Positions 1 to 60,131 of a stretch of DNA of 60,131 nt are shown piece after piece. The translations under genes and the position numbers were made by a program. The stretch comes from Candidatus Altiarchaeales archaeon. Lineage in GTDB: Archaea > Altiarchaeota > Altiarchaeia > IMC4 > QMZM01. Positions within the stretch are counted from its first letter, which is position 1; the number at the start of each line of letters is the position of its first letter. A model generated the notes under the pieces. The model saw only the letters and a list, made by a program, of their open reading frames with translations, searched no databases and was not told the origin of the DNA. The stretch spans positions 1 through 60,131 of the forward strand of contig JAHEXG010000003.1 of the NCBI GenBank assembly GCA_023252215.1. The letters are read 5' to 3'.

Positions 1-412
1 ACTTCTCAAAAAGCTTAACCCGAAGCAAAGACTCTATCCTATGCGCCAAAGAATCCGCAGGCTCAAACTTCCCGGACTCGATACGATGGATCAAAGACTC
101 CGGTTCATTAAGCATCTTCGCAAAATCCTCCATCTTCAACTGCCTTTTTTCCCGCGCAGTCTTAATGATCCGGCCATAATCCTCCTTCAAACTCGGAACA
201 GACAACTCAGCCTCAAGCACCTTAGAAAGACTAGGAACAGGCCTACTAGGAACAGCTGCAACAACAGGCTTCTTCGGAGGCTCAACATGCGGACGAACTA
301 CGCCCACGACCAGACCATAACGGGCACACTCGTTACAGACGACGGCTACACAGCCCTCGATCTTAACCTTCTTACCCTCGATGAAATGCTTGCCACAAGT
401 CTCACACTGCAT
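1..412 (-). CDS. Multiprotein bridging factor 1 (MBF1) homologue, Zn-ribbon + HTH_XRE; C-terminus runs off the window
   Basis: Manual minus-strand translation from ATG 412-410: MQCETCGKHFIEGKKVKIEGCVAVVCNECARYG...KMEDFAKMLNEPESLIHRIESGKFEP. Shows CxxC..CxxC followed by a cro/C1-type HTH. Absent from the ORF track because no stop lies inside the window. Confidence 0.75.
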   Translation of the reverse strand, partial: MQCETCGKHFIEGKKVKIEGCVAVVCNECARYGLVVGVVRPHVEPPKKPVVAAVPSRPVPSLSKVLEAELSVPSLKEDYGRIIKTAREKRQLKMEDFAKMLNEPESLIHRIESGKFEPADSLAHRIESLLRVKLFEK

Positions 413-475
413 TTTGAAAAGAAAACTGGAGTACTGATATATAATTGGGAGGAGAGGCAGAAAAATAAGGGTTAA

Positions 476-634
476 CTAACTTCTTCGACGGAGTGATTTC
501 TTGACTCCTCCCTTTTTTAACTCGATAAGCCCGCCCATCATATCAAGAAACGCCTCATTAGAGATCTTCTTGCGCTCCTCGACCTTGCGTTTGATCTTCT
601 CGATGTCGAGATGTTTGACTGGCTTCTTTTTCAC
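476..634 (-). CDS. Small basic hypothetical protein (52 aa, GTG start)
   Basis: Manual translation VKKKPVKHLDIEKIKRKVEERKKISNEAFLDMMGGLIELKKGGVKKSLRRRS*. GAGGT lies upstream. Same strand as MBF1 and immediately upstream of it. Confidence 0.25.
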   Translation of the reverse strand: MKKKPVKHLDIEKIKRKVEERKKISNEAFLDMMGGLIELKKGGVKKSLRRRS

Positions 635-692
635 GGAAATACCTCAATTTACTTATTATTTTGATTCAAAACCACTATATTAAATTCTACAT

Positions 693-852
693 GGGGATGT
701 GGGGTAACCTGGCATCCTAGCGGGCTCCAGTTTACATACCTGGAGCACTGATGTGACCGAAAGGACACAGATGATGAAGAGACAGGTAAGGTCCTTAAAC
801 GGGCCAAAAAAGAAGATACCTGCCGATGAGGGTTCAAATCCCTCCGTCCCCA
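693..852 (+). tRNA. tRNA-Trp (anticodon CCA) with an intron of about 87 nt (about 731-817)
   Basis: Acceptor GGGGATG/CGTCCCC, D-arm GGGT..ATCC, anticodon stem GCGGG/CCTGC, loop CTCCAG|intron|A, T-arm GAGGG-TTCAAAT-CCCTC, discriminator A. Confidence 0.75.
731..817 (+). ncRNA. Box C/D-like guide RNA embedded in the tRNA-Trp intron
   Basis: CTGA (748-751) and GATGATGA (770-777) are separated by the hairpin TGTGACC-GAAA-GGACACA. The guide CTGGAGC, one nt upstream of CTGA, pairs with tRNA G31-G37. The fifth-nucleotide rule then points at C34. Confidence 0.6.
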
Positions 853-856
853 AACA

Positions 857-874
857 TCCCTTCACAGGGACGTT
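857..874 (+). repeat. Conserved tRNA-trailer hairpin TCCCTTCACAGGGACGTT (copy 1)
   Basis: Identical 18-mer at 36398-36415. The match extends to 28 nt with 2 mismatches. Both copies start 4-5 nt after a tRNA discriminator base. Confidence 0.7.
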
Positions 875-1076
875 TACGGAAAAGAAAGGAAAGGGGAATT
901 GCCTTTAAGGCAATCCAGTCACGCTTAACCAGATATTCGATCTAATCAGTGCTGTCGAGCAAGAGCGAATGAGCGATTTGTCGCTCATGCACCAAAGTTG
1001 CAAGCACCCGCGGGGAGGATCAGGTGCCCGAAGGTGCCCTCAATGGGTATGCCAATTAAGCACATGAAAGCGTCAC

Positions 1077-1114
1077 TTTCAAAACTGGGTGGTTGAAAAC
1101 CACGCGGTTTGGTG
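1077..1114 (+). repeat. HP-1 imperfect hairpin element, copy 1
   Basis: TTTCAAAACTGG-GTGGTT-GAA-AACCAC-GCGGTTTGGTG. Same flanks as the copies at 5970, 25869 and 38914. Confidence 0.8.
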
Positions 1115-1139
1115 TAGGGTTCAAATCCCTTCGTATTCA
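1115..1139 (+). pseudogene. Decayed duplicate of the tRNA-Trp 3' end (T-arm + acceptor strand)
   Basis: TAGGGTTCAAATCCCTTCGTATTCA versus the genuine GAGGGTTCAAATCCCTCCGTCCCCA (828-852), 20/25 identical. No matching 5' acceptor strand was found. Confidence 0.6.
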
Positions 1140-1238
1140 TGATTTTGCTCGAAGTGCCTGAGAACGGAGTTCAGTATCCAGACGTGAGATGTCCATTTTT
1201 CTTGTGATATATTAAATATATTAAAGATATATGCGAAA

Positions 1239-1973
1239 ATGGCCTCTCCTAAGTTAAGGAACGAAACGAAGAAAGAGATTTTAAGATATATTCAAGAAAA
1301 AGCAACCTCTCAAACTTCTTTATCTGAACTTGCTCGAGATGCAATAATTAACAAGTTTAAATCTGAACAATTTGCTGACAATGATGTCAGGGAAATAATT
1401 GATGAGCTTATAAACAAGGATAAGGCTGTTCATTCACATAAGGTTAAATTAGATGTAATAATTCCTTATGACCGAGTTACTAATTTTACTAGAGAATACG
1501 CACCTTACATGACCAAAGGAACAACATCCATAGCTGTTATCAGTTTAATAATTACTATCTTGTTTATATCCTACTTTGGAAGTACTCCCACTCAGTCAGC
1601 TATGACTCCAAATACCTCTATGATAAATACAAACTCCACTTTAACCGATCAAAAAAGTGAGACTGCTCCAAACTATGGAGCATTATATCTCATTGGGCTG
1701 ATGCTTAACTTTCTTTTCTATAGTATTATCTATATTTTATATGAACCAATACTACGTAGCCTAAAACTTGGAATAGTTAACAATCGTAGAATTAATGTAG
1801 TTATTATTTCAGTCCTACTATCATTGGGCTTTACTACAATTATTATTTATTCATTTACCTTCCTCAACCATGAATCTTTTACTACAAATCATTTTGCGGC
1901 GGGTGTTACTGCAGGAGCTGCTCTAGCTGCGGTTGTTATCTATATATTCTCAAAAGACTTTCATGTGTCCTAG
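1239..1973 (+). CDS. Hypothetical membrane protein (soluble N-terminal domain, about 4 TM segments) in a low-GC segment
   Basis: 244-aa ORF with hydrophobic stretches in the C-terminal half. The surrounding DNA (about 1140-2080) is visibly AT-rich. Confidence 0.5.
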   Translation: MASPKLRNETKKEILRYIQEKATSQTSLSELARDAIINKFKSEQFADNDVREIIDELINKDKAVHSHKVKLDVIIPYDRVTNFTREYAPYMTKGTTSIAVISLIITILFISYFGSTPTQSAMTPNTSMINTNSTLTDQKSETAPNYGALYLIGLMLNFLFYSIIYILYEPILRSLKLGIVNNRRINVVIISVLLSLGFTTIIIYSFTFLNHESFTTNHFAAGVTAGAALAAVVIYIFSKDFHVS

Positions 1974-2094
1974 AAATAAATGTTTCCTTTGCGAGACCAA
2001 GATTGTTGTTTTGTCGGGTGGAAAACTTAACTCGACAGAACTACTTATATTCTTTAAATAAACATAATACACCTATATCACGTGTAATACCAAC

Positions 2095-2403
2095 ATGGCC
2101 GCAATCACCTTATCCGTCCCCGACGATCTTAAGAAGCGCATGGATTCCGTTGACTGGGTGAATTGGTCGTCCGTGGCTCGGAAGGCATTCGTTGAAAGAT
2201 TATCCGACGTGGAAGAGCTCGAAGCAAAGAAGAAGGTGGCGGAGATATCGGAGATCCCCGATGACGACAAAAGAGTAGTCAAGTCCAGTCTCGTCAAAAA
2301 GGTCGTCAAGTCCATCGACAAGACTTCAAAAGAGCTGAAAGCTGGCAAGATCAAGCCCATGTCCTTGGAAGAATTCAACAAAGGCCAGACTAGAAGAAAA
2401 TAG
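2095..2403 (+). CDS. Small ribbon-helix-helix (CopG-like) protein
   Basis: N-terminus ITLSVPDDLKKRMD...NWSSVARKAFVERL fits the RHH beta-alpha-alpha pattern. Confidence 0.4.
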   Translation: MAAITLSVPDDLKKRMDSVDWVNWSSVARKAFVERLSDVEELEAKKKVAEISEIPDDDKRVVKSSLVKKVVKSIDKTSKELKAGKIKPMSLEEFNKGQTRRK

Positions 2404-2405
2404 GC

Positions 2406-2726
2406 CTATATCGTTATCCCCTCTGCATTCGCCTTTCCGACTAAAGTCACTCCCTTGCTTCTTTTCCTGTATTCTTCCGGGGTATAGCAGATAAAATCCA
2501 CTGGCTGATCCGTCAGACCCCAGTAATCATACATCCTTGCTCCTCGTTGCATGTAGTCCAGGTCTTTGAATTTCGGGCTGACTATGATCAGGTCTACGTC
2601 GCTGTCTTTATGGGTTTTCCCGCTTGCCTGGCTTCCGAAGAGTATCATCTTCTCTACTGGATAGTCGCGGCTTATGTTTTTCTTTATTTCTTTCAGACTG
2701 TTTAAGAGATCTGTTTTTTTGCCCAT
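2406..2726 (-). CDS. Minimal nucleotidyltransferase (MNT family)
   Basis: Motif LFGSQASGKTHKDSDVDLIIV (GS...DxD). Overlaps the end of the upstream HEPN reading frame. Confidence 0.8.
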   Translation of the reverse strand: MGKKTDLLNSLKEIKKNISRDYPVEKMILFGSQASGKTHKDSDVDLIIVSPKFKDLDYMQRGARMYDYWGLTDQPVDFICYTPEEYRKRSKGVTLVGKANAEGITI

Positions 2727-3067
2727 TTTATTATTCCCTCGGCATAATCTGCAAATATTTTCGCTTTCAGGTCTATGTCCTTTATTTCCGGCATATCGGG
2801 GTATCTTGAGTATGTATAAGCCGGAGCAAGCTCCTTTGCCGACTCCATTATGTTCTTAGGCGCTTTAAGTTTCTTTGCCAGGAGCACCAGATCATGCGTT
2901 CTGATGAGTTCGCCTTCCTTTTCTATTAGAATCGCTTTAAAAGCTTTCTATGCAGCTTGCTGGCATAGGAAGACGCAGACATTGTACTTGCAGCCTGTGA
3001 GATTGTATCTTGCAGCATCTAAATCCTCGTCCGCCTTACATAGCCAACTAGCAGCCTCTGCTTTCAT
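2702..3067 (-). pseudogene. HEPN-domain gene interrupted by an in-frame TAG (codon 40, 2948-2950)
   Basis: Manual translation MKAEAASWLCKADEDLDAARYNLTGCKYNVCVFLCQQAA*KAFKAILIEKEGELIRTHDLVLLAKKLKAP... continues in frame into track ORF 2702-2887. The TAG sits where HEPN proteins usually have Glu (QQAAEKALKA). Confidence 0.7.
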
Positions 3068-3304
3068 AACTAATAAACAATTAGAATCCGTCGATTATAT
3101 ATCTATCCCAGAAAGGCGTTGTCTCAAAAGTTATGGCTTTCGCCTTCCTCTGCGGCTTCGTATGGGCATAAAATAATAAAAATTACGTTAAAAATTGTTA
3201 AAATGTGCCCATACACCTGTCATGTTTCTTCACCGCGCCGCATACGCACCCGTCCCGGCAACATCTTATCTACTCTCTTTCCCAATCCTTAACAGAACTA
3301 CAAC

Positions 3305-3826
3305 ATGAAAACCTTAATAGTATATTACTCCGGCACCGGCAGCAACAAAGCCCTTGCCGAAGACATGGCAAAAAGGATGAATGCCGATATCGAAGGCCTC
3401 GGCGGAGGCGGAACCATCGAAGGTATGGGCATTGCCGTCACTGCGTTCAAGTCGTTCATTGGCTTGGGTTCAGGCATCGGTAAATTAAAATACGATCCAA
3501 GCGGTTATGATCTTGTGGTCCTTGTTTCGCCTGTTTATGCAATGGGTGTCCCTCCTCAGATGAATGCGTATCTTAGCCGTTTCAAGGGCAAGATAAAGAA
3601 AGCAGCAATTGCATCAGTTTCGGGTTCCGGGAATAACCCTAAGGCTATGGCGAAGATGGAAAAGCTCGCGGGCGGTAAGGCAGTGGCTGTTCTTCAGCTG
3701 AAGGGCTTGGAGGACAAATCAGGGCCAAAGAAGGGCTTCCAGAAGCTCACCGCGCAAGATCTCGGAAAACCGGAATACGGGGAAAAGATCGATGCCTTCG
3801 TCCGGGCGGTTCAAAAGGGTCTTTGA
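3305..3826 (+). CDS. Flavodoxin-like fold protein
   Basis: N-terminus MKTLIVYYSGTGSNKALAEDMA is typical of flavodoxin-family proteins. Confidence 0.55.
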   Translation: MKTLIVYYSGTGSNKALAEDMAKRMNADIEGLGGGGTIEGMGIAVTAFKSFIGLGSGIGKLKYDPSGYDLVVLVSPVYAMGVPPQMNAYLSRFKGKIKKAAIASVSGSGNNPKAMAKMEKLAGGKAVAVLQLKGLEDKSGPKKGFQKLTAQDLGKPEYGEKIDAFVRAVQKGL

Positions 3827-4239
3827 CTCTTTTTATTCTCATATCCCTCGCATCGACAGAACACCCCGTGCCCTTTTTCGCACGGGAATATCCTGCAGAA
3901 CATGGGTTTTACGTCATATATCGTGCAGTAGTACTCTTTTTTGTTTCTGACTTTTCTTATGAACGGGCATCTGTGGCTCGTCCTGTTTTTGAATAGACCG
4001 CTCGAGCCGAATTGTTCCCATTCGGCGAGCATCTTTTTGCCTGTCAGATCCTTTCTGCCTGCGCGTTTCCATCCTTCCAGGTCTTTTTCACATATGTCTA
4101 TATGGTCTGTCGAGAGGCAGCATCTTGCGCATCTTTTGCATTGGAAGCCTAGAGCCGCCCTTTTCTTTTCGACCTCTAGTACTTGTTCTTCTATGGTCTC
4201 TTCTTTGAACTCGGGCCCGCCTGCATAGTCGTCGTCCAT
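3811..4239 (-). CDS. YkgJ/UPF0153 family Cys-cluster (Zn/Fe-chelating) protein
   Basis: Contains CKRCARCC plus further conserved Cys residues (CPFIR, CTIYDVKPMFCRIFPC). Confidence 0.65.
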   Translation of the reverse strand: MDDDYAGGPEFKEETIEEQVLEVEKKRAALGFQCKRCARCCLSTDHIDICEKDLEGWKRAGRKDLTGKKMLAEWEQFGSSGLFKNRTSHRCPFIRKVRNKKEYYCTIYDVKPMFCRIFPCEKGHGVFCRCEGYENKKSQRPF

Positions 4240-4335
4240 GTTTTAGGTGGTTAATTATGTATCCCTTGTTCCTAATATCCCTAGGGGCGTGCTAATGCAG
4301 CCAATGAAGCATAATGGCAATGCATACTGATCCTT

Positions 4336-4368
4336 ATGTGACTACATTACGTCAATTTGTAGTCACAT
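4336..4368. promoter_or_regulatory. Perfect 11-bp inverted repeat upstream of thiM (candidate operator)
   Basis: ATGTGACTACA-N11-TGTAGTCACAT, about 125 nt upstream of the thiM start. Confidence 0.3.
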
Positions 4369-4490
4369 AGCTACTTGCAGCCTTTCATCTCCTTTCCAAA
4401 AAACCACCTGCGCTCTCCTATTTTCTGCACTTTCTTATCCTGTCCCCAAGATTAGATAACCTAATCCAATAATATACTCTCCCTTAAACC

Positions 4491-5285
4491 ATGAAAACCT
4501 ACGAAATATTCGAAAAAGTCAGAAAGGAAAAGCCTTTAGTGCACCATATAACGAACTGGGTGACGATCTACGACTGCGCGAACATGACGCGCGCATTCGG
4601 GGCACTCCCGGTCATGGCGCATGCAAAGGAGGAGTCAGGGGACATGGCCTCTATCGCATCAGCATTAGTCTTAAACATCGGCACCCTCACTCCGGAACTC
4701 ATAGAGTCCATGATAATCGCGGCGAAGAGCGCGAACAAGAAAGGCATCCCGGTAGTCCTGGACGCAGTAGGCGTGGGCGCAACCAGGCTGCGCAACGAGT
4801 CTGCTGCGCAGCTATTGGATAAGGTAAAAATAGACATCATCAAGGGCAACTCGTCTGAAATAGCAAAGCTTGCAGGCATGAACGTATCGACCCGGGGCGT
4901 GGAAGCAACGAAGGTCGATACCGATCTTAGGGAGGTTGCAAAGAAACTGGCAAAGGAAAGGAAAGCAACAGTCGTCATAACCGGGAAGGAAGACATAGTG
5001 AGCGACGGCAAAAATACTTACCTGGTGAAAAACGGCCATGAATTGATGGGCAAAGTGGTCGGGACCGGCTGCATGGCGGCGTCAGTCATCGGCTCATTCG
5101 CGGCAGTAGAAAAGGACTACGCTAAAGCAGCGGCTGCGGCCTTATCTATTTACGGCATAGCCGGGGAGCTTGCAGCCGAAGAATCGGATGGCCCCGGAAG
5201 CTTTAAAGAGAATCTGTACGACGCAGTCTACAATCTGCAAAAAGATAGCATAGAGGAGTTGAGCGAAATTGAAGAACTTAAATGA
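4491..5285 (+). CDS. thiM: Hydroxyethylthiazole kinase
   Basis: 264 aa. [10 protein letters not shown]...[16 protein letters not shown] and VVGTGCM motifs are typical of ThiM. Confidence 0.85.
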
Positions 5286-5895
5286 CATCGACTTTTATTT
5301 CATAACCGACGCGCGCCTGAGCAAAAAAGGGATATTCTCAGACGTCGAGGACGCAGTCTGCGCAGGCTGCAGGATAGTCCAATACCGCGAGAAGGCCAAG
5401 AAAGATGAAGAGATGATAGAGGAAGCCAGAAAGCTAATGGAATCATGCGGGAACAATGTAATTTTTGTGGTGAACGACCGGGTCGATGTCGCTCTCGCAG
5501 TTGACGCAGACGGCGTGCACCTGGGACAAAAAGACCTTGACGTTGCGGATGCGAGAAAGATCCTTGGAAGAAAGATACTGGGCGTCACAGTGCATAACCT
5601 GCAAGAGGCTCGCAGGGCCGTAGAATATGGCGCAGATTACCTGGGAGTGAGCCCTATTTTTCCCACCAGTACAAAGTCCGACGCAGGCAAATCATGCGGA
5701 ACAGAATTAATAGAAAAGATAAAAGAAGAGATAACTCTGCCAATCGTAGCCATCGGCGGAATCACCAAAGCGAATACGCCTCAGGTCATAAGAGCCGGGG
5801 CAAACTCAGTAGCCGCGATCTCGGCAGTCATGTGCTCCGACGACGTTGAAAAAGAAGTCAGAGACTTTATAAGGATAATACATGAGCGTGTCTGA
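5269..5895 (+). CDS. thiE: Thiamine-phosphate synthase
   Basis: 208 aa. FYFITD...VQYREK...DGVHLGQKD...[11 protein letters not shown]...VAIGGI are typical of ThiE. Overlaps thiM by 17 nt. Confidence 0.85.
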
Positions 5896-5969
5896 TCTAT
5901 TAGCCGTCAGCATTGTCTTCGCTTCGCTCGACAGCAATCGGGGGGGAGGGTCAGGATGAACGGCGCAGC

Positions 5970-6010
5970 CTTTCAAAACTGGGTGGTTGAACTCAACCAC
6001 TCGGTTTGGT
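5970..6010 (+). repeat. HP-1 imperfect hairpin element, copy 2
   Basis: TTTCAAAACTGG-GTGGTTG-AACT-CAACCAC-TCGGTTTGGTG, 75 nt after the thiE stop. Confidence 0.8.
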
Positions 6011-6028
6011 GATTAATTAATTCTGCGT

Positions 6029-6940
6029 GTGAATAATTCTACGATGACTTTAAACAGCAGTAAAAGCTTCAGGAAACCGGAGAAAAAGGCCGGCGTGGGA
6101 CGCGGGAAGGTACTGCTGTTGCTCGTGGTTTTTGCATGCCTTCTGCTTACTGTTGCTGTTGCGGCCCTGCTTTTGGGCGGCGTTAAGATGGGGCAGCTGC
6201 CTCTTGTGGGGCAGAAAATAGCCATCATCCCTTTGAAGGGCGAGATCACTGCCGAAGGCTGTAGTGCCAGTTTATTCAGTTCTGCTTCGTGCGCTAATGT
6301 GGCTGCTATCAAAGAGATGCTGAAGGCTGCGGATAAGGATGATTCCATCCGGGCCGTGGTATTGGATATCAACAGCGGCGGAGGGTCTGTCGTTCCTTCA
6401 AGGGATCTTGCTTACACCGTTAAGGCTATGAAAAAGCCCGTTGTCGCCTTCATCGGGGAGACTGGTGCGTCTGGTGCTTATTATGTGGCTTCGGCCGCGG
6501 ATTATATAGTCACGGACCGGGATTCTATGACTGGCAGCATCGGGGTTATAATGACCATACAACAGATGTATGGGCTATACGATAAGCTGGGTCTGAACGT
6601 TACAGTAATTAAGTCCGGAAAGGTCAAAGACATAGGCAGTCCCTATAGGGAGATGACTCCCGAGGAGAATAAGGAGCTTACTAATATGGTCGATAAGATA
6701 TACGAAGATTTTATCTCAGACGTTGCCGTGAACCGTAACCTGTCAGTGGATTACGTGAGGAACATCTCCGACGGAAGCATATACCTTGGCAGGGATGCAA
6801 AAGACATGGGTCTGGTAGACTCGCTGGGCGGCATAGACGATGCAGTGCAGATAGCAGCGAGCCTGGGAAATGTCAGCGGGGAGCCTGCCATACAGAAGAC
6901 CGCGTCCAAGACCCTCAGTATATGGGATCTTTTTACCTGA
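6029..6940 (+). CDS. sppA: Signal peptide peptidase SppA (S49 family), membrane-anchored
   Basis: N-terminal TM segment, then [12 protein letters not shown]...[15 protein letters not shown]...GSIGV, typical of SppA 36K type. The true start may be ATG 6044. Confidence 0.8.
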
Positions 6941-6990
6941 TCTCTCTTAAGTGTTTTGATATAAAAAGGCCAAATTCCAAGGAATACACT

Positions 6991-7191
6991 ATGGGAAGAA
7001 TTAAGCAGACCTATTTGAAGAGGGTGGCTAAGAACCTCCTGGCTGTATACCCTGACGCCTTTACCCCGGATTTTGAGAACAATAAAAAGAAGGTGCAGGA
7101 ACTGACCACAGTGCAGAGCAAATCCATCAGAAACAAGATAGCCGGCTACCTATGCAGGGTCATGAGACAAAAAGAAGTACTGCCTGACTAA
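6991..7191 (+). CDS. rps17e: Ribosomal protein S17e
   Basis: [17 protein letters not shown]...[11 protein letters not shown] at 6991 lies inside track ORF 6922-7191. Confidence 0.85.
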
Positions 7192-7222
7192 GATCCGGGG
7201 CCTAAATCTAAGACCCGGATAA

Positions 7223-7999
7223 CTATATCTCATAGCATTTCTTTGAATAGCCGCAGGACTCGCATTTTCTACCGCTCCCGTGGGGGCATATGTCCGGAAC
7301 CACTCCTTCAAGGATCTTGAACACTGCTTCCGAGGTCTCAGAAACCTTCTTTCTAAGGCTGTCAGTATTCATGACCGGCCTCATCTCCGGTACTCGCGTG
7401 TATTCTACAAAGCCGTAAGGTATTTTTTTCTTCGCCTGCACATCCTCTTCCAAGAGCAGGGCATAGGCGCACACCTGTATCCTATCCCCTTCCCAAACGC
7501 TCTCAGGCGGACTACAGGTCTTAATCTCCACAGGATAATAAAAGGATTCTTTCATGACCTTGTCTATCCTCCCGCACAGGCTCAGTTTCTCGGACGACAC
7601 AGGATAATCGACCCTCCACGGACTCATCCTGCGCAAGGCAGCATCAAAACCAAGGTCTTCTGCGATATAAGAAACCCGCTCACCCAATGCGCCCAAGTCG
7701 GCAAGGACCTCGGACCTCACAGCCTCAGCATCCTCTCTCCTAACAGAAGGATAATCTTCCAAGACGACTCCAAAAGAGCGCTCAACTACATCCCTCAAAG
7801 CAGAAACCAGGCCCCCGGCATCATCAACCGCTCCCAACAACTCCATCTGCTTAGCGATCAACGTCTTCCTCAACGCATGATCGAACAAACCCCTCTCCAG
7901 GCTGGCCACAGAATCAGGCTCAAGCCCCAGGACGCTGGAAAGATAAACGCTACGCGGACAAAAAGAATAAGAACTCAGAACCGAGACAGCAACTTTCAT
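7223..7999 (-). CDS. Cas4/DUF83-like PD-(D/E)XK nuclease with a 4-Cys cluster (no CRISPR-Cas nearby)
   Basis: N-terminal Cys (SYSFCPRSVY), GRIDKV...YPVEIKT core, C-terminal CESCGYSKKC (CX2CX5C). Confidence 0.65.
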   Translation of the reverse strand: MKVAVSVLSSYSFCPRSVYLSSVLGLEPDSVASLERGLFDHALRKTLIAKQMELLGAVDDAGGLVSALRDVVERSFGVVLEDYPSVRREDAEAVRSEVLADLGALGERVSYIAEDLGFDAALRRMSPWRVDYPVSSEKLSLCGRIDKVMKESFYYPVEIKTCSPPESVWEGDRIQVCAYALLLEEDVQAKKKIPYGFVEYTRVPEMRPVMNTDSLRKKVSETSEAVFKILEGVVPDICPHGSGRKCESCGYSKKCYEI

Positions 8000-8364
8000 G
8001 AGACGATCCTTACAGAATCCGCATTTTTTGGCTTGACCTCCAGCGCCCCCTTATACTCGTCCAACTCCCCGATAACGTCGACGCCGCACCCTTTAACTAC
8101 CCGGGAAGTCGCGTTGGCCATATAATAGCTCACAAAGACATCGATAACGCCGCTGCCATCGTCTACGGAAAATGTTACGCTCCCGCCCTTGAACTTGTAG
8201 ACCTCGGAAACATTGCCCCGGACATGAACCTGCCTGCCGATAGAACCAGAACCAAGCACGCCGATCTTTGAAACCGGCGGCTCCATAACCATGGAAGCAT
8301 ACGTAAAAATCAACAAGCCAAGCACCGAAACACCCAAGGCAACATAGACGATCCTGCCTGACAT
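7996..8364 (-). CDS. Membrane-anchored OB-fold (tRNA_anti-like) protein
   Basis: N-terminal TM segment, then the pattern VHVRGNVSEVYKFKGGSVTFSVDDGSGVIDVF...GELDEYKGALEV. Overlaps the Cas4-like start by 4 nt. Confidence 0.55.
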   Translation of the reverse strand: MSGRIVYVALGVSVLGLLIFTYASMVMEPPVSKIGVLGSGSIGRQVHVRGNVSEVYKFKGGSVTFSVDDGSGVIDVFVSYYMANATSRVVKGCGVDVIGELDEYKGALEVKPKNADSVRIVS

Positions 8365-8384
8365 CGTAAATGCCCGCCGGGTGC

Positions 8385-8543
8385 TTAAACCGATGCTTTT
8401 GCCGCTTTCTTCTTGTGCTTCCTGCGGATCTTATAGGTCTTCCCGCATCTCCTGCACTTCGTCGCACCGACAGGGTTCTTGGCGTTGCAGTTCATGCAGA
8501 TGCCTTTAAAGATCCTTGCCTCAGCCTCTAAAAACTTAGCCAT
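8385..8543 (-). CDS. rpl40e: Ribosomal protein L40e
   Basis: Manual translation [52 protein letters not shown]. Shorter than 60 aa, so absent from the track. Confidence 0.85.
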
Positions 8544-8589
8544 CGTTTCTGTGAAAATAAGATAGTGATTTGTGATTTAGAGCATTTAA

Positions 8590-8658
8590 ATCAACCTTCT
8601 GAAAGGTTGATCATCACTACGAGTATGTGGTACCTGAAGGTACCACAGAACGCATCAG
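8590..8658 (+). repeat. HP-2 double-hairpin module, copy B
   Basis: ATCAACC-TTCTGAAA-GGTTGAT..ACGAGTAT-GTGGTACC-TGAA-GGTACCAC-AGAACGCATCAG. Homologous to 24187-24253, with compensated stems. Confidence 0.7.
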
Positions 8659-8834
8659 TCGTCGGCCGACCCATCGAGCGAAGCGAGCATGGGTCCCAAT
8701 TTTTGTCCCTATGGGACATGTGCGTCGCACATTTTTCCAAGGCTTTTGCGCTTAGCGCATGCCTGCGGGCATCTTTTATTTTTAAGAAATGTCGGAAGGC
8801 CCGGCATGCCAGCAAGCTTGCTGGCAAAAAGGTT

Positions 8835-8981
8835 TAGCGGGGAGTAGATTTGAACTACTGACCTTCGGGTAACTCAGAAGTGTTTGTCTCATGAGTATTG
8901 CCTCTTATGAGCTTCGCCCGCGCCGAGCGATTTTACTCCTCATGCGCGTCCGACGAGCACTCCTGGCTGCTCAACCCCGCT
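8835..8981 (-). tRNA. Initiator-like tRNA-Met (CAU) with an interrupted anticodon arm (two putative non-canonical introns)
   Basis: A1:U72 acceptor AGCGGGG/CCCCGCT, D-arm GAGC-AGCCAGGAGT-GCTC, T-arm AGTAG-TTCAAAT-CTACT. Joining ..GTCGG + GCTCATAA + CCCGAAGGTC.. gives the anticodon arm TCGGG-CTCATAA-CCCGA with three G-C pairs. Confidence 0.55.
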
Positions 8982-9697
8982 GTATGTAAATCAATATTCC
9001 GTAGCACTTCTTGTCGGTGTTGAATATTGGTATTTGTCATATAATAACCAAGGTTTTTCCATATTTTGTACTTTGTTTCGTGTCTTGGGTTGTGGAATTT
9101 TATTTCATTTACCCATTTTTCAAGGATTTTTTTGCCGTTCATTTGTATCCTTATGCAGCCGTTTTGCTGGGCTGAAGTGATCGGCCGATATTCGAGGTTT
9201 GACAGGATTTCAAGTGTTTGTTTTCTCATCGGTGATGGGAGCATTTTTAGTTCTAGGCGGGGGTAAGCATGTTCTTTTTTGTTTTGCCTGTCAAAAATAA
9301 CGCATCCGTCGGTGTCAAACAGTCCTCTAAGGAAGTGTTTCTCCAAGCCTTCCTGGAAAATGAATGAGGGTATGATCGCCCGATCCCTCTTTGGCGAAGC
9401 AGCCATCCCCAGGTCCATTAAATATTCGTAAAACGGTTTTCCGAAATACATTAGTTCAAGGGTTCTTTCGCCGCGCTTAAATCGCAGGAGTGGTTCTTTG
9501 TCGAATAACCGGGTCATTAGCGGTCGTAAACAATTGGTGAAATATTCAAGGTTCTCTGACGCATCGCCGCTTATTTTCACCCGGTACTGTGTCTTGATCT
9601 TGTCCCCTGCTTTGCAATGATAACAACCAATTGATCCGTCGCCTAGTAAGGCACCTACGAATTCAGCGAGTTGAGCGTCTTGCTGGGGTTTTCTCAT
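8933..9697 (-). CDS. LAGLIDADG homing endonuclease (double-motif); the last 16 codons and the stop lie inside the tRNA gene
   Basis: Motifs FVGALLGDGSIG and FLRGLFDTDGCV. The ORF ends ...TAGLSSQECSSDAHEE*, encoded by tRNA positions 1-49. Confidence 0.75.
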   Translation of the reverse strand: MRKPQQDAQLAEFVGALLGDGSIGCYHCKAGDKIKTQYRVKISGDASENLEYFTNCLRPLMTRLFDKEPLLRFKRGERTLELMYFGKPFYEYLMDLGMAASPKRDRAIIPSFIFQEGLEKHFLRGLFDTDGCVIFDRQNKKEHAYPRLELKMLPSPMRKQTLEILSNLEYRPITSAQQNGCIRIQMNGKKILEKWVNEIKFHNPRHETKYKIWKNLGYYMTNTNIQHRQEVLRNIDLHTAGLSSQECSSDAHEE

Positions 9698-9801
9698 AAT
9701 CCTATTAAGTATTAGAATCCTAAATATGGGTTATTTTTGCACTCTAATTTTTGGATATTTTTAGTTCCCTGGGTCGATTATCTATATTGAGCGGGGTTTT
9801 T

Positions 9802-10275
9802 ATGACACGGGTGAAAAAGTCCTGGAAAGAAAAACTTTCCGATGACAAGGGCCTTCCAAGGATTGAGCAAATAACCGACAAGTTGAGCCCACGCTGGGGC
9901 ACGGGCACAGTAGTCATTCCCGCCCCTAAAGAGGTCGACGAATTCATGAAGAAAGTTCCCCGAGGCAATGTCACAACCATAAACGAGATACGCGAGGCGT
10001 TGGCAAAAAGGCATCATGCGACCATTGGCTGCCCCATTACGACCGGGATATTTGCATGGATCGCCGCCAACGCCGCCGCAGAAGATGCTGCTTCCGGCGC
10101 GGCTATCATTACTCCTTATTGGCGTACTTTGAAATCCGGCGGCGTTGTCAATGAGAAATACCCCGGAGGCGGCGAGGCGCAGAAGAAGATATTGGAGAGC
10201 GAGGGCCTGAAGGTCGTCAAGAAGGGCGGTAAATATACAGTAGAAGATTATGCGAAATATTTGGTTCGTTTCTAA
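9802..10275 (+). CDS. MGMT-fold / alkyltransferase-like DNA-binding protein lacking the acceptor Cys
   Basis: TINEIREALAKRH...IGCPITTGIFAWIA...ITPYWRTLKSGG resembles the MGMT C-terminal domain, with PCHRV replaced by PYWRT. Confidence 0.4.
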   Translation: MTRVKKSWKEKLSDDKGLPRIEQITDKLSPRWGTGTVVIPAPKEVDEFMKKVPRGNVTTINEIREALAKRHHATIGCPITTGIFAWIAANAAAEDAASGAAIITPYWRTLKSGGVVNEKYPGGGEAQKKILESEGLKVVKKGGKYTVEDYAKYLVRF

Positions 10276-10277
10276 AA

Positions 10278-10877
10278 ATGAAATATTGTCTTATACTTGG
10301 GATGATGGCTCTTGCATTGTTCCTACTGGGCGGATGCTTGTCTGCGACCACGCAGAATAATCAGACAGGTATTAAGAATGCTTCTGCGACGTCTATGCAT
10401 TCTACCGGAGGCCCGGCAGGTTTTGTTACTTATGAGAATCCCGCATATAAGATAAAGATACAATACCCCTCCTATTTGATGAGACAGGAAGAAACCACAG
10501 GGGACGTAATATTCTTCCTATCGCCCCAGGACAGCGCGACAGAACCCTTCCCCGCGACCGTCGATATCCTGGTACAGAACATGTCCGATCAGCCTATTAC
10601 CCTGGACGAGTTCACGAACCAGTCCATTGAAGCCATCAAGGAGTTTGTTCCCGATTATAATTTCTCTGATTCCCGGAAGGCAACCCTGGCAAAAGAAGAC
10701 GCATACCTGCTCGCTTATACCGGAATGCAGGGCCTGATAAGATCGAAGTGGATGTCGGTTTATACGATAAAGAACAATACCCTGTATCTGATAACATACG
10801 CCGCAGGGGCTGATAAATTCCCGGTATATCTGCCGACTGTGAGCAAAATGCTTGATTCGTTTGAGATAACTGATTAG
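10278..10877 (+). CDS. Secreted lipoprotein-like hypothetical protein (PsbP/DcrB-like fold suspected)
   Basis: Signal peptide ending LLGGC (lipobox-like). No recognisable catalytic motif. Confidence 0.45.
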   Translation: MKYCLILGMMALALFLLGGCLSATTQNNQTGIKNASATSMHSTGGPAGFVTYENPAYKIKIQYPSYLMRQEETTGDVIFFLSPQDSATEPFPATVDILVQNMSDQPITLDEFTNQSIEAIKEFVPDYNFSDSRKATLAKEDAYLLAYTGMQGLIRSKWMSVYTIKNNTLYLITYAAGADKFPVYLPTVSKMLDSFEITD

Positions 10878-11147
10878 GCGATGATAACGTCCAGGATTTT
10901 ACGAATGTGGCCTTCGGCCATTTGGACTGAGCGGCCGAAGAGAGCGGGCCTTAAAAAGCCGGTTATGCAGCCCGCAAGGGTCGAGGAGCCGAACGAGGCG
11001 ACGAGAAGTTCAAAAACGCGGCCGTCGTTCGTTCGTGTTGTTGCCTCAGTTCCGTCATTAATTAAGGGGGTGGAGGCGTCCGCAACCGGTTTATTTTTCT
11101 GTTGCTCTGTTAAGGAATATAAAGCGCTAAGACGCTATACTACCATA

Positions 11148-12488
11148 ATGGCTGATATTTCCGAGTCCGAGACCTTGGAGCTAAAGAAGTCTACGTCTGA
11201 ACTCCGGGAGGGTGTAATCTCCGTAGCGTCTATGCTAAACAAGCATGGGAAAGGCATCCTATACTTTGGCATAAGGAATGACGGTAAAGCTCTTGGTCAG
11301 GAAATCGGGGAGAGAACTTTAAGGGACGTATCACAGGCAATTTCAGAAAATATTGAGCCGAAGGTCTATCCAAAGATCAGCAAGGAAGATATAGGCGGTA
11401 AGATCTGCATCAAGGTCGAATTCTCCGGAAACAACAAGCCGTATTATGCTTATGGCAGAGCTTACGTGCGTGTAGCCGATGAGGATCGTCAGTTGTCTGC
11501 TAAGGAGATCGAAGAAACAATCCTTCGCAAGAACAAAGATAAGCTACGCTGGGACACTGAAGTATGTGAGAAGGCGACGGTGTCTGACATAAGTCCAAAG
11601 AAGCTTAAATCATATGTCCGGAAAGCACATCTGAGATATGATTCGATTGAAAATGCCTTACAAAAGCTTGGCCTGCGATCCGATGGAAAGATTTTAAACG
11701 CCGCAGTACTGTTATTTGGTCGAAAGCCCGAGACGTTTTTTCCAAATGCCCGCCTAAGGTGTGCAATATTTGCGACGACCGATACTCATCTTCCTCTTGA
11801 CATGCAGGACTATAAAGGAGACCTGTTCACTTTAATAGAAACTGCTCAGCAATACATCCTCCAAAACATACACGTGGGCATGAGGCTTGAAGGCCTGTAC
11901 CGCGTGGATGTGCCGGAAATATCCCAAGAAGCGTTCAGAGAAGCCATAATAAACGCCTTCTGCCACCGAGACTACAGGGAATACGACTCGGTAAACATAG
12001 CGATATTCCGCGACCGCCTGGAAATAAGAAGTCCAGGACTGCTGTATGGCGGACTTACTATAGAGAAGATCAGGCGAGACATGGTATCAGAGAGACGGAA
12101 TGAACTGATCGCCGACCTATTGCATAGGATACATTTCATAGAAAAATGGGGCCGTGGAATAAGCCTTATATTATCAAACGAGCCGACAGCGAACTTCAAG
12201 GAATCGGGAACGCATTTTATAACGACCTTTAAGAGAAAGAGCGTTGAAGCGCAGATGGGCGAGCAAACCGGAGGGTTGGTAGATAGGTTGGTAGATGGGT
12301 TGGTAGAAAACCAAAAGAAGATACTGCGCTTAGTGAAGGTAGACCCATCCATATCAAAAAGAGAACTGGCGCAGAAAACGGGTATCAGCACCACAGCAGT
12401 TGATAAAAACATATCTACTCTCAAGAAGAAAGGCCTGCTGAAACGGGTAGGTCCGGCTAAAGGGGGGCGATGGGAATTGAGTGGATAA
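11148..12488 (+). CDS. Schlafen/AlbA_2 domain + HATPase_c_4-like + C-terminal wHTH protein (COG2865 type)
   Basis: ESETLELKKS...MLNKHGKGILYFGIRNDG at the N-terminus and NAFCHRDY...IEKWGRGI in the middle. HTH at the C-terminus (ISKRELAQKTGISTTAVDKNISTLKKKGLL). Start chosen at ATG 11148. The upstream 270 nt of the track ORF look non-coding. Confidence 0.7.
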   Translation: MADISESETLELKKSTSELREGVISVASMLNKHGKGILYFGIRNDGKALGQEIGERTLRDVSQAISENIEPKVYPKISKEDIGGKICIKVEFSGNNKPYYAYGRAYVRVADEDRQLSAKEIEETILRKNKDKLRWDTEVCEKATVSDISPKKLKSYVRKAHLRYDSIENALQKLGLRSDGKILNAAVLLFGRKPETFFPNARLRCAIFATTDTHLPLDMQDYKGDLFTLIETAQQYILQNIHVGMRLEGLYRVDVPEISQEAFREAIINAFCHRDYREYDSVNIAIFRDRLEIRSPGLLYGGLTIEKIRRDMVSERRNELIADLLHRIHFIEKWGRGISLILSNEPTANFKESGTHFITTFKRKSVEAQMGEQTGGLVDRLVDGLVENQKKILRLVKVDPSISKRELAQKTGISTTAVDKNISTLKKKGLLKRVGPAKGGRWELSG

Positions 12489-12546
12489 GGGGTAATTAAT
12501 CTGTGCCATATATCTTGGTATGGCCTATTGAATTTATGACCACCGG

Positions 12547-13857
12547 TTACCCTGACTTGGACTTTAGCATTTCCTCAAGAACACATGTCGTGGCTATTTC
12601 TACTGGCATGCCTAAGGCGCAAGCGGTATATGCAAATAATGTTAAGATTGTTAACGGCTTCTCTTCAATTTCTTTAATCTGTTTTTCAATTGACTGTAAA
12701 GGATAATATTGTTCGTTTTTCATACATATCGGTAGGCCGAATTTCTCAACAAAGTCGAGATAGTTTTTACTTTGGAAATATAGACTTGTTTTCCAACAGT
12801 TGATTAGCCTAAATTTTATTTCTATCATATCCTTATAACTAGCCTCAGACAGGAAATCCGAATATTTTTTGAAAATAGCTAAAATTGCACCGAAAATTAA
12901 TCGTCCACTCAAGAATTTAATATCAAAGGTAGATGTATCCCCCTCTCGAGAGTTGTATTTTTTATTTAATGCTTCCAACAAATCCTTATCATACTCCTCA
13001 GAGTTGCCAAAAATTGTAGTTAAGGGTAATAAAATTTTTAAGTTGCCGTAAATATCAATCTCCATAGACAAGCCATTTAAGTTAAAATCACCTTTGCTGA
13101 GCGTTCTTAATACAATACTGTTATGATATGTATTGATGGTATCAAAAAATATCGTACCCCCAAATGATATTTCTTTATCCTCAGTAGAGTCCTTTATTTT
13201 ATATGGTTCATTAAATTTTTTAAGAATATCCAGCATTTTCTCAGGAAAAAGTAGATCCTCGATAAAATGATGCTTAAATGGTTTTGGCGTAGCGTATATT
13301 TCAAGATACGATAGGCTATCCTCCCCTTTACAAAACGTTAATTCACACTTTCTAAATTTTTCTAAATCTTCATCATATTTCTGAGCTTTTTTGTAGAGTT
13401 CATCGATAATATGCCTATTCGTTTCTGGAATGGGATCGGACGCTGACCCTTGTCTCCTGTAAATTATTCCATCAGAGTTAATATACGGTGGGTTTTTCCC
13501 TTCAGGTATTACTACCATCAAGACATTCATTCCGTTACGAAGAGGTAATGTAAAAGTTTCAAACAACGGAAAAGGTTGCAAATTACCCCTTACGGAGTCT
13601 CTAATTATGTCTGGCGAATCTTTGATACCAATTATATTGGTCGCAAAATTAGTCTTTGTATCTGAATCGATCCCTATAAAATATATGCCCCCATGAGAAT
13701 TAGCAAAAGAAGCTATCGATTTTGATATTTTTCGCCCATTCAATTTTTCCTTTTTGTACTCGATATACCAACCCTCAGCAATGGATTTAAGTAATTCCAA
13801 ATCGCTTTCTTTAACCTCTTCAAAATCTTTTCCGAAGGGATTGAACAAGTTTCTCAC
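12547..13857 (-). CDS. AlbA_2 (Schlafen-like) N-terminal domain protein with a C-terminal region of about 300 aa and unknown function; low-GC gene
   Basis: ESDLELLKSIAEGWYIEYKKEK...SIASFANSHGGIYFIGID. Gene and flanks (about 12500-14160) are visibly AT-rich. Confidence 0.6.
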   Translation of the reverse strand: MRNLFNPFGKDFEEVKESDLELLKSIAEGWYIEYKKEKLNGRKISKSIASFANSHGGIYFIGIDSDTKTNFATNIIGIKDSPDIIRDSVRGNLQPFPLFETFTLPLRNGMNVLMVVIPEGKNPPYINSDGIIYRRQGSASDPIPETNRHIIDELYKKAQKYDEDLEKFRKCELTFCKGEDSLSYLEIYATPKPFKHHFIEDLLFPEKMLDILKKFNEPYKIKDSTEDKEISFGGTIFFDTINTYHNSIVLRTLSKGDFNLNGLSMEIDIYGNLKILLPLTTIFGNSEEYDKDLLEALNKKYNSREGDTSTFDIKFLSGRLIFGAILAIFKKYSDFLSEASYKDMIEIKFRLINCWKTSLYFQSKNYLDFVEKFGLPICMKNEQYYPLQSIEKQIKEIEEKPLTILTLFAYTACALGMPVEIATTCVLEEMLKSKSG

Positions 13858-14163
13858 CTCTTTGCTGGCAGCTATTAAAATTAATGATACTGCAATAAAA
13901 TATTAGCATCCGTTAGGTTTTTTGTCAAGTAAACAAGAATTTATCTATGGCCCTTTGTCGATGCCACCACCCTCGTTTAAGTATAATTCGTTCATCCGTG
14001 AACTGAGGCCACAACCATAACTCAAGGAGGCTGAGTTTTTGAATTGCGTATAACTCGTTTTTATGCGGACTTTCTTCGCATAAAACCTGTTTTTGGGTAT
14101 GTTATGCGGACTTTTTTATGTGTATATTAAGAATTAATAAATCCCGGTTATCTCCTTGGATAT

Positions 14164-15567
14164 TTATTGTTTGATCGATCCCTCATACAGGTTCTTCATC
14201 TTGTGTAGGAAGAAGGGGCATATCGCTGTTATTTCTGCTATTTGTTCTACTGTCATTCCGTTTGCGTATGCGTCGTATATGTAGTATAATCTTTTGTCTG
14301 TGGGGTGTGCGAGGTTGTCTTTTATGATTTCTATGTCTGTTTCTCCCATTCCGCTGAATCCTTGTTTTCCTATGTCCAGTGATCGTATGGCTTTTTGTAG
14401 TGCTTCTTCGAATGTTCTTCCGATGGCCATTACTTCGCCTGTGGATTTCATCTGGGTTCCTATGTGTTTGTCTGCGTCTTTGAATTTGTCGAAGGGCCAG
14501 CGGGGTATTTTTACTACTATGTAGTCGATTGTTGGTTCGAATGATGCGGGTGTCTTCTTGGTTATGGAGTTGGGTATTTCGTCGAGTGTTTTTCCGATGG
14601 CTATCTTTGCCGATACCCGGGCTATTGGGTATCCTGTGGCTTTGGATGCGAGGGCTGATGATCTTGATACCCTTGGGTTTACTTCTATGACGACGTATTC
14701 GCGTGTCACGGGGTGCATTGCGAATTGTATGTTGCATCCTCCTTCTATGCCGAGTGCGCGTATTATTTTTACTGACGCGTTTTTGAGTACTGAGTTGTCT
14801 ATGTCGCTTAGTGTCTGGGCCGGTGCGACGACTATGCTTTCGCCTGTGTGTATGCCTATGGGGTCTACGTTTTCCATGCTGCATATTATGATGCAGTTGT
14901 TTAGGCGGTCGCGTATTACTTCGTATTCTAGTTCGTACCATCCTGCGACCGATTTTTCGATTAGGACTTGGTGTATCATGGAGAGCTGCATGCCGTGGCT
15001 TGCTATTCTTTCCAGTTCTTCGTCGTTGTTGGCTATTCCTCCTCCTCCTCCTCCGAGCGTGTATGCGGGCCTTATTATTACCGGGTAGCCTATTTTTCGG
15101 CCTGCGTCGAGCGCTTCTGTTATCGAGGTTGCGGCCTTGCTTGGGGGTATGGGCTCGTTTATCTCCTTCATTAGGCCTGCGAATGCGTCTCTGTCTTCGC
15201 CTTTTTGTATGGTCTCTATCGGGGTTCCGAGGACTTTGACGTCGTATTCTTTGAATACTCCCATGACTGCGAGGGATGATGCGAGGTTTAGCCCGGTCTG
15301 TCCGCCCATTGTGGGGAGTATGGCGTCTGGTCGTTCCCTGGCTATTATCTTCTTGATTATCTCCGGGGTCAGTGGCTCCATGTATGCGATGTCTGCCACG
15401 TCCGGGTCTGTCATTATGGTTGCCGGGTTGGAGTTTACAAGTACTGTCTTTACGCCTTCCTCTCTGAGCGAGAGGCAGGCCTGGCTTCCGCTGTAGTCGA
15501 ATTCTGCTGCCTGGCCTATCTGTATGGGGCCTGAGCCGATGATCAGTACCTTTTCTATCCTCTGCAT
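14164..15567 (-). CDS. carB: Carbamoyl-phosphate synthase large subunit, N-terminal half only (first ATP-grasp + part of the oligomerisation domain)
   Basis: [24 protein letters not shown]...[16 protein letters not shown]...[24 protein letters not shown]. Ends after 467 aa. Confidence 0.85.
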
Positions 15568-15652
15568 CGAAAAATATTAGAACTGGAAAGATTTAAATCA
15601 CTGGCTGGTTTTCTGTGTTTTTATGTCCTCTTAACCAATTATTACTTAGGAA

Positions 15653-16978
15653 ATGAAACGAATGATCGCTCTTGCAGCCTTTGTATTATTCTTGGCGGCG
15701 TCTTTTTCATCGGCGCTGCCGGATACGGAAGCGGCAGGCAGTCCGTCAGTTGTGCAGTTGGGCAGCGGAAATAATGCATCCAATATGTATTTTTCCGGTA
15801 GGAAATTGACTGAGGATATCTATATGAATGCCTATCTTGCCATTTACAAAGATATCGTCTCCGGGGGAGGCAAATATACTCCTGGCGAGTTGTCCGACGT
15901 AATAGACTACTATGTGTCGAATGAGAATTTAGCCTCTAACCTGAGTTCTCGGGGCGAAAGATCCGATGAGGCGATAGGGGATATATTGAAGAAAGCCGGC
16001 GCAGATATCGGCTGGGGGTCTTGTTACATGGCCCGTTCTGTAGACTCCGAAGTGTGCTGTGTGGATGACACGAGCACTCCGGGCTATTGCTTCGTTGACT
16101 CCGTCTGCCAGGGCGGTAAATGCGTGCCAAACAGCGGAAGCGGCTGCTACATGACCGTGTCGAGACACGGCAAACCCTGCTGCGTCGACTATACGGTTTC
16201 GCATGGCTACTGTTATCTGGACAGCGTCTGCCTGGGGGACTTATGCGTTGATAATTCCACGAACGGCACTACTACGACAACCACTCCGGCTCCCACTACC
16301 ACTTTGGGTCCGAATCCTGGTTGCCGTTGGATGGTTTGCGGGAATATGTACTGCGAAGCAGTGTTTCCTTATAATCCCTATCTTGACGAAGCCAATCCTC
16401 TCAGTCCCTGTTGCTGCGAGCAGGACTGCGGCTTTCCGTGCTCCTCTAATACGACAACTACCACCACCAGTATTGTTACCACCACCACTACTATTTCCAG
16501 TACCACCACTACTATTTCCGGCACCACTACGTCTTCCTCCGGCACCACTACGACGTTGTCTAGGGGCTGCTGGCCTCTGGTATGCGGAGACTGGTTATGC
16601 GAGTATATGGTACGGGATCCCTCTCGCGACGAGTCCGATCCCTACAGCAGGTGTTGTTGTGAAGAGGACTGCGGGATTCCGTGTTCTTCCAACGCAACTA
16701 CTACCACTACTATTTCCAGCACCACCACTACCGCAGTCAATCAGTCCTGTTCTATGACCACGTCGATCTACGGAGAACCGTGCTGTGTTGACGCGAGCAT
16801 TTGGCCGGGTTATTGTTATCTTAACAGCGTCTGCCAGGATGGCTGGTGCGTTGATAAGAAGACGACTTGTTATATGACTACCTCAAAATATGGTGATCCT
16901 TGTTGCGTTGATTCCTCGGTGCCTTCGGGTTATTGTTATCTTGACAGCACCTGCAGGAACGGAATTTGTGTCAGTTGA
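15653..16978 (+). CDS. Secreted modular Cys-rich protein: 4 six-Cys modules + 2 eight-Cys modules joined by poly-Thr linkers
   Basis: Signal peptide. Modules CYMxxSxxGxPCCVDxxxxxGYCYLDSVCxxGxCV (x4) and CxxxVCGxxxCExxxxxxxxxxxxxPxSxCCCExDCGxPCSSN (x2), arranged A-A-B-B-A-A. Confidence 0.7.
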   Translation: MKRMIALAAFVLFLAASFSSALPDTEAAGSPSVVQLGSGNNASNMYFSGRKLTEDIYMNAYLAIYKDIVSGGGKYTPGELSDVIDYYVSNENLASNLSSRGERSDEAIGDILKKAGADIGWGSCYMARSVDSEVCCVDDTSTPGYCFVDSVCQGGKCVPNSGSGCYMTVSRHGKPCCVDYTVSHGYCYLDSVCLGDLCVDNSTNGTTTTTTPAPTTTLGPNPGCRWMVCGNMYCEAVFPYNPYLDEANPLSPCCCEQDCGFPCSSNTTTTTTSIVTTTTTISSTTTTISGTTTSSSGTTTTLSRGCWPLVCGDWLCEYMVRDPSRDESDPYSRCCCEEDCGIPCSSNATTTTTISSTTTTAVNQSCSMTTSIYGEPCCVDASIWPGYCYLNSVCQDGWCVDKKTTCYMTTSKYGDPCCVDSSVPSGYCYLDSTCRNGICVS

Positions 16979-16987
16979 GGCGAGAAG

Positions 16988-17677
16988 ATGAGAAAAGAAT
17001 GTAGCGGTAAGAGGTCGGGGATGTTTTTGTTTTCCTTCTTAGCCTTAGCTCTTTTTTTGTTCTTAATCCTTGGCGGCGCCTCGGCAAAGGAATTGGTTGA
17101 AAAGGCGCATGGGGCTGTTGTTCCCTCGGCTTCGGGCGATAACGTTGAACTTGCCGCATCCGCGGGGCAGACGCCGGTTACTGCGGAGATCAGGATGTAT
17201 TCAAAGGATAAGATCGCTCCCAGGTTGATACTTTCCGCATCCGAGATAGAGGCTTTGAAAAAGAAGTTAGTCAATCTTCCCAAGTCTTCCAGGATAGAAG
17301 TCCCTGACTGGGGCTATGTGGTGGTTTGGAACTATAACAACTCGGCTCTTTCTTACAGTTCCATATATGCGCTGAATAACCGGTTGATCCTGGTTGATGC
17401 GAAAGGAGAGCGCAGCTACTATGTGGATACTAAGAAGGTCGGGGAATGGCTGCTCCTGCTCGTAAGCAAAAATACGCAGGTCGTATCCCAGAGGCCGGAA
17501 TGGGCTGGGAGCGTGGTAGTAGGCAAGTCCACTGAGACGACAAGTGAAACGCCGGCGGGCGCAGGCGTAGTCAGGAACCAGAACCTCATGGAGTATGCTC
17601 CTTACATGGTCGTAGTATTGATATTGCTGTTATTCGCTTATATGGCTTTCAAAAAGCCCAAAACCGAAGGCGCTTGA
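16988..17677 (+). CDS. Hypothetical secreted protein with a C-terminal TM anchor
   Basis: N-terminal signal/TM segment. C-terminus is YMVVVLILLLFAYMAFKKPKTEGA. Confidence 0.5.
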   Translation: MRKECSGKRSGMFLFSFLALALFLFLILGGASAKELVEKAHGAVVPSASGDNVELAASAGQTPVTAEIRMYSKDKIAPRLILSASEIEALKKKLVNLPKSSRIEVPDWGYVVVWNYNNSALSYSSIYALNNRLILVDAKGERSYYVDTKKVGEWLLLLVSKNTQVVSQRPEWAGSVVVGKSTETTSETPAGAGVVRNQNLMEYAPYMVVVLILLLFAYMAFKKPKTEGA

Positions 17678-17687
17678 TTCTTTTTTT

Positions 17688-18515
17688 TTAGATTATCATC
17701 CCTAGGCCGAAGCCTAATAAGAGTCCAAGAGTAATGGGCGGAAGCGCCGGCAGGACTACGTCTTTTTTGTTGATGATATAGAAGAACAATGCTGCAAGGC
17801 CGAGTAGTCCGCCCAGGCTCGTAGCGGCCGCCTGAGTTACAGTGTAATCCCTTAGCACGGAAACCGAGAACACCAGCGGTATGGCCAGGTCTCCCGTGCC
17901 CAGGCCCAGTATCCTTTCTCCTACTGGTATTCCGAACATCAGGGGCAGTTTTCCTTTTGCGCCTTCGGCCAGAGTCACCATATGCTTTGTGCCGAACACC
18001 GCGACCAGGTCGTAACAGGACAGGCCTATGAGCAGTACCAGCGAGGGAACGAAGGCGAGGGATGCGCCCATCCAGGAGCCTATGCCCGGCAGAGAGAGTA
18101 TGAGTAAGGCGTTCATAACTGTTAGATTATGTCTCTTCCAATACGCTATTATAAAGACCGGGATTGCCAGAAGCGCTCCGGCAGCGCCTAATAGACCCCA
18201 CAAGGTTATGTCCAGGCCCGCGAAAAGACCAAGGTAAATAATTAGTTTTATTACCTGATTGAATTTATATTTCATGAGTACCAGGAGCGCGGCAGTTGAT
18301 GCCAGTACGTATGCGAATATCTGCAGAGAAGATGTGACGTCTCCTGGGTTGTCCACTACCGGCTGAAGGTCTCCTCCCTCTTTTACGTTGTCTATTATAC
18401 CGCGGCTTCCGTCTGGTCCGGTCCTGCTGATGTAGAGCCCTATGCCCTGGACCAAAAGGTATATGGCTGCGGCGATGAGCAGCGGCTTAAGATGCCCTGC
18501 ATCCAACTTATGCAT
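17688..18515 (-). CDS. Presenilin / signal-peptide-peptidase-like intramembrane aspartyl protease (PSH family)
   Basis: Polytopic protein. YD (LSCYDLVAVFG), GxGD (LGLGTGDLAIP) and PAL (VVLPALPP) motifs occur in the expected order. Confidence 0.7.
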   Translation of the reverse strand: MHKLDAGHLKPLLIAAAIYLLVQGIGLYISRTGPDGSRGIIDNVKEGGDLQPVVDNPGDVTSSLQIFAYVLASTAALLVLMKYKFNQVIKLIIYLGLFAGLDITLWGLLGAAGALLAIPVFIIAYWKRHNLTVMNALLILSLPGIGSWMGASLAFVPSLVLLIGLSCYDLVAVFGTKHMVTLAEGAKGKLPLMFGIPVGERILGLGTGDLAIPLVFSVSVLRDYTVTQAAATSLGGLLGLAALFFYIINKKDVVLPALPPITLGLLLGFGLGMII

Positions 18516-20583
18516 CCTCCGTGAACTGGTATTTGTCGTGCCTGGGCTCGAATATCACGCCCTTGCTCTTTAATTCGTTTATTATCTTCTCAACCTCGGA
18601 GCGGTCTATTTTCTTCTCGGCAGTCGCAGCAAGTATCTCCTGCATTCCCGCACTCTTCTCCGGGCTGTTTGCGATGATTCCTCTGATAGTGGTCTCCACT
18701 ATCTTTATCCGGTCTCTTGCGGACTGGGAGTGGTCGGTTGCGATCCGGTCTATGTCTATCTTTCCTGTGATCTTGTCTGTTGCAACCTCTCGCAGGACGA
18801 AGTTTGTTAGATTGATGACCCGTTCCGCATCTTCCACCGTAACCTCGCTGCGCAGCCTTATCTTTGCCGAGGCCTCTGCCAGCCTGACCAGGGCCTCAAG
18901 CTGTCTTGCGGTCGCACGTACTGTGTCGCGGTCTCCTCCTCTTAGTTCTACGTAATAGTCCCGCAGCTTTATCCCGGCTTCTTCCGAGAGCAGGGGGTGT
19001 ATGTTCTTGCGGGCGTAGGCGATGTATTTTCTGAACAGGTCTACCGATATTGCGGGCTCCAGGTCTTTTTGGTCTTCGCCTACTTTGTGCATCTTCAGCA
19101 TGTGTTCCGCTATCTTTCGGTCAGTGTCCCGGTCTACGATGTCCTGTATGGGAAAGATCAGGTCAAATCTGGATATCAGGGTCGGCGGTATGTCGAACTG
19201 TTCGCCGAGGGGCTTGTAGGAATCGAATCTGCTGAATTTTGGGTTCGACGCAGCCAGTATCGCAGTGTTGCACTTGAACCTTGCGACGATGCCGGCTTTT
19301 GCTACGCTGATCGTTTGCTGTTCCATTGCCTCGTGCATCGCGGCCCGGTCTTCTTTTTCCATCTTGTCGAATTCGTCGATGCATGCTATTCCTCCGCCTG
19401 CTAGGACGAGCGCTCCTGCTTTCAGGGTCCAGGCGCCTTCTGCTAGTTCGTCTTTCTCGGCCGTGGCCGTCAGGCCTGCGCCCGTTGTTCCCTTGCCTGA
19501 GACGTAGATACTCTTTGGGGCTATCTGGTCCACGTATTTGAGGAGACGCGATTTAGCGACACCGGGGTCGCCGATGAGAAGCAGATGTATGTCGGCTCTC
19601 ACCTTTCCTCCGTCAGGCAGCGTCTTGCCCTGCCGTCCGCCGAACATCTGCAAGGCGATGGCCTCCTTTACTTCGCGGTATCCGTAGATGGACGGAGCGA
19701 TCGAATCGACTATCTTCCGGTATACTTCCGGGTCGCGGGAGAGTTTCTGTATCTCTTTTTCTTCCTTCTTTGTTATCTCGATATCCTCAAAGTCCTTCTC
19801 CACGGGCTCTATGTAGTTAGCCTCTATGAACTTATAATACACCGACCCCTTCTTCTGCGGAGGCTGCAAACGTATGACTCCGGTCAAAGTCACCTTGTCT
19901 CCTGCAGTAACCTTGTCTGTGAGGTCGTCCTCCACCCATACTTTGATCTTTCTGGCCTGTTCTCCGCCTTTTATGTATTCCAGGGGTTCCTGTATCTCCA
20001 GTACCTGGAAATCAAGCCACTGCGACTCCTCTGGAAGGAAGCGGAAATCCATTTTGCCGCAGTCTCTGCATCGCACGGGCTGGACTATCTGCCCCCGCAG
20101 GCGGTCTTCGCGTTCCTGTCGTATGTCCATGTTCTGGCCGCATCCGTTGCAGCGGAATTTGGCCACATATAATTTGGGCAATACGTCGCTTATCCGGTTC
20201 ACCACGCCCTCGGTGCCTAGGAAGTGGGCGATGGTCTCGGAGTCGATGAAGCGCACCATCAACGTATATCCTTTCTCCTTAGGTAGGTTAGTGAATCTTA
20301 CGTGGAACTCCGGACTACCGGAAGCGCCGGTTTCAAGGACCGGGATATTCCGCTCGTTCAAAGCCTGCTCGAATATGTCTATAACGCCGGTCGGGGTCTT
20401 TTTCCCCTGGCTGTCATAGGTTACGCCGTAGGGATTGGCCAGTAAAGCTTCCGCGATGTCGGAGTCGAATTTCTCCAGCGCCTGCCAGTCAAGGACCAGG
20501 CTCTTCTCCTCGGGATACTTTTCGGCAAGCTGGTTGATCGCTTCCTCCCTTCCGTCTAAGAATTTCTCGATACGGTCCTTCAT
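18508..20583 (-). CDS. mcm: MCM replicative helicase
   Basis: 691 aa. Zn motif CNGCGQ...CRDCG, Walker A GDPGVAKS, Walker B CIDEFDKM, arginine finger SRFDLIF. Confidence 0.95.
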   Translation of the reverse strand: MKDRIEKFLDGREEAINQLAEKYPEEKSLVLDWQALEKFDSDIAEALLANPYGVTYDSQGKKTPTGVIDIFEQALNERNIPVLETGASGSPEFHVRFTNLPKEKGYTLMVRFIDSETIAHFLGTEGVVNRISDVLPKLYVAKFRCNGCGQNMDIRQEREDRLRGQIVQPVRCRDCGKMDFRFLPEESQWLDFQVLEIQEPLEYIKGGEQARKIKVWVEDDLTDKVTAGDKVTLTGVIRLQPPQKKGSVYYKFIEANYIEPVEKDFEDIEITKKEEKEIQKLSRDPEVYRKIVDSIAPSIYGYREVKEAIALQMFGGRQGKTLPDGGKVRADIHLLLIGDPGVAKSRLLKYVDQIAPKSIYVSGKGTTGAGLTATAEKDELAEGAWTLKAGALVLAGGGIACIDEFDKMEKEDRAAMHEAMEQQTISVAKAGIVARFKCNTAILAASNPKFSRFDSYKPLGEQFDIPPTLISRFDLIFPIQDIVDRDTDRKIAEHMLKMHKVGEDQKDLEPAISVDLFRKYIAYARKNIHPLLSEEAGIKLRDYYVELRGGDRDTVRATARQLEALVRLAEASAKIRLRSEVTVEDAERVINLTNFVLREVATDKITGKIDIDRIATDHSQSARDRIKIVETTIRGIIANSPEKSAGMQEILAATAEKKIDRSEVEKIINELKSKGVIFEPRHDKYQFTEDA

Positions 20584-20645
20584 ATTCTCACAGTTTTTTT
20601 TCTAAAGGGTTATTACTTATAGAATTGAGATTAAAAACAGCCCCC

Positions 20646-22232
20646 TCAGCTCAAAGTTATCTCCTGCCCCGCAGCTATCGCGTTTTGAAGCATCCTGCCT
20701 TCCTGGCTGCTCCTTTTGATCTTGATCATCCCGTTCTTATAGGTCCTGGCATTGAATAGGTCTTCTCCGTCGGCGCAGACGGTTACCATCTCGTCTCTCC
20801 TGCCTGACCTGATAACTATGGCCTTCTTTGTGTTGGCGACGCTTACTTCGTCTCTTGCGCGTTCTTCTTTCTGCGCGGCCTTCTGCCTGACCGGTATGAC
20901 GACGACTTCTTCGCCGAAGGAATACATCTCATATTGCGGGTTGCAGGTCTCAAAGTCCCTTATCTCGATGACCGGCCTGGACAGGTCTCCGTCGCGCATT
21001 CCAAAGGGGACTTTCACAGTCATCCTAAGCTCGTACACCTGCTTTATCTGGCCTGCCTCTATGAAAAGAATGGTGTCCACTACGTGCGGTATTATCCCCA
21101 GTTCCACGCGGCCGATCAGCCTCTGCACTGCGTCTATTGCCCTGTTGGCGTGGCAGACTCCCACCAGCCCTACTCCTGCGAGGCGCATGTCTGCGAATAT
21201 CTGGAAATCTTTTGTCTTCCTTACTTCGTCGTATATGGTATAATCAGGCCTCACAAGCAGCAGCACGTCGGCCGTCGCTTCCATCGAGCCTTCAAGGCCT
21301 GTGTACTGGGTTACAACGTCCGGTACCTGCAAGTCCCTTGGAGACTCCATGGTCTTGATGACCTTGCCCCTGGACAAATAGAACTCTGCAAGAGCCTGCG
21401 CAAAAGTGCTTTTACCCTGCCCCGGGGCGCCTGCGATAAATATACCCTCAGCCCTCGAACCCAGCCGGTCAAGAAGCTTCTTGGAAAGCTTATAGTCCTC
21501 CAGTCGGGTCTTCATAATGGGCCTTACGGCAGTTATCTCCAAGCCGTCGGAAAAAGGAGGCCTCGCGATCACGATACGATACTCGCGCAACTGTATGACG
21601 GACACCCCCCGTTTCTCCATCTCCATGTAACCCTTAGGGTCCGACCGGGCGCAGGAAACTATTTCTTTAGCATATTCCTCAATTTCTTCCCTGGAAACAT
21701 GCGGCTTTATCTCTACAAGCGCGAAACTGCCCACATGGCCTTTCTTGGCATAAGCCGGGGTGCTTTCTTTGAGATGCACCGAAGCAGTCTCATTATCGAA
21801 CAATTTGAATATCCCCGGCTCCACAGTCTTAACCTTTGGGCCGATGTATACTACTTTCAACCCCTTTGCTTCGGATACCAAAGCCTGCGTCTTATCGCTG
21901 GTGACCAGCGTCGCATCGTTTTCTTCCGCAGTCTTACGGATAAGATCGTCAATGGCCCCTGCCCTGGCGAATTTTATGCCCAAATCACTCGGCGGCTTTC
22001 CATGGAACCGGATCTTTATCCTGCCGTCTGATCCGTCTGCGACCTTTCTTAGTTCCTTTAATTCGTTTAATCCGTCGAACCCTGTTTCCCGGCCCAGGTT
22101 GGCCTGGTTCTCAAGCTCCGCTACGGCCGCTTCTGGTATTATTATCTCCACTACGCCCGGTTCTCTTTTCAGGGCTTCTGTTATCCGTCCGTCTATTATG
22201 GCGGAGGTATCCGGCACTATCCTGCTGTCCAT
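20646..22232 (-). CDS. PIN-domain + PilT-like ATPase + KH-domain protein (COG1855 type)
   Basis: N-terminus [13 protein letters not shown] (PIN), Walker [10 protein letters not shown]. Confidence 0.75.
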
Positions 22233-22337
22233 TACGTCAAATCGTCGAATGTCGATTTATGTGCTTTGAGTCTTTTATTTGGCCAGAGACTATTAACTAC
22301 TGTTAACTACTGGGTTTTGAACTAGAAATAACAGGAA

Positions 22338-23051
22338 ATGAGAGAAAAAAACGCTTCAAAAGACCTACTGGAAAAGAATATCGCAGGAGAAATAACCCTG
22401 TCAGAGAAGCCGGGAAAGGCTTTGAGGAAATGGCGCGAGATATTCGGGATAACCCAAAAAAACCTGGCAAAGACATTGAAGATATCCCCCTCAGTTCTGT
22501 CAGACTATGAATCCGGACGACGCAGATCACCCGGCGCGGAATTCATAAAAAGATACGTACTGGCACTGGTCGCACAGGACCGCAGAAAAGAAGGAGGAAT
22601 AACCGGCAAAATTCCCGAAACCGCCAAATCCGGAGCAGTGCTGGACATAAGGGAATTCATAAAACCCATGACCGGCAGAGCATTCCTAAAATACGTAAAC
22701 GGAAGAATAATAGCAGACGAAGGGGACCTAGACAAAAAAATCTACGGATACACCGTGATAGACAGCATAAAAGCCATACTCGAACTATCGGACACGCAAT
22801 TCCCCCAGATATACGGCCTAAACAACCAGAGAGCCCTCATATTCACAAAAGTCCACATGGGGCGTTCGCCCATGATAGCGATAAAAGTAACAAAACCCAA
22901 GCCGGTCCTTGTAATATTCCACGGCGTCGCGCCATCTGAAGTAGACAAACTAGCGGTTAAAATAGCGGAAGCAGAAAAGATCCCGCTCATAATATCCCTG
23001 ACCGAAAACGAAGAAAAACTGGTAGAAGACCTAAAGAAGATCGAAGCGTAA
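22338..23051 (+). CDS. Archaeal HTH_XRE transcriptional regulator (COG1709 type)
   Basis: LRKWREIFGITQKNLAKTLKISPSVLSDYESGRR. Confidence 0.65.
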   Translation: MREKNASKDLLEKNIAGEITLSEKPGKALRKWREIFGITQKNLAKTLKISPSVLSDYESGRRRSPGAEFIKRYVLALVAQDRRKEGGITGKIPETAKSGAVLDIREFIKPMTGRAFLKYVNGRIIADEGDLDKKIYGYTVIDSIKAILELSDTQFPQIYGLNNQRALIFTKVHMGRSPMIAIKVTKPKPVLVIFHGVAPSEVDKLAVKIAEAEKIPLIISLTENEEKLVEDLKKIEA

Positions 23052-23109
23052 ACTTTATTAAACCCCATCACCTAAATCACAATAATCGCAGACTTTTGGA
23101 AAAAAGAAA

Positions 23110-24162
23110 ATGCAGGTAGGAATAGTCGGATACGGAGCATATGTGCCTAAATACCGGATAAAAGCAGAAGAGATAGCCGTCGTCTGGGGAGAAGACGCGG
23201 AAAAGATAAAAAGCGGTCTCTGCGTCCGGGAAAAATCAGTGCCCTCGATAGACGAAGACACGGCAACCATCGCAGTCACATGCGCAAGGAACGCGCTCGA
23301 ACAGGCAAAGATCGATCCTGCGGACATAGGCGCAATATACGTCGGTTCCGAGTCCCATCCATACGCTGTGAAGACTACTTCTAGCATGGTGGCCGAGGCC
23401 ATAGAGGCAACTCCCGTGCTCACGGCCGCTGACTATCAGTTCGCCTGCAAGGCAGGGACTGCGGCGATGCAGACTGTCATGGGGATGGTTGCTTCCAAGA
23501 TGATAAAATACGGAGTCGCCATCGGAGCAGACACCTCCCAGGGAAAACCCGGAGACGCGCTTGAGTACACTGCCAGCGCAGGAGGCGCAGCATACATAAT
23601 CGGCGCAGAAAACGTCCTGGCGATAATACGCGATACCTATTCATACACGACCGATACCCCTGACTTCTGGAGGCGGGAAGGAGCGGAATTCCCAAGCCAC
23701 GGCTCAAGGTTCACCGCGGAACCTGCATACTTCAGGCACGTCCTCGCGGCGGCGAAGGGGATACTGGAGAAGAACAAGATGCAGCCCAAAGACTTTAAGT
23801 ACGCAGTCTTCCACCAGCCCAACGGAAAATTCCCGCTGAACGCGGCAAAGAAGCTGGGATTCACAAACGAACAAGTATCAACCGGCCTGCTTACGCCGAT
23901 GATAGGGAACACGTATTCGGGAGCCACACCCCTCGGCCTCGCGGCAGTCTTGGACGAAGCATGCGCAGGCGACAAGATACTCGCGGTATCATACGGTTCG
24001 GGGGCCGGAAGCGACGCGTTCATAATCGAAGTGACGAAGGAAAACGAGAAGCGCAGGAACAAAAAGACCGTGAAGTCCTACATAAACAAGAAGGAATACC
24101 TGACCTATTCGATATACTCTAAATTCAAGGGGAAAATAAAGGGCGTCTCCCTGGAGAAATAA
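23110..24162 (+). CDS. Hydroxymethylglutaryl-CoA synthase
   Basis: 350 aa, archaeal HMGCS pattern ([15 protein letters not shown]...[12 protein letters not shown]...FHQPNGKFP...SYGSGAGSD). Confidence 0.9.
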
Positions 24163-24163
24163 G

Positions 24164-24301
24164 ATGACCGGAAAGAAAGTCGCAATGTGAGGCTACAGCC
24201 TCACTCACCTGCCACGAGTATTGTGGTGCCCAGGGCACCACGTAACGCATGAGTATTTTAGGAATTACGAATGACAAAATGACCGGAAAGAAAGTCGCAA
24301 T
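24164..24301 (+). repeat. Perfect 23-bp direct repeat (24164-24186 and 24279-24301) flanking a 92-nt hairpin insert
   Basis: ATGACCGGAAAGAAAGTCGCAAT occurs twice. It is the thiolase start codon plus the next 20 nt. Confidence 0.9.
24187..24253 (+). repeat. HP-2 double-hairpin module, copy A
   Basis: GTGAGGC-TACA-GCCTCAC..ACGAGTATT-GTGGTGCC-CAG-GGCACCAC-GTAACGCATGAG. Confidence 0.7.
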
Positions 24302-25445
24302 AATAGGAGTCGGGCTCACAAAATTCGGAGAGCTCTGGGAGAAAAGCTACCGCGACCTCATAACCGAGGCCGGAGTAAAGGCCATAAGCGATGCCGGAAT
24401 AGACGGAATAGACGTGCAGGAACTGTTCGTAGGCTCCATGTCCCCCGGCCTGTTCGCTGCGCAGGAGCATATAGGCGCGCTTGTCGCCGACTACGCAGGG
24501 TTAACGGGCATCCCCGCAACAAGGGTGGAAGCCGCATGCGCTTCAGGAGGCCTTGCGCTCAGGCAGGCATATACTTCGATAATGGCTGGAAGAAACGACA
24601 TCGTAGTCGCAGGCGGCGTGGAAAAGATGACCGACGTACCCACGGGCCTTGCAATGACCGCCCTAATGGGGGCGGGAGACGAAGAATGGGAAGCATTCAA
24701 CGGAGCGACATTCCCCGCGCTTTACGCCCTGATGGCCCGAAGACACATGATGGAATACGGAACCACGATAGAACAGATATCAATGGTCTCAGTCAAAAAC
24801 CACGCGAACGCAAAACACAACGAATACGCGCAATTCCAGTTCGAAGTATCATTGGAAGACGTTCTAAATTCCGCCAAGGTCGCAGAGCCTCTGCGCCTGC
24901 TGCACTGCTCGCCCATAACCGACGGAGCGGCAGCGGTCATACTCGCAAGCGAAAAGAAAGCAAAAGAAATATGCGACAACCCTGTCTGGATAACCGCATC
25001 GGCAATGGCGACCGACACGCTCGCCCTAAGCGATCGAAAGAGCTTGACGCAGACCAATTCGGCCATTCTCGCGGCAAAAGACGCCTACAAGCAGGCAGGA
25101 GTCGGCGCAAAAGACATAGACTTTGCGGAGGTCCACGACTGTTTCGCAATAGCAGAGCTTTTGGCAATAGAAGCGCTCGGCTTCTGCAAGATAGGCGCGG
25201 GCGGAAAATACACGGAAGACGGGCACACCAAGATCGGCGGAGAACACCCTGTAAACACGAGCGGAGGCTTGAAAGGAAAAGGACATCCTGTCGGCACGAC
25301 TGGAATAGCGCAGGCAATAGAGGCGACGCTTCAACTACGCGGGACAGCCGGGAAAAGACAGGTCAAAGACGCAAACATCGGGCTCACGCACAATGTGGGA
25401 GGATCGGGTGCGACCGCGGTTGTTCACATATACCGGAGGGACTAA
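24279..25445 (+). CDS. Acetyl-CoA acetyltransferase (archaeal thiolase)
   Basis: MTGKKVAIIGVGLTKFGE...ACASGG...HNVGGSG. Start placed at ATG 24279 (second repeat copy) rather than track start 24249, which lies inside the insert. Confidence 0.85.
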   Translation: MTGKKVAIIGVGLTKFGELWEKSYRDLITEAGVKAISDAGIDGIDVQELFVGSMSPGLFAAQEHIGALVADYAGLTGIPATRVEAACASGGLALRQAYTSIMAGRNDIVVAGGVEKMTDVPTGLAMTALMGAGDEEWEAFNGATFPALYALMARRHMMEYGTTIEQISMVSVKNHANAKHNEYAQFQFEVSLEDVLNSAKVAEPLRLLHCSPITDGAAAVILASEKKAKEICDNPVWITASAMATDTLALSDRKSLTQTNSAILAAKDAYKQAGVGAKDIDFAEVHDCFAIAELLAIEALGFCKIGAGGKYTEDGHTKIGGEHPVNTSGGLKGKGHPVGTTGIAQAIEATLQLRGTAGKRQVKDANIGLTHNVGGSGATAVVHIYRRD

Positions 25446-25446
25446 G

Positions 25447-25845
25447 ATGAAAGGATTAGCTTCTTACTGGAGATTGATTCCTCAAAGGTATAACCTTATT
25501 GGAACCGAGTGCAATCACTGCAAGCAAAAGTTCTTCCCTCCGAGGAAGATATGCCCCACCTGTAGACGGCATGGGGAGATAAAGAGCTATAAATTCAAAG
25601 GCGTTGGAGAGATTTACTCGTACACCGTAATACATGCTGCGCCCGATGGGTTCGAGTTTCAGAAGCCTTACGCGCTAGGGCTCATAAGGTTGGTCGAAGG
25701 ACCTCTTGTGACTGCGCAGATCGTGGACTGTAAGCCGGACGAAGTAGAAGTTGGGAAGAAAGTGGAAATGGTTTTTAGGAAGATTTTTGCCGGTGGGAAG
25801 GAAGGGACTATCCGGTATGGATATAAGTTTAAGTTGGTTGACTGA
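25447..25845 (+). CDS. DUF35 OB-fold/Zn-ribbon protein (scaffold of the thiolase/HMGCS complex)
   Basis: CNHCKQKFFPPRKICPTC...YSYTVIH...GLIRLVEGP. ATG lies 1 nt after the thiolase stop. Confidence 0.8.
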   Translation: MKGLASYWRLIPQRYNLIGTECNHCKQKFFPPRKICPTCRRHGEIKSYKFKGVGEIYSYTVIHAAPDGFEFQKPYALGLIRLVEGPLVTAQIVDCKPDEVEVGKKVEMVFRKIFAGGKEGTIRYGYKFKLVD

Positions 25846-25868
25846 TTATTTGTTTTCTTCTATTGGCC

Positions 25869-25908
25869 TTTCAAAACTGGGTGGTTGAACTCAACCACGC
25901 GGTTCGGG
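25869..25908 (+). repeat. HP-1 imperfect hairpin element, copy 3
   Basis: TTTCAAAACTGG-GTGGTTG-AACT-CAACCAC-GCGGTTCGGG, 23 nt after the DUF35 stop. Confidence 0.8.
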
Positions 25909-25911
25909 CGG

Positions 25912-25951
25912 GAAGGGACTATCAGGTACGGCTGCAAATGGGGTGCTTGAG
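25912..25951 (+). pseudogene. Second, divergent copy of the DUF35 gene 3' end
   Basis: GAAGGGACTATCAGGTACGGCTGCAAATGGGGTGCTTGA (EGTIRYGCKWGA*) versus the genuine 25801-25845 (EGTIRYGYKFKLVD*). The three differences in the first 7 codons are all synonymous. Confidence 0.65.
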
Positions 25952-25974
25952 CCTTGGGTAAAATTGGCTAGTTG

Positions 25975-28218
25975 TTAGTCTTCAGCCCGGTTTGGGGCGG
26001 GGTTGTTGGGTATTGTTATTAGTCTGAATTGGTTTATTGAGTTGTTCGGTAAGGCTTTTTCTTCATTCATCTGGTTGCTCATTATGGTTGGTCCACTGCC
26101 TGCCCATGCGTTTATCAGAGCTATTACTTCTTGTAGGGTGGCTTGTCCGGTGCTCCATTTGTTTATGATGGCAACTATCTCTGCTATGGATATGTCTGCG
26201 CATGGTGGATAGTCTCCGACGAGGTTGCATTCTCCTTGTGTGGTTGTGGTGGTTGTGGACGTGGTAGTTGTCGTGTTTATGAGTGTGGTGGTCGTGACTC
26301 CGTATTTGTTGCTTAGCGGCATGTAGTCTATGTTTATCGAATTGAGTTCTAGGGGAACGTCGCAGAATCCGTTTCCGTCTGCGTCTACGCAGGTCTCGGA
26401 GTATCCGGTCCCGTTATAGTTCGCCCAGTAGTTTCCGGCGACCTGGGTTCCCTGTGAGTAGATCCTGGTTCCTGTTTGCATTGTTGTGTTCCAGTCATTT
26501 GATTCGTTTACATCTTGCATTATGGAGTTGCTGTTAGAGTTATTGAAGTAGTTATTGTATATGGTGTTGTCCGCGGAGTCGTAAACCCATATGCCTGTAG
26601 CGTTGTTCCCTGTGATCTTGGAGCCCGTTACGGTGTTTGAGTCGCTTCGGTCTATGACGAAGCCGCTGTCGTTATTGTCTTTTGTTGTTATGTTGTTTAG
26701 CGTGTTGCTGTTGCTACCGGATATGTATATGCCTGAGAAATTGTTTACGTTTGTCGTTATGTTGTTTAATGTGTTGTTGCCGCTGTTGTACACGTATACT
26801 CCTGAGAAATTGTTTGCGTATGTTGTTGCGTTGCTTACCTTGTTGTTGTCGCTGTAGTACAGGTATATCCCCTGTTGTCCGTTGTCGTGTGTTTCTATTC
26901 CGTTCAGGGTGTTGTTGTCGCTGTTGTCGATCAGTACTCCGTGGCTGTCTTGCATGTCGTGTGAGACTGTGCCGGTTATTATGTTGCCTGATGAATTCCA
27001 CAGGTCCAGTCCGAATGATTCGCAGCCTATTGTGGTGAGGTCTCTTACTGTGTTTTCATTGCTTTCTTCTATTACTAATCCGCTGTAGTTTTCGTCTCTT
27101 GTCGTTATGTTGTTTAATGCGTTGTTGCCGCTCTTGTACAGGTATATTCCTGAGAAGTTGTTTCCGTGTGTTGTTGCGTTGTTTACCTTGTTGTTGTCGC
27201 TGTAGTACAGGTATATTCCCTCTTCTCCGTTGTCGTATGAATCTATTCCGTTCAGGGTGTTGTTGTCGCTGTTGCTGAGCACTACTCCGTGGCTGTCTTT
27301 CGTATCGTGTGAGATTACGCCGTATATTGTATTTCCTATCGCATTCAGCAGAGTCAGCCCAAAGGATTTGGTGCCTGTCGTTTTAACGTCTCTTAGGGTG
27401 TTTGTGTCGCTTAGGTATACCATGATCCCGGTGTAATTTTCATCTCTTGTCGTTATGTTGTTCAGCGTGTTGTTGTGGCTGTTGTAGAGATACACGCCTG
27501 AGTCGTTGTTTGAGTATGTTGTTGCGTTGGTTATAATGTTGTTGTCGCTGTAGTACAGGTATACTCCCTCATACACGTTGTTGTATGCCGTTATGTTATC
27601 TAGCGTGTTGTTATCGGAGTCTTCCACTATGAATCCGTGGGAGTTTCCTGTGTTGTCATACGATGACGAGTCCGTTATTGTGGTGTATGAGGCGTTCCAT
27701 AGGTCGAAGCCGAAGGAATTGCAGTTCTTTATTGTGACGTTTTTGATTACGCTTCTTGAGGAGTTCCAGATGATGAAGGCGTAGGACTGCGATCCTGTGA
27801 CCGTTACGTTGTATGCCTTGTTGTTTCTGCCTTCGTATATGCCTAGGCCGTAACCGCCGCTTGAGCTGGATTCCGAGTTCTGGAAGGTATTGTCGTCTCC
27901 GTGTATTGACATTATGCCGTAGTACCAGTCAGTCGTTATGCAGTTTTTGACCATGACTCCTGATACGCCGTTTATTATCACTCCGTAGGTGTCGCTTAGG
28001 TTTAGGCCGTTTATGTGGTGTTGTGCGCAGTTCAGAGTCACGTTATTTGCGAGGATGCTCATACATTCCGTTGCCGGAGAGGCCAGGATGTCCGATGTCA
28101 GGGTATATGTCTCTCCTGTTATGTTGAGGTTTGCGCAGTTGTTTATGTCTATTCCAGCGGCTGCGGCAAAGGTTATTGTCTGCATCAGAAACAAAAGGAT
28201 AAGTGTGTGTTTTCTCAT
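25975..28218 (-). CDS. Secreted right-handed beta-helix (PbH1/NosD-like) surface protein with a poly-Thr linker and a dockerin-like C-terminal module
   Basis: Signal peptide. Dozens of periods of about 22 aa (NNTLNNITT.., SGIYLY..). The TTTTTSTTTTTT linker is followed by DISIAEIVAIINKW / ATLQEVIALINAW. Confidence 0.75.
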   Translation of the reverse strand: MRKHTLILLFLMQTITFAAAAGIDINNCANLNITGETYTLTSDILASPATECMSILANNVTLNCAQHHINGLNLSDTYGVIINGVSGVMVKNCITTDWYYGIMSIHGDDNTFQNSESSSSGGYGLGIYEGRNNKAYNVTVTGSQSYAFIIWNSSRSVIKNVTIKNCNSFGFDLWNASYTTITDSSSYDNTGNSHGFIVEDSDNNTLDNITAYNNVYEGVYLYYSDNNIITNATTYSNNDSGVYLYNSHNNTLNNITTRDENYTGIMVYLSDTNTLRDVKTTGTKSFGLTLLNAIGNTIYGVISHDTKDSHGVVLSNSDNNTLNGIDSYDNGEEGIYLYYSDNNKVNNATTHGNNFSGIYLYKSGNNALNNITTRDENYSGLVIEESNENTVRDLTTIGCESFGLDLWNSSGNIITGTVSHDMQDSHGVLIDNSDNNTLNGIETHDNGQQGIYLYYSDNNKVSNATTYANNFSGVYVYNSGNNTLNNITTNVNNFSGIYISGSNSNTLNNITTKDNNDSGFVIDRSDSNTVTGSKITGNNATGIWVYDSADNTIYNNYFNNSNSNSIMQDVNESNDWNTTMQTGTRIYSQGTQVAGNYWANYNGTGYSETCVDADGNGFCDVPLELNSINIDYMPLSNKYGVTTTTLINTTTTTSTTTTTTQGECNLVGDYPPCADISIAEIVAIINKWSTGQATLQEVIALINAWAGSGPTIMSNQMNEEKALPNNSINQFRLITIPNNPAPNRAED
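26540..27800. repeat. Tandem 348-bp (116-aa) repeats inside the beta-helix gene, at least 3 units
   Basis: Three near-identical shadow ORFs start at 26882, 27230 and 27578, exactly 348 nt apart. The DNA aligns by eye at high identity. Confidence 0.8.
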
Positions 28219-28281
28219 GCTTATATATTCTATAAAAGGGTATAAAAATCGGGCGTAAATAAGAAAGAGGAAAGGAAGAGA

Positions 28282-29448
28282 TTAGAACGTGCATACTTTT
28301 GCTTCCATGCACATCTGGGTTATCTGTCCTATGTCTTCCAGCCAGCGGTCTGTTATCTGGAGTGCTACGTTTTCCAGTTCTTTGTCGCCCAGTACTTCTA
28401 CCGAGGCCATGAGTGGCTGGTCTATGGGTTTTCCTATCTGTGAGAGGAGCCGTACGTGGACCTGTTCTGCGCCTTCCCCGGCTATTTCTTCCGCTATTTC
28501 CTTGGAGAGCAGGTTGTATATCTTTCCTACGTGGTTTATGGGGTTTTTTCCCGATGTTGCCTCCAGCGACATGGGCCTGTAAGGCGTTATGAGTCCGTTG
28601 GCTCTGTTTCCTCTGCCTACGGATCCGTCGTCTCCTCCTTCTGCCGAGAGCCCGGTCATGGTCAGGTAGACTGAGCCGTCTTTGTAGTCGTCTGCAGTGT
28701 TTATGTATATGTCCACTTCTTTGTCTGTGAGTTTGGAGGCGTGGTCGAGTAGTTTGTCGTTTAGTTCCTCTATTGTGGATATGTAGTCGTCGAGGTCTTT
28801 TACGTATTTGGATACTATGGCGCAGGCTACTGTCAGGGTTATTTTGTCTTTGTTTCGCACTCCCATGACTTTTACGTCTTCGCCGGTCTCTTTCATGCCT
28901 AAGCCGTTGTTTATGTATTGTTCGGTCTTGAGTACCAGTTGCTCTGTTATCGAGAGGGGGGCGTATCCTACGCCGAAGCTGGTATCATTGGATTTTGGGA
29001 CTCCTTTTTGTTCGAATACGTGCTGCAGGTCTGCTGAGCCGCGGCCTATTTTTTGGTCTATTTTTACGTAGGAGTCGACGTCCAGGTTCTTGAAGTTCTG
29101 TTTTAGGTATTCTTTGGCGGCTTTTACCGCTATCATGCCTGTGGGTATTTTTTCGTTTCCCACGTTGGCTGTGGCTCTTCCGCTTAGGAGTATGTATATG
29201 GGCTCTACGTAGTCTCCTCCGCCGTATCTTGGATGAGCTTCTCCGCCTACGAGCTCTACCTGGTCTGTATTGTGGTGCAGGACGTGGCCGTATCTTTTTA
29301 CGTATTCCTTGGAGAGGGCTCTACTGACGGCTTCGGCGAGTCCGTCGCATATGGAGTCCGGGTGCCCTATTCCTTTACGTTCCACGAGTTCGACGTTCTG
29401 CTTGTGGACCGCGGTTATCCTGGGAAAATCCACTACTATGTTTCTCAT
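28282..29448 (-). CDS. metK: S-adenosylmethionine synthetase, archaeal type
   Basis: 388 aa. ERKGIGHPDSICDG...GLSAEGGDDGSVGRGNR is typical of archaeal MAT. Confidence 0.9.
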   Translation of the reverse strand: MRNIVVDFPRITAVHKQNVELVERKGIGHPDSICDGLAEAVSRALSKEYVKRYGHVLHHNTDQVELVGGEAHPRYGGGDYVEPIYILLSGRATANVGNEKIPTGMIAVKAAKEYLKQNFKNLDVDSYVKIDQKIGRGSADLQHVFEQKGVPKSNDTSFGVGYAPLSITEQLVLKTEQYINNGLGMKETGEDVKVMGVRNKDKITLTVACAIVSKYVKDLDDYISTIEELNDKLLDHASKLTDKEVDIYINTADDYKDGSVYLTMTGLSAEGGDDGSVGRGNRANGLITPYRPMSLEATSGKNPINHVGKIYNLLSKEIAEEIAGEGAEQVHVRLLSQIGKPIDQPLMASVEVLGDKELENVALQITDRWLEDIGQITQMCMEAKVCTF

Positions 29449-29519
29449 CTTGAATCCTAATTATTTAGGATTAAAGTATATAATTTAGAAAAAAAATAGG
29501 GCAATAGCCCAGAAGGTCT

Positions 29520-30476
29520 TTAATCCTTGTTCTTCGAGTCCTGTATGCCGTTCCCGGTCACCTCGAACACGCATTCTCCTTCCGGCAGGCTGGGCGAGTC
29601 TACGAGTTTTGCAACCCTTTTGTCCCCCTTGCTCTTTCTCAGGTATAGTCTGAACGTGGACGTATGGCCTACTATGTGCCCTCCTACCGGCGCAGTGGGG
29701 TCTGCGAAGAATGTGTCGGGCTTGCTCATTACCTGGTTTGTTACGACAATGGTTATATTGTGCGCATCCGCGAGCTTTCTTTGCAGGAGGTGCATGTGCT
29801 TGTTTATTTTTTGCTGGCGATCTGCAAGCGTTCCTCTGCCGGTGTATTCTGCGCGGAAATGCGACATCAGGGAGTCTACTACTACAAGTCCTATGTTGTA
29901 TTCTTCCGCGATCTCGGCAGCCTTTTCTGCGAGAAGCATCTGGTGGTCCGAGTTGTAGGCTCTTGCGATGTGTATGTTCTTTAGGACTACGTTCGGGTCG
30001 AGTTTGAGCGCTTTTGCCATTGACATTAATCTTTCAGGCCTAAAAGTGTTCTCTGTGTCTATGTATATGGCGTTCCTTCCCAGTCCGCCTTCATCCTCCG
30101 GGAGCTGCACGTTCACCGAAAGCTGGTGTGCAAGCTGCGTCTTCCCGGAACCGAACTGCCCGTATAATTCGGTTATGGCCTGTGTCTCTATTCCCCCGCC
30201 CATGAGCTTGTCCAGTTCCTCGCTTCCTGTCGTTATTTTTCCGATGAGCTCTCTTTTCTTGAGCGCTTCAATGCCTGTTTCGAAACCCATTTCCGGGGTG
30301 TTCTTGATGCCTTCTTTTGCAGCTTTTATGATCTTTACGACTGACGCTTCCCCCAATCCTATGTCTTTTAGCTCCGATACGCTGGCCGCGGCTATTGCTT
30401 CCATGCTGTCGAATCCCGCTTCTCTCAGTTTCTCGGCTACTTTTTCTCCTACTCCCGGCAGATCTTCTATTTCCAT
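29520..30476 (-). CDS. radA: DNA repair and recombination protein RadA
   Basis: HhH N-terminus ([12 protein letters not shown]), Walker [10 protein letters not shown], Walker B LVVVDS. Confidence 0.95.
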
Positions 30477-30561
30477 TTTATCTTTTTGTTTCTTGGTATG
30501 ACTTTCCTAATTAATTGGGAACGGGGTATAAATATACAATAGGAGAGAGTGCGCTGGAAAA

Positions 30562-31497
30562 ATGATCTGTCATTCGTGCGGGAAAAAAACGGTTCAGATA
30601 GGATTGTGCTTAGAGTGCTTCCTGAAAAAACACCCTATATTAATAGAAGACATCGCCGTCAAAGTGTGCCGATGCGGCCGATTCTGGAGGAAAGCTTTAT
30701 GGGAGAAGGACTTGGAGAAATTCCTTGGAAAAATGATCTTTGAGAATCTCGTAGTTGATCCTGAGATTAAGATAACCGGTATAGTTGTCGACCCTGTTTT
30801 CGAGGAGAGGAAGATAAAGGCAAAGGTGGTCCTAAAAGGAACATACAGGGGCTTGGAATTTGAAAGGGAGATGTCTAAGGAGATAAGAAAAGAGCCGGTA
30901 AGTTGTCCCGTGTGCAGCCGGGTCTCTTCCAGCTACTATGAGGCTGTGGTGCAGTTTCGCATTCCCGTGGACGCCAGAAAGACGCTTGACGGGGAATACG
31001 TTACCCGTACCGAAAAAGTCGCCGGAGGATTCGACGCATATGTGACGAATGCGCCCTATGCCCGTAAGCTGGGATCACAATTTGCCCGGAAAGGTTATAT
31101 AGTGATGCACTCCAAGCAGATTGCCGGTATGAAGGACGGCGTAGAGATGTGCCGTGAATTCGTAGCTATTAAGTCTCCGGGGGTGGAGGTCGGCGACTTT
31201 ATAAGATATAAGGATAAGTTCCTGCAGATAATGGAATTCGGAAGGACTATTCGCACAAAAGACGTTTCACAGCGAAAGACTCAGATGATTCCTCCGAACC
31301 GTATAGAGAAATCAGAGGTGGTGGCAAGGAAAAGCGATGTAAGAAAGGCGATGGTTTCGTCTGTGTCCCCCTCCGTGACGCAGTTCATGGACCAGGATAC
31401 GTTCTCTACGTTTGAACTGCCTAACAAGTATCCGGAGCTGAAGGAAAAGGATATTGTAAGCTATGTGAAGATTGGAAAAGACGTGTATATTCTATAA
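30562..31497 (+). CDS. NMD3-family ribosome biogenesis protein
   Basis: N-terminal Cys clusters MICHSCGK...CLEC...CRCG...CPVC. Size is typical of archaeal NMD3. Confidence 0.65.
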   Translation: MICHSCGKKTVQIGLCLECFLKKHPILIEDIAVKVCRCGRFWRKALWEKDLEKFLGKMIFENLVVDPEIKITGIVVDPVFEERKIKAKVVLKGTYRGLEFEREMSKEIRKEPVSCPVCSRVSSSYYEAVVQFRIPVDARKTLDGEYVTRTEKVAGGFDAYVTNAPYARKLGSQFARKGYIVMHSKQIAGMKDGVEMCREFVAIKSPGVEVGDFIRYKDKFLQIMEFGRTIRTKDVSQRKTQMIPPNRIEKSEVVARKSDVRKAMVSSVSPSVTQFMDQDTFSTFELPNKYPELKEKDIVSYVKIGKDVYIL

Positions 31498-31530
31498 TTA
31501 TCTACTTTATATAATTATCTATCCGCAGCA

Positions 31531-32868
31531 TTACTTTAATTCTTTTATCGCTCTTTCTACCTGCTCTACCGCCGTGCCTATGTAGTTCTTGGGGTTAAGG
31601 GCCGCATCTATCTCTTTTACATTCAGGTATTTTCCTATGTCTTTGTTTTTCACTAGTAGGTCCCTGAAAGATTTTTCTTTGTCGTGGGACTCCATGGCTA
31701 TCGTACGCAGTAATTCGTGGGCGACCTGTCTGCCCATGCCTTTTTCTACGAGCTTGATCATCAGGTTCTCCGCCATTATCTTTCCGCCTGACAGGTTCAG
31801 GTTACGCTCGATGGCTTTATAGTCAAAGACCAGGTCGTTTATGAGGTCTATGCTGACGTTTAGTATGTAGTCCGTCAAAATGCAGGCTTCCGGGAAGATT
31901 ATCCTCTCCGGGCTGCTGTTTGTCAGGTCGCGTTCATGCCAGAGGGGTATATTGTCCAGTGATACGATGGCGTTGGCCTTTATCACCCTGGACAGGCCGC
32001 AGACCCTTTCCGCGTATATGGGATTCCTCTTGTGCGGCATAGTGGATGATCCGACTTGTTTTTCGCGGAAGCCCTCTGACACTTCGCCGATTTCGGTTCT
32101 CTGGAGGTTGCGTATCTCGGTTGCTATCTTGTTCAGGGTCTCGGCGATTAGTGCAAGGTCGAGCATGTATTCTGCGTGGCGGTCTCTTTGTATTACCTGG
32201 TTGCTGACCAAGACCGAGCCTAGGCCCAGGTCTTTCATGACAAGTTCCTGTATCTTCATTCCTTTGTCTGCGAATGCGGCCTGCGTGCCGACCGCGCCGG
32301 TCATCTGTCCCACTAGAAGCCTTTTCTTGCATTCGTTGATGCGGTCGACGTGTCTCTGCACCTCGCAGGCGTATATGGCGAATTTTAGGCCGTAGGTCGT
32401 GGGGATAGAGTGCTGCGCATGCGTCCTGCCTATGCAGACTGTTTTCTTGTGGTCTTCCGCCTGCTTTAGCAGCGCCTTCTTCAATTTATCAAGGTCCTGG
32501 AGCAGGAGTGCCGTATACTCTTTGAATTGCAGGGCCAGGGCGGTATCAGTTATGTCGTTGCTGGTAGCCCCGAGGTGAACGTATTTTCCGGCCTCGTCTC
32601 CGCACTGCTCTGAAAGCGCTCTCACGACTGCCATAACGTCATGATGTATCTCGGATTCTATCTCCTTTACACGCGCTACTTTGACGTATTTGGCGCTGGC
32701 CTTCGCACTGATCGTGTCTGCGTCCTTTTTCGGGATGTTCCCGACGGCGGCCTGGGCTCTCGATAGCGCGGCTTCGACGTCCAGCGCCTTTTGCAGTTTG
32801 TTCTCTTCCTCAAAGATCTTCCTGACTTCCTTCCTGCCGTAGCGGTCCTCTAGGGGGTGAACAGACAT
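31531..32868 (-). CDS. purB: Adenylosuccinate lyase
   Basis: 445 aa. GATSNDITDTA and GSSTMPHKRNP signature motifs. Confidence 0.9.
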   Translation of the reverse strand: MSVHPLEDRYGRKEVRKIFEEENKLQKALDVEAALSRAQAAVGNIPKKDADTISAKASAKYVKVARVKEIESEIHHDVMAVVRALSEQCGDEAGKYVHLGATSNDITDTALALQFKEYTALLLQDLDKLKKALLKQAEDHKKTVCIGRTHAQHSIPTTYGLKFAIYACEVQRHVDRINECKKRLLVGQMTGAVGTQAAFADKGMKIQELVMKDLGLGSVLVSNQVIQRDRHAEYMLDLALIAETLNKIATEIRNLQRTEIGEVSEGFREKQVGSSTMPHKRNPIYAERVCGLSRVIKANAIVSLDNIPLWHERDLTNSSPERIIFPEACILTDYILNVSIDLINDLVFDYKAIERNLNLSGGKIMAENLMIKLVEKGMGRQVAHELLRTIAMESHDKEKSFRDLLVKNKDIGKYLNVKEIDAALNPKNYIGTAVEQVERAIKELK

Positions 32869-32919
32869 TTTATATCAACCGATAATTTCTTTGGTTTGAT
32901 AGAATAAGAAATACATGTA

Positions 32920-33333
32920 TTACTGTAGTTTATGCTTTATCATAGTCCTAAGCTTATGTATCACGGAGTCCAAAGTTTTTTCCTTTCTTGTTACGTAGTC
33001 TTTCTGGACGAAGAAGCCGTCGTACGCTATCCTGTTCCTCAGGGTTCTCAGATCTTCTATGGCGCTTATTTCGTACTCTGTGAATTCCTTATAGTTTTTC
33101 GACAGGTATTCGATCGTCTTCTTATGGGCTCCTTCGCCGTAGGTCTTGTATCCGTCAAGTAGCAGGACTGCGGATATTAGTTCTCTTATGACGTCGTAAT
33201 ATTCTTTTGCCGCGTTGGATGGAAATCTCTCCAAGTCGATGGTTTGGATCATCTCCAGGGTGGTCTCAGCCATCTTAAGTATTGACTTTGCTTTTTCCTT
33301 GTCTGGTGACGTCTTTATGAACTGGTCGTCCAT
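32920..33333 (-). CDS. HEPN-domain protein (partner of the upstream nucleotidyltransferase)
   Basis: All-alpha protein. RTLRNRIAYDG lies at the position of the Rx4-6H motif, but no His is present. Starts 1 nt after the NTase stop. Confidence 0.6.
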   Translation of the reverse strand: MDDQFIKTSPDKEKAKSILKMAETTLEMIQTIDLERFPSNAAKEYYDVIRELISAVLLLDGYKTYGEGAHKKTIEYLSKNYKEFTEYEISAIEDLRTLRNRIAYDGFFVQKDYVTRKEKTLDSVIHKLRTMIKHKLQ

Positions 33334-33334
33334 T

Positions 33335-33871
33335 TCAGTAAGCTTTCAGGTAGCCTTTTAGTATTGCTCCGTTTACTATGTTGTTTTTCAGTTCAGGGCT
33401 CAATTCTTGGAAATCCGCGTTAAAAAATAGGCTTATCTTCCGGCCCAGTTTCTTCTCGAACCTGGATAGGTCTGTTTTCTGTTCCTTTGTTTCAATGAAG
33501 ATGTCTATGTCGCTCTCTTTCACGTCTTCCCCTCTGGACGCGGAGCCAAACAAAACTATGCACTCCGGAGAAAATTCGTCGTATAAGACGTTTACGATGC
33601 CTGCTTCATGCAGAGATGCCAACAGGTCAAGTTTCTTGTAAAGTCTGAAGAACTCATTATCGCGGTTTGCGTGATAAACGGGGTAATTGTGCGCCCTATG
33701 CGGTTCTTTTACGATAAGGCCTTCCTTGATCAATTCGCCAAGGTATATCCCGACAGACTTGGGGGCAAGCTTTGTTAGCCTTCCGATCTCCCTGAGATGG
33801 AAGCCTCCTTTCGGGAGCGGGTCGTCGAAGAAAACCTTCAAGACTCTGTATTTGTTATAATTTTTCCACAT
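33335..33871 (-). CDS. wHTH + nucleotidyltransferase-domain protein
   Basis: IVLFGSASRGEDVKESDIDIFIE (GS..DxD), with an N-terminal winged-helix region. Confidence 0.7.
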   Translation of the reverse strand: MWKNYNKYRVLKVFFDDPLPKGGFHLREIGRLTKLAPKSVGIYLGELIKEGLIVKEPHRAHNYPVYHANRDNEFFRLYKKLDLLASLHEAGIVNVLYDEFSPECIVLFGSASRGEDVKESDIDIFIETKEQKTDLSRFEKKLGRKISLFFNADFQELSPELKNNIVNGAILKGYLKAY

Positions 33872-33920
33872 ATGTAATAAAATTATAACATTTGTGATAT
33901 AAATATAACAGTTGCATCCT

Positions 33921-34301
33921 TTATCTCTTTTTCTTCGGCTTCATGGCATACGGGATGTCTATGTAGTAGACTCCTTCTTCTGCCCTGACCACTATGGGTT
34001 TTCCGCTCATAAGGGAGGCGATATCAAGCGTGAATTTGCCTTCTTCGACCCGGATCATGTTCTCTATGTCCAGGCGGATCGTGCCTTTGCCTGCCATGCG
34101 GTCGCCGAATTCCTTGTCCAGCCATTGGATGTCGGATTCTTTGATTTTTTTGGTCCTGAGTTCTTTGACTGCTTCCTCTGACGTGCGGCCTGGTTTGTCT
34201 CTTAGAAAAAGGAACAGCCTGGAGCCGCAGGGGCATCCCTGTAAGAGTTCTTTTGCGTTGCTGTCGTATATCCTCTCGCAGCGGGCGCATTTATGGGGCA
34301 T
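33921..34301 (-). CDS. Zn-ribbon protein (COG3364 type)
   Basis: HKCARCERIY...GCPCGSR. Last gene of the conserved GTPase-DUF2073-Zn-ribbon trio. Confidence 0.6.
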   Translation of the reverse strand: MPHKCARCERIYDSNAKELLQGCPCGSRLFLFLRDKPGRTSEEAVKELRTKKIKESDIQWLDKEFGDRMAGKGTIRLDIENMIRVEEGKFTLDIASLMSGKPIVVRAEEGVYYIDIPYAMKPKKKR

Positions 34302-34310
34302 CTTGTTTTA

Positions 34311-34712
34311 TTATTCTTCGGAGTTTTTTTCAGAGTCTGACTGTTTTTTCTCGGCTAGTACCGATATGCGTTTGGGCTCCTTCTTTATCTGCTTTATCAG
34401 TTTCGAGGGCCCGATGACGGTCAGGCCGCCGGTCTTTCCGCCGAGGAGCTTTATTATCGTCTCCCTGATCCCGTTTTCCTGTTTTTCTCTCAGGGTGGAG
34501 ACCTCTATTCCCGAGAACTTTTCGGAGATGTTCCTCATGGTGGCCTCGATGAGCTTTGCTTCGTCTGTGGATGAGAGGCTTTCTTCCATGACAAGTATCT
34601 TGTTGTCTTTTATCTTGTCAAGGATGTATTGCATTTTCTCCTCTCCTTTGAATTCTTCGAGTATGTCGGATGATATAAACTCCAGTTCTATGTTTATGGA
34701 TGGATTTTTCAT
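34311..34712 (-). CDS. DUF2073-like protein
   Basis: Assigned from position between the GTPase and the Zn-ribbon protein and from its size. No motif could be verified. Confidence 0.45.
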   Translation of the reverse strand: MKNPSINIELEFISSDILEEFKGEEKMQYILDKIKDNKILVMEESLSSTDEAKLIEATMRNISEKFSGIEVSTLREKQENGIRETIIKLLGGKTGGLTVIGPSKLIKQIKKEPKRISVLAEKKQSDSEKNSEE

Positions 34713-34724
34713 TTTGGGAGAAAA

Positions 34725-35348
34725 CTATTTAGAGTGTTTTGCTATGGCGTTGTAAAGGTCTTCGATGTTCGACCCCGTAAGCCCGGATATCCTCACAATG
34801 GGGTGCTGCGGGAATGCCTCCTCAATCCACTTGGCGTTGGAATCCGGAAGGTCTATCTTGTTTGCGACAATGATTATGGGAATATTCCTTGCCTCAAGAT
34901 TCCCAAGTATGGTAATATTAACCTGCGTATACGGATCCTTGGTAGAATCCATGATCACAAGCGCAGTATCAACGTTCTCCAGCCACTTGATGGCTTCTAT
35001 TACGCCCTTGGTCGCTTCCTTTGCCCGCTGCTTTGCGTCTTCGGCTGAGAAGCCGTACTGGAGGAACTCTTCAAAATCGATCTTCGTAGAAATCCCCGGC
35101 ATGTCCAGGAGGTTCATGACTATCTTTCTCCCGCCTACTTTGACAATCACTCTCTCTTTCTTCTGCACTTCGCGGGTCTCGTGAGGAACCTCGGAAACAG
35201 TGCCGACCGGCTCCCCAGTCCAGTCGATGGATATCTTGTTTGCAAGAGTCGTCTTCCCCGCGTTAGGCGGTCCGTATAATCCAAGCCTTATTATCTTTTT
35301 CTTGCCAAAGAATCCTTTGAACCAGCCCAACAATTTCCTGAATGGCAC
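34725..35348 (-). CDS. Small GTP-binding protein
   Basis: G1 GPPNAGKTT, G3 DMPG, G4 NKID. Confidence 0.8.
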   Translation of the reverse strand: MPFRKLLGWFKGFFGKKKIIRLGLYGPPNAGKTTLANKISIDWTGEPVGTVSEVPHETREVQKKERVIVKVGGRKIVMNLLDMPGISTKIDFEEFLQYGFSAEDAKQRAKEATKGVIEAIKWLENVDTALVIMDSTKDPYTQVNITILGNLEARNIPIIIVANKIDLPDSNAKWIEEAFPQHPIVRISGLTGSNIEDLYNAIAKHSK

Positions 35349-35537
35349 TATGAATCACCTGAACAGTCTATGGAATACTATTGATTTTTAAGCCTAAAAT
35401 ATAAGTTAATAGATGTTTACATTATAGTGTATACGGCTATATAATAAACATTTTTATCCCCGCAAATGAGCCCAAAGGGCTCATGGAGATGTGCGCCTTC
35501 TGAGTGCGTGAATCCGCGAAAAGGGGAGGTGAATTCT

Positions 35538-36143
35538 ATGGGCTACTACAAATACGTTGCACAAACATATAAAGCAATAAGGAACAAACTAAACGAACCG
35601 GAAAACCTCGAACTAAGAAACCTGATAGGCGCACGAAAAAAGGCCTGGAGAAAGTGCCCGACGGTAGAACGCGTCGAACACCCGATAAGGATCGACACCG
35701 CCCGAAAATACGGCTACAAGGCAAAACAAGGCTTCGTCGTCGCAAGAGTCCGGGTCAGAAAAGGAGGACTAAACAAGCCCCGCCCCGAAAGAGGACGCAA
35801 ACCCAAAAGAGCCGGAGTAAACAAGATCACGCCCCGCATATCCATACAGCGGATAGGCGAGCAGAGGGTCATGAAAAGATACCCGAACCTGGAAATCCTC
35901 GGCTCCTACTGGGTATGGGAAGACGGGCAATACAAATACTACGAAGTCGTTTTGGTCGACCCAAGCCACCCTGTCATAAAGAGCGACAAAGACGTTTCTT
36001 GGATATGCGAGAAACAGCACACCAGAAGAGCATACAGAGCGCTTACGCCCGCAGGAAAGAAAGGCAGAGGATTGCTGAACAAAGGCAAGGGAGCGGAGAA
36101 GATACGCCCAAGCCTCGCAGCGAACGAAAACAAGGCCAAATAA
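35538..36143 (+). CDS. rpl15e: Ribosomal protein L15e
   Basis: MGYYKYVAQTYK...; GGAGGTGA lies 7 nt upstream of ATG 35538. The track ORF starts too early (35466). Confidence 0.9.
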   Translation: MGYYKYVAQTYKAIRNKLNEPENLELRNLIGARKKAWRKCPTVERVEHPIRIDTARKYGYKAKQGFVVARVRVRKGGLNKPRPERGRKPKRAGVNKITPRISIQRIGEQRVMKRYPNLEILGSYWVWEDGQYKYYEVVLVDPSHPVIKSDKDVSWICEKQHTRRAYRALTPAGKKGRGLLNKGKGAEKIRPSLAANENKAK

Positions 36144-36225
36144 GGGGCCTCGGTTTTCTTCTTTTTTTTTATTTTCTTTTATTATTTATTTAGTTCCAAA
36201 ACAGTAGTTAATAACCATTCGAGAT

Positions 36226-36298
36226 GCCTTGGTAGCTCAGCTGGTAGAGCGCTCGACTGTTAATCGAGTGGTCACAGGTTCAAGTCCTGTCCAAGGCG
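36226..36298 (+). tRNA. tRNA-Asn (GTT)
   Basis: GCCTTGG-TA-GCTC..GAGC-G-CTCGA-CTGTTAA-TCGAG-TGGTC-ACAGG-TTCAAGT-CCTGT-CCAAGGC-G. Confidence 0.9.
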
Positions 36299-36319
36299 TA
36301 TCAAGAAAAAAGGCCAAAC

Positions 36320-36394
36320 GGGCCCGTAGCTCAGACTGGTTAGAGCGCTCGACTCATAATCGAGTGGCCGTGGGTTCAAATCCCTCCGGGCCCA
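36320..36394 (+). tRNA. tRNA with anticodon CAT (elongator Met or Ile2)
   Basis: GGGCCCG/CGGGCCC acceptor, anticodon arm CTCGA-CTCATAA-TCGAG, T-loop TTCAAAT (one T-stem mismatch). Confidence 0.85.
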
Positions 36395-36397
36395 ACC

Positions 36398-36415
36398 TCC
36401 CTTCACAGGGACGTT
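36398..36415 (+). repeat. Conserved tRNA-trailer hairpin TCCCTTCACAGGGACGTT (copy 2)
   Basis: Identical to 857-874. Starts 4 nt after the tRNA end. Confidence 0.7.
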
Positions 36416-36512
36416 GATGGAAAATCCTAAAGGACGTCCCAGTGGGACAAACAGGAGGCAGGGTCTTCGACCCCCCCATAACGCACATTTTCAAAGATAA
36501 GAGGTCCATAAA

Positions 36513-36746
36513 ATGATTATTGAAGTAGGCAGGGTCTGCAGGAAGACCACAGGAAAAGACGCCGGCAAATACTGCGTGATCGTGGAAAAAATAGACGACA
36601 ACTATGTAATGACGGAGGGCATTGCCCAGAAGAGGAAAAAGACCAGCATACTACATCTCGAACCTCTGCCCAAAGTCCTGGAAATAAAGAAAGGCGCATC
36701 CACGGACGAAGTAAAAAAGAAACTGGAAGAAGAGAACCTCGCCTAG
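36513..36746 (+). CDS. rpl14e: Ribosomal protein L14e (KOW)
   Basis: MIIEVGRVCRKTTGKDAGKYCVIVEKIDDNYV... Confidence 0.8.
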   Translation: MIIEVGRVCRKTTGKDAGKYCVIVEKIDDNYVMTEGIAQKRKKTSILHLEPLPKVLEIKKGASTDEVKKKLEEENLA

Positions 36747-36753
36747 GTATGAT

Positions 36754-37752
36754 ATGAAACCAGCAGGCCTAACAGACGTCCTGATAAAGGAAGAGGCCGA
36801 AACAGACCCCGGATACGGCTGCCCCCCGGAAAACCGGGACATAAAAACACATCTGAACGACGGCATAGTCAACATCGACAAACCAGCAGGCCCCAATTCT
36901 CACCAAGTAACAACCTGGGTAAAAGAAATACTCGAACTGCCCAAGACCGGACACTCAGGAACACTAGACCCAAAAGTAACCGGTGTCCTACCGGTAGCGC
37001 TTGGAAACGCAACCAAAATAGTCAAAGTACTACTCCTATCAGACAAAGAATACGTCTGCCTAATGTCCCTACACGACACCGCGCCAAAAGACCGGCTGGA
37101 AAAAATATTCCACGAACTACAGGGCCCGATATTCCAGACACCCCCCATCATGTCCGCGGTAAAAAGAGAACTACGCATAAGAAACATATACGAATTAAGA
37201 CTGCTAGAACGAAACGGAAAAGAAATCCTCTACAAAGTCAGATGCGAAGCAGGAACCTACATAAGAAAACTCTGCCACGACATGGGAATAATCCTTGGAA
37301 CAGGCGCACACATGCACGAACTACGCAGGACAAAAGCAGGCTCATTCGACGAAACAAGCCTGGTAATACTACAGGACCTGAAAGACGCCTACGTAGCCTA
37401 CAAAGAAACAGGCGACGAAACAAGGCTGCGCAAACTAGTCCTCCCGGTCGAAGCAGGCGTCAAAAACATAAGAAAAATATGGATAAAAGACTCCGCCATA
37501 GACGCAATATGCCACGGAGCAGACCTCAACGCGCCAGGGATAAGCCTGCTGGAAAAAAACATAAACAAAAACGACCCAGTCGCCCTAATGTCCCTGAAAA
37601 ACGAACTAGTAGCACTCGCCAAAGCAAACTACGCATCAGAAGACCTGCAAAAAATGCAAAAAGGCCCCGCAGCAACCCTCGTACGCGTAATAATGGAAGC
37701 AAACACCTACCCAAAACAATGGCATAAAAACAAGGCAGAAAAAACAGCATAA
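36754..37752 (+). CDS. cbf5: tRNA/rRNA pseudouridine synthase Cbf5 (TruB + PUA)
   Basis: GHSGTLDPKVTGVLPVALG catalytic motif. Uninterrupted (no mRNA intron). Confidence 0.9.
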   Translation: MKPAGLTDVLIKEEAETDPGYGCPPENRDIKTHLNDGIVNIDKPAGPNSHQVTTWVKEILELPKTGHSGTLDPKVTGVLPVALGNATKIVKVLLLSDKEYVCLMSLHDTAPKDRLEKIFHELQGPIFQTPPIMSAVKRELRIRNIYELRLLERNGKEILYKVRCEAGTYIRKLCHDMGIILGTGAHMHELRRTKAGSFDETSLVILQDLKDAYVAYKETGDETRLRKLVLPVEAGVKNIRKIWIKDSAIDAICHGADLNAPGISLLEKNINKNDPVALMSLKNELVALAKANYASEDLQKMQKGPAATLVRVIMEANTYPKQWHKNKAEKTA

Positions 37753-37793
37753 TAAAACCACATAATCCCTAATCCATAACCTCATAATAGACG

Positions 37794-37949
37794 ATGAACA
37801 ACCTGCCAAGCATACAAAGCTGCCCAAAATGCAAAGGAGGACTAGAAGAACAAGAAAACAGCCTAATATGCCGCAGATGCAGAACACGCTACTCCCTAAA
37901 CCACGGAATACCCATAATGATAGTCGACTCAGCTGAAAAAGCAAGCTAA
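37794..37949 (+). CDS. Trm112/UPF0434-like Zn-ribbon protein (51 aa)
   Basis: Manual translation MNNLPSIQSCPKCKGGLEEQENSLICRRCRTRYSLNHGIPIMIVDSAEKAS*. Confidence 0.6.
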   Translation: MNNLPSIQSCPKCKGGLEEQENSLICRRCRTRYSLNHGIPIMIVDSAEKAS

Positions 37950-37979
37950 AAAAAAGTCGAACACAAATCATCCACACAT

Positions 37980-38067
37980 GCTGAGGTGGCAGAGTTTGGT
38001 CTAACGCGCGGGCCTGCTAAGTCCGTTCCTCGAAAGGGGAGCTTGGGTTCAAATCCCAACCTCAGCG
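37980..38067 (+). tRNA. tRNA-Ser (GCT), long variable arm
   Basis: GCTGAGG/CCTCAGC acceptor, anticodon arm CGGGC-CTGCTAA-GTCCG, extra arm, T-arm TTGGG-TTCAAAT-CCCAA. Confidence 0.85.
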
Positions 38068-38250
38068 CACCTTTTTTGCCTTCGAGAAGGCATGCCCTGT
38101 TGGGCATTTCTTAAGAAGAAAGATGCCTGAAGGCATGTCCCTGAATGGACAAAGAAGGGTGAGGCCTTCAGGCCCCACAGTGACGTGATATTTTTCGGCG
38201 CGATACCAATAATCCATATCCCAAAAAAAAATATTTTTGGAGGAACAAAA

Positions 38251-38457
38251 ATGGCTGGTCCGGAAAAGAGAAAACATCCCATATCGGAGATGGCAACAGG
38301 GAAAATACACCCCATACAGGCGATGAATAAATCCATAAATGAAAGAGAAAACAGAGGATCCGCAAGAGAAGATTTCAGCATGAACAAAGACGAGCGCGCA
38401 GGAATGAAACGCGTCATAGAAAGCGCCGCAAAATTCCAACCATACAAGAAAAAATAA
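38251..38457 (+). CDS. Hypothetical small basic protein (68 aa)
   Basis: ORF between tRNA-Ser and tRNA-Ala with GGAGG upstream. No recognisable motif. Confidence 0.25.
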   Translation: MAGPEKRKHPISEMATGKIHPIQAMNKSINERENRGSAREDFSMNKDERAGMKRVIESAAKFQPYKKK

Positions 38458-38471
38458 GGGAATAGAAAAAA

Positions 38472-38545
38472 GGGCTCGTAGATCAGTTCGGTAGATCGCC
38501 CGCTTGGCGTGCGGGAGGCCTCGGGTTCGAATCCCGACGAGTCCA
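38472..38545 (+). tRNA. tRNA-Ala (GGC)
   Basis: G3:U70 pair present. Anticodon arm CCCGC-TTGGCGT-GCGGG, T-arm TCGGG-TTCGAAT-CCCGA. Confidence 0.9.
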
Positions 38546-38646
38546 ATCCCTATCCCTCCCGCTTATTATTTTAACCTCAAACCCCTATCATAGACCATTT
38601 CATTCAACGGAACCGTGGGGTCGAAAGATCCCACGCTGATTCAACC

Positions 38647-38668
38647 GGGACCGTGGGGTAGCTTGTCC
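38647..38668 (+). pseudogene. Isolated copy of the tRNA-Pro 5' end (19 nt identical, 21/22)
   Basis: GGGACCGTGGGGTAGCTTGtCC versus the genuine 38752-38773. Followed by a trailer-like hairpin instead of the rest of a tRNA. Confidence 0.65.
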
Positions 38669-38751
38669 AGAACTCTCCCAAAGGGATGGTTTCATCCCCA
38701 AAAGAAAATTAAATTATAGAAACAATAAAAAATTTAATAAAATTCATTAAT

Positions 38752-38825
38752 GGGACCGTGGGGTAGCTTGGCCATCCTTCTAGCTTGGGGTGCTAGAAAC
38801 CTGTGTTCAAATCACAGCGGTCCCA
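38752..38825 (+). tRNA. tRNA-Pro (GGG)
   Basis: GGGACCG/CGGTCCC acceptor, anticodon arm CTAGC-TTGGGGT-GCTAG, T-arm CTGTG-TTCAAAT-CACAG. Confidence 0.85.
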
Positions 38826-38913
38826 TAGGAATCCCCCTCAAGGGATTATTCCATTCCCAAAAGAAAAGACAATGGGGTCTAAAGACCCCCCGTGGGGTGG
38901 GTCAGGATTAACC

Positions 38914-38952
38914 TAAAACTGGGGAGGGGCAAAGCCCCTCCGCGGTTTGGAG
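38914..38952 (+). repeat. HP-1 imperfect hairpin element, copy 4 (upper stem fully compensated)
   Basis: TAAAACTGG-GGAGGGGC-AAA-GCCCCTCC-GCGGTTTGGAG. Confidence 0.8.
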
Positions 38953-38978
38953 CTGTGTTCAAATCACAGCGGTCCCAT
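38953..38978 (+). repeat. Exact 26-nt copy of the tRNA-Pro 3' end
   Basis: CTGTGTTCAAATCACAGCGGTCCCAT is identical to 38801-38826. Confidence 0.9.
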
Positions 38979-39080
38979 GAACTGCCCTAAAGGGCATGTT
39001 TCATCCCCCTTGTCCTTCTGGGGCATGACCTGCATTAAATTGACTGGATTTAATGCCAAAAGTCGAAATAATTAGCATTC

Positions 39081-39154
39081 GCCTCCGTGGCTCAGACTGG
39101 CAGAGCGGCTGACTTGTAATCAGTAGGTCGAGGGTTCAAATCCCTCCGGGGGCT
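39081..39154 (+). tRNA. tRNA-Thr (TGT)
   Basis: GCCTCCG/CGGGGGC acceptor, anticodon arm GCTGA-CTTGTAA-TCAGT, T-arm GAGGG-TTCAAAT-CCCTC. Confidence 0.9.
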
Positions 39155-39214
39155 AATATTTTCTTAAACTGATTGGACATTTTAACCTGTCTTCCCTATT
39201 GTTTACTTAATAAA

Positions 39215-39391
39215 ATGGCTCGTCCGATCGAACCTCTTCCAACCCTCATGGGACAAGACGCTGTTAACTTCCTTAGAGAGAAGGAGAGGATTGAAAACCT
39301 TGATCCGAATGGCAAGGAAGCTAAGGAGCGTAACTCATTTCTTGACAAGTGTGTAAAGGTTTATAATAAGACCCGTCCGATTAATCTTTGA
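39215..39391 (+). CDS. Hypothetical small protein (58 aa)
   Basis: MARPIEPLPTLMGQDAVNFLREKERIENLDP... Converges on the GNAT gene and overlaps its 3' end by 11 nt. Confidence 0.35.
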   Translation: MARPIEPLPTLMGQDAVNFLREKERIENLDPNGKEAKERNSFLDKCVKVYNKTRPINL

Positions 39392-39905
39392 TTTTAAGCA
39401 GGTCTAGGTACATCGGGATGTTTGTTTTAATCTTTCTGTCTACGAGCCGCTTAAAGCCGTTCTTTTCATAAAACCGTATATTGCGCTCTTCGTTTAATGA
39501 GTCCACCGCCAGGTAGCGGCATCCCACTTCGTTTGCGTGTAGTACTGCCCGTCCAAGTACGTGTTCTATTATGACGCTTCCAAATCCTCTGCCTTGTTCT
39601 CCTTTTTTGACTCCGAGGCGTCCGATCATCATTGCAGGATAGTTCGCCAGATGTTTTCCTAACTTGTCGAATTCCTTCATGTCCTCCTCATTAACCTTTA
39701 TGTCTGCGTTGGAGAGACAGAAGAAGGCTTTTAATTCGTCTTCATATTCCAGCAAATATGTGACGGCCAGCCTGCCGTCAAGGTAACCCAGAGCATCCGT
39801 ACTTAGGAACTCGTTTAAATCAGCTATGCCGCAGTCGAAGCCTTCTATTAAATGGATTGTCTCCGTTGAAAGCTTAGTGATCCTGATTTTGGAGTAATCT
39901 ATCAA
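39381..39905 (-). CDS. GNAT acetyltransferase resembling TacT/KacT-type toxins
   Basis: FDCGIADLNEFL near the N-terminus and the GRLGVKKGEQGRGFGS acetyl-CoA motif. Confidence 0.6.
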   Translation of the reverse strand: MIDYSKIRITKLSTETIHLIEGFDCGIADLNEFLSTDALGYLDGRLAVTYLLEYEDELKAFFCLSNADIKVNEEDMKEFDKLGKHLANYPAMMIGRLGVKKGEQGRGFGSVIIEHVLGRAVLHANEVGCRYLAVDSLNEERNIRFYEKNGFKRLVDRKIKTNIPMYLDLLKIKD

Positions 39906-40174
39906 GTCGTATCACCTTTAGCGAATAAGGCGTTGGCGGTTTAGGTGCTGCTTTATTTATTAATTGGTTGACTGGATTAAACGGCGAGTGTTATTGTTTT
40001 AAAATGTAGAATGAGAAATAGAAGATATATGGGGGCTATTAACTCCTCTGTTCAGCGTTTATTCTTCTATTATCTCGTATTCTCCGTCGTCGTCAATGTA
40101 TGCTTTTAGATTTGTCAGGGATTCGTCTTTGGTCGTTGGTGTGTTCAGGTCTTGGAAGTTTTTTTTATGTTTTT

Positions 40175-40672
40175 CTATATGGTGTTGTCTTGTAGTGGTT
40201 CTATTGGTATGTTGAGGGTGTATGAGTATTTTGAGTCCATTTCCAATGAGTTGTCTGTCTGGCAGCAGCAGGTGTCCAGTCTTGCGGTCGGGCATAGTCT
40301 TCCGCCGTATATTGATTTTACTTCGTTTCTTACTCTGCATTCTAGTCCGTTGAGTCTGCAGTCTCCTCCTGCGTATCCTATGTTCTTGCAGTAGGAGTTG
40401 CATGTCTTTTTCTTTGTTGTTTTTGGCTGGGGTTTGGTGGTGGACGTGGGTTCTATGGTGGTTGTCTCTGCTGAGGAGGTTGTTGTGGTCGTCTCCAGCG
40501 AGGTCGTGGTTGTGGCTGTCGTAGTTGTTGTTACTGGTTCTGTGGTTGTTTCGTTGCCTGCGGGTTTCGCATATGTGGCATTATCCGTATTGTCCTGTGC
40601 GTAGCAGTAGCCTAGTAGCAGAATAATCCCAAGTCCTAATATAATGTACGTCTTTGTTTTCATATCTTTCAC
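40175..40672 (-). CDS. Small secreted protein: signal peptide, Thr-rich linker, 8-Cys C-terminal domain
   Basis: MKDMKTKTYIILGLGIILLLGYCYA, then TTTTTATTTTS..., then CNSYCKNIGYAGGDCRLNGLECRV...CPTARLDTCCCQ. Confidence 0.65.
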   Translation of the reverse strand: MKDMKTKTYIILGLGIILLLGYCYAQDNTDNATYAKPAGNETTTEPVTTTTTATTTTSLETTTTTSSAETTTIEPTSTTKPQPKTTKKKTCNSYCKNIGYAGGDCRLNGLECRVRNEVKSIYGGRLCPTARLDTCCCQTDNSLEMDSKYSYTLNIPIEPLQDNTI

Positions 40673-40739
40673 CTTAGGTTATCTATGGAAAGAAAACAAT
40701 AAATAATAAGTATAAAGTCCGGTGATCATATCGGATTTT

Positions 40740-41831
40740 TTACCATTCTTCGTTGTTGGGCATCCATTTCTTCAATTTGAGTACTGCGAATACTACTACG
40801 CCTGACAGCAATGTTCCTATGACCAGCGAATATAGCATGAATTCGTGGGAAACGTCGTCTCCCAGCGGTGTGCCATAGATTGTTGCGAGCGTGTTTGGTA
40901 CCAGCAGGGCGGTACCTATGACTGCTAGCCAGGTGGCCAGCCATGCCAGGCGGTTGTTCAGCATCTGTAATTGGTTGTTGTATATGCTTTGCAGTACTTC
41001 CAGCCCTGAGGCCAATACTTCGCTCATGTGTTCTGATAGTCCTATTTGCTGGTTTATGTCTGATGAGAGCATTGTTATGCGTTCTATTATCTTTTCATCG
41101 TCTGTTATTACCTCTGCGTCTCCGTAGCGGAGGCTGTTTACTACGTCGAGGGTGGCCCATAATGCGTTCATGTAGGTTATGAGGGCGTGTTTCATGTTGT
41201 ATATTGCGAGGCCGAGCCTGCTTCTGGGCGTTTTTGGGTCCATTAGGTCTTTGCTTAATTCGTCGGCCTGTGATTCGATCTCTCTGAGGTGGTCGAAGTT
41301 TCTGTCGTTGTTTTCATCCATGATGCGGATGAGGGCCAAAGTAAGCGCGTCCTGCCATAGTACGTTGGTGGGTATCTTGCGCAGGAAGGTGTCTGCGTAT
41401 CTTGAGAATCTCACCAGCCGGACTACTTCGTTCCCGGCCAGGGTTAGTATAAGGCCTTTTCGCATTAGGATAATAAGTGGATTGACGTTCACTTCCAGGT
41501 TCTTGACCGTGACCGCGGGTACGAGCAGTGCGAGTTCTACGTCGTTGTCTATGTATTCGGAGTAGCCTGTTCCTTCAAGCAGTTTTCCCACCAGGCCGCC
41601 GGTAAAGCCAAGGGAGTTTGCTACGTCTTCTCCTTGTGTCTTCAGGTCTTCGACCAGGTAGTTTATCCATGCTATTTTTGCTTTTTCAAGGACCGGCTTT
41701 AGTTCGCCGGTTGTGTTGTATTCTACTCTTACGCATTCTCCCGATTCCAGGAGGGCGGCGCAGAACTGTGCGTGGCTTACGCTTACGCGGGGCGTGTTTT
41801 TTACGGTCTGCGGGTCGTTTTCGTCAGCCAT
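40740..41831 (-). CDS. CorA-like divalent cation transporter with a non-canonical YGTPL in place of YGMN
   Basis: Long cytoplasmic domain plus two C-terminal TM segments. LATIYGTPLG lies where CorA has GMN. Confidence 0.55.
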   Translation of the reverse strand: MADENDPQTVKNTPRVSVSHAQFCAALLESGECVRVEYNTTGELKPVLEKAKIAWINYLVEDLKTQGEDVANSLGFTGGLVGKLLEGTGYSEYIDNDVELALLVPAVTVKNLEVNVNPLIILMRKGLILTLAGNEVVRLVRFSRYADTFLRKIPTNVLWQDALTLALIRIMDENNDRNFDHLREIESQADELSKDLMDPKTPRSRLGLAIYNMKHALITYMNALWATLDVVNSLRYGDAEVITDDEKIIERITMLSSDINQQIGLSEHMSEVLASGLEVLQSIYNNQLQMLNNRLAWLATWLAVIGTALLVPNTLATIYGTPLGDDVSHEFMLYSLVIGTLLSGVVVFAVLKLKKWMPNNEEW

Positions 41832-41884
41832 TTTCTGCCTTCTCAGTAGAAATAGTATCCGTTTATGCGGTTTTTTTTATTTTT

Positions 41885-42289
41885 TTACTTTACCAGTTTT
41901 ATGCCTTTGGGGAACTTGACGCGGTATTTGCCTTCGTGTGGCTCCAGTTCCAGGAGGTGTTCTTTTTTGCATATCGGGCATATTACTTTGTGATCCAGGA
42001 CCGCTATCTTTGCGTTGTGTTCGAATTCGCCTACGCATTTGCCGCAGCGCAGCAGGAATTTTTTGTGTATGACGGCAGGGTTCTTTTTCTGGAGGCTTGG
42101 CATGTTCAGGGAGAGCCTGTCTCTCAGTTTTTGTATGTCCTGCTCTATGAGTATTGATTTGCCCTTGGTCTGCGCAAGCTCCTTTTGTATCTTCTTTAAT
42201 TCCGTGTCTGAAATGGTCGGAGGCATCTCTTTTTTCGATTTTTTATCTTTTGATTTAGCAGTCTTTTTTGCGGCCATGGTAATCACCAA
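41885..42289 (-). CDS. Hypothetical Lys-rich / coiled-coil / Zn-ribbon protein
   Basis: CGKC...CPIC pair. The likely start is the internal MAAKK. Confidence 0.45.
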   Translation of the reverse strand: MVITMAAKKTAKSKDKKSKKEMPPTISDTELKKIQKELAQTKGKSILIEQDIQKLRDRLSLNMPSLQKKNPAVIHKKFLLRCGKCVGEFEHNAKIAVLDHKVICPICKKEHLLELEPHEGKYRVKFPKGIKLVK

Positions 42290-42398
42290 AAAGCGTTTAT
42301 GAGTTGTTAGCAGTCTTTCAGATAATCATTGGTTAAATGGATATATAAATCTCATAATAAAATATATAGGTATATAACACAGTGTCGTTTCTTGTAAA

Positions 42399-43901
42399 AT
42401 GAAATTTCAGATCAAGAACTGGCCTATCGAAGCCGGGAGGCCTATTGCCATATTGAACCACGAAGATGCGAAGGACCTTGGCCTATATGTGTCGGACCGC
42501 GTCGAGATATCATACGACGGCGCATCTACGGTTGCTTTGATAGACACAACCAAGTCGTTCGTTTCAGAGGGCGTAATAGCAGTTTCCAAGGAAGTAGTTG
42601 ACATATTGGGCGTAAAAGTAGGCAACGAAGTAGAACTGCACAGGACCCTGCGGCCCCAGTCAGTCGATTACATCAAAAAGAAGATCCGAGGAGAGGCATT
42701 GCTTGCATCCGAGCTCAAAGTCATAGTCCAGGATATCGTGGCTAACAATTTAAGCGATGTAGAGCTTTCCGCGTTTGTGACCGCTGGCTACATAAACGGC
42801 TACAACATGGACGAAGTGGTGGGGCTCACCAATTCCATGGTGGAGACGGGTCAACAGATAGACTTCGGAGACAACATAGTGGACAAGCACTGCATAGGAG
42901 GCGTCGCAGGAAACAGGACCACGATGATAATAGTTCCCATAATAGCGGCTGCCGGGCTTACCATCCCCAAGACCAGTTCCAGGGCCATCACTTCTCCGGC
43001 GGGTACCGCGGACACAATGGAAGTGCTTGCAAAGGTCGAGTTCAACATAGACGAACTAAAAGACATCGTGGACACAGTCGGAGGATGCGTTATATGGGGC
43101 GGCTCCCTCAATCTTGCGCCTGCGGACGATAAGATCATACGCGTCGAGTATCCGTTGTCTCTGGATCCGCAGGGGCAGGTTCTGGCAAGCGTCATGGCCA
43201 AGAAGAAGTCGGTCGGCTCTGATTACGTTCTCGTGGACATACCCATGGGCAAAGGCGCAAAAGTCGCAGACAACGAGGCTGCCGGGCAACTGGCCAAGCA
43301 GTTCATAGAATTGGGCAAGAGGCTTAACATTTACGTCGAGTGCCTGATAACCGACGGCACCGCTCCCATAGGCGCCGGCATAGGGCCTGCGCTGGAGGCA
43401 CGGGACTGCCTGCTGGTCTTGGACAACAAGGGACCAAGCGACCTAATGAACAAATCTCTTGACCTGGCCGGCGTATTATTGGAGCTTTCCGGCAGCGTCA
43501 AGAGAAACCACGGGCGAAGCGCGGCTGAGAAGCTTCTGGCATCTGGAAAAGCCAAAAAGAAGATGCTGGAAATAATAGAAGCCCAGGGCGGCAACCCGTC
43601 CGTAAAGCCCGACGACATAAAGCTGGGAGAAAAGAAGCACACGATCAAAGCGGACTGCAAGGGCCGCATACGCTACATAGACAATAAGAAGATCTCGCTG
43701 GTGGCAAGGGCTGCAGGAGCGCCCAAAGACAAATCCGCGGGAGTCTATCTGCACGTTAACGTCGGAGACTGCGTAAAAGCCGGCGACCCTCTTTTCACGA
43801 TATACTCCAAGGCTAACGGAAAGATAGATGAGGCTATCAAGATGGTGGAGAAACTGCAGCCGATAAACATCGGGGGCGTTATCCTGGATACGCTTACCTG
43901 A
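42399..43901 (+). CDS. deoA: AMP phosphorylase (archaeal DeoA-type, thymidine phosphorylase family)
   Basis: 500 aa with the N-terminal extension typical of AMPpase. KHCIGGVAGNRTT...SSRAITSPAGTADTME. Confidence 0.8.
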   Translation: MKFQIKNWPIEAGRPIAILNHEDAKDLGLYVSDRVEISYDGASTVALIDTTKSFVSEGVIAVSKEVVDILGVKVGNEVELHRTLRPQSVDYIKKKIRGEALLASELKVIVQDIVANNLSDVELSAFVTAGYINGYNMDEVVGLTNSMVETGQQIDFGDNIVDKHCIGGVAGNRTTMIIVPIIAAAGLTIPKTSSRAITSPAGTADTMEVLAKVEFNIDELKDIVDTVGGCVIWGGSLNLAPADDKIIRVEYPLSLDPQGQVLASVMAKKKSVGSDYVLVDIPMGKGAKVADNEAAGQLAKQFIELGKRLNIYVECLITDGTAPIGAGIGPALEARDCLLVLDNKGPSDLMNKSLDLAGVLLELSGSVKRNHGRSAAEKLLASGKAKKKMLEIIEAQGGNPSVKPDDIKLGEKKHTIKADCKGRIRYIDNKKISLVARAAGAPKDKSAGVYLHVNVGDCVKAGDPLFTIYSKANGKIDEAIKMVEKLQPINIGGVILDTLT

Positions 43902-44010
43902 GTAGCCGGGCTTTTGCGTAGCTGCCGCAGCGTGGTGAAATAAGCTGCAATCTTTTTTTTTTATCTCGCGCATTTTCAGACCAGACAATGTTTGGACAGA
44001 ATATATGCCT

Positions 44011-45593
44011 TTAGGGTGCCTCTTCTGTTCCTATGCTTGCCGACGGCTCGGTGGAGGCGTATTTTCGGGCTCTGACATTATCTATCTGGATATAATTCAG
44101 AAATGGATATCCGCCATATGCCCCTGCGGCAAGGGCGATCTTTGAGACACTTGACGAGGTTGCGGTCGCTACTTGAGTCCATGAGTCAGAAGAAGCTGGT
44201 TTTTGGTATATGGTGATAGTAGAACCGCTTATTACATACTTGAAATCTCTAATATCCCCATTCGACACCGATGCTCCACTACCTGTAGTTGCTTCGACAA
44301 AGATGTATCCATAGCTAGGAATTAAAGATGCTCCCTGACTATCCGTGTGAGTTATATACGCAGTTATTAAATTATCGCTTCCTACGATCGCGACGCTTCC
44401 TTCTCCCATCTGGTTTGATGAAGTATCCGATATTGTCGATCTCCATTCAACGATGAACGAGGACAACGGGGTCCAGATGGCCTGGTGCTGGCTTCCTGAG
44501 TTGCTATTTCCATAAATCCAATATGTGCCCTCGCTCTTTGTCGCATCAGTAAACCTGAAGTAGCCATTGACTGTATAACTGATAGAATTCACTGCATTGA
44601 CAGTCCACTTGCCCGTATTCAAAGTCGTACCGCTGAAGTCGTCGAAGAACTCGAATACCGAATTACCATTACTGAGGCTCGTTGCGCCGGAATTTCCATA
44701 ATACATATAAATCGTCTTAGTCCCTGCAGGTACGCTGGGCACGTTCACCCAGAAAACCGCCGAAGACGATGCGACATAAGACTCCCTCCAATAATTCAAT
44801 AAAGTCACAGCGTCGCTGTCGGTAAATCTTATGTCATTGAAGTTGGCTTGCATGTCGCTGTCATAGGTGACAGAGACCCGGATCTGGTAATCAGTCAGCT
44901 CGGAACCGGAATTCGTTATGGTAACCGGCCTCCTGAAACCAAAATTAGAAAGCCACGGAATAGTGGTTGTTGTTGTAGTCGTGGTAGTGGTTGTTGTGGT
45001 TGTCGTAGTGGTCGTTGTTGTTGTGGTAGTTGTCGTTGTTGTGGTCGTTGTTGTCGTCGTGGTGGCAGTTGTAGTAGTTGTTATGTTGTAGTGGTCGTCG
45101 TCGTTGGTGTTGTAATGAATACCCCCTCTGTGGTTCCCTGCAGGGTTCCAGAGCTTTTGAAGGTCGTATTCGTCCCTATGCGGTCGTCGAAGTATGCTAT
45201 TGTGACAACCATGTTGTACGCGCCGTTTGAGCTTCCTTCTGAACTGATGTTTTGATTCCAGAGGTATGTTTTTCCCGCGGAGAGATTTATTGGCGCATTG
45301 GGGAGATCCGGGTCTGAGTATATTTCCCCGTTTGGGCCGGTCACATTGATTCCTATTATTTGAATGTTTCCGTTGATGTTGTTCTTTAGCGAGAGGGCCA
45401 AATTTCCGTCGCTTTTGTAGTTGTAGTCTACGGGCATGACCCCCCAGAAGCCCGTGTATGTCTGTTCGGTGCTGCTTTGGGGGTTGAAGGCCCCCCACTG
45501 CCATAAGACGACGAGGACTACGCTTATTACTATAATGGCCCAGCCGTAGGTCATCAAGAATTCGAGAGACGCCTGGCCTCTGGATTTTCTCAT
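44011..45593 (-). pseudogene. Class III signal peptide (archaeal type IV pilin-like) + poly-Thr + DUF2341/LamG-like surface protein, split by a -1 frame change in the Thr tract
   Basis: Frame A (45593-45081): MRKSRGQASLEFLMTYGWAII...TTPTTTTTTT*. Frame B continues ...ITTTTTATTT(T)n-IPWLSNFGFRRPVTITNSG...IRFTDSD...YMYYGN to 44011. Confidence 0.6.
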
Positions 45594-45634
45594 TTTTATT
45601 TTTTCCTCTATTATCTAATAATTCTCTGAGGAGG

Positions 45635-46150
45635 TTAAATACTTTTAATAATTGCGGAAACCATGTTTACGATCTCTTCCACCGAGAATCTCTTGGTGTT
45701 TATGACCAGATCGTATATGGATCTGTCGTCGAGGTCTATTTTGTATATCTCTTTGTATCTCTTTTTTTCGCTTTCTTCTCTTTTGAGTATGTCTTTTTTT
45801 GCCCGGACCTCGGTTGTCTTCTCTCTTTTCGAAACTCTCTGCGCCCTCACCGCAAGAGGCGCATCGAGCCATATGCGCAGGTCTGCGTCCAGCATGTAGG
45901 CCGAAAGCCGTCCGTCGACGACGCAGTTCCCATTAGAGCACATGTCTTTCTGTTTGCGGTCTATCTCCTTGTCTATGCCGGGATTTGCTTCGGCGTATTT
46001 TGAGAATTCTATGAGCTCCATCTTCCGGTCTTTTGCCATCTGCCTCATCACTTCGCCCACGGAGACGTGGGACATGCCGAATCTATGGGATATCTCGGAC
46101 GCAAGCGTTGTTTTTCCTGAGCCGATGGATCCCCCTATTGTGATTATCAT
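45635..46150 (-). CDS. cmk: Cytidylate kinase, archaeal type
   Basis: MIITIGGSIGSGKTTLA P-loop. Size and pattern fit archaeal Cmk. Confidence 0.7.
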   Translation of the reverse strand: MIITIGGSIGSGKTTLASEISHRFGMSHVSVGEVMRQMAKDRKMELIEFSKYAEANPGIDKEIDRKQKDMCSNGNCVVDGRLSAYMLDADLRIWLDAPLAVRAQRVSKREKTTEVRAKKDILKREESEKKRYKEIYKIDLDDRSIYDLVINTKRFSVEEIVNMVSAIIKSI

Positions 46151-46160
46151 CTTATTTTAT

Positions 46161-47327
46161 CTATTTGTTCCCCATCCTTTTCATCCTCTGCAATACTTCT
46201 TCGAGTCGCTCCCTGGGCTGGGTGAGGGCGCATCTTACGTATCCTTCCCCGTATTTCCCAAAACCGGTTCCAGGGGTCATCACGACTCCTGTTTTTTCCA
46301 GCAGGCATTCGGCGAACTGGGCTGAGGACTTGTATCCTTTAGGTATCCTGAACCAGAGATAAAACGTGGCTTTTGGTTTCTTCACGGCATAACCCAACTC
46401 ATTTAGTCCGTCAACCATTACGTCTCTTCTCTCCTGGAAGACCCTTAGGTGCTCTGATATGGAATCCTGCGGCCCGCTGAGAGCTTCTATGCCGGCTTCC
46501 TGGACTGCCTGGAAGGCTCCTGAGTCTACGTTCTCCTTTATCTTGCCCAGGCCGGAAATCACCTCGGGGTTTCCTACCGCAAAGCCTATGCGCCAGCCGG
46601 TCATATTATATGTCTTGGACAGGGAATGGAATTCTACGCCCACATCCTTTGCGCCGGCAACTTCCAGAAAACTCGGAGCCTTGTAGCCGTCGTAGGCCAT
46701 CTCCGAATAAGGAGCGTCATGGCATACTATTATGCCGTTGTCCACTGCAAAATCAACGGTTTCTTTAAAGAACTTTTTGTCTGCGACAGCCGCCGTCGGA
46801 TTATTAGGATAATTGATGAACAAAAGTTTTGCCTTCTTAGCAGTCGCACGCTCGATCGCTCCATAATCCGGGAGAAAACCGTTCTCCTCCAGAAGCGGCA
46901 TTTCCACGGGCTTTCCTCCCGCGAGAATAGTGCCGACACGGTACACCGGGTAACCGGGGTCAGAGAACAATACAACGTCCCCCGGATTAACGAATGCAAG
47001 GGGGATGTGCGCTATTCCCTCCTTTGAGCCGATGAGTGCGAGCACTTCTTTTCCAGAATCAAGCGTTACATTGAAGCGCTTCTTGTACCACTTTGCAGCG
47101 GCTTCCCTAAAAGAAGTCATTCCTGCATAGGACGGATACCGGTGATTCCTCGGATCATGCGCGGCTTTGCACAATCGGTCTATTATGTTCTCCGGGGTAG
47201 GGATATCCGGATCGCCGATGCCCAGGCTTATCACATCCACTCCTTCAGACCTCTTTTTTTCGATGGCTCTGTCTATCTCCGCAAATAGGTAAGGCGGTAT
47301 TTGTCTTATCCGGTCCGAGTATTCCAT
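46161..47327 (-). CDS. dapL: LL-diaminopimelate aminotransferase-like class I aminotransferase
   Basis: [13 protein letters not shown]...ISLGIGDPD...[14 protein letters not shown]. Confidence 0.65.
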
Positions 47328-47360
47328 TTTTGTTTGATGCTGAATATCCGACTTTTTTTT

Positions 47361-48839
47361 TTATCTTTTTGCCATGAGCGAGTTTAGGCCGCTGACAAGC
47401 GCATCGACGCTTGCAAGGACGATGTCGCTTCCAGTTCCCTGGGCCGTAACCACGCGGTCTTTGCTTTTCAGTTTTACCATGACCTTGACCAGTGCGTCTG
47501 TTCCTCCGCTTATGGAGTCGACGTGGTACTCGACAAGCTCGAAGGGAACGTCTTTTGTGGCGTGCTTTATGGCCTTCAATGCGGCGTCGACCGGTCCCGT
47601 CCCGACCGCGGATTCCACAATCTCCCTTCCGTTAAGCGAGAGCTTAACCGAAGCCGTGGGCGTGATAGTATTGCCTGCGACTGCGACGAGCTCCTGGACC
47701 TTTAAGCATTTCTCTCTCTTGATGCCCTGGACGGAATCGGCGATCGCTTCTAGGTCTGAACTTGTAACCCGTTTGCCTTTGTCGCCCATGTATTTTATCT
47801 GCGAGAATATCTCTTTGAGCTGCTCGTCTGTTACGGATATTTTTTGGTCTTCGAGCATCTTCTTTACGGATTTTGCGCCTACGTGTTTTCCGAGGACGAA
47901 CATTCTTTTCGCTCCCACAAGTTCGGGCTTGATTGCTTCGTAGGTTTCGGCCTTTTTGAGTATGCCGTCCACGTGTATGCCCGCTTCGTGCGTGAATGCG
48001 TTCTCTCCTACTATTGCCTTGTTCGGGGGGACGGGTATGCCGCAGATTTTTTCAACGAGCTCGGACAATGCCAGTATCTTTTCAGTCTTGATGCCTGTCT
48101 CGTATCCGTATCCCAGTTTCAGAGCCATGACCGCCTCCTCAAGAGCCGTGTTGCCGGCCCTTTCGCCCAGGCCGTTCACTGCCACGTCGATAATGGCCGC
48201 TCCGGACTTTACCGCGCATATCGTATTTGCGGTCGCCAGCCCCAGGTCGTCGTGGCAGTGTATGCCTAAAGGCACCTTTGCTTTTTGCGCAAGATGCAGG
48301 AATATCTCGGATATTTTGTCCGGGGTCATTATGCCCACGGTGTCTGCGATGGTGAACCTGTCTATTTTGCATTCAGTCGCTTTCTTCAATACTTTCTCAA
48401 GGAATTCTATGTCTGTCCTCGAGCCGTCTTCTGCGCACAGGTCTACTATGAGTCCGTGTTCCTTGGAGTAGTCGATGGCATCCGCCATCCTCTTCAATAG
48501 TTCGTTTCGGTCTATGCCCAGTTTGTACTTGATGTGCAGGTCGGAAGTAGGAGCAACCAGGAAAACGGAGTCCACGCCGCACCACAGCGCTTTGTCTATG
48601 TCGTCCTTTACTATTCTCGCAAAGCTCGATATATTTGCCCGCAGATTCTCGCCCGATATCTTTTTGATGCTTTCCTGTTCTCCGGGGCTGGTGATCGCGG
48701 CCCCGGCTTCTATTACGTCGACTCCGACGTCGTCGAGGGCTTTTGCTATCATTAGTTTCTCCTCCGGCAGAAGAGATACGCCGGGCGTCTGTTCGCCGTC
48801 TCTCAGCGTGGTGTCGTGCACCATTATCTTCTTTGACAT
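47361..48839 (-). CDS. 2-isopropylmalate / (R)-citramalate synthase family
   Basis: DTTLRDGEQTPGV...HCHDDLGLATANT...; C-terminal LeuA-dimer-type domain, 492 aa. Confidence 0.8.
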   Translation of the reverse strand: MSKKIMVHDTTLRDGEQTPGVSLLPEEKLMIAKALDDVGVDVIEAGAAITSPGEQESIKKISGENLRANISSFARIVKDDIDKALWCGVDSVFLVAPTSDLHIKYKLGIDRNELLKRMADAIDYSKEHGLIVDLCAEDGSRTDIEFLEKVLKKATECKIDRFTIADTVGIMTPDKISEIFLHLAQKAKVPLGIHCHDDLGLATANTICAVKSGAAIIDVAVNGLGERAGNTALEEAVMALKLGYGYETGIKTEKILALSELVEKICGIPVPPNKAIVGENAFTHEAGIHVDGILKKAETYEAIKPELVGAKRMFVLGKHVGAKSVKKMLEDQKISVTDEQLKEIFSQIKYMGDKGKRVTSSDLEAIADSVQGIKREKCLKVQELVAVAGNTITPTASVKLSLNGREIVESAVGTGPVDAALKAIKHATKDVPFELVEYHVDSISGGTDALVKVMVKLKSKDRVVTAQGTGSDIVLASVDALVSGLNSLMAKR

Positions 48840-49230
48840 TTTGCTTGCAAAGTACTACCTATCTTTATTTATCTTTGTACATAATTAAATAAAGGAAAAA
48901 TGGCGGCAAAGAGCATACGTTACTCAAAGATAGCGGATGATCCTTTAGGTTTGCGTTTATGCAGATTCGAGAGGATGACCGAAGAATTGGAAATGCGCAT
49001 ATCTTCCTTCGGAAAAAAGAAACGCACAAAATCTTCTTCGAGGACAAGATGATTTTTCCCGGAGGAAAAAAGCGATAGTTATATATACTACGACAACAAA
49101 TAATCTTATTGATAAAAAACTTTTTTCCTTACAAAAAAGTTTTTCCTAAAAATGGCAGCAAAAAAATCTAAGAAGGCAACAAAAAAGAAGGCTACTAAGA
49201 AGAAATAAATTTTTCTTTTTAGTTTCTTCT

Positions 49231-50274
49231 TTATCTTTTCTTTTTTACCTTATCTGTTTTTTGTATCCCCTGTTCTGTTATGAATCCGCTTACGTATCTT
49301 CCGGGAGTTACGTCAAATCCCGGATTCCTTGCAACGCATCCCTGCGGAGCGATGCGCACTCCGTCGACGTAAAGGATCTCGTCTGCGCTTCTTTCCTCTA
49401 TCTCCACATCCTCTGAATTTAACCGGACGTCGAATGTGCTCTCGGGCGCGGCAACGTAAAAAGGTATGCCGTTCTCTTTTGCGACAACGGCTTTTTCATA
49501 CGTCCCGATCTTGTTGAATACGTCTCCGTCCTTCGTCACCCGGTCCGCGCCCACTATGACCAAGTCTATTTCGCCCAGGCTCATAAAATATCCTGCGGCG
49601 TTGTCAGCGATGAGAACATATGGTATGTCCTCCTGCGACAATTCCCACGCGGTCAGTTTCGCGCCCTGCAGACGGGGACGGGTCTCGTCAACGAAAACAT
49701 TTATCTTCTTTCCGCCGCGATGCGCGAGCCTCACAGGAGAAAGCGCGGTTCCGTAGTCGACGCATGCCAGCGCTCCTGCATTGCAATGAGTCAGGATTCT
49801 GGATCCCTCCTTGATGAGGGATTCGCCGAACACTCCTATCTTTCTGCATGATTCGGCGCTTCTATCGGCGTACAGGCAGCTTTCTGCGAGCGCGGTCTCT
49901 TTTGCTTCATTCACAGAAGACGCTTTCATTATTTTCCCCGTCATATCGTCGACCGCATAAAAAAGGTCGTATGCAGTAGGCCTGGCCCATTTGATCTGGG
50001 CCGAGGCGGAACTCATGTGTTTTTCAAATTCTTTCATGTCTGCGCCTTTGTACTCCGAAGCCGCCTGGGCCAGCGCGTATGCCGCTGCTGCGCCTATCGC
50101 GGGCGCTCCCCGCACTATCATGTTCCTGACGGCCGAAACAGTCTCCCTGTAATCTTTTGAGCGATAGATCTCGAATTTGTGCGGGAGCATGCGCTGGTCT
50201 ATCATGTTGACCGCGGTTTCTTCCATCCATATGGTGCGGTAATCCTTTGCTCCTTCCCCGGTTTTTACCAACAT
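49231..50274 (-). CDS. eIF2B-related isomerase (ribose-1,5-bisphosphate isomerase or MTR-1-P isomerase)
   Basis: MIVRGAPAIGAAAAYA...THCNAG...VGADRV are typical of the e2b2/MtnA family. Confidence 0.8.
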   Translation of the reverse strand: MLVKTGEGAKDYRTIWMEETAVNMIDQRMLPHKFEIYRSKDYRETVSAVRNMIVRGAPAIGAAAAYALAQAASEYKGADMKEFEKHMSSASAQIKWARPTAYDLFYAVDDMTGKIMKASSVNEAKETALAESCLYADRSAESCRKIGVFGESLIKEGSRILTHCNAGALACVDYGTALSPVRLAHRGGKKINVFVDETRPRLQGAKLTAWELSQEDIPYVLIADNAAGYFMSLGEIDLVIVGADRVTKDGDVFNKIGTYEKAVVAKENGIPFYVAAPESTFDVRLNSEDVEIEERSADEILYVDGVRIAPQGCVARNPGFDVTPGRYVSGFITEQGIQKTDKVKKKR

Positions 50275-50391
50275 TTTTTTGTTCCTCCAGATATTTCTTT
50301 TTTTTTGGCCGAATTATTTACTCTATATATTATAAAGTTATGTAATGTAATGTTATTTGTTAATTGAGAACGAATTACTACTCTACTAAAA

Positions 50392-51639
50392 ATGGCTTAC
50401 AGCGTTAAAGATATAAGGCTTGCGGATGAAGGCAGCTTAAAGATCGATTGGGCTGAGGCGCATATGCCCGTTCTGATGGAGATACGCGGGCAATTCTCCA
50501 GAGAAAAACCATTGAAGGGCGTGAGGGTGGGTTTTGCCCTGCACGTCACTAAGGAAACCGCGGTCCTTGTCAGGACGCTTCGCGCGGGAGGCGCAGAGGT
50601 GGCGATCGCGGGATGCAATCCTCTGAGCACCCAGGACGACGTTGCTGCGGCCCTGGCAAAGGAGGGCGTGGACGTGTATGCGTGGCGCGCAGAGAGCCGT
50701 GAGGAATATTACGAGAACATTAATAAGGTCCTTGACCACAAGCCCCAGATAACGGTGGACGACGGCGCAGACCTGATATTCACGATACACAAGGAAAAGA
50801 CCGAGCTATTGAAAGACATAAAGGGAGGCTGCGAGGAGACGACCACCGGCATAGTAAGGCTCAATGCCATGGAAAAAGACAAGGCATTGAAATATCCTGT
50901 GATGGCAGTAAACGACGCCGACACCAAGCATCTGTTCGACAACCGGTATGGTACCGGGCAGTCCACACTCGACGGGATACTTAGGGCGACAAGCATCCTT
51001 TATGCAGGCAAGAACTTTGTAGTCGCAGGATACGGGAACTGCGGCAGGGGAATAGCTTCCGACGCGCGGGGAATGGGCGCGAACGTCATAGTCACGGAAG
51101 TGAACCCTGTGAGGGCGCTTGAGGCGGTGATGGACGGATTCCGCGTAATGCCCATGGACAAAGCAGCGGAGCTCGGAGACATATTCGTTACCGCGACAGG
51201 CGACGTAGACGTGATCACTGGAAAGCATCTTGAGAAGATGAAGAACGGCAGCGTTCTGGCAAACTCCGGCCACTTCAACGTAGAGATAAACACGCAAGAC
51301 CTGGAGAAACTGTCAAAGGGCAAGAAGAAGATACGCGAGAACGTGGAAAAATACGCCCTGAAGAACGGAAAACACTTATATCTATTGGCCGAAGGCCGCC
51401 TCGTGAACCTCTCTGCTGCGGAAGGGCATCCCAGCGAAGTCATGGACATGAGCTTTGCGAACCAGGCTCTGGCAGTAAAATACCTCAACCAGAACAAACT
51501 GAAAGCAGGCATCTACAAGATACCCAAAGAAATAGACGAAATGATCGCCCGCCTAAAGCTGAAAACGATGGACATAGGGATAGACGAATTATCCGCAAGA
51601 CAGAAACAATACATATCAAGCTGGGAAGAAGGAACTTAA
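50392..51639 (+). CDS. ahcY: S-adenosyl-L-homocysteine hydrolase
   Basis: 415 aa. [14 protein letters not shown]...[10 protein letters not shown]...GHFNVEI. Confidence 0.95.
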
Positions 51640-51677
51640 TTAACCGGAACTTCTAATATTACTCTGATGGTGAAAAG

Positions 51678-52238
51678 ATGGAAAACAAAAAAATACTGAT
51701 AGGAGATTATCTAGGAACTATCGAAGAATTCGTTCCCGGAAAAGGCACCTACGCTGAAGACGGAAAAATATATGCGTCGAACATGGGCAAATACCTGGTT
51801 GACCCCGAGAACCACGTAGTCTCAGTCGACGGCAAAAACCCGCCGGTACTGGAACGAGGCCAGGTAGTGTTCGGGGAAGTATTGGACCTGCGGAAGAATG
51901 CGGCCGTGGTCATAGCAAGAAAACTGCAAGGACACCCGGGCGAAGTAGACATAAAGACCGGGTTATTCGTTTCCAACATGGCCGACAGCTACGTAGAAAG
52001 ACCCGAGGACGCATTCGCCATAGGCGACATAGTCAAAGGCGTAGTCATAAAAATAGAATCTGGCCTGATAGACATATCTACCAAAGGCCCGATGGGCGTG
52101 GTCAAGGCATTCTGCAGAAGATGCCGCTGCCCGCTTGAAAAATCCGACAAAGGCCCGGACATGCTCGAATGTCCCTGCTGCGGCAACAAAGAAAAACGCA
52201 AGATAGCAGAGGACTACGGGAACGTATCCGAATTATAA
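51678..52238 (+). CDS. csl4: Exosome subunit Csl4 (S1 + Zn-ribbon)
   Basis: PGKGTY..., S1-like core, C-terminal CRRCRC...CPCCG. Confidence 0.75.
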   Translation: MENKKILIGDYLGTIEEFVPGKGTYAEDGKIYASNMGKYLVDPENHVVSVDGKNPPVLERGQVVFGEVLDLRKNAAVVIARKLQGHPGEVDIKTGLFVSNMADSYVERPEDAFAIGDIVKGVVIKIESGLIDISTKGPMGVVKAFCRRCRCPLEKSDKGPDMLECPCCGNKEKRKIAEDYGNVSEL

Positions 52239-52264
52239 AGGTCCCGCGGGGATCTGCGGAAAAA

Positions 52265-53236
52265 ATGGGCGTAAACCTCAAAGACATAATAAACTCAGAC
52301 CCAATAAGCTTTTCGGACCTGAAAGGAAAAGTCATAGCAGTAGACGCCCTGAATTCTCTATACCAATTCCTGGCAAGCATCCGCCAACAGGACGGAACGC
52401 CGCTCATGGACTCCCATAAACGGGTTACTTCTCATTTATCCGGCGTTCTATACCGCACGATCCGCCTGCTGGAACTGGGCATAAAACCAGTATACGTCTT
52501 CGACGGAAAACCCCCCCAACTAAAAGGAAAAGAGATAGAGCATAGAAGCGTTGCAAAAGAGGAAGCCCACTATGAATGGATCCGCGCAAAAGAAGAAGGA
52601 AGAATAGAGGATGCAAAAAAATACGCCATGCGCACATCCCGCCTTACTTCCGAAATGCTGCGCGAATCAAAAGACCTGCTAAAATACATGGGCATGCCCT
52701 GCATACAGGCCCCGAGCGAAGGAGAAGCACAATGCGTCCGCATCTGCACCAACGGCGACGCATGGGCTGTGGGGAGCCAGGACTACGACTCCCTCCTATT
52801 AGGCTCGCCCCGGCTTGTCCGTGGCATGACCATGAGCGGAACGATCGAACTATCCATGATCACACTGGAAAAAGCCCTCAAAGAACTGGGCATAACGCGG
52901 GAACAACTCGTAGACCTCGCCATACTCGTAGGCACGGATTTTAACGACGGGGTAAAAGGGATCGGCCCAAAGAAAGCGCTCAAAGCAGTAAAAGAGGGAA
53001 AAATGGATGGACTACGCAGCCAGGTAGAAGGCTTCGACGAAATAAAAGAGCTATTCATGGACCCGGAGGTCTCGGACGAATACGGCATAGAATGGGGGAA
53101 ACCGGATAGAACTGCTGCGATAGACCTGCTTTGTAAAGAACACGAGTTCTCCGAAGACCGGGTGAATAACGCATTCAACAACCTGGAAAAATACATGAAA
53201 GAGTTTTCGCAGAAGGATCTGAGCGCGTGGTTCTAA
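52265..53236 (+). CDS. fen: Flap endonuclease 1
   Basis: MGVNLKDII...VAVDALNSLYQFL...VYVFDGKPP...SQDYDSLL. ATG 52265 lies inside track ORF 52169. Confidence 0.95.
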   Translation: MGVNLKDIINSDPISFSDLKGKVIAVDALNSLYQFLASIRQQDGTPLMDSHKRVTSHLSGVLYRTIRLLELGIKPVYVFDGKPPQLKGKEIEHRSVAKEEAHYEWIRAKEEGRIEDAKKYAMRTSRLTSEMLRESKDLLKYMGMPCIQAPSEGEAQCVRICTNGDAWAVGSQDYDSLLLGSPRLVRGMTMSGTIELSMITLEKALKELGITREQLVDLAILVGTDFNDGVKGIGPKKALKAVKEGKMDGLRSQVEGFDEIKELFMDPEVSDEYGIEWGKPDRTAAIDLLCKEHEFSEDRVNNAFNNLEKYMKEFSQKDLSAWF

Positions 53237-53253
53237 AACCCCGTTGTAAACTG

Positions 53254-53484
53254 CTATTTCATCAGTTCAAGAAACTCGTCTCTGCTAAGTCCCGCTTGCC
53301 TTATAATCTCTATCAAGGTTCCCTTGTCTATTTCTTTGTGGTCCGGGACGACAAGACCTTTTCTGCCTTCAAGGCTTGTCTTGGATAAAATAATATGGCT
53401 GCCTTTTTGTCTAATAGGAACGAAGCCTATCTTCCCCAGCAGCTTGATGACCTCACGCCCCGAGAGGACTGGGAGCCTTGACAT
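53254..53484 (-). CDS. hicA: HicA-type mRNA interferase toxin
   Basis: LSGREVIKLLGKIGFVPIRQKGSHIIL. Confidence 0.8.
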   Translation of the reverse strand: MSRLPVLSGREVIKLLGKIGFVPIRQKGSHIILSKTSLEGRKGLVVPDHKEIDKGTLIEIIRQAGLSRDEFLELMK

Positions 53485-53686
53485 TTTTGACTTTAAAATG
53501 CGTTACCAGTAGTTCTTCGCCTTTGATCTCCTCGGGTGCTCCGAATTCCTCCAGATACAGCTCAGCGGCTTCCTTCAGATTTTTTATAGCCTCTTCGACA
53601 GTGTATCCCTGACTGACAACGTCTATCTCAGGACATAATGCAACATACTGCTTATCCCCTTTTTTTATGACCGCCGTTAAATCCAT
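53453..53686 (-). CDS. hicB: HicB-like antitoxin (UPF0150)
   Basis: YVALCPEIDVVSQGYTVEEAIKNLKEAAELYLEE. The 3' end overlaps hicA by 32 nt. Confidence 0.75.
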   Translation of the reverse strand: MDLTAVIKKGDKQYVALCPEIDVVSQGYTVEEAIKNLKEAAELYLEEFGAPEEIKGEELLVTHFKVKNVKAPSPLGA

Positions 53687-53741
53687 TTTGATTGATTATT
53701 ATAGATATTTCTTGCTATTAATGGCCTTACCCCCTAAATTT

Positions 53742-54614
53742 TTATATCAGTTTCGCCACCGCCGACCCGATCGGCACTCCAATATCCTTTGCGACCGGTC
53801 CGCATTTTGCCTTCATCAGTAGCGCTACTTTTCCTTTGGTTTTTTCCGGGTATTCGCTAAGTGTTTCGTAGCAGCCCATGCCTTTGGCGATTATGAGGTC
53901 TGCTTCGTCCCATTTTTTGAGGAATTCCGGGGTGCAGCGCTCGAACCATATGCCTATGGAGTCGCTTCTGGGTATTATTTGCGCGATCTTGTCTATTCCT
54001 GTTTTTCTGATCTCTGCGATCGATGCGTCGTCTTGTACCGGCACGGTAAGCGGTGCTACGACCACGTTTGCGTATTTTTGGAGTTCTTTTATGAATAGTC
54101 TGTCGAATACGAGTTCTCCTGAGTTGTCTGTTGCGTATAGGATATTCTTTGCTTTTTTGGTTTTTTCGTAGATTTTGTCTGTGTCGTCTATGGCGAGCGG
54201 GGCTTTGACGACTTCCATCACTTCTTCTTTGAGCTTTTTTAGGTTTGGGTGGTGGTTTTCTGAGCCGAATTCGATGGTGTTTCCTGCGAGCGCCATTTTT
54301 AGCGCGGTTTTGAATCGCTCCTTTTCTCCGGGGATCTTTTTTACGTAGTCTTCCAGGAAGGGGTATATTTTTTCCGCTTCTTTTATGCTTTCGTCTTTGA
54401 GGTCTTTTAGCGGGTCTTTGTTTTTTATCATTTTTTCTGCGGCTTGGTTTCTCATGTGGGCCATCTGGGTTGTTGTGAGGCCTTCCGAGAAGTTTTCTGC
54501 GAATATCCGGCATATTTCCTTTATTACTTTGTATTTGGTTTTTTCGTCGGAGTCTTTGCAGAATAGCATTGTCCGTTTTATCATGCATGGTCCGCATTCG
54601 GGGTAGAGCTTCAT
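53742..54614 (-). CDS. DUF89 / ARMT1-like damage-control phosphatase
   Basis: N-terminal CGPCMIKR, overall size, and the C-terminal GMGCYETL-like motif. Confidence 0.65.
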   Translation of the reverse strand: MKLYPECGPCMIKRTMLFCKDSDEKTKYKVIKEICRIFAENFSEGLTTTQMAHMRNQAAEKMIKNKDPLKDLKDESIKEAEKIYPFLEDYVKKIPGEKERFKTALKMALAGNTIEFGSENHHPNLKKLKEEVMEVVKAPLAIDDTDKIYEKTKKAKNILYATDNSGELVFDRLFIKELQKYANVVVAPLTVPVQDDASIAEIRKTGIDKIAQIIPRSDSIGIWFERCTPEFLKKWDEADLIIAKGMGCYETLSEYPEKTKGKVALLMKAKCGPVAKDIGVPIGSAVAKLI

Positions 54615-54705
54615 TTTCCTGATATTTATAGACTTTTTACGATATCTTTATTCTGTATTATAATTTGTAAATTATTGTATATACCTGTTACATTACGGAT
54701 AAAAG

Positions 54706-55005
54706 ATGAAAGTTTCAATTATTGAGAAAAAAGACAGTCTTCTGGATATCGAATTCGACGATAAGGTCCTCCCAAACGCCCTGTTAAGCGTTCTGATGGC
54801 AAACAAAGTGGACGCATACGCATACGAGCCGCATCCGCTGCTTCCGGGCTACAGGCTGCACATAGAGGCCAAAGACCCCCTGAAAGAGCTGAATACGGCC
54901 ATTAAGACCGTGGAAGCCGACTGGAAGGCCTTTGAGAAGGAGTTTAAGGCCAAGTATAAGCCTGCAAAGAAGGAAGCAAAGAAGACGCCCGCAAAGAAGA
55001 AATAA
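54706..55005 (+). CDS. rpoL: DNA-directed RNA polymerase subunit L (Rpo11) with a Lys-rich tail
   Basis: LLDIEFDD..LPNALLSVLMANKVDAYAYEPHPLLPGYRLHIE. Confidence 0.7.
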   Translation: MKVSIIEKKDSLLDIEFDDKVLPNALLSVLMANKVDAYAYEPHPLLPGYRLHIEAKDPLKELNTAIKTVEADWKAFEKEFKAKYKPAKKEAKKTPAKKK

Positions 55006-55155
55006 ATCTCTTTCTTCCACTCTTTTCTGTTATCGACTGCTTTTTTCCTGTTTTTTTTCAGCTGTCTGCGGCGCATAGCAGAAAGTATTTATATCACTTT
55101 ATAGTTATATCTTAGTGTATACTTTAGAACCGATGTTCTAGGCTACTAAACGGAA

Positions 55156-55482
55156 ATGGAAAAAGTGACGCATGAGATAATGGATCTGTTCCTGCACGGG
55201 AAGCCGTCCGGGATCATTCTGAGCCTGCGGGACTCGGATGGGAAATATGCTTCCATACTCTCAAAGGAGGTCGACTGTACGTATACTCATACCCTGAAGA
55301 TATTGACTCAGTTGAAGGAGTACAATTTGGTTGAGTTTGAGAAGAACGGGAGGATAAAGCGGGTATGCCTGACGGCTGAAGGAGAGGACGTAGCCCATGA
55401 GCTTGGCGGCTTGGTGAGGAAATTGGAGCGGATAAACAAGGAGTTTCGGGGTGTTCCGGTCGATATTGAGGAAAAAACATAA
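55156..55482 (+). CDS. Winged-helix transcriptional regulator
   Basis: YASILSKEVDCTYTHTLKILTQLKEYNLVEFEKNGRIK. Confidence 0.55.
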   Translation: MEKVTHEIMDLFLHGKPSGIILSLRDSDGKYASILSKEVDCTYTHTLKILTQLKEYNLVEFEKNGRIKRVCLTAEGEDVAHELGGLVRKLERINKEFRGVPVDIEEKT

Positions 55483-55485
55483 TAT

Positions 55486-56013
55486 ATGTGCTCAAAAATG
55501 GATATCAGCGACATATTCAAATTGACGGGTAACAACGATATATTGTTGTTCTTTATACTGATAGTTATCCTTGTGCTTGTGGTATTGTCCATAAGCCAGA
55601 GAAACCGCTACGTGCGCCTCTCGACCGGCTTGGACAAGGATATGGATAAGGTGAAAGAGCAGGAAGCGGCTATTAAGAAGCTGGAGAACGACCTGCGCGA
55701 GTATGTGATGGGCGGCAAAAGCCTGCGCGAATGGAAGGTTGTAAAGCAGCAGGTGGAGGAATTGTCCGAGCTTCCCAGCTTTGTCGAGACCAAGAATGAA
55801 TACATATTGAAGATACACCTGTCCATGGCCAAGAAGGACGATATCCGGGTCTCAGGCTCAAATAATGCGATAAAGATTTCCATAGACTCAAAAGAAGGCC
55901 CGCCCCTGCAGTCGACTTATACGACCCCCAAGAATATCGACCCCAACGGGATGCGTGTAACCTACCGCGGCAATTCGCTTGAGGTGACGGCGCCCAAGGT
56001 TGCGGAAACTTGA
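55486..56013 (+). CDS. Membrane-anchored Hsp20/alpha-crystallin-domain protein
   Basis: N-terminal TM segment. ETKNEYILKIHLSMAKKDDIRVSGSNNAIKISI...VTYRGNSLEVTAPK. Confidence 0.55.
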   Translation: MCSKMDISDIFKLTGNNDILLFFILIVILVLVVLSISQRNRYVRLSTGLDKDMDKVKEQEAAIKKLENDLREYVMGGKSLREWKVVKQQVEELSELPSFVETKNEYILKIHLSMAKKDDIRVSGSNNAIKISIDSKEGPPLQSTYTTPKNIDPNGMRVTYRGNSLEVTAPKVAET

Positions 56014-56042
56014 ATCTGGTAAAAAAAAACAGCGTGTGAAAT

Positions 56043-56558
56043 ATGGCTAGCCTTACAGACCTCGGAGTCGGAGACCTAAGAGAGATACTATGGTCTTTGA
56101 TAATGCTTGGGACACTATTCTATATGATAGTGTTTATCAGCGTCATGCACCTGCACTCACAAATGGAGAGAAAAGCCAAGATTGTCCCTGCGAGGCTGAA
56201 AGCAATGTCCCTTAGTCTCAAGACCATCAGCGTAGGACTGCTCAAAGACAACTCCGACATCAGCGGCAGGGAAAAAGACCAAGTCGTGGAAGAAGTAAAA
56301 AAGATCTCCAACCTGTGGAAGACGCGCCGGGAACAGCTACAGATGGGCTACTGGGAAAAGATGGAAGCCCGCGCAGGCGAACTAACACAATTACAGGAAC
56401 AGAAGGAACACCTGGAAGAACTCATAAAGAGGACCAAGGTCAAATACCATAAGAGAGAACTGGACGAAGAAAGCTTCAGAGAAATAGTAAAAGACTACCA
56501 GAAACAGCTTATGGAAATAAACGTGAAAATCTGGGAACTAGAAAAAAGCCTAGGCTGA
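56043..56558 (+). CDS. Hypothetical TM + coiled-coil protein
   Basis: One TM segment followed by heptad-rich sequence. Confidence 0.4.
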   Translation: MASLTDLGVGDLREILWSLIMLGTLFYMIVFISVMHLHSQMERKAKIVPARLKAMSLSLKTISVGLLKDNSDISGREKDQVVEEVKKISNLWKTRREQLQMGYWEKMEARAGELTQLQEQKEHLEELIKRTKVKYHKRELDEESFREIVKDYQKQLMEINVKIWELEKSLG

Positions 56559-57083
56559 TCACTTATCCTCGGGGATCATGAGGCTTTTCTCCGCCGCTTT
56601 CTTTCTTTTGTGTCTTGCGGTCATTACCTGGGACTTCCAGGCGAGACCGATCTTTGTAAGATAATTCGCGAACGTAAGCGAATCCGAGAGGATAAGCGAG
56701 CGGCCCCGTCCAAGGCTTCCATCCTCTATCTCCCGCTCCCTTTTTACGAGGCCGAATCTTACCAGTTTAGGTATTATCTTGTTCTCCAGAGTCGAACGGG
56801 AATAATTCTTTTCCCCGAGGAACTTCCCTATCTCCTCCTTTGTCACAGTCTCATTCTCCAGTACAAGCATCAGAAAATCCACAGCCACCCGATAATACCT
56901 GGGCTGATAAGACCTGGGAAAAATATGATCCACCACGTCCTCTGCGCTCCAGATTATATCCTCCTCCAAGCCACCCTTCCCCTTCACCTCTTTACCATAG
57001 TGCCTCGGAAGCCATAGGCTTTCGTCCGAGGGAATGCCCCTTGACGAAGGCGGTGCCGGGTTTGGGTTGCCTTTGCTGCTCAT
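56559..57083 (-). CDS. Hypothetical wHTH-like protein, translationally coupled to argD (ATGA overlap)
   Basis: 174-aa ORF. IPKLVRFGLVKRE resembles a recognition helix/wing. Confidence 0.4.
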   Translation of the reverse strand: MSSKGNPNPAPPSSRGIPSDESLWLPRHYGKEVKGKGGLEEDIIWSAEDVVDHIFPRSYQPRYYRVAVDFLMLVLENETVTKEEIGKFLGEKNYSRSTLENKIIPKLVRFGLVKREREIEDGSLGRGRSLILSDSLTFANYLTKIGLAWKSQVMTARHKRKKAAEKSLMIPEDK

Positions 57084-58219
57084 TTTCTTATCTTCAACGA
57101 ATCGAATGACGCCAGGAATTCATCCGCATGCTTTTTCTCGATTATCAGCGGCGGAAGAACCCTTACAGTGTTCTTGGAATATATGACCAACACTCCCTTC
57201 TTTATCAGGGAAAGAGCGGTCTCCTCTCCGTTCTCAACGTCGATCCCTATCATAAGGCCTCTGCCTCTCACGTTGTAGCCTCTGTCTCTGAGGTTTTTCA
57301 TGAGGTATGCGCCCATCTTTTCCGCATTGTCTGCAAGCTTTTCCTTTATGATGGTCTCTACGACCGTGTTTGCCACGCTGCATGCCAGCGGGTTCCCGAC
57401 GAAGGTTCCTCCGTGCTGTCCCGGTTCGAAGTCCTCGCATGAGAAAGCTATGGCGCCTATCGGGAATCCTCCTCCCAGTCCCTTGGCCAGGCACAACATA
57501 TCCGGCTTGATATCCTCATGCTGGAACGCGAACATCTTCCCGGTTCTTGCAAAGCCGGTCTGCACCTCGTCGAGTATGAGCAGGACGCCTTTTTCTTCCG
57601 TTATCTCTCTTACCTCCTTCAGGTATCCTACGGGCGGGATAATGACTCCAGCCTCTCCCTGGATCGGCTCTACTATGACTGCTGCCGTGTCGCTCGTTAT
57701 CGCATCGCGCAGCGCATCCGCGTCTGCGTAGGGAATGGACTTTGTGCCCGGGATCAGTGGTTCGAATGGTTTTTTGTATTTTTCTCCGTAGGTGAGTGAG
57801 AGCGAGCCCATGGTTCGTCCGTGGAATGCGTTCTCCATTGCGATGACTTCTTTTTTTCCTGTTGCTTTTCTGGCTAGTTTGAATGCCGCTTCCACTGCCT
57901 CTGTTCCGTCGTTTGTGATGAATGCTTTGTTCATTCCCGAAATTTCGGTCAACGTCTGTGCGAGCTGTATCTGCGGCATCGTGTATAACCAGTTGGACGT
58001 ATGCATCAGGGTCGCAGCCTGCTTCTTTATGGTCTCAACCATTTTTGGATGAGCATGGCCCAGGCAGTCTACGGCGATTCCTGCGAACATGTCCAGGTAT
58101 TTTTCGCCTGATATGCCGTAGAGATACATTCCCTCTCCCCTGGCTATCGCTACCGGGAGCCTCTTGAATGTGCGGGCATAGTACTTTGTTTCCCTGTTTT
58201 TTATGGTTTCCAGGTCCAT
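57080..58219 (-). CDS. argD: Acetylornithine / LysW-lysine aminotransferase (class III)
   Basis: Start set at MDLETIKN (ATG 58219). GHAHPK...FHGRT...DEVQTGFARTGK. Confidence 0.85.
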   Translation of the reverse strand: MDLETIKNRETKYYARTFKRLPVAIARGEGMYLYGISGEKYLDMFAGIAVDCLGHAHPKMVETIKKQAATLMHTSNWLYTMPQIQLAQTLTEISGMNKAFITNDGTEAVEAAFKLARKATGKKEVIAMENAFHGRTMGSLSLTYGEKYKKPFEPLIPGTKSIPYADADALRDAITSDTAAVIVEPIQGEAGVIIPPVGYLKEVREITEEKGVLLILDEVQTGFARTGKMFAFQHEDIKPDMLCLAKGLGGGFPIGAIAFSCEDFEPGQHGGTFVGNPLACSVANTVVETIIKEKLADNAEKMGAYLMKNLRDRGYNVRGRGLMIGIDVENGEETALSLIKKGVLVIYSKNTVRVLPPLIIEKKHADEFLASFDSLKIRK

Positions 58220-58301
58220 TGCGGTATCTCTCTCACATAATTCTGATTTTTTTAGGTAGTCTACAAATAATTTAGATAATACGAATTTAAGACACGTAAA
58301 A

Positions 58302-59705
58302 ATGATAGTCATGAAGTTCGGCGGGACGTCCGTAGGCAGCGCAAGAGAGATACTGAGAGTAGCAGAGCTTGTCGGAAAAGAGAAACGCAAGAAGGTCGTC
58401 GTGGTCTCTGCGATGTCCGGGGTAACGGACAAGCTTGACAAGGCTGCAAAGAAGGTCGTAAACCTCCCGGCCGAGGTCGTGGAAAAAGAGGTTGACGCCT
58501 TCCATAAAGAGATACTGCACCAGCACGTCTCGGCCATAAAAGAGGCGATAACCGATAAAGGCATAGCCGAAGAAGTCATAGCAGGCGTTACCCTGCTTAC
58601 GCACAGCCTGAAGTTCGCGCTCATCGGCATAGGCTACCTGGAAGACCTATCGCCCAAGTCTCTTGACTACATACACTCCTTCGGAGAACGCATGTCTGTT
58701 CTCATAGTCGCAGGAGCCCTGCGTTCCAAGGGCATGGACGCAAAGCCTCTCACAGGATACGAAGCAGGCATCGTTACGAATTCCTGCTTCGGATGCGCAA
58801 GACCCCTATTCAAGAGACTGGACAATACTGTAAAGACAAGCCTGAATCCCCTCCTGGACAAGGGAATAGTCCCGGTAGTCACAGGATACATAGCCGCAGA
58901 CGAAGACGGGAGGATAACCACTCTCGGGAGAGGGGGCTCAGACTACAGCGCATCGCTCATCGGCCGATACCTGGGAGTAAAAGAAGTGCAGATATGGACA
59001 GACGTAGACGGGATACTCACAACCGATCCCCGGACCGTTCCAAGCGCCAGACTGATAGACGTCATATCCTATATGGAAGCAATGGACCTAGCATATTTCG
59101 GCGCCAAAGTAATACACTCTAAGATGATAGAGCCTGCGATGGATGCGGACATTCCCGTGAGGATACTAAACACGTTCAACCCCGGCTGCAAGGGAACCCT
59201 TGTGGTAAAAGAACAGAAACAGATAGAAGGCATCGTTAAAGCCTTGTCCATAGCCAAGAACGTTTCCATCATAAACATGAAAGGAGTGGGCCTGGCCGAA
59301 ACCCCGAACATAGCGGCCACGGTTTTTAACCTGCTGGGCGACGCGAACATAAACATCATAATGATCTCTGCTGCCTCCGAAGCGAACCTGTCCTTTGTAG
59401 TCAAAAAAACCGACGTGCAGAACGCTTTGAACGTCCTCAACAGCGAATTACTGGAAGGATGCATCAGGAGCATGGAAGTAATAGACGACGCCTGCATAAT
59501 AGCTGTCGTAGGAGCCGGGATGCGGGGGACAAAGGGGATAGCCGCCAAGATATTCCAGACTGCGGCAGACGAGGGAGTTAACCTGATAATGATAGCCCAG
59601 GGCTCGTCCGAAGTCAACATCTCCTTCATGGTCAAGGAAAACGTAGGAGACAAGATAATAAAAGCCCTGCACAAGAGATTCATCGAAAACAACAACCTTA
59701 AGTAA
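58302..59705 (+). CDS. lysC: Aspartate kinase (two C-terminal ACT domains)
   Basis: MKFGGTSVGS...VVSAMSGVTD...LGRGGSDYSA. Confidence 0.9.
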   Translation: MIVMKFGGTSVGSAREILRVAELVGKEKRKKVVVVSAMSGVTDKLDKAAKKVVNLPAEVVEKEVDAFHKEILHQHVSAIKEAITDKGIAEEVIAGVTLLTHSLKFALIGIGYLEDLSPKSLDYIHSFGERMSVLIVAGALRSKGMDAKPLTGYEAGIVTNSCFGCARPLFKRLDNTVKTSLNPLLDKGIVPVVTGYIAADEDGRITTLGRGGSDYSASLIGRYLGVKEVQIWTDVDGILTTDPRTVPSARLIDVISYMEAMDLAYFGAKVIHSKMIEPAMDADIPVRILNTFNPGCKGTLVVKEQKQIEGIVKALSIAKNVSIINMKGVGLAETPNIAATVFNLLGDANINIIMISAASEANLSFVVKKTDVQNALNVLNSELLEGCIRSMEVIDDACIIAVVGAGMRGTKGIAAKIFQTAADEGVNLIMIAQGSSEVNISFMVKENVGDKIIKALHKRFIENNNLK

Positions 59706-60131
59706 TGAAAGAAGACGACGTAAAGAAAGCCGTAACAATATTGGAGAACGCAGGCTTCCAGGTATCGGACTGCTCCCAGGTCCGAAGCTGCTTTGACCTC
59801 CTGGCAAGAAGAGACGACACGCTCCTACTAATAAAAGTCCTGGGCAACATCGAAGGAGTAACCTACCGCCTGGCAGCCGAGCTCCGGAACGCTGCACGCT
59901 CAATGTACGGAACGCCTCTAATCATAGGCGACCACATGAAGACATCCGCCCTCTCGCCCGGGATAATATATACAAGATACGACGTACACGTCGTCAACAT
60001 GGAATCCTTCAGCGAAATACTGGGCCAGAAAATACCAATCATCTACTCTGTCAGAGGAAACTACTGCGTACGCATAAACTGCGAACTGCTCTCAAAAATA
60101 AGGAAAAAAGAAAACCTCACCCAGGAAGGGC
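59705..60131 (+). CDS. Archaeal putative transcriptional regulator (COG1395 type), N-terminal part only
   Basis: ATG overlaps the lysC stop (TAATG). MKEDDVKKAVTILENAGFQVSDCSQVRSCFDLLARR... The ORF runs off the window. Confidence 0.55.
   Translation, partial: MKEDDVKKAVTILENAGFQVSDCSQVRSCFDLLARRDDTLLLIKVLGNIEGVTYRLAAELRNAARSMYGTPLIIGDHMKTSALSPGIIYTRYDVHVVNMESFSEILGQKIPIIYSVRGNYCVRINCELLSKIRKKENLTQEG

Follow-up and report, generated by a model that had tools for sequence, protein, structure and literature searches.

HP-1 forms the 3' stem-loop (P3) of a structured, strand-specific module roughly 57-62 nt long, and we tentatively explain the HP-1 element as a small, non-coding and non-autonomous mobile element that is copied via a single-stranded intermediate, probably an RNA, whose 3' end is precise. 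It looks like a previously uncatalogued form of small prokaryotic mobile repeat, possibly a new class. The window, meaning the whole 60,131-nt stretch of an Altiarchaeota genome that was analysed, carries exactly four HP-1 copies, all on the + strand, and the element extends across Altiarchaeota and further DPANN-type archaea. In a single metagenome scan, 66 contigs contained the composite motif, against about 0.6 expected by chance (an estimate from the information content of the pattern), in hosts of 41 to 63% GC. The original prediction had placed the four hairpins correctly and had missed this spread, together with the serial arrays and the gene-start or intergenic repeats that can follow the hairpin.

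Structure and conservation of the HP-1 module

From 5' to 3', the module consists of GGGGWGGGTCAGG, P2 (a small or expandable hairpin), AAACTGG, the stem-loop P3 and GCGGTTYGG; as RNA it reads 5'-GGGGWGGGUCAGG, P2, AAACUGG, P3, GCGGUUYGG-3'. Its ends are GGGGAGGG... and ...CGGTTYGG, without terminal inverted repeats, and the 3' end is precise while the 5' side is ragged. A covarying hairpin, P1, often stands 5' of the module, and many copies are without it. In tRNA-associated copies an extra 5' region (a hairpin, TTCAYCCC and AAAAGAAAAG) precedes P1 and the module. The hairpin first proposed as the unit is indeed conserved, but the true unit is larger, and the 5' two-thirds of the module had been overlooked.

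In the window, a conserved GGGGNGGRTCAGG lies 6-53 nt 5' of the hairpin in copies 1, 2 and 4 and is missing from copy 3. Copies 1-3 share the upper stem GTGGTTG/CAACCAC, where copy 4 has GGAGGGGC/GCCCCTCC, and the lower stem is AAC-U.G-G/C plus a G.G mismatch (G.T in copy 2), as originally described. The stem had also been called fully compensated; the copies do differ from each other in this way, but the difference separates two subfamilies and does not form a graded series in the window.

Folding energies of the hairpins were low relative to shuffled sequences (z -3.8 to -5.4), and the + strand folded better than the - strand by about 7 kcal/mol (-15.1 vs -7.9 and -26.0 vs -18.8 kcal/mol). 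Across 58 distinct copies, standard pairs occupied 99.9% of pair cells. Four pairs of P3 were changed on both sides, with a covariation score reached by none of 500 shuffles; at the base of P3 an A-U to G-C change adds a fifth pair that covaries, and the upstream hairpin P1 covaries too. All seven non-Watson-Crick variants were G.U on the + strand and none was A.C, which indicates selection on one strand only, a pattern that a duplex binding site would not give. These results support selection acting on a folded single strand, the RNA or ssDNA fold that had been suspected from four copies. The metagenome contigs hold further copies, and these vary in ways that preserve the structure.

Two Rfam E-value scans assigned no family to the motif, HEARO and other omega-RNA families included. 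Plasmid, phage and viral-contig searches gave no motif match, and a literature search by sequence string did not find the motif, in agreement with the view that it belongs to no described family. As had been noted for integrase, transposase and casposase, nothing of the kind was visible in the window: Pfam detected no integrase, transposase, reverse transcriptase or Cas1 among its 30 ORFs, the called genes of L097 and L164-L167 likewise contained none, and neither set yielded a reverse transcriptase, or any further candidate enzyme, that could be linked to the element. TnpA, TnpB and RAYT were not found in the window ORFs scanned.

Four insertions in the window

A covariance model (CM) was built from the metagenome copies and then run on the window, where it matched the same four sites only: 38891-38952 (79.8 bits), 5940-6011 (51 bits), 25870-25907 (26.1 bits) and 1009-1114 (23.5 bits). 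A relaxed pattern had three matches in the window against 0.00 expected (100 shuffles). The four insertions, E1 to E4, and their repeat copies are all on the + strand.

E1 is an alt-type insertion of about 260 nt (853..1112) behind its target, an intron-containing tRNA at 693..852 (+) that was identified by an Rfam tRNA match of 36.6 bits and by reading the sequence; its anticodon region, CCA, makes it tRNA-Trp. The last 28 nt of this tRNA are repeat copy X (825-852). The displaced copy X' (1113..1139) is a decayed version of the T-arm and 3' acceptor strand, with 23 matches to X in 29 aligned columns, and is overlapped by a weak tRNA-like Rfam match at 1066-1139. Within E1 we recognised 5' hairpins (969-988 and 989-1001), motif A (1012-1024), an expanded P2 region and P3 (HP-1 copy 1, 1080-1112). 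The 63 nt directly 5' of its module were 79-85% identical to L157 and L124. E2, an alt-type module at 5940..6011, lies between thiE (5269-5895) and sppA (ATG near 6044), both named by Pfam; it contains motif A (5943-5955) and P3 (HP-1 copy 2, 5974-6009), and no significant flanking repeat was detected (score 15 vs null 14.8).

E3 (25846..25907) is truncated to a 23-nt T-rich spacer and P3 (HP-1 copy 3, 25872-25907). It has neither motif A nor P1, and its CM match spans model positions 22-60 only. The functional copy X of its repeat is the 3' end of an OB_ChsH2/DUF35 gene (25795..25845), and X' (25910..25950) is a displaced copy of the last ~45 nt of that gene, stop codon included, with 32 matches in 51 aligned columns of a gapped alignment. 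E4 (38827..38952), a main-type insertion of 126 nt, follows a tRNA-Pro(GGG) called by ARAGORN, whose last 26 nt are X (38801..38826). Its parts are a trailer-like hairpin, TTCCATTCCC, AAAAGAAAAG, P1 (38873-38889) and the module (38894-38950) including HP-1 copy 4. Here X' (38953..38978) is a displaced perfect copy of tRNA-Pro from the T-arm to the 3' end (26/26 identical), and in the next 35 nt only 21 of 37 aligned columns matched. A related degenerate insertion lies 5' of the same tRNA (38600..38747, +), with a P1-like hairpin (38615-38634), a degenerate motif A/P2, a trailer-like module, an AT-rich stretch and a 19-nt copy of the tRNA-Pro 5' end (38647-38665). A repeated gene end after the hairpin, first reported for three of the four copies, is present at copies 1, 3 and 4 and not significant at copy 2.

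Insertion sites and flanking repeats

Relatives bore out the idea that the hairpin forms the right edge of a small insert. The syntenic L118, with a flanking protein about 90% identical, lacked E4 and, 5' of tRNA-Pro, the degenerate insertion (a 146-nt insert); L096 had no E3 insert, and E2 was absent from one lineage (L164/L165). L097 carried a full module at the E3 site, where the repeat restarted at the same point and the stem tip differed, and L166 had an orthologous E2 copy (L166:3112-3196) with the same right flank. The window lacked inserts that were found after tRNA-Asn (L118, L156) and after tRNA-Ser (L118). Closely related genomes had gained or lost copies, and some copies had decayed or were present as fragments.

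Serial copies accumulated at the same tRNA, and the CM revealed additional tandem copies in L100, L118, L152, L114 and L135. In the serial arrays of L100 and L114 the left junction was common and the right junctions differed, with repeats of 39, 31 and 25 nt (L100) and of 34 and 17 nt (L114); the constant left junction of L114 had GGGG microhomology. The same genes were hit in different lineages, such as the DUF35 3' end in the window, L097 and L147 (repeat starts differing in L147), and other recurrent sites were upstream of top6A, upstream of tRNA-Ala, tRNA-Ser and tRNA-Asn. Copies lay precisely at gene or tRNA ends, in mixed contexts (5' of genes, 3' of genes, beside RNase P RNA). Some modules stood between a promoter and tRNA position +1 or directly 5' of start codons, and in more than 20 copies the right edge of the module was within 0-3 nt of start codons, convergent-gene stop codons or tRNA ends. 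At orthologous sites (upstream of top6A in L136/L162 and L129/L149, upstream of tRNA-Ala in L141/L155/L163, and E2 with L166) the module was ~93% conserved while the flanks were only 75-86% identical, which indicates purifying selection.

About a third of the distinct copies (21 of ~60) had a host repeat whose second copy lay 0-6 nt past the last G of the module. These repeats were 12-78 nt long, and the first copy ended 2-150 nt 5' of the module (L147 included). What was repeated was in most cases the terminal part of the tRNA or ORF upstream, and in others the beginning of a gene or intergenic sequence. Flanking repeats, including all tRNA-derived ones, were always in sense orientation, and the outcome was an intact gene with its old end displaced. 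In seven tRNA cases the repeated tRNA part was identical at 193 of 194 positions, and the next 35 nt matched in only 40-75% of aligned columns. Insertions within tRNA 3' regions were seen at no fewer than 12 independent loci, all co-oriented with the tRNA and none inverted. In L122 a 21-nt repeat is the overlap of two convergent genes, and in L109 a repeat of 15 nt falls within a TATA-like region, 5' of where transcription probably starts.

Possible origins of the insertions

Our tentative explanation would run as follows. The element would be copied by way of a single-stranded + sense intermediate, most likely RNA converted to cDNA, with the module setting its 3' terminus, and part of the adjacent host transcript or gene would be carried along. 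The copy would then enter the same gene of another genome, or re-enter its own, by homology-dependent recombination or repair without an element-encoded transposase, and the putative enzyme would act in trans. Several observations weigh on the other side. Neither a circular nor a linear intermediate was seen; the L109 repeat, upstream of the likely transcription start, is hard to obtain from a host transcript; the constant left junction of L114 with its GGGG fits end-joining equally well; perfect tRNA repeats would also be expected from young staggered-cut duplications or from a site-specific integrase; and conservation at orthologous sites could reflect host function instead of ongoing mobility.

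It is unlikely, in our judgement, that the inserts are miniature integrative elements, that is, internally deleted attP-only derivatives moved by a tyrosine or serine integrase encoded elsewhere. The module with P1 would then be the arm by attR, the 5' region the arm by attL, and the repeat the att core. Repeats of tRNA ends of such extent are a classic signature of integrase att sites, and those found here ran from the T-arm/T-loop to the tRNA 3' end and were perfect in 7 of 7 young cases. Fixed orientation, restored gene ends (E3, L147, L132), tandem arrays at one tRNA and the recognisable 5' region common to tRNA-associated copies (TTCAYCCC, then AAAAGAAAAG) point the same way. However, no integrase was seen in or near the inserts examined, and in no copy, bar one probable paralogue (L118), did a partner repeat lie kilobases off. 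Many inserts measure 60-130 bp, and duplex synapsis would need larger circles than those implied (74-150 bp for L109, L114 and E4). Repeat length also varied between serial events at one site (L100, L114), very diverse targets shared a nearly invariant module, and the one-strand selection seen in the G.U variants is unexpected for a duplex binding site.

True target-site duplication by a retroposon or transposon, through SINE-like target-primed reverse transcription or variable staggered nicks, seems to us quite unlikely. Compact genomes would on this account keep only those insertions whose duplication preserves both neighbouring genes. It would suit the precise 3' end and the ragged or truncated 5' side with 0-8 filler nt (minimal copies L109, L114 and L132), the variable duplication length, the convergent-gene overlap repeated in L122, the repeat in untranscribed promoter DNA in L109 and the closeness of the module's right edge to gene and tRNA ends. 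Against it, insertions rescued by duplication should survive in either orientation, whereas the at least 12 tRNA 3' loci were all co-oriented; duplications of up to 78 nt exceed those of known prokaryotic transposases; and neither the recurrent hits on the same genes in different lineages nor the absence of an A-rich or repeat tail fits. Serial events had a constant left junction and variable right junctions, opposite to the expectation for target-primed reverse transcription, in which the initial nick that defines the site also fixes the 3' junction.

A host cis-acting RNA or DNA signal (a processing or stability element, an insulator or terminator, or a released small RNA), spread by ordinary recombination and flanked by incidental repeats, is improbable. 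The conservation at orthologous sites speaks for it, as does the position before tRNA +1 or start codons, where the module would be a 5' leader needing removal. Presence or absence nevertheless differs between close relatives, copies pile up serially at one site and decay into fragments, their contexts are heterogeneous, and passive spread does not account for the third of copies in which a repeat resumes right at the final base of the module.

Recognition of P1 and P3 on one DNA strand by an HUH transposase (RAYT/TnpA), as for REP/REPIN-like or IS200/IS605-type (PATE) elements, we regard as very improbable: the strand-specific imperfect hairpins, the extragenic location and a right end 9-10 nt past the upper-stem foot, with hairpin 5' and 3' flanks that pair like the guide and cleavage site of IS608 ends, are countered by 12-78 nt repeats where such transposition leaves the target unduplicated and places the insert 3' of a fixed tetra- or pentanucleotide, by the lack of a common target motif and of a GTAG-type REP head, by the many copies without P1, and by the negative TnpA, TnpB, RAYT and HEARO/omega-RNA searches above.

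Comparison with known systems

Integron attC sites resemble HP-1 in their imperfect hairpin with an unpaired stem base, AAC...GTT foot, variable tip and single-strand-specific folding, and the 57 nt of the module fall near the lower limit of usual attC lengths. They differ in that the R''/R' consensus (RYYYAAC, GTTRRRY) is not matched by the CCTCAAAC and GTTYGG of HP-1, whose junction lies after GG and not within G|TT, and in that HP-1 has no cassette arrays or intI and is flanked by host repeats. REP/REPIN sequences with RAYT and IS200/IS605-derived PATEs are likewise short GC-rich imperfect palindromes, extragenic, at gene ends, with many copies per genome and single-strand recognition. The HP-1 module, in contrast, is asymmetric and has a single-stranded, G-rich 5' segment that is conserved, long sense-oriented host repeats flank it, and no conserved target tetranucleotide, RAYT or TnpA was seen.

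In a census, Ca. Altiarchaeum (hamiconexum) had the highest MITE density among archaea, a point that would also favour an HUH mechanism, and the HP-1 motif is not described there (PMC11602168). Those MITEs share with HP-1 the host clade and a small, non-coding, intergenic and multi-copy nature; the HP-1 element differs by having neither terminal inverted repeats nor a fixed short TSD. tRNA-targeting integrative elements of archaea and bacteria, with tyrosine-integrase att sites, are alike in direct repeats of the tRNA T-arm to 3' end or of an ORF 3' end, in regenerating an intact gene while displacing the old end, in fixed orientation and in tandem arrays at one tRNA. HP-1 inserts, by comparison, are 60-260 bp without integrase or cargo, have repeats that vary in length between events at one site, and use a single conserved, strand-specifically structured module for many unrelated targets.

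A further comparison is with the Neurospora Mauriceville/Varkud retroplasmids, which integrate via hybrid tRNA-plasmid cDNAs and homologous recombination. Compared with these, with SINEs and with stringent-type non-LTR retroposons, the HP-1 element has archaeal hosts, no RT partner found and no A-rich tail; its repeats reach 78 nt, its tRNA repeats are perfect, and its serial-array junctions conflict with simple target-primed reverse transcription. What it shares with them is a conserved 3' stem-loop that sets a precise 3' end, a variable 5' extent, flanking duplications of variable length, the 3' part of a host tRNA joined to the 5' side of the element, and a non-coding, trans-factor-dependent nature.

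The HP-1 hairpin is part of a larger structured module

HP-1, a four-copy imperfect hairpin family, had been placed on the + strand of the window by the original prediction, and all four copies were recovered at the predicted positions and on that strand. A covariance model built from unrelated metagenome copies and run on the 60 kb returned exactly these 4 sites and nothing else, and a relaxed hairpin pattern matched 3 of them versus 0.00 expected from shuffles. Each hairpin folded far better than its dinucleotide shuffles (z -3.8 to -5.4), and in each the + strand fold was ~7 kcal/mol better than the - strand fold because of an invariant U.G pair. The HP-1 observation is real, and it is bigger than first reported.

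The unit extends beyond the hairpin. A common sequence, GGGGNGGRTCAGG, lies 6-53 nt upstream of the hairpin in copies 1, 2 and 4, and an 84% identical relative (L097) has the same motif together with an HP-1 whose upper stem differs again, at the DUF35 gene end that copy 3 also occupies. The JGI metagenome collection was scanned with motif A (the 5' part of the module) and the hairpin foot fixed and the stem left free. The composite pattern was present in 66 contigs, compared with ~0.6 by chance, a figure that we estimated ourselves from the information content of the pattern. In the aligned copies the module is 57-62 nt long and opens with GGGGWGGGTCAGG, followed by a small hairpin (P2) that sometimes bears extra hairpins and then by AAACTGG; its 3' part, the stem-loop P3 that corresponds to HP-1, has a stem of 7-9 bp, a loop of 3-6 nt and GCGGTTYGG. 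Window copy 4 is of the common type, and copies 1-3 form a second subfamily (alt-type) that is present too in three metagenome loci (L118, L157 and L166).

Standard pairs made up 99.9% of the pair cells in 58 distinct copies, both-sided changes were found at four stem pairs, and the basal pair alternated between A-U and G-C. The covariation score was reached by no shuffle, and slid registers fell to 36-60% pairing. All non-Watson-Crick variants were G.U on the + strand. Given the stem covariation and these variants, the + strand is the folding strand, as RNA or single-stranded DNA. A further hairpin, P1, lay 2-4 nt upstream in ~16 of 62 copies, with a stem sequence free to vary and its pairing kept. 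Upstream of copies without P1, a search for a fixed-distance TATA box gave no consistent signal.

The module occurs in DPANN-type archaea and matches no described family

The window itself is archaeal, and the closest named relatives of its thiolase and SppA are in Candidatus Altiarchaeota MAGs. Its HP-1 copies have housekeeping neighbours: an intron-containing tRNA; thiE and sppA; an HMG-CoA synthase, thiolase and DUF35 operon; and a tRNA cluster. Among the metagenome contigs, GC content ranged from 41 to 63%. The pyrophosphatase of a high-GC contig (L099) had its closest named relatives in Micrarchaeota and Woesearchaeota (~71% identity), and in L139 an archaeal 23S rRNA and an RNase P RNA adjoin a module copy. 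The module has therefore spread through DPANN-type archaea, with its sequence nearly invariant. At L139:1-1100, the 23S rRNA 3' end is followed by the RNase P RNA (101 bits), and the module lies in opposite orientation directly after the RNase P RNA 3' end.

Rfam 15 at gathering score returned only tRNAs in the window. When scanned by E-value, neither window 600-1300 nor any of 18 loci that bear the module gave a family at the motif. The suggestion that HP-1 was not a described family held in Rfam, IMG/VR, PLSDB plasmids and GenBank phages, none of which gave a match. No publication describing the motif turned up in literature searches, whether by sequence string or by keyword. A census paper reports the highest MITE density among archaea for Ca. 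Altiarchaeum hamiconexum and does not describe the motif itself (PMC11602168). The 67 matches of a loose hairpin-only pattern in viral contigs contained the hairpin in no case, and the 26 matches of an alt-type pattern in GTDB species genomes did not exceed chance: each fell in a different, unrelated bacterium, and none resembled the hairpin. Rfam does not annotate the element, which is widespread in an understudied archaeal clade.

Several other features of the window and its relatives were recorded. The tRNA at 693-852 has a long (~87-nt) intron, scored 36.6 bits in Rfam and was missed by ARAGORN; its anticodon region is CCA (Trp), and the intron carries C/D-box-like ATGATGA and CTGA motifs, like archaeal pre-tRNA-Trp introns. 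An MNT-type nucleotidyltransferase at 2406-2726 (- strand) probably belongs to a toxin-antitoxin pair, since a HEPN partner adjoins its relative in L164. Among the 30 ORFs scanned against Pfam, the only nuclease of note was a solo Cas4-like PD-(D/E)XK nuclease at 7223-7999 (- strand), which has no CRISPR-Cas neighbours and is kept at the same place in two relatives (L164 and L166). Two neighbouring Schlafen/AlbA_2-domain proteins, one of them also bearing HATPase_c_4 and wHTH domains, lie at 10881-13857 in a low-GC patch (37% at 12-14 kb) that may be a defence or foreign island. The window MCM (18508-20583) has 691 aa and no intein, whereas that of an 80% relative (L164:19313-20137) has 1240 aa and an intein with a LAGLIDADG domain. 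AT skew in the window is very strong and strand-specific, up to +/-0.43 per 2 kb (e.g. 26-30 kb and 36-38 kb), and tracks gene orientation, which suggests that the coding strands are markedly purine-rich.

In about a third of copies, host sequence is repeated just after the module

The original prediction had a second copy of the upstream gene end following the hairpin in three of four cases. This was borne out: the repeat is present at copy 1 (tRNA 3' end, 23 matches in 29 aligned columns), copy 3 (OB_ChsH2/DUF35 gene end, 32 matches in 51 aligned columns, gapped) and copy 4 (tRNA-Pro, 26/26), and copy 2 has no significant repeat. Across the collection, a direct repeat of adjacent host sequence restarted 0-6 nt past the final G of the module in 21 of ~60 distinct copies. 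The first repeat copy ended 2-150 nt before the module, and repeat length was 12-78 nt, with the longest case in L147.

At tRNA targets the repeat began in the T-arm or T-loop and reached the tRNA end. These repeats were identical at 193 of 194 positions in seven loci, while the next 35 nt matched in only 40-75% of aligned columns. All tRNA repeats were in sense orientation relative to the module; modules head-on to a tRNA were found only in L110 and L140, where they abut the tRNA 3' end and have no repeat. Repeats of protein genes ended at the stop codon or within a codon or two. A new stop codon was supplied by the insert in L147, and a 21-nt repeat in L122 was the exact overlap of two convergent genes. 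Other repeats came from a gene start or 5' UTR (L145, L136 and L121) or from promoter DNA (L109). In repeat-free copies the right edge lay 0-3 nt from a codon (a start codon or the stop codon of a convergent gene) or from an RNA boundary (tRNA position +1, or the terminus of a - strand tRNA or RNase P RNA).

The best account of the att-like repeats at tRNAs would be a mini integrative element served by an integrase in trans. This explanation fails on the size of the inserts, the variable repeat length and the selection for a single-stranded fold. As originally predicted, a Pfam scan of the 30 window ORFs found no integrase or transposase, nor any reverse transcriptase or Cas1. Partner repeats kilobases upstream, a sign of full-size elements, were sought and only a probable paralogue in L118 was seen.

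In serial events the left junction was constant and the right junction variable. The 5' side was heterogeneous, with nothing, P1 alone, or 100-190 nt; in tRNA-associated copies it held a hairpin, TTCAYCCC and AAAAGAAAAG, and sometimes a partial module was present (L134 and L140). A retroposon or transposon making true target duplications of variable length, filtered by selection in a compact genome, would produce minimal copies such as those of L109 and L122, but leaves the complete sense bias and the constant/variable junction pattern unaccounted for.

Insertions are gained, lost and stacked between relatives

E1-E4, the window insertions that hold HP-1 copies 1-4, were compared with related contigs. 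L118 is syntenic with the window tRNA cluster, with a flanking protein ~90% identical, and has neither E4 nor a 146-nt insertion upstream of tRNA-Pro (window 38600-38747). In that insertion a P1-like hairpin and a degenerate motif A/P2 are present and the HP-1 stem is missing; it also holds 19 nt copied from the 5' end of tRNA-Pro, a trailer-like module and a promoter-like AT-rich stretch. It has the look of a decayed relative of the element's 5' side. After tRNA-Asn, one to three modules are present in L118 and L156 and none in the window; after tRNA-Ser, L118 has one module and the window retains only a P1-like hairpin. E3 is absent from L096 and E2 from L164/L165, and L166 has an orthologous E2 together with an older neighbour copy.

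Module-less P1-like GC hairpins occur in the window at 38159-38178 (3' of tRNA-Ser) and ~36463-36480 (3' of tRNA-Met). At the tRNA-Ser hairpin of L118, a complete alt-type module comes next, with a 3' end fragment of another tRNA, so the module may have been lost from the window site. Just past the tRNA-Asn module array of L156, where the region replaces the tRNA-Met neighbourhood of the window, lies a weak IS4-like DDE transposase ORF (L156:900-2450, - strand; E = 1.8e-4, below the Pfam cutoff), which is unrelated to the element. When all locus ORFs were clustered, the recurrent neighbours were only housekeeping genes (e.g. topo VI A and tRNAs).

Serial arrays were also found. After the tRNA-Ser of L100 there are three successive units, and the tRNA 3' fragment behind each becomes progressively shorter and more decayed; two units share a site in L114, and L152 has four. 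Copies at orthologous sites were ~93% identical, compared with 75-86% for their flanks, which points to selection alongside mobility; examples are the copies that precede the topoisomerase VI A gene and tRNA-Ala, and the E2/L166 pair. E3 and its L097 counterpart share the repeat restart point and differ in the stem tip, with pairing kept. Domestication of some copies is plausible. A host cis-RNA signal would account for this orthologous-site conservation, but not for the arrays, for the fragments or for the way repeats resume right at the final base.

A proposed route of movement and its implications

A conserved, strand-specific structured module forms the precise right end of small non-coding insertions. 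These are gained and lost between relatives, inserted serially and accompanied by sense-oriented repeats of host termini, with no enzyme nearby. We are confident that HP-1 belongs to a mobile structured element. The specific route is put forward tentatively. The non-autonomous element would move through an intermediate that is single-stranded and of + sense, most plausibly an RNA that is then copied into DNA; the module would set the 3' end of this intermediate, and a piece of the adjacent host gene would travel along. Entry would occur by homology-dependent recombination or repair. This scheme would explain the fixed orientation, the recurrent insertion at the same genes across lineages, a left boundary that stays constant and the filler bases found where the junction varies.

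It is rather unlikely, though conceivable, that the element represents a new class of prokaryotic mobile element, in which a ~60-nt structured RNA defines its own 3' terminus and hitch-hikes on host transcript ends. After copying back into DNA, such an RNA would be installed in other genomes, at the same gene, through homology. The element would be an archaeal 'SINE without a LINE', duplicating gene termini and restoring them. In a related reading the module could be a new motif for RNA processing or self-cleavage; by cutting itself from the downstream tRNA or leaderless mRNA it would render insertions phenotypically silent.

Little is known about the mobile elements of DPANN/Altiarchaeota genomes, which are tiny and densely packed. 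Insertion exactly at gene boundaries, with the displaced gene end rebuilt, would be a new way of living in a compact genome. A nearly invariant 57-nt core in hosts of 41-63% GC points to conserved, so far unnamed trans-acting machinery. Were the intermediate RNA, archaea would have their first family of SINE-like retroposons, and homology-directed, template-driven insertion would have a natural example; were an integrase the mover, no smaller mobilisable att module would be known. The element also accounts for scattered tRNA fragments, which might otherwise pass for split tRNA genes or pseudo-tRNA genes. Its covariance model flags a structured RNA missing from Rfam and offers a marker for strain-level variation in Altiarchaeota populations.

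Comparison with known systems

Several further candidates were tried and rejected. Reading frames through motif A and the hairpin differ between copies, which speaks against a common peptide, and SSV-type split integrase fragments were dismissed because neither strand has a conserved translation. A DGR VR/TR pair did not fit, as tRNAs are among the targets and the repeat differences are not adenine-specific. A TnpB/omega-RNA-like guide would self-target the intact copy through the repeat after the module, and no omega-RNA family matched. A tRNA-like fold of module and T-arm gave only weak Rfam tRNA/mascRNA matches and no consistent acceptor pairing across targets. For known self-cleaving ribozymes (hammerhead, twister, pistol, hatchet and HDV) there were no Rfam matches, and their core motifs were not recognised.

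The element does not have the set of features that defines MITEs, IS200/IS605 derivatives, casposons, attC sites or integrase-borne elements, nor, within the window, that of REPs. Unlike in MITEs, the ends 5'-GGGGWGGG and CGGTTYGG-3' are not complementary, the only inverted repeats being internal hairpins, and in place of a short fixed-length target-site duplication there are repeats of 12-78 nt, with about two thirds of copies having none. Casposons differ likewise: the window has no Cas1 (solo Cas4-like only), and the element has no TIRs and 12-78 nt repeats instead of a fixed 14-15 bp TSD. Integron attC boxes R''/R' (RYYYAAC, GTTRRRY) contrast with the foot CCTMAAAC, GTTYGG, and neither ORF-attC unit arrays nor intI were seen. 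The element shares with REP/REPIN sequences a short extragenic imperfect palindrome in many copies; it has no GTAG-type head, and no HUH transposase/RAYT was found among the 30 window ORFs. IS200/IS605 and PATE elements use a fixed tetra- or pentanucleotide target without duplication, whereas here the left flanks have no common motif and long direct repeats are present. A REP/RAYT or IS200/IS605-type mechanism agrees with the element in its hairpin logic and does not match it in the duplications.

The foot of group II intron domain 5 is GAGCCG...CGGUUC, which the element foot RAACUG...CGGUUY resembles; D5 is, however, a hairpin of 34 nt that combines an AGC triad, a 2-nt bulge and a GNRA loop and is followed by D6, while the element has an AAC triad, a 1x1 mismatch, varying loops and no D6, and Intron_gpII gave no match in the Rfam scans. 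Integrase-type elements share the direct repeats of 3' tRNA or gene parts and the regenerated intact gene (E1, E3, E4 and seven metagenome loci), but are of kilobase size with their own or an adjoining integrase; the inserts here are 60-260 bp and non-coding, and no integrase domain was found among the window ORFs or in genes called at the loci. SINEs and non-LTR retroposons have an A-rich or simple-repeat tail that the element lacks, and no RT was found in the window or loci; like them, the element has a precise 3' end, a variable 5' extent and variable flanking duplications. The nearest precedent for the proposed route may be that of the Neurospora retroplasmids, which proceeds through a hybrid tRNA-plasmid cDNA.

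What the first reader, a model, noticed from the sequence alone, without database searches (positions are those of the whole stretch)
8835..8981. Initiator-type tRNA-Met whose anticodon arm can only be assembled by removing two separate inserts
The acceptor stem (A1:U72, AGCGGGG/CCCCGCT), D-arm and T-arm are canonical for an archaeal initiator tRNA. About 85 nt separate the D-arm from the variable loop. The only way I can recover an anticodon arm is ..GTCGG | 37 nt | GCTCATAA | 35 nt | CCCGAAGGTC... This yields TCGGG-CTCATAA-CCCGA, with the three consecutive G-C pairs diagnostic of initiator tRNA. That implies two introns at non-canonical positions (about 30/31 and 38/39). Multi-intron tRNAs are known from Thermoproteales and some small-genome archaea with relaxed-specificity splicing endonucleases. 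I could not draw clean bulge-helix-bulge motifs by eye.
Basis: partly seen in the sequence, partly recalled or inferred. Interest (0 to 1): 0.65.

Follow-up and report, generated by a model that had tools for sequence, protein, structure and literature searches.

The report
Two-intron initiator tRNA beside homing endonuclease
This is a real initiator tRNA gene of an Altiarchaeota archaeon, interrupted by two short protein-spliced introns that hide it from standard tRNA finders; unexpectedly, it sits directly beside a homing-endonuclease gene that accompanies similarly interrupted initiator tRNA genes in several archaeal phyla.

Summary
On the minus strand, 8981..8835 encodes a 147-nt precursor. 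Removing 37 nt (8913-8949) and 35 nt (8871-8905) gives a 75-nt tRNA-Met(CAT) with initiator hallmarks. That product is base-for-base identical to the uninterrupted gene at the syntenic locus of a related Altiarchaeales genome (L012). [quoted passage not shown] Intron 1 lies at 30/31 with a relaxed HBh' motif. Its inner helix stays paired in 12 distinct versions, with compensatory changes at 3 of 5 pairs. Intron 2 is better placed at the canonical 37/38 than at 38/39 (an A/A ambiguity), with a strict BHB. Relatives carry 0, 1, 2 or 3 introns in this gene. No second copy was found. No transcript evidence could be obtained, and the splicing endonuclease type remains unknown. The gene itself is a new member of a known kind: multi-intron archaeal tRNAs, not previously reported for Altiarchaeota in the papers searched. 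The unexpected part is the neighbour. An ORF abutting the tRNA is a double-motif LAGLIDADG endonuclease with invariant catalytic residues. Its family lies within about 100 nt of interrupted initiator tRNA genes in Altiarchaeota, Woesearchaeota, Pacearchaeota and others, in every orientation. Some of those genes have four or five inserts.

The parts
8835..8981 (-). Initiator tRNA-Met(CAT) gene, 147-nt precursor with two introns
   Evidence: The spliced product is a 75-nt tRNA-Met, identical to the uninterrupted L012 gene, which scores 56.1 bits on Rfam tRNA.
8950..8981 (-). Exon 1 (tRNA positions 1-30): acceptor 5' strand, D arm, G26, first 4 nt of anticodon stem
   Evidence: This exact 32-mer is present in 29 species-level genomes, nearly all Altiarchaeota.
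8913..8949 (-). Intron 1, 37 nt, non-canonical position 30/31, relaxed BHB (HBh'). H helix 8952-8955 with 8915-8918; h' helix 8944-8948 with 8919-8923; bulges 8949-8951 and 8912-8914
   Evidence: BHB scan. 12 distinct homologous versions; h' helix 100% paired with double compensatory changes at 3 of 5 pairs, 0/500 shuffles. Enforcing this BHB costs 1.4 kcal/mol over the MFE.
8906..8912 (-). Exon 2, 7 nt: G31 plus C32-A37 of the anticodon loop; anticodon CAT at 8907-8909
8871..8905 (-). Intron 2, 35 nt, canonical position 37/38, strict hBHBh'. H helix 8908-8911 with 8873-8876; h' helix 8901-8904 with 8877-8880; bulges 8905-8907 and 8870-8872. Contains the conserved palindrome CTCATGAG
   Evidence: After intron 1 removal the complete canonical motif lies 2.0 kcal/mol above the MFE.
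8835..8870 (-). Exon 3 (A38 to A73): 3' strand of anticodon stem, variable loop AGGUC, T arm, acceptor 3' strand, discriminator A
   Evidence: 100% identical to L012, L008 and L124.
8933..9697 (-). Free-standing double-motif LAGLIDADG endonuclease ORF (254 aa as read; the conserved protein is 8982-9697). It abuts the tRNA 5' end, its frame runs into the tRNA, and its stop codon TAA lies inside intron 1
   Evidence: LLGDG and FDTDG motifs. Family alignment with invariant D20, D130 and K103. AlphaFold2 model pLDDT 95.8. Top Foldseek hits are I-DmoI, I-Tsp061I and other LAGLIDADG enzymes. Recurrent adjacency to interrupted tRNAi genes.

Best explanation
Window 8981..8835 (minus strand) is the functional, probably sole, initiator tRNA-Met gene of an Altiarchaeota archaeon. 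It is transcribed as a 147-nt precursor holding two protein-spliced (BHB-type) introns.

The archaeal splicing endonuclease (EndA) cuts within the 3-nt bulges of two BHB motifs, and an RNA ligase joins the three exons (32 + 7 + 36 nt). The result is a 75-nt cloverleaf with A1:U72, A11:U24, three G:C pairs above a CUCAUAA loop, and A73.

Intron 1 (37 nt, 30/31) uses a relaxed HBh' motif. Its central helix borrows C25-C28 of the tRNA body, so it competes with the top of the anticodon stem. Intron 2 (35 nt, 37/38) is a canonical hBHBh' whose outer helix is the anticodon stem. The likely order is therefore intron 1 first, then intron 2.

Shown: gene structure, BHB motifs, covariation, identity of the product to an uninterrupted orthologue. 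Inferred: the actual splicing, its order, and the enzyme's specificity.
For: - Excising the two segments gives a tRNA-Met(CAT) by ARAGORN.
- The product equals the uninterrupted gene of L012. L012 is syntenic with the window on both sides at 75-91% nucleotide identity, and its gene scores 56.1 bits on Rfam tRNA.
- An unbiased BHB scan of the precursor recovers exactly these two introns. The same solutions recur in relatives.
- Across 37 related loci the gene has 0, 1, 2 or 3 introns with unchanged exons.
- Intron 1 exists in 12 distinct versions. Bulges and the H helix are invariant. The h' helix is 100% paired, with compensatory double changes at 3 of 5 pairs. 0 of 500 shuffles reach this, and slid registers pair at only 22-57%.
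- The precursor fold keeps the acceptor, D and T arms and the h' helix (z = -3.2).
- BHB-1 costs 1.4 kcal/mol over the MFE. After intron 1 removal, the canonical BHB-2 costs 2.0 kcal/mol. The mature RNA's MFE is the cloverleaf.
- No other initiator-type tRNA is in the window.
- In source run X1, the gene's first ~23 nt are covered only by the intron-bearing contig.
- Each of the 29 reference genomes holds this 5' exon once.
- Positions 30/31 and 59/60, multi-intron genes and ordered removal are established archaeal features (PMC4090602, PMC8450103).
Against: - There is no transcript evidence. The only insert-free RNA contig differs at 3 positions in the T arm, and uninterrupted genes from other archaea are present in the same sample's DNA.
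- The EndA type of Altiarchaeota could not be determined. It is therefore untested whether the enzyme accepts an HBh' motif lacking the outer helix.
- No well-placed TATA box precedes the gene. The spacer that holds one in L012 is replaced by the LAGLIDADG ORF.
- The rest of the genome was not available, so a second, divergent tRNAi cannot be strictly excluded.
Confidence: 0.9

Rival explanations
1. The locus is a decaying tRNAi pseudogene disrupted by two insertions. A different gene supplies the initiator tRNA.
For: Standard finders do not detect it. No transcript was found. An ORF overlaps its 5' part.
Against: - All 75 exon bases are identical to the intact orthologue.
- The inserts sit in BHB motifs.
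- The intron helix shows compensatory evolution across 12 versions.
- The two-intron architecture persists across species whose flanking genes are only 70-83% identical.
- No second copy is in the window, in the source metagenome contigs with this 5' exon, or in any of 29 reference genomes.
Confidence: 0.04
2. The inserts are not ordinary neutral introns. They are the genomic footprint of a conflict with the adjacent LAGLIDADG homing endonuclease. The nuclease targets the uninterrupted tRNAi gene around positions 29-38. The BHB inserts break up that target, giving immunity, and are co-converted with the nuclease gene, analogous to collaborative homing in phages. The RNA is still spliced by EndA, so this adds to the best explanation rather than replacing it.
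For: - The ORF is a LAGLIDADG fold with invariant catalytic Asp in both motifs across 23 members at 27-79% identity.
- In 13 of 14 distinct family loci examined, the gene lies within about 100 nt of a tRNAi gene, in all four relative orientations, in Altiarchaeota, Pacearchaeota, Woesearchaeota and unassigned archaea.
- 12 of those 13 tRNAi genes carry an insert at 29/30 or 30/31.
- Starting instead from the tRNA side, 6 of 19 tRNAi genes with a 29/30 insert have the nuclease gene 8-70 nt away, and it never appears elsewhere in those loci.
- Within Altiarchaeota it accompanies 6 of 14 intron-1 carriers against 1 of 20 non-carriers (Fisher p = 0.012).
- Decayed copies exist: a ~70-aa remnant in L008 and a copy split into two fragments in L148, as expected for a homing-endonuclease life cycle.
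- The orthologous locus L012 lacks the ORF and both introns together.
- The collaborative-homing concept is described in PMC3984707 and PMC2790892.
Against: - L026 has an uninterrupted tRNAi next to an ORF half with an intact FDTDG motif.
- Many interrupted genes have no nuclease neighbour.
- The association within Altiarchaeota is confounded by phylogeny.
- Segment-wise comparison gives no clear sign of recent transfer.
- DPANN tRNAs are intron-rich in general (PMC5829648), so interruption of tRNAi there may be unrelated.
- The target site of the nuclease is unknown.
- The intended DPANN control failed.
Confidence: 0.25
3. The adjacent LAGLIDADG protein is a domesticated RNA maturase or chaperone, or a DNA-binding regulator, that helps express or splice the heavily interrupted tRNAi.
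For: Tight linkage to tRNAi genes. Foldseek also matches LAGLIDADG maturases (bI3, I-AniI). One source names relatives as 'WhiA' regulators.
Against: - Both catalytic aspartates are invariant. I recall that they are often lost in pure maturases and in WhiA.
- BHB splicing needs no maturase (PMC4090602).
- Presence/absence polymorphism and decayed copies among close relatives fit a selfish element better than a required factor.
Confidence: 0.08

Closest known systems
Multi-intron tRNA genes of Thermoproteales, Thaumarchaeota and small-genome archaea (BHB introns cut by EndA; found by SPLITS and tRNAscan-SE 2.0)
   Same: Short introns bounded by BHB or relaxed HBh' motifs. A canonical 37/38 intron combined with a non-canonical one. 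Position 30/31 (and 59/60 in relatives) is on the published list. Closely spaced introns that probably need ordered removal. Rapid gain and loss among relatives (PMC4090602, PMC4033280, PMC8450103).
   Different: The host lineage is Altiarchaeota, for which none of the papers searched mentions tRNA introns or EndA. The gene is the initiator tRNA. The interrupted gene is physically linked to a LAGLIDADG gene.
Archaeal rRNA-intron LAGLIDADG homing endonucleases (I-DmoI, I-Tsp061I, I-PorI)
   Same: The neighbouring ORF has the same monomeric double-motif fold and catalytic residues. It is associated with a BHB-intron-bearing stable-RNA gene.
   Different: It is free-standing beside the gene, not inside the intron. 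The introns are too short (35-37 nt) to hold it. The host gene is a tRNA, not rRNA. Activity and target are untested.
Collaborative homing of free-standing endonucleases with ORF-less introns in phages (Aeh1 mobE/nrdB, cyanophage S-PM2 F-CphI/psbA)
   Same: A free-standing nuclease gene next to a conserved gene interrupted by ORF-less introns. Presence/absence polymorphism of the whole unit between relatives (PMC3984707, PMC2790892, PMC6083498).
   Different: Those introns are self-splicing group I introns and the nucleases belong to other families. Here the introns are protein-spliced BHB introns in an archaeal chromosome. That the nuclease cuts at the intron insertion site is only a hypothesis here.
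Group I introns in bacterial tRNA anticodon loops (including cyanobacterial tRNA-fMet)
   Same: An initiator tRNA gene interrupted in its anticodon arm.
   Different: Those introns are self-splicing ribozymes (I recall more than 200 nt). These are 35-37 nt with BHB junctions and no room for a ribozyme core.

Membership tests
Archaeal BHB (EndA-spliced) tRNA intron | Exon-intron junctions lie in two 3-nt bulges separated by a 4-bp helix (hBHBh', or relaxed HBh'/hBH) | tested here: met
   Intron 1: H 4/4, bulges GG|A and AA|G, h' 5 bp, h 0 (HBh'). Intron 2: H 4/4, bulges UA|A and UU|A, h' 4 bp, h = anticodon stem.
Archaeal BHB (EndA-spliced) tRNA intron | Excision at the bulges restores a canonical cloverleaf tRNA | tested here: met
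   75-nt tRNA-Met by ARAGORN. Its MFE structure is the cloverleaf. The identical L012 sequence scores 56.1 bits on RF00005.
Archaeal BHB (EndA-spliced) tRNA intron | Motif helices are maintained in evolution | tested here: met
   12 versions of intron 1: 100% of cells paired, 3 of 5 h' pairs with compensatory changes, 0/500 shuffles. The intron 2 H helix is 4/4 paired in most carriers of its family (9 of 13), through UGAG or UGGG.
Archaeal BHB (EndA-spliced) tRNA intron | Host encodes an EndA able to cut relaxed motifs: (alpha-beta)2, epsilon2, or alpha4 with a specificity loop | tested here: inconclusive
   The validated EndA probe finds no EndA in the window or in 29 Altiarchaeota loci. Database searches returned no identifiable Altiarchaeota EndA.
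Archaeal BHB (EndA-spliced) tRNA intron | Spliced mature RNA, or excised circular intron, observed | tested here: inconclusive
   Metatranscriptome contigs hold no sequence matching this organism's exons. The insert-free RNA contig has 3 mismatches in the T arm.
Archaeal initiator tRNA-Met | CAU anticodon, A1:U72, three consecutive G:C pairs at 29-31:39-41 | tested here: met
   The spliced sequence shows all three. The other tRNA-Met(CAT) in the window (36320-36394) has G1:C72 and stem CUCGA/UCGAG, which is elongator-type. That these are the initiator hallmarks rests on my own knowledge.
LAGLIDADG homing endonuclease (the neighbouring ORF) | Two LAGLIDADG helices, each ending in a catalytic acidic residue, on an alpha-beta-beta-alpha-beta-beta-alpha double fold | tested here: met
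   LLGDG and FDTDG are invariant in 23 members. Model pLDDT 95.8. Foldseek probability 1.00 to I-DmoI, I-Tsp061I, PI-PfuI and I-OnuI. Sequence-only evidence is weak. Distant relatives carry PF00961, PF03161 or PF14528.
LAGLIDADG homing endonuclease (the neighbouring ORF) | Site-specific DNA cleavage of an allele lacking the element, with homing | not testable with these tools
   Only indirect: presence/absence polymorphism, decayed copies, and fixed adjacency to one conserved gene in any orientation.
Group I self-splicing tRNA intron | Ribozyme core P3-P9 (I recall at least ~200 nt) | tested here: not met
   The inserts are 37 and 35 nt. There is no Rfam intron hit.

The most novel reading that the evidence does not exclude
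The LAGLIDADG gene and the interrupted initiator tRNA form one selfish unit. A free-standing homing endonuclease recognises the near-universal uninterrupted tRNAi gene. BHB inserts in and around the anticodon stem break up its long target, giving immunity, and travel with the nuclease gene by co-conversion.

This would give archaeal protein-spliced tRNA introns a DNA-level mobility and selection mechanism. It would also explain why tRNAi genes in DPANN and Altiarchaeota accumulate up to four or five inserts, leaving no exon longer than 18 nt in L127.
Probability: 0.25. Interest if true: 0.85.

Novelty: new member of a known kind. Interest (0 to 1): 0.6.

Why it matters
**Practical.** The essential initiator tRNA of this lineage is invisible to ARAGORN and to the Rfam tRNA model. 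Annotations and tRNA-complement checks of Altiarchaeota and DPANN genomes will therefore report it missing unless BHB-aware tools are used.

**Biological.**
- It extends multi-intron tRNAs to Altiarchaeota. This implies that their unidentified EndA tolerates relaxed motifs.
- The same gene shows 0 to 3 introns among close relatives, and four or five in other archaea. That makes it a compact system for studying intron gain and loss.
[quoted passage not shown] The recurrent physical linkage to a LAGLIDADG endonuclease with intact catalytic residues turns this into a bench-testable hypothesis.

Tried and rejected
- **Plus-strand reading.** The plus strand reads only as the reverse complement of a tRNA (T arm GTAGTTCAAATCTAC); the gene is on the minus strand.
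- **Alternative excisions.** Other BHB-like pairs in the precursor give non-tRNA products, or an AGU-anticodon product with a weaker motif (h' = 0). These were rejected in favour of the solution identical to L012.
- **RNA evidence.** Two run searches and two layings of metatranscriptome contigs gave nothing specific to this organism.
- **EndA type.** I validated an M. jannaschii EndA probe written from memory against PDB 1A79. The following all failed to give an identifiable Altiarchaeota EndA:
  - tblastn and a 106-sequence profile against the window and loci;
  - three context look-ups;
  - a profile locus search, which returned only Nanoarchaeota and Woesearchaeota;
  - a second large protein search, which listed only 120 of 5,489 hits.
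- **Enforced-fold calculation.** The first run used H2 coordinates off by one and was discarded; the corrected run is.
- **Combinatorial BHB search.** It timed out and was replaced by junction-guided scans.
- **Control scan for tRNAi uninterrupted at 29-31.** It served only as a specificity control: 0 LAGLIDADG hits in 796 kb.
- **Segment-wise identity comparison.** Intended to detect transfer of the cassette; inconclusive.
- **Third insert of L126 and L130 (variable region).** The best BHB register leaves 2-4 extra bases, so that junction is unresolved.

Full report
**Observation**

The tRNA-like features read on the minus strand, 8981 to 8835. ARAGORN and the Rfam tRNA model both miss the unspliced gene, even in a sensitive local scan. 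With the two segments removed, ARAGORN calls a 75-nt tRNA-Met(CAT). It has A1:U72, A11:U24, anticodon stem UCGGG/CCCGA with three G:C pairs, loop CUCAUAA and discriminator A. The other tRNA-Met(CAT) in the window (36320-36394) has G1:C72 and no G:C run, so it is elongator-type.

**BHB motifs**

I scanned every pair of 4-nt segments in the precursor for the archaeal splicing motif: a 4-bp helix H flanked by two 3-nt bulges on opposite strands, cut after the second bulge base, with outer helix h and inner helix h'. Both proposed introns came out.

- **Intron 1** (precursor 33-69, window 8913-8949): H = CGUC/GGCG, bulges GG|A and AA|G, h' = CGCGC/GCGCG, no outer helix. This is the relaxed HBh' form at tRNA position 30/31.
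- **Intron 2**: The shift is allowed because both junctions carry an A. In precursor 77-111 (window 8871-8905) it has H = CUCA/UGAG, where the H strand is C32-A35 including the first two anticodon bases. Bulges are UA|A and UU|A, and h' = GAGG/CUUC.

Intron 2 is therefore the canonical 37/38 intron, and the mature sequence is unchanged. Window coordinates of all elements were verified.

**Comparative evidence**

The 32-nt exon 1 occurs exactly once in each of 29 species-level reference genomes, nearly all labelled Altiarchaeota. In these loci, plus eight metagenome loci, the same gene is found in several states:

- uninterrupted: 11 loci;
- one intron at 37/38: 10 loci, with at least four unrelated intron sequences;
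- the 30/31 plus 37/38 pair, as in the window, L008, L010, L017, L021, L121, L122 and L124;
- that pair plus a third intron at 59/60 in the T loop: L002, L007, L024, L118, L125.

L012 is the orthologous locus. Its flanking genes are the same as in the window, at 75-91% nucleotide identity. Its uninterrupted 75-nt gene is identical to the predicted spliced product and scores 56.1 bits on Rfam tRNA. This is the strongest single piece of evidence.

**Covariation**

Intron 1 exists in 12 distinct versions. The bulges and the H helix never vary. The five h' pairs are paired in 100% of cells, and three of them show changes on both sides (C:G to U:A, G:C to A:U). No shuffle out of 500 reaches the observed pairing or covariation score. 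Sliding the partner strand by 1-3 columns drops pairing to 22-57%. In most carriers of its family (9 of 13), intron 2 keeps the H helix fully paired through UGAG or UGGG.

**Folding and likely order of splicing**

The unconstrained fold keeps the acceptor, D and T arms and the intron 1 h' helix (-55.0 kcal/mol, z = -3.2).

| Conformation enforced | Energy (kcal/mol) | Comparison |
|---|---|---|
| BHB-1 in full precursor | -53.6 | MFE -55.0 |
| BHB-2 in full precursor | -48.6 | MFE -55.0 |
| Both in full precursor | -43.6 | MFE -55.0 |
| BHB-2 after intron 1 removal | -34.9 | MFE -36.9 |
| Mature tRNA | -30.3 | cloverleaf is the MFE |

After intron 1 is removed, intron 2 sits in a complete canonical hBHBh' with the 5-bp anticodon stem as the outer helix. 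BHB-1 uses C25-C28 and bulges G29-G30, which BHB-2 needs in the anticodon stem. I therefore infer intron 1 first, then intron 2. Ordered removal of closely spaced introns is described for other archaea (PMC8450103).

**Pseudogene question**

Exons are perfectly conserved, while flanking genes differ by 17-30% between the carriers. No other initiator-type tRNA is in the 60-kb window. In the source metagenome run, the first ~23 nt of the gene are covered only at depth 6.9, by the 6,237-nt intron-bearing contig. A pseudogene is very unlikely.

**What could not be shown**

- *Transcripts.* RNA runs from the same studies hold nothing matching this organism's exons. One abundant insert-free RNA contig has three T-arm mismatches, and uninterrupted genes from other archaea are present in that sample's DNA.
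- *EndA type.* The probe was valid, but no identifiable Altiarchaeota EndA was recovered.

**The neighbour**

The ORF at 9697..8933 on the same strand abuts the tRNA. Its frame reads into exon 1, and its stop codon lies in intron 1. By sequence alone it is only weakly LAGLIDADG-like, but three further lines support the assignment:

- Its 35 relatives grade into proteins with curated LAGLIDADG domains.
- Both motifs, with their catalytic aspartates (LLGDG, FDTDG) and a lysine, are invariant in 23 members down to 27% identity.
- The AlphaFold2 model (pLDDT 95.8) matches I-DmoI, I-Tsp061I and other homing endonucleases at probability 1.00.

In L012 the ORF is absent, and a TATA box occupies the spacer it would fill.

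**Linkage to interrupted tRNAi genes within Altiarchaeota**

The ORF abuts the tRNAi 5' end in the window, L124, L010, L017 and L122, and as a ~70-aa remnant in L008. All of these carry intron 1. It is also present beside the uninterrupted gene of L026, where the FDTDG motif is intact. It is absent from 19 other non-carriers and 8 carriers. This gives 6/14 against 1/20, Fisher p = 0.012, not corrected for phylogeny.

**Linkage outside Altiarchaeota**

Every distant family member I looked up but one lies within about 100 nt of an initiator tRNA gene that ARAGORN misses.

| Locus | Lineage | Inserts in tRNAi | Arrangement |
|---|---|---|---|
| L128/L129 | Pacearchaeota | one, at 29/30, full BHB | tRNA ~65 nt downstream, same strand |
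| L133 | unassigned | one, at 29/30 | divergent |
| L126 | unassigned | three | convergent, overlapping |
| L131 | unassigned | three | tRNA upstream, same strand |
| L130 | Woesearchaeota | four (about 15/16, 29/30, variable region, 59/60) | convergent, 19 nt apart |
| L127 | unassigned | five (14/15, 30/31, 37/38, 45/46, 59/60) | tRNA ~70 nt upstream, same strand |

In L127 the exons are 14, 18, 7, 8, 14 and 14 nt, and they assemble into a 75-nt tRNA-Met. The exception is L132, the most distant member at 27% identity, which lies 316 nt from a different intron-bearing tRNA.

Starting instead from the tRNA, a junction-specific pattern found 19 genuine archaeal tRNAi genes with a 29/30 insert. 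Six of them, all labelled as DPANN lineages or as unclassified archaea, have the LAGLIDADG gene 8-70 nt away, one as two fragments. It never appears elsewhere in those loci. The profile finds nothing in 796 kb around 120 uninterrupted, mostly bacterial, initiator tRNA genes.

The orientation varies while the adjacency holds. The tie is therefore at the DNA level, as expected for a homing endonuclease anchored to its target, rather than through co-transcription.

**Comparison with what is known**

Non-canonical positions including 30/31, 45/46 and 59/60 are established, as are relaxed BHB motifs and multi-intron tRNAs and their association with broad-specificity EndA (PMC4090602, PMC4033280, PMC5829648). 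The stated maximum is three introns per gene (PMC4033280, PMC8450103). None of the papers searched mentions tRNA introns or EndA in Altiarchaeota. None links LAGLIDADG genes to tRNAi.

The window's gene is therefore a new member of a known kind. The LAGLIDADG linkage and the four- and five-insert genes appear unreported within the searched library, which is not exhaustive. A homing or immunity role for the inserts, analogous to collaborative homing (PMC3984707), is a hypothesis with one clear counter-example (L026) and no biochemical support.

Noticed in passing
window 8933-9697 (minus strand); related loci L010, L017, L122, L124, L026, L126-L131, L133, L135, L143, L148, L149, L154: A free-standing double-motif LAGLIDADG endonuclease gene abuts the tRNAi gene. 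The same family lies within about 100 nt of interrupted tRNAi genes in several archaeal phyla, in all four orientations. In the window its reading frame runs into the tRNA and stops (TAA) inside intron 1, so RNase P processing of a co-transcript would remove its stop codon.
   Followed up: yes
L127:2863-3079 (JGI Ga0311295_1304731); L130:941-1136, same as L150 (Woesearchaeota JACRKJ010000032.1); also L142 and L138: Initiator tRNA genes with five (L127) and four (L130) BHB-bounded inserts. L142 (210 nt) and L138 (233 nt) look similar. The papers read state a maximum of three introns per archaeal tRNA. In L127 the gene caller's ORF start lies inside the tRNA.
   Followed up: partly
window 693-852 (plus strand): tRNA-Trp(CCA) with a single insert of about 84-91 nt in the anticodon loop. 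It is detected by Rfam (36.6 bits) but not by ARAGORN. The insert contains ATGATGA and CTGA, which resemble box C and box D. I recall that the tRNA-Trp intron in Euryarchaeota encodes a box C/D methylation guide. Its BHB is not strict.
   Followed up: partly
window 8884-8891 (within intron 2); same position in L002, L007, L008, L010, L017, L021, L121, L122, L124, L125: The 8-nt palindrome CTCATGAG is conserved in the intron 2 family that always accompanies intron 1. In the MFE fold it pairs with the anticodon loop CUCAU, competing with the BHB helix. Its function is unknown.
   Followed up: no
L139, L156, L160 (MAGs labelled Nitrososphaerota, Bathyarchaeia, Brockarchaeota) and 16 DPANN loci, L134-L159: A 29/30 insert ending in ...GCGGAA|GG is present in tRNAi genes across distant archaeal phyla. 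The shared 3' end is partly forced by pairing with the exon, so common descent versus convergence is unresolved.
   Followed up: partly
window 36225-39154 (plus strand): A cluster of six uninterrupted tRNA genes (Asn, elongator-type Met, Ser, Ala, Pro, Thr). Intron-bearing and intron-free tRNA genes therefore coexist in this genome.
   Followed up: no
window 8790-8830 and 8700-8790: Several GC-rich palindromes lie just downstream of the tRNA (for example GCCAGCAAGCTTGCTGGC, GCATGCGCTAAGCGCA and a GTGCGACGCAC hairpin). This spacer is about 130 nt longer than in L012.
   Followed up: no
window 10881-12488 (plus strand) and 12547-13857 (minus strand): Two convergent genes with Schlafen/AlbA_2 domains. 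One also has a RecG-C-terminal-like HATPase_c_4 domain and a winged-helix domain. They lie next to the MGMT-like and PsbP-like genes.
   Followed up: no
L036 and L037, 2001-3013: Two tandem tRNA-intron-endonuclease paralogues (165 and 172 aa) in an unidentified environmental archaeon. This arrangement would fit an alpha/beta heteromeric EndA.
   Followed up: no

Follow-up and report, generated by a model that had tools for sequence, protein, structure and literature searches.

A free-standing LAGLIDADG endonuclease gene adjoining an intron-bearing initiator tRNA gene in an altiarchaeon

The window analysed here, a stretch of 60,131 nucleotides of contig JAHEXG010000003.1 from a Candidatus Altiarchaeales archaeon, contains an intact open reading frame (ORF) for a predicted LAGLIDADG homing endonuclease, which runs directly into the 5′ end of an initiator tRNA (tRNAi) gene interrupted by two short introns. 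Comparison with related genomes revealed that the endonuclease gene is linked to an intron at tRNA positions 28–31 in two phyla. With moderate confidence, we regard collaborative homing, in which the intron splits the target of the enzyme, as the best reading of the locus.

Ever since archaeal tRNA introns were catalogued, it has been an open question how they come to occupy non-canonical positions and what makes them persist. Transposition of introns and a defence against integrating elements have been suggested in the literature, with no agent identified. The present locus, together with its relatives, suggests such an agent in concrete form, namely an endonuclease gene linked to a single tRNA and a single intron position, and the pairing of a selfish gene with an intron provides a testable way for tRNA introns to spread and persist. 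There is also a consequence for genome annotation, as ORFs of this family run into tRNA genes and standard finders miss those tRNAs.

The endonuclease gene and the initiator tRNA

The features of the locus are listed in Table 1. The host is a groundwater archaeon, and its genome is labelled G000 among those compared.

Table 1. Features of the endonuclease–tRNA locus, in window coordinates
Feature	Positions	Strand	Basis or remark
Predicted LAGLIDADG homing endonuclease ORF	8933..9697	-	254 aa, coordinates include the stop codon; start ATG 9697-9695, stop TAA 8935-8933
LAGLIDADG motif 1, residues 10-22, LAEFVGALLGDGS, catalytic D20	9632..9670	-	D20 invariant in alignment
LAGLIDADG motif 2, residues 122-132, FLRGLFDTDGC, catalytic D130	9302..9334	-	D130 invariant in alignment
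Endonuclease cassette 5′ region	9698..9772	-	Comparison of G000 with G001; homologous to the 5′ regions of the G015, G020, G016 and G005 cassettes
Promoter-like box GAGTGCAAAAATAACCCATATTTA, 24-47 nt upstream of the ATG	9721..9744	-	Conserved among five cassettes
CCAATATT box inside the ORF, 42-49 nt upstream of tRNA position 1	9023..9030	-	Candidate tRNA promoter
ORF/tRNA overlap, last 46 coding bases = pre-tRNA nt 1-46	8936..8981	-	Unconserved tail, predicted to be disordered
Initiator tRNA(CAU) gene, two introns, 147 nt	8835..8981	-	Manual reading; spliced fold; allele alignment
tRNA exon 1, positions 1-30	8950..8981	-	Manual reading
tRNA intron 1, 37 nt, non-canonical 30/31, bulge–helix–bulge (BHB); holds the TAA of the ORF (8935-8933)	8913..8949	-	
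tRNA exon 2, GCTCATA, positions 31-37, anticodon CAT	8906..8912	-	Manual reading
tRNA intron 2, 35 nt, canonical 37/38, hBHBh′ motif	8871..8905	-	Helices 93-95% paired
tRNA exon 3, positions 38-73; no encoded CCA	8835..8870	-	Manual reading
Oligo-T run, 5 nt past the tRNA 3′ end	8826..8830	-	Sequence

The endonuclease cassette measures about 0.84 kb (9772 to 8936) and comprises a promoter-like region and the gene of a monomeric LAGLIDADG protein. Its left boundary, at about 9772, is the point at which similarity to the sister genome G001, which lacks the endonuclease gene, comes to an end. The GAGTGCAAAAATAACCCATATTTA box is likely to be the BRE/TATA element of the cassette. The 8-mer GGAGTGCT in the cassette promoter is identical to nucleotides 19–26 of tRNAi, and two roles were considered for it, that of an operator and that of a relic left by insertion into the tRNA; cassettes of other phyla lack this 8-mer, which is probably a chance match. 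The same probably holds for an inverted copy of AGCGGGGTT at 9791–9799, which is absent in G003 and G001.

The encoded protein appears to be a monomeric two-domain LAGLIDADG homing endonuclease with predicted cleavage activity. Its two catalytic aspartates, D20 and D130, one in each motif, are invariant in an alignment of 22 homologues, and its AlphaFold model (mean pLDDT 93.5, pTM 0.88) displays two domains of alpha-beta-beta-alpha-beta-beta-alpha topology. In a Foldseek search the best matches were I-Tsp061I and I-DmoI, alongside PI-PfuI and enzymes of the I-OnuI type (all at E about 1e-9), with the bI3 maturase also among the structural matches; a profile search matches I-DmoI as well. Against the Pfam family LAGLIDADG_3 the single protein scores 19.5 bits (cut-off 22.5), rising to 22.7 bits when neighbouring in-frame segments are added, and PF14528 or PF03161 is present in many of the homologues. 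Purifying selection on the ORF is strong, with dN/dS values of 0.04–0.10 among the altiarchaeal copies. Taken together, the intact frame, the retention of the catalytic residues and the low dN/dS indicate a working gene and not a remnant.

The tRNA at 8835–8981 was not reported in a scan of positions 8000–10500 with ARAGORN and Rfam, which miss it because two introns interrupt the gene. When spliced, it yields a 75-nt cloverleaf, identified as tRNA-Met by ARAGORN, with an A1:U72 pair, a CAU anticodon and a GGG/CCC anticodon stem, and it is identical, base for base, to the tRNAi gene of the congeneric genome G001, which has no intron. It is the sole tRNAi copy in the assembly (1.55 Mb, 93% complete). 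Both introns fit the BHB motif, in which a 4-bp helix separates two 3-nt bulges that hold the splice sites. Their pairing was measured on 11 aligned homologous intron-bearing alleles from related genomes. In intron 1, the 4-bp central helix, formed between tRNA positions 25–28 and the intron sequence GGCG, and the adjoining 5-bp intron helix are each 100% paired across the 11 alleles, with compensatory changes at two pairs; the motif has no exon-side helix. Intron 2 conforms to the canonical 37/38 motif, 93–95% paired in the allele alignment, and for both introns the pairing lies above that of shuffled and slid controls on every measure. The genome contains a single gene for the tRNA splicing endonuclease (EndA, at G000:C87), with an open frame of only 195 residues. 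Sequence and pairing argue for a functional tRNA with genuine introns, which EndA is predicted to remove.

The oligo-T run that follows the tRNA is likely to be its transcription terminator, a function suggested by known archaeal termination. At the opposite end, the tRNA probably has a promoter of its own, the CCAATATT box within the 3′ end of the ORF; boxes of the CCAATATT type are also found upstream of other tRNA genes in the same genome, and the box has been retained in the deletion remnant of G003 (see below). RNase P could cut the stop codon off a read-through mRNA. Given a separate tRNA promoter, expression of the ORF would not have to alternate with that of the tRNA.

Because the cassette docks flush with the tRNA, the ORF lacks a stop codon of its own upstream of it. 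The third base of codon 239 is tRNA base 1, codons 240–254 correspond to nucleotides 2–46 of the pre-tRNA, and the stop codon occupies nucleotides 47–49, within intron 1. The overlap is incidental, and the tail that it adds to the protein is an accident of position outside the enzyme. Indeed, the idea that the tail is part of the enzyme was rejected on the grounds of the differing frames, the separate stop codon of G016 and the low confidence of the model in this region. In G007, G015 and G020 the ORF enters the tRNA in a different frame (..SGVEQPGVLVGRI), with its stop codon in intron 1; the ORF of G016 ends at a separate TGA, 75 nt before the tRNA begins, that of G005 ends 18 nt upstream of it, and that of G039 enters the tRNA 3′ end from the opposite strand. 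The core conserved throughout the family extends to about residue 213, with an altiarchaeal extension to about residue 236, and AlphaFold confidence stays high as far as about residue 240, dropping to pLDDT values of 50–58 over the last ~14 residues.

A preliminary description of this DNA had proposed that the ORF reads into the initiator tRNA, with its TAA in the first intron, which proved correct to within a base. Its account of an intact, free-standing ORF with both LAGLIDADG motifs and without a stop codon of its own agrees with the motifs and catalytic aspartates found here, and the multiply interrupted initiator tRNA that it placed next to the gene is supported by the spliced cloverleaf, the BHB pairing and the single tRNAi copy. 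Of the features that it had set against its own reading, an end of the conserved protein ahead of the tRNA is observed (core to about residue 213, extension to about 236), and no separate terminator was detected between the two genes.

Occurrence in Altiarchaeales and in a wider protein family

The gene search covered 49 genomes of the order, eight of which contain the endonuclease gene, adjoining tRNAi every time. G001, of the same genus as the host, has the same flanking genes, a native spacer of 96 nt and an intron-less tRNAi, without the cassette. In G003, also of this genus, an internal deletion has left ~20 nt of the left end of the cassette together with its last ~200 nt, and in G005 the ORF is broken by a stop codon. 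A 762-nt cassette follows directly after the carB stop codon in G016, 75 nt upstream of the tRNA; it is flanked by a 13-nt duplication and ends in AGCG, a 4-nt vestige equal to the first four tRNA bases. G019, of the same genus as G016, displays a clean empty site, and in G039, which belongs to a different family, the gene is located at the 3′ end of the tRNA in convergent orientation. Presence/absence polymorphism and decayed copies at one locus constitute the pattern of a mobile homing endonuclease gene. A second match to the intron 1 junction in G003 (contig C26) lies inside a coding region and is due to chance.

Endonucleases of the same genus share 81% identity, those of the same family about 60% and those of different families 50%, values which roughly track taxonomy and are similar to the ones for the adjacent carB gene. 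Such taxonomy-like identities, together with a dS that is saturated between genera, indicate that the element is old, and a long vertical descent with losses, without recent homing, would explain much of the pattern. Among four DNA runs compared, one from another study contains an 84%-identical relative with the gene and also a relative that lacks it, the latter seen as a contig in which about 8987 is joined to 9871; these contigs come from different strains or species and cannot serve as evidence on homing either way. As for carriage by viruses, phage records gave no match and viral contigs gave only relatives of at most 34% identity.

A scan of one genome per species retrieved 376 stretches encoding relatives, the best 80 of which were analysed. 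These best 80 loci include Micrarchaeota, Woesearchaeota, Pacearchaeota, Nanoarchaeota, Aenigmatarchaeota and Nanohalarchaeota, as well as MAGs labelled Methanosarcinales and CPR bacteria. At 54 or more of the 80 a tRNA gene detected by ARAGORN abuts or overlaps the 3′ end of the ORF, in either co-directional or convergent orientation, and about 12 further loci have T-loop motifs at this end. When the neighbouring tRNA is mapped as a label on a maximum-likelihood tree, 17 changes are required compared with 29.5 for shuffled labels, and none of 200 shuffles is as low, although the ARAGORN identities of intron-bearing genes may be wrong in some rows of this tree. A single supported clade, spanning five archaeal phyla, unites 17 of the 19 tRNAi-linked genes, and the genes beside tRNA-Gln, tRNA-Leu and bacterial tRNA-Ser form clades of their own. 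This lineage-specific attachment to one tRNA argues that the enzymes recognize the sequence of the tRNA gene. The altiarchaeal gene belongs to a large, unnamed DPANN/CPR protein family that is systematically linked to tRNA genes.

Association with the 28–31 intron and its possible causes

Within the Altiarchaeia set, 61 genomes were searched and the tRNAi alleles comprised 13 with a 30/31 intron and 36 others. An intact endonuclease gene adjoins six of the 13 intron-bearing alleles as opposed to none of the 36, and since related genomes are non-independent samples, Fisher-type counts such as these overstate the support. A remnant adjoins one of the 13, and the broken gene of G005 is found among the 36. 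In the family of G039, this genome alone has the gene, and it alone has these introns. The 30/31 intron occurs without the endonuclease gene in six genomes (G004, G010, G013, G019, G058 and G059); it can persist alone and may be older than the gene. In the wider family, tRNAi is the neighbour at 21 of the 80 best loci, with an intron at 28/29–30/31 in 18 of these 21, and the intron of the Micrarchaeota has the same ends, ACG...GGGCGAA, as that of the host. An independent sample of a Micrarchaeota order, with 23 tRNAi loci, has the gene at three of the four loci with a 30/31 intron and at none of the 19 without it.

Under collaborative homing, the cassette would be a selfish element docked flush at the 5′ end of the sole initiator tRNA gene. 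We infer that in related cells the enzyme cuts tRNAi genes without an intron, its target being the anticodon-stem region at about positions 28–31, and that repair from the cassette-bearing allele would copy the endonuclease gene and the intron-bearing tRNA together. The 30/31 intron of the host would split the target and thereby protect the chromosome, and removal of the intron by the splicing endonuclease would allow the tRNA to work as before. Immunity conferred by an intron cannot be a rule for the entire family, since some members lie beside intron-less tRNAs, namely the tRNAi of L050, the tRNA-Gln clade and all of the CPR-bacterial tRNA-Ser cases. A broader proposal can be put forward tentatively, as a possibility that we would hold somewhat short of an even chance: the anticodon-stem intron at 28/29–30/31 of archaeal tRNAi genes may be mobile in partnership with a single tRNAi-specific lineage of free-standing LAGLIDADG enzymes, spread over at least five archaeal phyla, and collaborative homing may be a general route to the gain and retention of non-canonical, protein-spliced tRNA introns in archaea.

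On the other hand, the target could lie at the border of the tRNA, with a free-standing endonuclease cutting the acceptor stem and its flank, its own insertion destroying the target and the introns being passengers or unrelated. The docking itself speaks for such a site, as it is flush with tRNA position 1 in four genomes (G000, G007, G015 and G020) and, on the opposite strand, with position 73 in G039, and AGCGGGG follows the ORF on the sense strand in both arrangements; many family members, all bacterial ones included, moreover adjoin intron-less tRNAs. In G016 and the Micrarchaeota, however, an intact gene lies 60–100 nt from the tRNA and the junction of spacer and tRNA is untouched, so that insertion at the border cannot protect these genomes. 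The tRNA flanks, being unconserved between genomes, would make a poor target, and the restriction of the tRNAi-linked genes to the 28–31 intron in two phyla would be left unexplained. We therefore consider a border target unlikely.

Domestication is less probable still. LAGLIDADG maturases exist, and the protein could serve the host, by maturase-like help for the 30/31 intron or in regulation of tRNAi, and no longer be mobile. Its dN/dS, the saturated dS between genera, identities that roughly follow taxonomy, its tight co-occurrence with one intron and the bI3 maturase among its fold matches would all suit a resident function. Against this, the same intron is presumably spliced without the protein in six genomes, from a tRNA that is essential and present in one copy; the gene is missing, truncated or broken within genera (G001, G003, G005, G009 and G019), its position and orientation relative to the tRNA vary, and both catalytic aspartates are invariant, which leaves domestication a rather improbable alternative to collaborative homing.

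It is very hard to believe that the ORF is the decaying remnant of an endonuclease once encoded in a tRNA or rRNA intron, with expression blocked by the tRNA overlap, for although it lacks its own stop codon, although a co-transcript cut by RNase P would lose the one in intron 1, and although the nearest solved structures are enzymes of archaeal rRNA introns, its frame is intact, its catalytic residues are kept under a dN/dS of 0.04–0.10, at least 54 of its best 80 relatives adjoin tRNA genes and are not inside introns, the genome has an uninterrupted 23S rRNA and no other LAGLIDADG gene, and real decay looks different, as in the deletion of G003 and the stop codon of G005. The preliminary description had offered a choice between mutually exclusive expression and a decaying remnant, neither of which fits a selected gene with invariant aspartates next to a tRNA that probably has its own promoter. 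The intron-borne origin that it had suggested is likewise not borne out, the ORF lying 5′ of tRNA position 1 in a family found systematically beside tRNA genes, and the rRNA that it had named as a place to look for related introns, here the 23S rRNA, yielded none. The orthologous tRNAi loci to which it had also pointed were informative, the ORF being present, broken, deleted or absent in related Altiarchaeales.

Comparison with known systems

No description of LAGLIDADG genes next to intron-bearing archaeal tRNAs turned up in full-text searches of the literature. The SegB protein of phage T4 is a free-standing GIY-YIG endonuclease of a tRNA gene cluster that promotes inheritance of the tRNA region. 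The altiarchaeal enzyme would share with SegB the character of a free-standing homing endonuclease favouring the inheritance of a tRNA gene region, and differs from it in that SegB belongs to another enzyme family and to a phage system in which no introns are involved.

With I-DmoI and I-Tsp061I, enzymes of archaeal rRNA introns, the predicted protein has in common the monomeric two-domain fold and the catalytic motifs, as well as the tie to BHB introns in stable-RNA genes. The genes of these two enzymes are located inside the introns that they mobilize, whereas the gene described here lies outside, flush with the end of the tRNA, and its partner introns are just 35–37 nt long.

Models of tRNA gene disruption have tied the gain of tRNA introns to mobile DNA, with the intron proposed to shield the tRNA gene from further attack, and have invoked integrases and att sites (Randau and Soll; Sugahara et al., 2012, PMC3293823). 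At the present locus there is no integrase, and the mobile agent would be an endonuclease gene.

Collaborative homing is known for group I introns of phages (PMC3984707). The phage introns are self-splicing, whereas the intron considered here is a protein-spliced BHB intron of a tRNA; the enzyme is of the LAGLIDADG type and is encoded on a cellular chromosome instead of in a phage, and the cut at the intron site is in this case inferred. In both systems a free-standing endonuclease gene adjoins a gene interrupted by an intron without an ORF, with joint inheritance of endonuclease gene and intron. They also share the proposed logic, in that an intron situated at the target of the enzyme would render its carrier immune.

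Intron content of the initiator tRNA gene and of the tRNA set

The initiator tRNA gene (tRNAi) carries three introns, at 30/31, at 37/38 and in the T-loop, in three related genomes (G019, G004 and G010), and no endonuclease gene adjoins it at these loci. In two genomes of another order of the same class (G058 and G059), four introns are present, one of which, 27 nt in length, interrupts the acceptor stem at 4/5; a variant form of the 30/31 intron is also found in these genes. For the source genome G000, which is 93% complete, a whole-genome ARAGORN run in which canonical introns were permitted returned only 23 tRNA genes, seven of them intron-bearing. Many tRNAs of this genome probably contain non-canonical introns, as is the case for its tRNAi.

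Coordinates of tRNAi alleles, inserts and spacer, in the numbering of each locus or of the window
Feature	Locus (genome)	Positions	Strand
Three-intron tRNAi	L035 (G019)	1501-1685	
Three-intron tRNAi	L032 (G004)	1501-1678	
Three-intron tRNAi	L030 (G010)	1357-1532	
Four-intron tRNAi	L126 (G058)	about 1100-1400	minus
Four-intron tRNAi	L127 (G059)	1-250	
Approximately 70-nt insert, immediately 5' of tRNAi	L031 (G013)	1430-1500	
Approximately 70-nt insert, immediately 5' of tRNAi	L039 (G044)	about 1415-1500	
tRNAi of G016	L036 (G016)	1501-1653	
tRNAi-rpl40e spacer	window (G000)	8544-8834	

Inserts around tRNAi and a mosaic-looking allele

At its start, the insert of approximately 70 nt upstream of tRNAi in G013 and G044 reproduces tRNAi positions 4-20, and a conserved CCCYTTTAGAAAARGGTGTTGCATYCCC element follows. 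The insert occurs in two families and is missing from the sister genome G004; it resembles a small mobile element that generates a duplicate of the 5' end of the tRNA. On the other side of the gene in the window, the tRNAi-rpl40e spacer holds two additional hairpin-rich inserts of about 75-95 nt in comparison with the congeneric G001. Two short tRNA matches, GGAGTGCT in the cassette promoter of relatives (GAGTGC in G000; window 9721-9744) and an inverted AGCGGGGTT upstream of the G000 cassette (window 9791-9799), are probably due to chance, since neither recurs at the expected places.

The tRNAi of G016 displays a compensated change in the acceptor stem (G7A with C66T) and a T-arm that differs from the T-arms of the congeneric G009 and G019, and the allele has the appearance of a mosaic.

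Relatives of the endonuclease in other phyla

One clade of the LAGLIDADG family (L099, L113, L117, L119 and L121-L124) occurs in CPR bacteria and in one MAG labelled Gammaproteobacteria, and every endonuclease gene of this clade is directly followed downstream by an intron-less tRNA-Ser gene. In Micrarchaeota, comparison of five loci (L134, L135, L059, L051 and L132) revealed that the endonuclease gene and tRNAi are separated by a spacer of approximately 90 nt, which contains a TTATAAAAGG box. This spacer is conserved across the gene-bearing alleles and is present even when the endonuclease gene lies on the opposite side of the tRNA, so the promoter of the tRNA seems to move along with the unit.

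Follow-up and report, generated by a model that had tools for sequence, protein, structure and literature searches.

A long target duplication flanks a non-coding hairpin insert between the HMG-CoA synthase and thiolase genes of an Altiarchaeales archaeon

The junction between the HMG-CoA synthase (HMGCS) and thiolase genes of an Altiarchaeales archaeon carries an insertion that is real and derived, and that is bordered by an unusually long target duplication of approximately 26 bp. The insert fits into a wider pattern among the Altiarchaeia, in which repeats of similar length surround hairpin-rich inserts at the boundaries of other genes. As the best explanation, in which we place about as much belief as doubt, we propose that a non-autonomous, non-coding hairpin mobile element, denominated HP-2, inserted at this junction through a staggered cut of about 26 nt.

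Results

The repeat and the insert

In the window (the whole stretch of 60,131 nt that was analysed), an exact 23-mer, ATGACCGGAAAGAAAGTCGCAAT, is present at 24164-24186 and again at 24279-24301, with a start-to-start spacing of 115 nt. The first copy begins one base past the HMGCS stop codon, and the second is the start of the thiolase ORF. The original prediction had described this exact 23-bp duplication, and it was right as far as it went: the repeat grows 3 nt upstream to reach 26 nt (24161-24186, AAGATGACC...; 24276-24301, AAAATGACC...), the two copies differing at one position (AAG versus AAA). Exact 23-mers spaced by no more than 600 nt are expected by chance about 5e-7 times in 60 kb (60131 x 600 / 4^23). 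As had also been noted, the first copy now encodes only the peptide MTGKKVAM*, reading ATG ACC GGA AAG AAA GTC GCA ATG TGA; this relic ORF retains the original start codon and the Shine-Dalgarno-like GGAG, while its TGA stop arises from the opening bases of the insert. The identity of the upstream gene is backed by the Pfam domains HMG_CoA_synt_N and ACP_syn_III_C, which were matched on HMGCS orthologues. The features of the operon and of the insert are collected in Table 1.

The 92 nt that separate the two copies of the 23-mer had been predicted to carry the HP-2 module, and they do: they contain two perfect hairpins (24187-24204 and 24223-24241), the second one lying in a core that recurs at 8590-8665 of the window. 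The insert is non-coding both here (92 nt) and in a second lineage represented by contig L099 (123 nt), the only ORF being the target-derived relic of 8 codons. It has no terminal inverted repeats, the two hairpins being internal and the ends, GTGAGGCTAC... and ...CGAATGACAAA, not being complementary. The folding energy across the insert region is unexceptional (z = -0.5) and uninformative alone, and the evidence for structure is the covariation in hairpin P2, described below.

Since independent assemblies carry the identical structure, the duplication and the insert are no assembly artefact. ENA contig L081 (99.7% identity over 3.4 kb, 7 mismatches) and Logan contig L082 (100% identity) both have the two repeat copies and an identical insert, and both encode the exact 398-aa thiolase product. 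Assembly error had been named in the original prediction as one of the things that could overturn it; with three assemblies from different pipelines agreeing base for base, and four JGI assemblies of another lineage showing a homologous structure, the probability that we are dealing with an assembly or chimera artefact is practically negligible.

Table 1. Positions of the operon genes, of the parts of the insert and of other repeats around hairpin-rich inserts (window coordinates, except for L092)
Feature	Position	Strand	Basis or remark
HMG-CoA synthase (HMGCS) gene, 350 aa	23110..24162	+	stop TAA 24160-24162; translation
Left target-duplication copy, 26 nt	24161..24186	+	25/26 versus right copy; at the ancestral thiolase start
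Relic 8-codon ORF, MTGKKVAM*	24164..24190	+	read from sequence
Hairpin P1 (GTGAGGC-UACA-GCCUCAC)	24187..24204	+	directly adjoins left repeat
5' motif ACGAGTATT of HP-2 core, conserved, single-stranded	24214..24222	+	alignment of 6 distinct copies
Hairpin P2 (GUGGUGCC-CAG-GGCACCAC)	24223..24241	+	outer GUGG/CCAC invariant, inner pairs covary
GTAACGC, first seven bases of the conserved 3' motif NNAACGCAT	24242..24248	+	alignment; covariance-model match 65.1 bits
Right arm of insert, variable, A/T-rich	24249..24275	+	
Right target-duplication copy	24276..24301	+	contains functional thiolase ATG at 24279
Thiolase gene (388 aa, counted from the canonical start that all relatives use)	24279..25445	+	
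DUF35 (OB-fold / zinc-ribbon) gene, third operon member	25447..25845	+	
Second HP-2 copy (winB)	8590..8665	+	hairpin, then core ACGAGTAT-GTGGTACCTGAAGGTACCAC-AGAACGCAT; 62.8 bits
tRNA-Pro 3' end repeat	38801-38826 / 38953-38978		26/26
tRNA-Pro 5' end repeat	38647-38669 / 38752-38774		22/23
DUF35 3' end repeat	25795-25820 / 25906-25931		22/26
Repeat in contig L092	9516-9540 / 9732-9756		24/25; 191-nt insert
Repeat in L006, 22-mer at tRNA 5' end			20/22

Empty sites and the ancestral junction

Altiarchaeota MAGs are the nearest species representatives, with thiolase protein identities of up to 73%; both in these and in archaea further removed, the start of thiolase either overlaps the HMGCS stop or follows it within about 15 nt. 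Closer relatives, reached via the protein database, bear out the original prediction of a tightly joined stop and start as the ancestral state; a comparison with relatives for an allele lacking the 115-bp unit had been suggested there. The spacer is of 1 nt in L095-L097 (95.4% aa identity; Candidatus Altiarchaeia MAG GCA_049299895.1), in L098 (95.4%) and in L085 (87%), and of 5 nt in L083 (94%), while in L084 (90%) the two genes overlap in ATGA. The repeat is present once in each of them, so that the site is empty in five lineages and occupied in two. The uninterrupted junction would read ...GAGAAATAA(A/G)ATGACCGGAAAGAAAGTCGCAATAATAGG.

A comparison with L095 makes the point most directly. In a BLAST against the window, positions 9998-10023 of L095 align to both 24161-24186 and 24276-24301, which is the signature of an insertion with target-site duplication, and over approximately 19 kb of synteny with this contig the insert is the only window-specific indel of at least 12 nt inside long aligned segments. 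Because the relatives have a single copy and a tight junction, the 115-bp unit is a derived insertion accompanied by target-site duplication. In the closest relative, P0126 (96.4% aa identity), the gene map gives an HMGCS-thiolase spacer of 87 nt and a thiolase-DUF35 spacer of 85 nt.

A related insert in a second lineage

The same junction is occupied in another lineage, represented by four JGI contigs (L099-L102) that have a 147-nt spacer between HMGCS and thiolase; their thiolase is 95.1% identical to that of the window in protein and 84% in DNA (about 16% diverged). The junction of L099 reads GAGAAATAAAATGACAGGAAAGAAAGTCGCAAT, then the 123-nt insert, then (AAA)ATGACAGGAAAGAAAGTCGCAAT AATCGG. 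Site and orientation are the same as in the window, the repeat is exact over 26/26 positions, and the same relic ORF, MTGKKVAM*, is read from the sequence. The two inserts share their ends, GTGAGGCTA...GAATGACAAA, the linker motifs CACTCACC and TAACGCAT, and the HP-2 core. Hairpin P2 is different in sequence yet paired, two compensatory double changes separating the two versions, and an outer GTGAG/CTCAC stem encloses two additional inner hairpins in L099.

The original prediction called the insertion young, a view that these data render doubtful, because a lineage of only 84% thiolase DNA identity has a related insert and because the repeat of the window has probably acquired a substitution. 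This mismatch suggests some age: the original duplication probably spanned 26 bp, of which one base was later substituted in the window. An old and neutrally drifting insertion is, in turn, excluded: the repeat copies match at 25/26 positions within the window and at 26/26 within L099, and the left copies, which are non-coding, match at 24/26 between the two lineages, while identity at four-fold degenerate sites is 56% for thiolase and 42% for HMGCS. The inserts themselves are 73% identical over the aligned columns. Judged from DNA identity, the window branches outside the group formed by L095, L098, L099 and L083, and L098, the nearest relative of L099 (90% DNA identity), has an empty site. 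Three possibilities are left: related elements inserted twice into this target, separately and fairly recently; a single old insertion stayed under selection, its repeats being homogenised by conversion while precise loss occurred several times; or the two are mixed in some way. The first of these comes at a cost for the explanation that we prefer, as two insertions at an identical site would need a strong target specificity that is not otherwise seen.

According to the second, a single old insertion was kept by selection as an intercistronic RNA element, either as a hairpin for processing or stability or as a terminator plus promoter that uncouples HMGCS from thiolase and DUF35; the repeats were converted and the empty sites are precise losses. 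We regard this as rather unlikely. The ends and linkers common to both inserts, their similarity beyond the neutral 42-56%, the compensatory changes in P2 and the conservation of the relic ORF are what it would predict, and direct repeats around hairpins are prone to precise deletion. It requires, however, at least two to three independent precise losses (L098, L095, L083) as well as conversion over a 26-bp tract; moreover, the fold is not unusually stable, and HP-2 copies occur in either orientation relative to the neighbouring genes.

The HP-2 family

The HP-2 core has the form ACGRGTAT-hairpin-NNAACGCAT, and the six distinct copies share exactly ACGRGTAT(T), GTGG...CCAC and NNAACGCAT. Within the 5' motif, 8 of 9 positions are identical in all six copies (6/6), the fourth base being A or G, and the last T is missing from two; in the window insert, the AT that completes the 3' motif lies at 24249-24250, that is, within the right arm. 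Compensatory changes affect 3 of the 8 pairs of hairpin P2, with 97.8% of the cells paired, a level reached by 1 in 500 shuffles. Outside this core of approximately 40 nt the copies vary, each of them with at least one hairpin upstream; the insert ends are common to the window and L099 only, and across the family just the internal core is shared.

As had been suggested from the outset, other HP-2 inserts could be found. The second copy in the window (8590-8665) is diverged and sits between the rpl40e promoter, with its TATA box, and a conserved hairpin; since it is missing at that spot in the relatives L103 and L104, it is also a lineage-specific insertion. A degenerate but strict pattern search of 241 million metagenome records returned four contigs, corresponding to three distinct loci only. 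HP-2 lies at the stop/start junction between two feoA genes in L087/L092, about 650 nt upstream of rpl40e in L090, and beside a tRNA in L093, where it is flanked by an imperfect duplicate, of approximately 25 nt, of the tRNA 3' end. Fragments of tRNA 3' ends adjoin the HP-2 copies of L093 and L090 and are also present near 8838-8873 of the window.

A covariance model was built on five HP-2 copies, and all copies score between 57 and 71 bits with it. With filters off, it recovered only the two known copies in the 60-kb window, and no further HP-2 in approximately 650 kb of related loci, including the Altiarchaeota contigs L001-L010, the 21-kb L095 and L103-L105; nor was HP-2 found in viral contigs, phage records or plasmid records. 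With two core copies per 60 kb, HP-2 is not a high-copy repeat.

HP-2 does not correspond to a catalogued RNA. Rfam gave no match in the window at the gathering score, and searches by E-value gave chance-level matches only (E of at least 1 for 24100-24350 and of at least 0.9 for 8300-9000); we found no description of the element in the literature. The HP-1 hairpins have no Rfam family either, one copy showing a weak tRNA-like match (15.3 bits), and the seventeen matches of the HP-1 pattern in viral contigs are all due to chance and lack the hairpin. The 5' half of the tRNA-Met fragment was not found in the window. Several known RNA types were compared by eye on both strands and rejected: (i) C/D box sRNAs, for which there are no conserved boxes; (ii) K-turns; (iii) hammerhead-type or other small-ribozyme cores, neither of these two fitting; and (iv) group II intron domain V, whose AGC triad is absent. 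An archaeal bulge-helix-bulge intron would require a palindromic 4-mer together with an inner helix; the window has CCGG but L099 has ACAGGA, and an inner helix is missing. Translational bypassing need not be invoked, as the thiolase keeps its own start codon.

Other repeats of 22-26 bp around hairpin-rich inserts

Comparable repeats surround other inserts (Table 1). Those at the tRNA-Pro gene of the window stop exactly at the tRNA ends, and the repeat in L092 doubles the 20 nt shared by a DnaJ-like gene and the gene after it, leaving both intact. The gene map of P0161 spans the tRNA cluster of a relative, and that of P0002 a 72-kb contig. In every repeat-flanked insert a hairpin follows directly after the left repeat; otherwise, the inserts differ in sequence and share no ends, and the HP-2 core is present in some only. 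Since their ends share no sequence, one element family does not account for all of them. The DUF35 repeat is at odds with a simple target duplication, since in relatives it is after the left copy that the native end of the gene lies. In 168 kb of Altiarchaeota DNA, a small sample, we counted four exact repeats of this kind, and in 474 kb of other archaea the matches are mostly longer tandem duplications.

The 30 ORFs of the window that were scanned with Pfam comprise housekeeping genes and a stand-alone Cas4-type nuclease, which is the only Cas-like gene of the window and is kept in relatives; no transposase, integrase, reverse transcriptase, Cas1 or PolB was detected among them.

The length of these repeats bears on what made them. 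Because it is nearly constant (22-26 bp) over unrelated targets, an integration with a fixed stagger is favoured over the assorted core sites of integrases. It is conceivable, though we would put it at the doubtful end, that an integration system so far undescribed operates in the Altiarchaeia with a ruler of approximately 26 bp, be it TnsB-like, Cas1-like or new, which moves hairpin cassettes that have a structurally constrained core and are devoid of terminal inverted repeats, and which hit the same thiolase site independently twice. The insertions at gene and tRNA boundaries would then reflect either a preference of the system or the survival of only such insertions; at these boundaries the long duplication would restore the ends of both genes, in effect splitting operon junctions and gene overlaps.

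A site-specific integration scar, which the original prediction had offered as one of its explanations, keeps some standing, yet we consider it unlikely. Here the 26-mer at the thiolase start would be an attachment site and the repeats would be attL and attR; the insert would be the remnant of a miniature integrative element, or a cis-mobilisable derivative of one, and the HP-2 core the binding region of a recombinase or accessory protein. Two non-sister lineages do use the same site in the same orientation, some HP-2 copies adjoin tRNA 3'-end fragments, a setting typical of integrase hot spots, and the tRNA-Pro repeats end precisely where the tRNAs do. In each lineage, however, both repeat copies bear the synonymous variant of their host (C/C in the window, A/A in L099), as predicted by a fresh duplication and not by attP x attB recombination; attachment cores vary widely in length, in contrast to the uniform repeats seen here; and there is no integrase among the scanned ORFs of the window.

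The heterogeneity of the inserts, with no common ends, and the hairpin placed right after each left repeat, as if hairpins stalled or primed synthesis, could also be read as filler from break repair, in which a staggered double-strand break or a template switch led to the copying of a hairpin-rich stretch with no mobile element involved. This has a small probability in our judgement, because it leaves unexplained both the near-constant repeat length and the presence of a related insert at the same site and orientation in two lineages, and because the 60-kb window contains no identical copy of the insert that could have served as donor.

Integration by a Cas1-family enzyme, either a casposase or off-target CRISPR adaptation, had been put forward in the original prediction and does not fare well. 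The duplications are indeed long, ruler-like and nearly constant in length, and the window has a 26-bp duplication at the 3' end of tRNA-Pro, the same tRNA end that is targeted by the Aciduliprofundum boonei casposon (PMC5137440). Casposons, however, need terminal inverted repeats and make 15-bp duplications (PMC5137440), whereas the repeats here are of 23-26 bp and terminal inverted repeats are lacking; CRISPR spacers measure about 30-40 bp, versus 82-191 bp for the present inserts; and neither Cas1 nor PolB is encoded by the scanned ORFs. We therefore find this origin very improbable.

Discussion

In its mechanism HP-2 resembles a transposon that duplicates its target, and in its location the REP/BIME hairpins of bacterial operons. 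It shares traits with several families of small mobile or repeated elements, and departs from each of them. (i) Like the prokaryotic MITE-like elements, it is short, non-coding and structured, it is associated with a target duplication, it varies in presence and absence among relatives, and it occupies intergenic or junction sites. In contrast to HP-2, those elements have terminal inverted repeats and usual duplications of 2-10 bp, as opposed to 23-26 bp; HP-2 also has a very low copy number, conserves an internal core only, and has no known parent insertion sequence. It fails the definition of a MITE on terminal inverted repeats and probably on copy number. (ii) The bacterial REP/BIME sequences are likewise small intercistronic hairpins found in either orientation, whose stem sequence varies while pairing is kept, and which likely affect mRNA stability and differential expression; unlike HP-2, they are present in high copy, depend on RAYT (Y1) transposases and produce no target duplication. 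(iii) The MITE-like C/D box sRNA elements of Pyrobaculum calidifontis, which are mobile structured-RNA-like repeats at gene boundaries (PMC6009581), provide an archaeal precedent for small mobile structured units, but they have C/D boxes and conserved flanking inverted repeats, neither of which was seen by eye on either strand of HP-2. (iv) Casposons resemble HP-2 in their staggered, ruler-like integration with duplications of fixed length, and in their use of gene ends, including the 3' end of tRNA-Pro; they differ from it in their 15-bp duplications, in their obligatory terminal inverted repeats and in encoding their own Cas1 and PolB.

The length of the duplication had been judged greater than that made by ordinary IS transposases. 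This holds for most of them, but not for the IS1202 group of bacterial insertion sequences, which have TnsB-like DDE transposases and generate target duplications of 16-28 bp, a range that includes the 23-26 bp of HP-2 (PMC10132070). The members of this group are, in contrast, 1.5-kb bacterial elements with inverted repeats of 24-26 bp and their own transposase, whereas the host of HP-2 is an archaeon. Ends of the form TGT...ACA are seen in Tn7 and IS1202-type elements. A register TGTGAGG...GAATGACA (5'-TGT...ACA-3') with a 24-bp duplication can be drawn for both the window and L099, a weak and after-the-fact match; such ends are absent from the other repeat-flanked inserts, and there is no longer inverted repeat in the window or L099.

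Under the staggered-cut explanation that we favour, HP-2 would have landed in the tightly coupled junction formed by the HMGCS stop and the thiolase start. The two target strands would most likely have been cut about 26 nt apart, and filling in of the gaps would have duplicated AAAATGACCGGAAAGAAAGTCGCAAT. Since the duplicated block holds the start of the thiolase, the gene would have been rebuilt downstream of the insert, which would explain why the event was tolerated. As the element encodes nothing, with neither an ORF nor terminal inverted repeats of its own, it would have been mobilised in trans by an enzyme encoded outside it. What the data show is a derived insertion with a target duplication, its recurrence at this site in a second lineage, and its membership of a family whose core is structurally constrained; the mechanism and the present-day effects set out below are what we infer.

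If this reading is right, it describes a mobile element able to enter a translationally coupled operon, or a pair of overlapping genes, with neither gene being destroyed, because a target duplication of this length can restore the end of the gene. Archaeal insertion sequences and MITEs are not described as making fixed duplications of approximately 26 bp in the absence of terminal inverted repeats; if true, this would hint at an integrase or transposase not yet recognised, within a phylum for which metagenomes are the only source. The products of the thiolase, HMGCS and DUF35 genes assemble into a known stoichiometric complex, and by uncoupling the genes that encode it the insert may shift the expression ratios of the mevalonate pathway.

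At the level of the genes, the translational coupling of HMGCS and thiolase would be broken by the insert, and the old ribosome-binding site, GGAG, would now serve the relic ORF of 8 codons that ends at the first hairpin. The thiolase would have to initiate independently, possibly from the promoter-like, A/T-rich right arm. Its real start appears to have no good ribosome-binding site, and a TATA-like GTATTTTAGG in the right arm, about 18-27 nt 5' of that start, could conceivably act as a promoter that gives rise to a leaderless transcript. The right arm also contributes an in-frame ATG at 24249, which leads gene callers to lengthen the thiolase by 10 aa; as L099 has an in-frame stop there, this insert-encoded N-terminal extension is unlikely to be real, and the public annotation of the thiolase (398 aa) is probably overlong by these 10 aa.

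Hairpins at gene ends and operon junctions

In the contig that encodes the window thiolase's closest relative (P0126, 96.4% at the amino acid level; JGI 3300075153), both junctions of the HMGCS-thiolase-DUF35 operon are opened, the HMGCS-thiolase spacer measuring 87 nt and the thiolase-DUF35 spacer 85 nt. In L092, one of the loci compared with the window, the 20-nt overlap between the end of a DnaJ-like gene and the start of the next gene is duplicated; the two copies of the repeat are separated by a 191-nt hairpin-rich insert, around which both genes are intact. Compared with its relative L103, the window also carries additional hairpin-rich DNA, placed after the trailer of a tRNA-Met fragment. 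The intergenic DNA of the window's lineage seems to have expanded by the gain of small GC-rich hairpins.

As regards the 92-nt insert at the HMGCS-thiolase junction, the public gene calls give a 398-aa thiolase with its start ATG inside the insert. The protein has 388 aa in all 22 other members of the cluster, and L099, a third compared locus, has an in-frame stop at the place of the extension. An annotation artefact is the probable source of the N-terminal extension MSILGITNDK (window 24249-24278).

The HP-1 family

We have identified a second hairpin family, HP-1, with the layout ...GGGG.G.GTCAGGAT...CTTTCAAAACTGG-long stem-CGGTTTGG and with covariation of the stem sequences among copies. 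HP-1 looks tRNA-derived, because T-arm/acceptor-like sequence lies 3' of three copies and one copy gives a weak Rfam tRNA match (15.3 bits). In the window, and likewise in the compared loci L095 and L099, the DUF35 gene has an HP-1 copy on its downstream side. In the window, a duplicate of the DUF35 3' end directly follows this hairpin; a simple target duplication is ruled out here, since comparison with relatives shows that the native gene end is the left copy plus its continuation.

Coordinates of the features (window unless a locus is named)
Feature	Position	Strand	Details
tRNA-Trp(CCA)	692-853		87-nt intron
HP-1 copies	1010-1139, 5940-6010, 25866-25905, 38885-38952
HP-1, L095	11590-11690
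HP-1, L099	about 2570-2660
Stand-alone Cas4-type PD-(D/E)XK nuclease gene with OB-fold gene	7223-8364	minus
Additional hairpin-rich stretch	8640-8830		about 74 nt, versus L103
tRNA-Met	8838-8873	minus	3' part only
254-aa ORF	8933-9697	minus	directly upstream of tRNA-Met fragment
DUF35 3'-end duplicate	25795-25820 / 25906-25931		26 nt, imperfect, 85%
tRNA-Pro(GGG) 5'-end repeat	38647-38669 / 38752-38774		22/23 identical
tRNA-Pro(GGG) 3'-end repeat	38801-38826 / 38953-38978		exact, 26 nt
Direct repeat, L092	9516-9540 / 9732-9756		25 nt, 24/25 identical

tRNA genes, a Cas4-type nuclease gene and an MCM intein

The tRNA-Pro(GGG) gene is accompanied by its own partial copies on both sides: 23 nt of its 5' end recur 105 nt upstream and 26 nt of its 3' end 152 nt downstream, with hairpin-rich sequence between the gene and each copy, and the ends of the gene are the boundaries of both repeats.

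The tRNA-Met fragment matches the intact L103 gene from position 38 onward, the canonical intron/split position of tRNA genes. Because the 5' half is absent from the window, the fragment either belongs to a split tRNA gene or is a pseudogene. The neighbouring ORF shows LAGLIDADG-like motifs by eye and had no match in a Pfam search.

The Cas4-type nuclease gene adjoins an OB-fold gene, a pair kept in the relatives L103-L105, and no other cas genes lie near the pair. The MCM gene of the relative L095 (1240 aa) contains an intein with a LAGLIDADG domain (L095 3536-5185, versus about 19314 in the window), which the window MCM (691 aa) lacks. Finally, the intron-containing tRNA-Trp was detected only by the intron option of ARAGORN and as a weak Rfam tRNA match.
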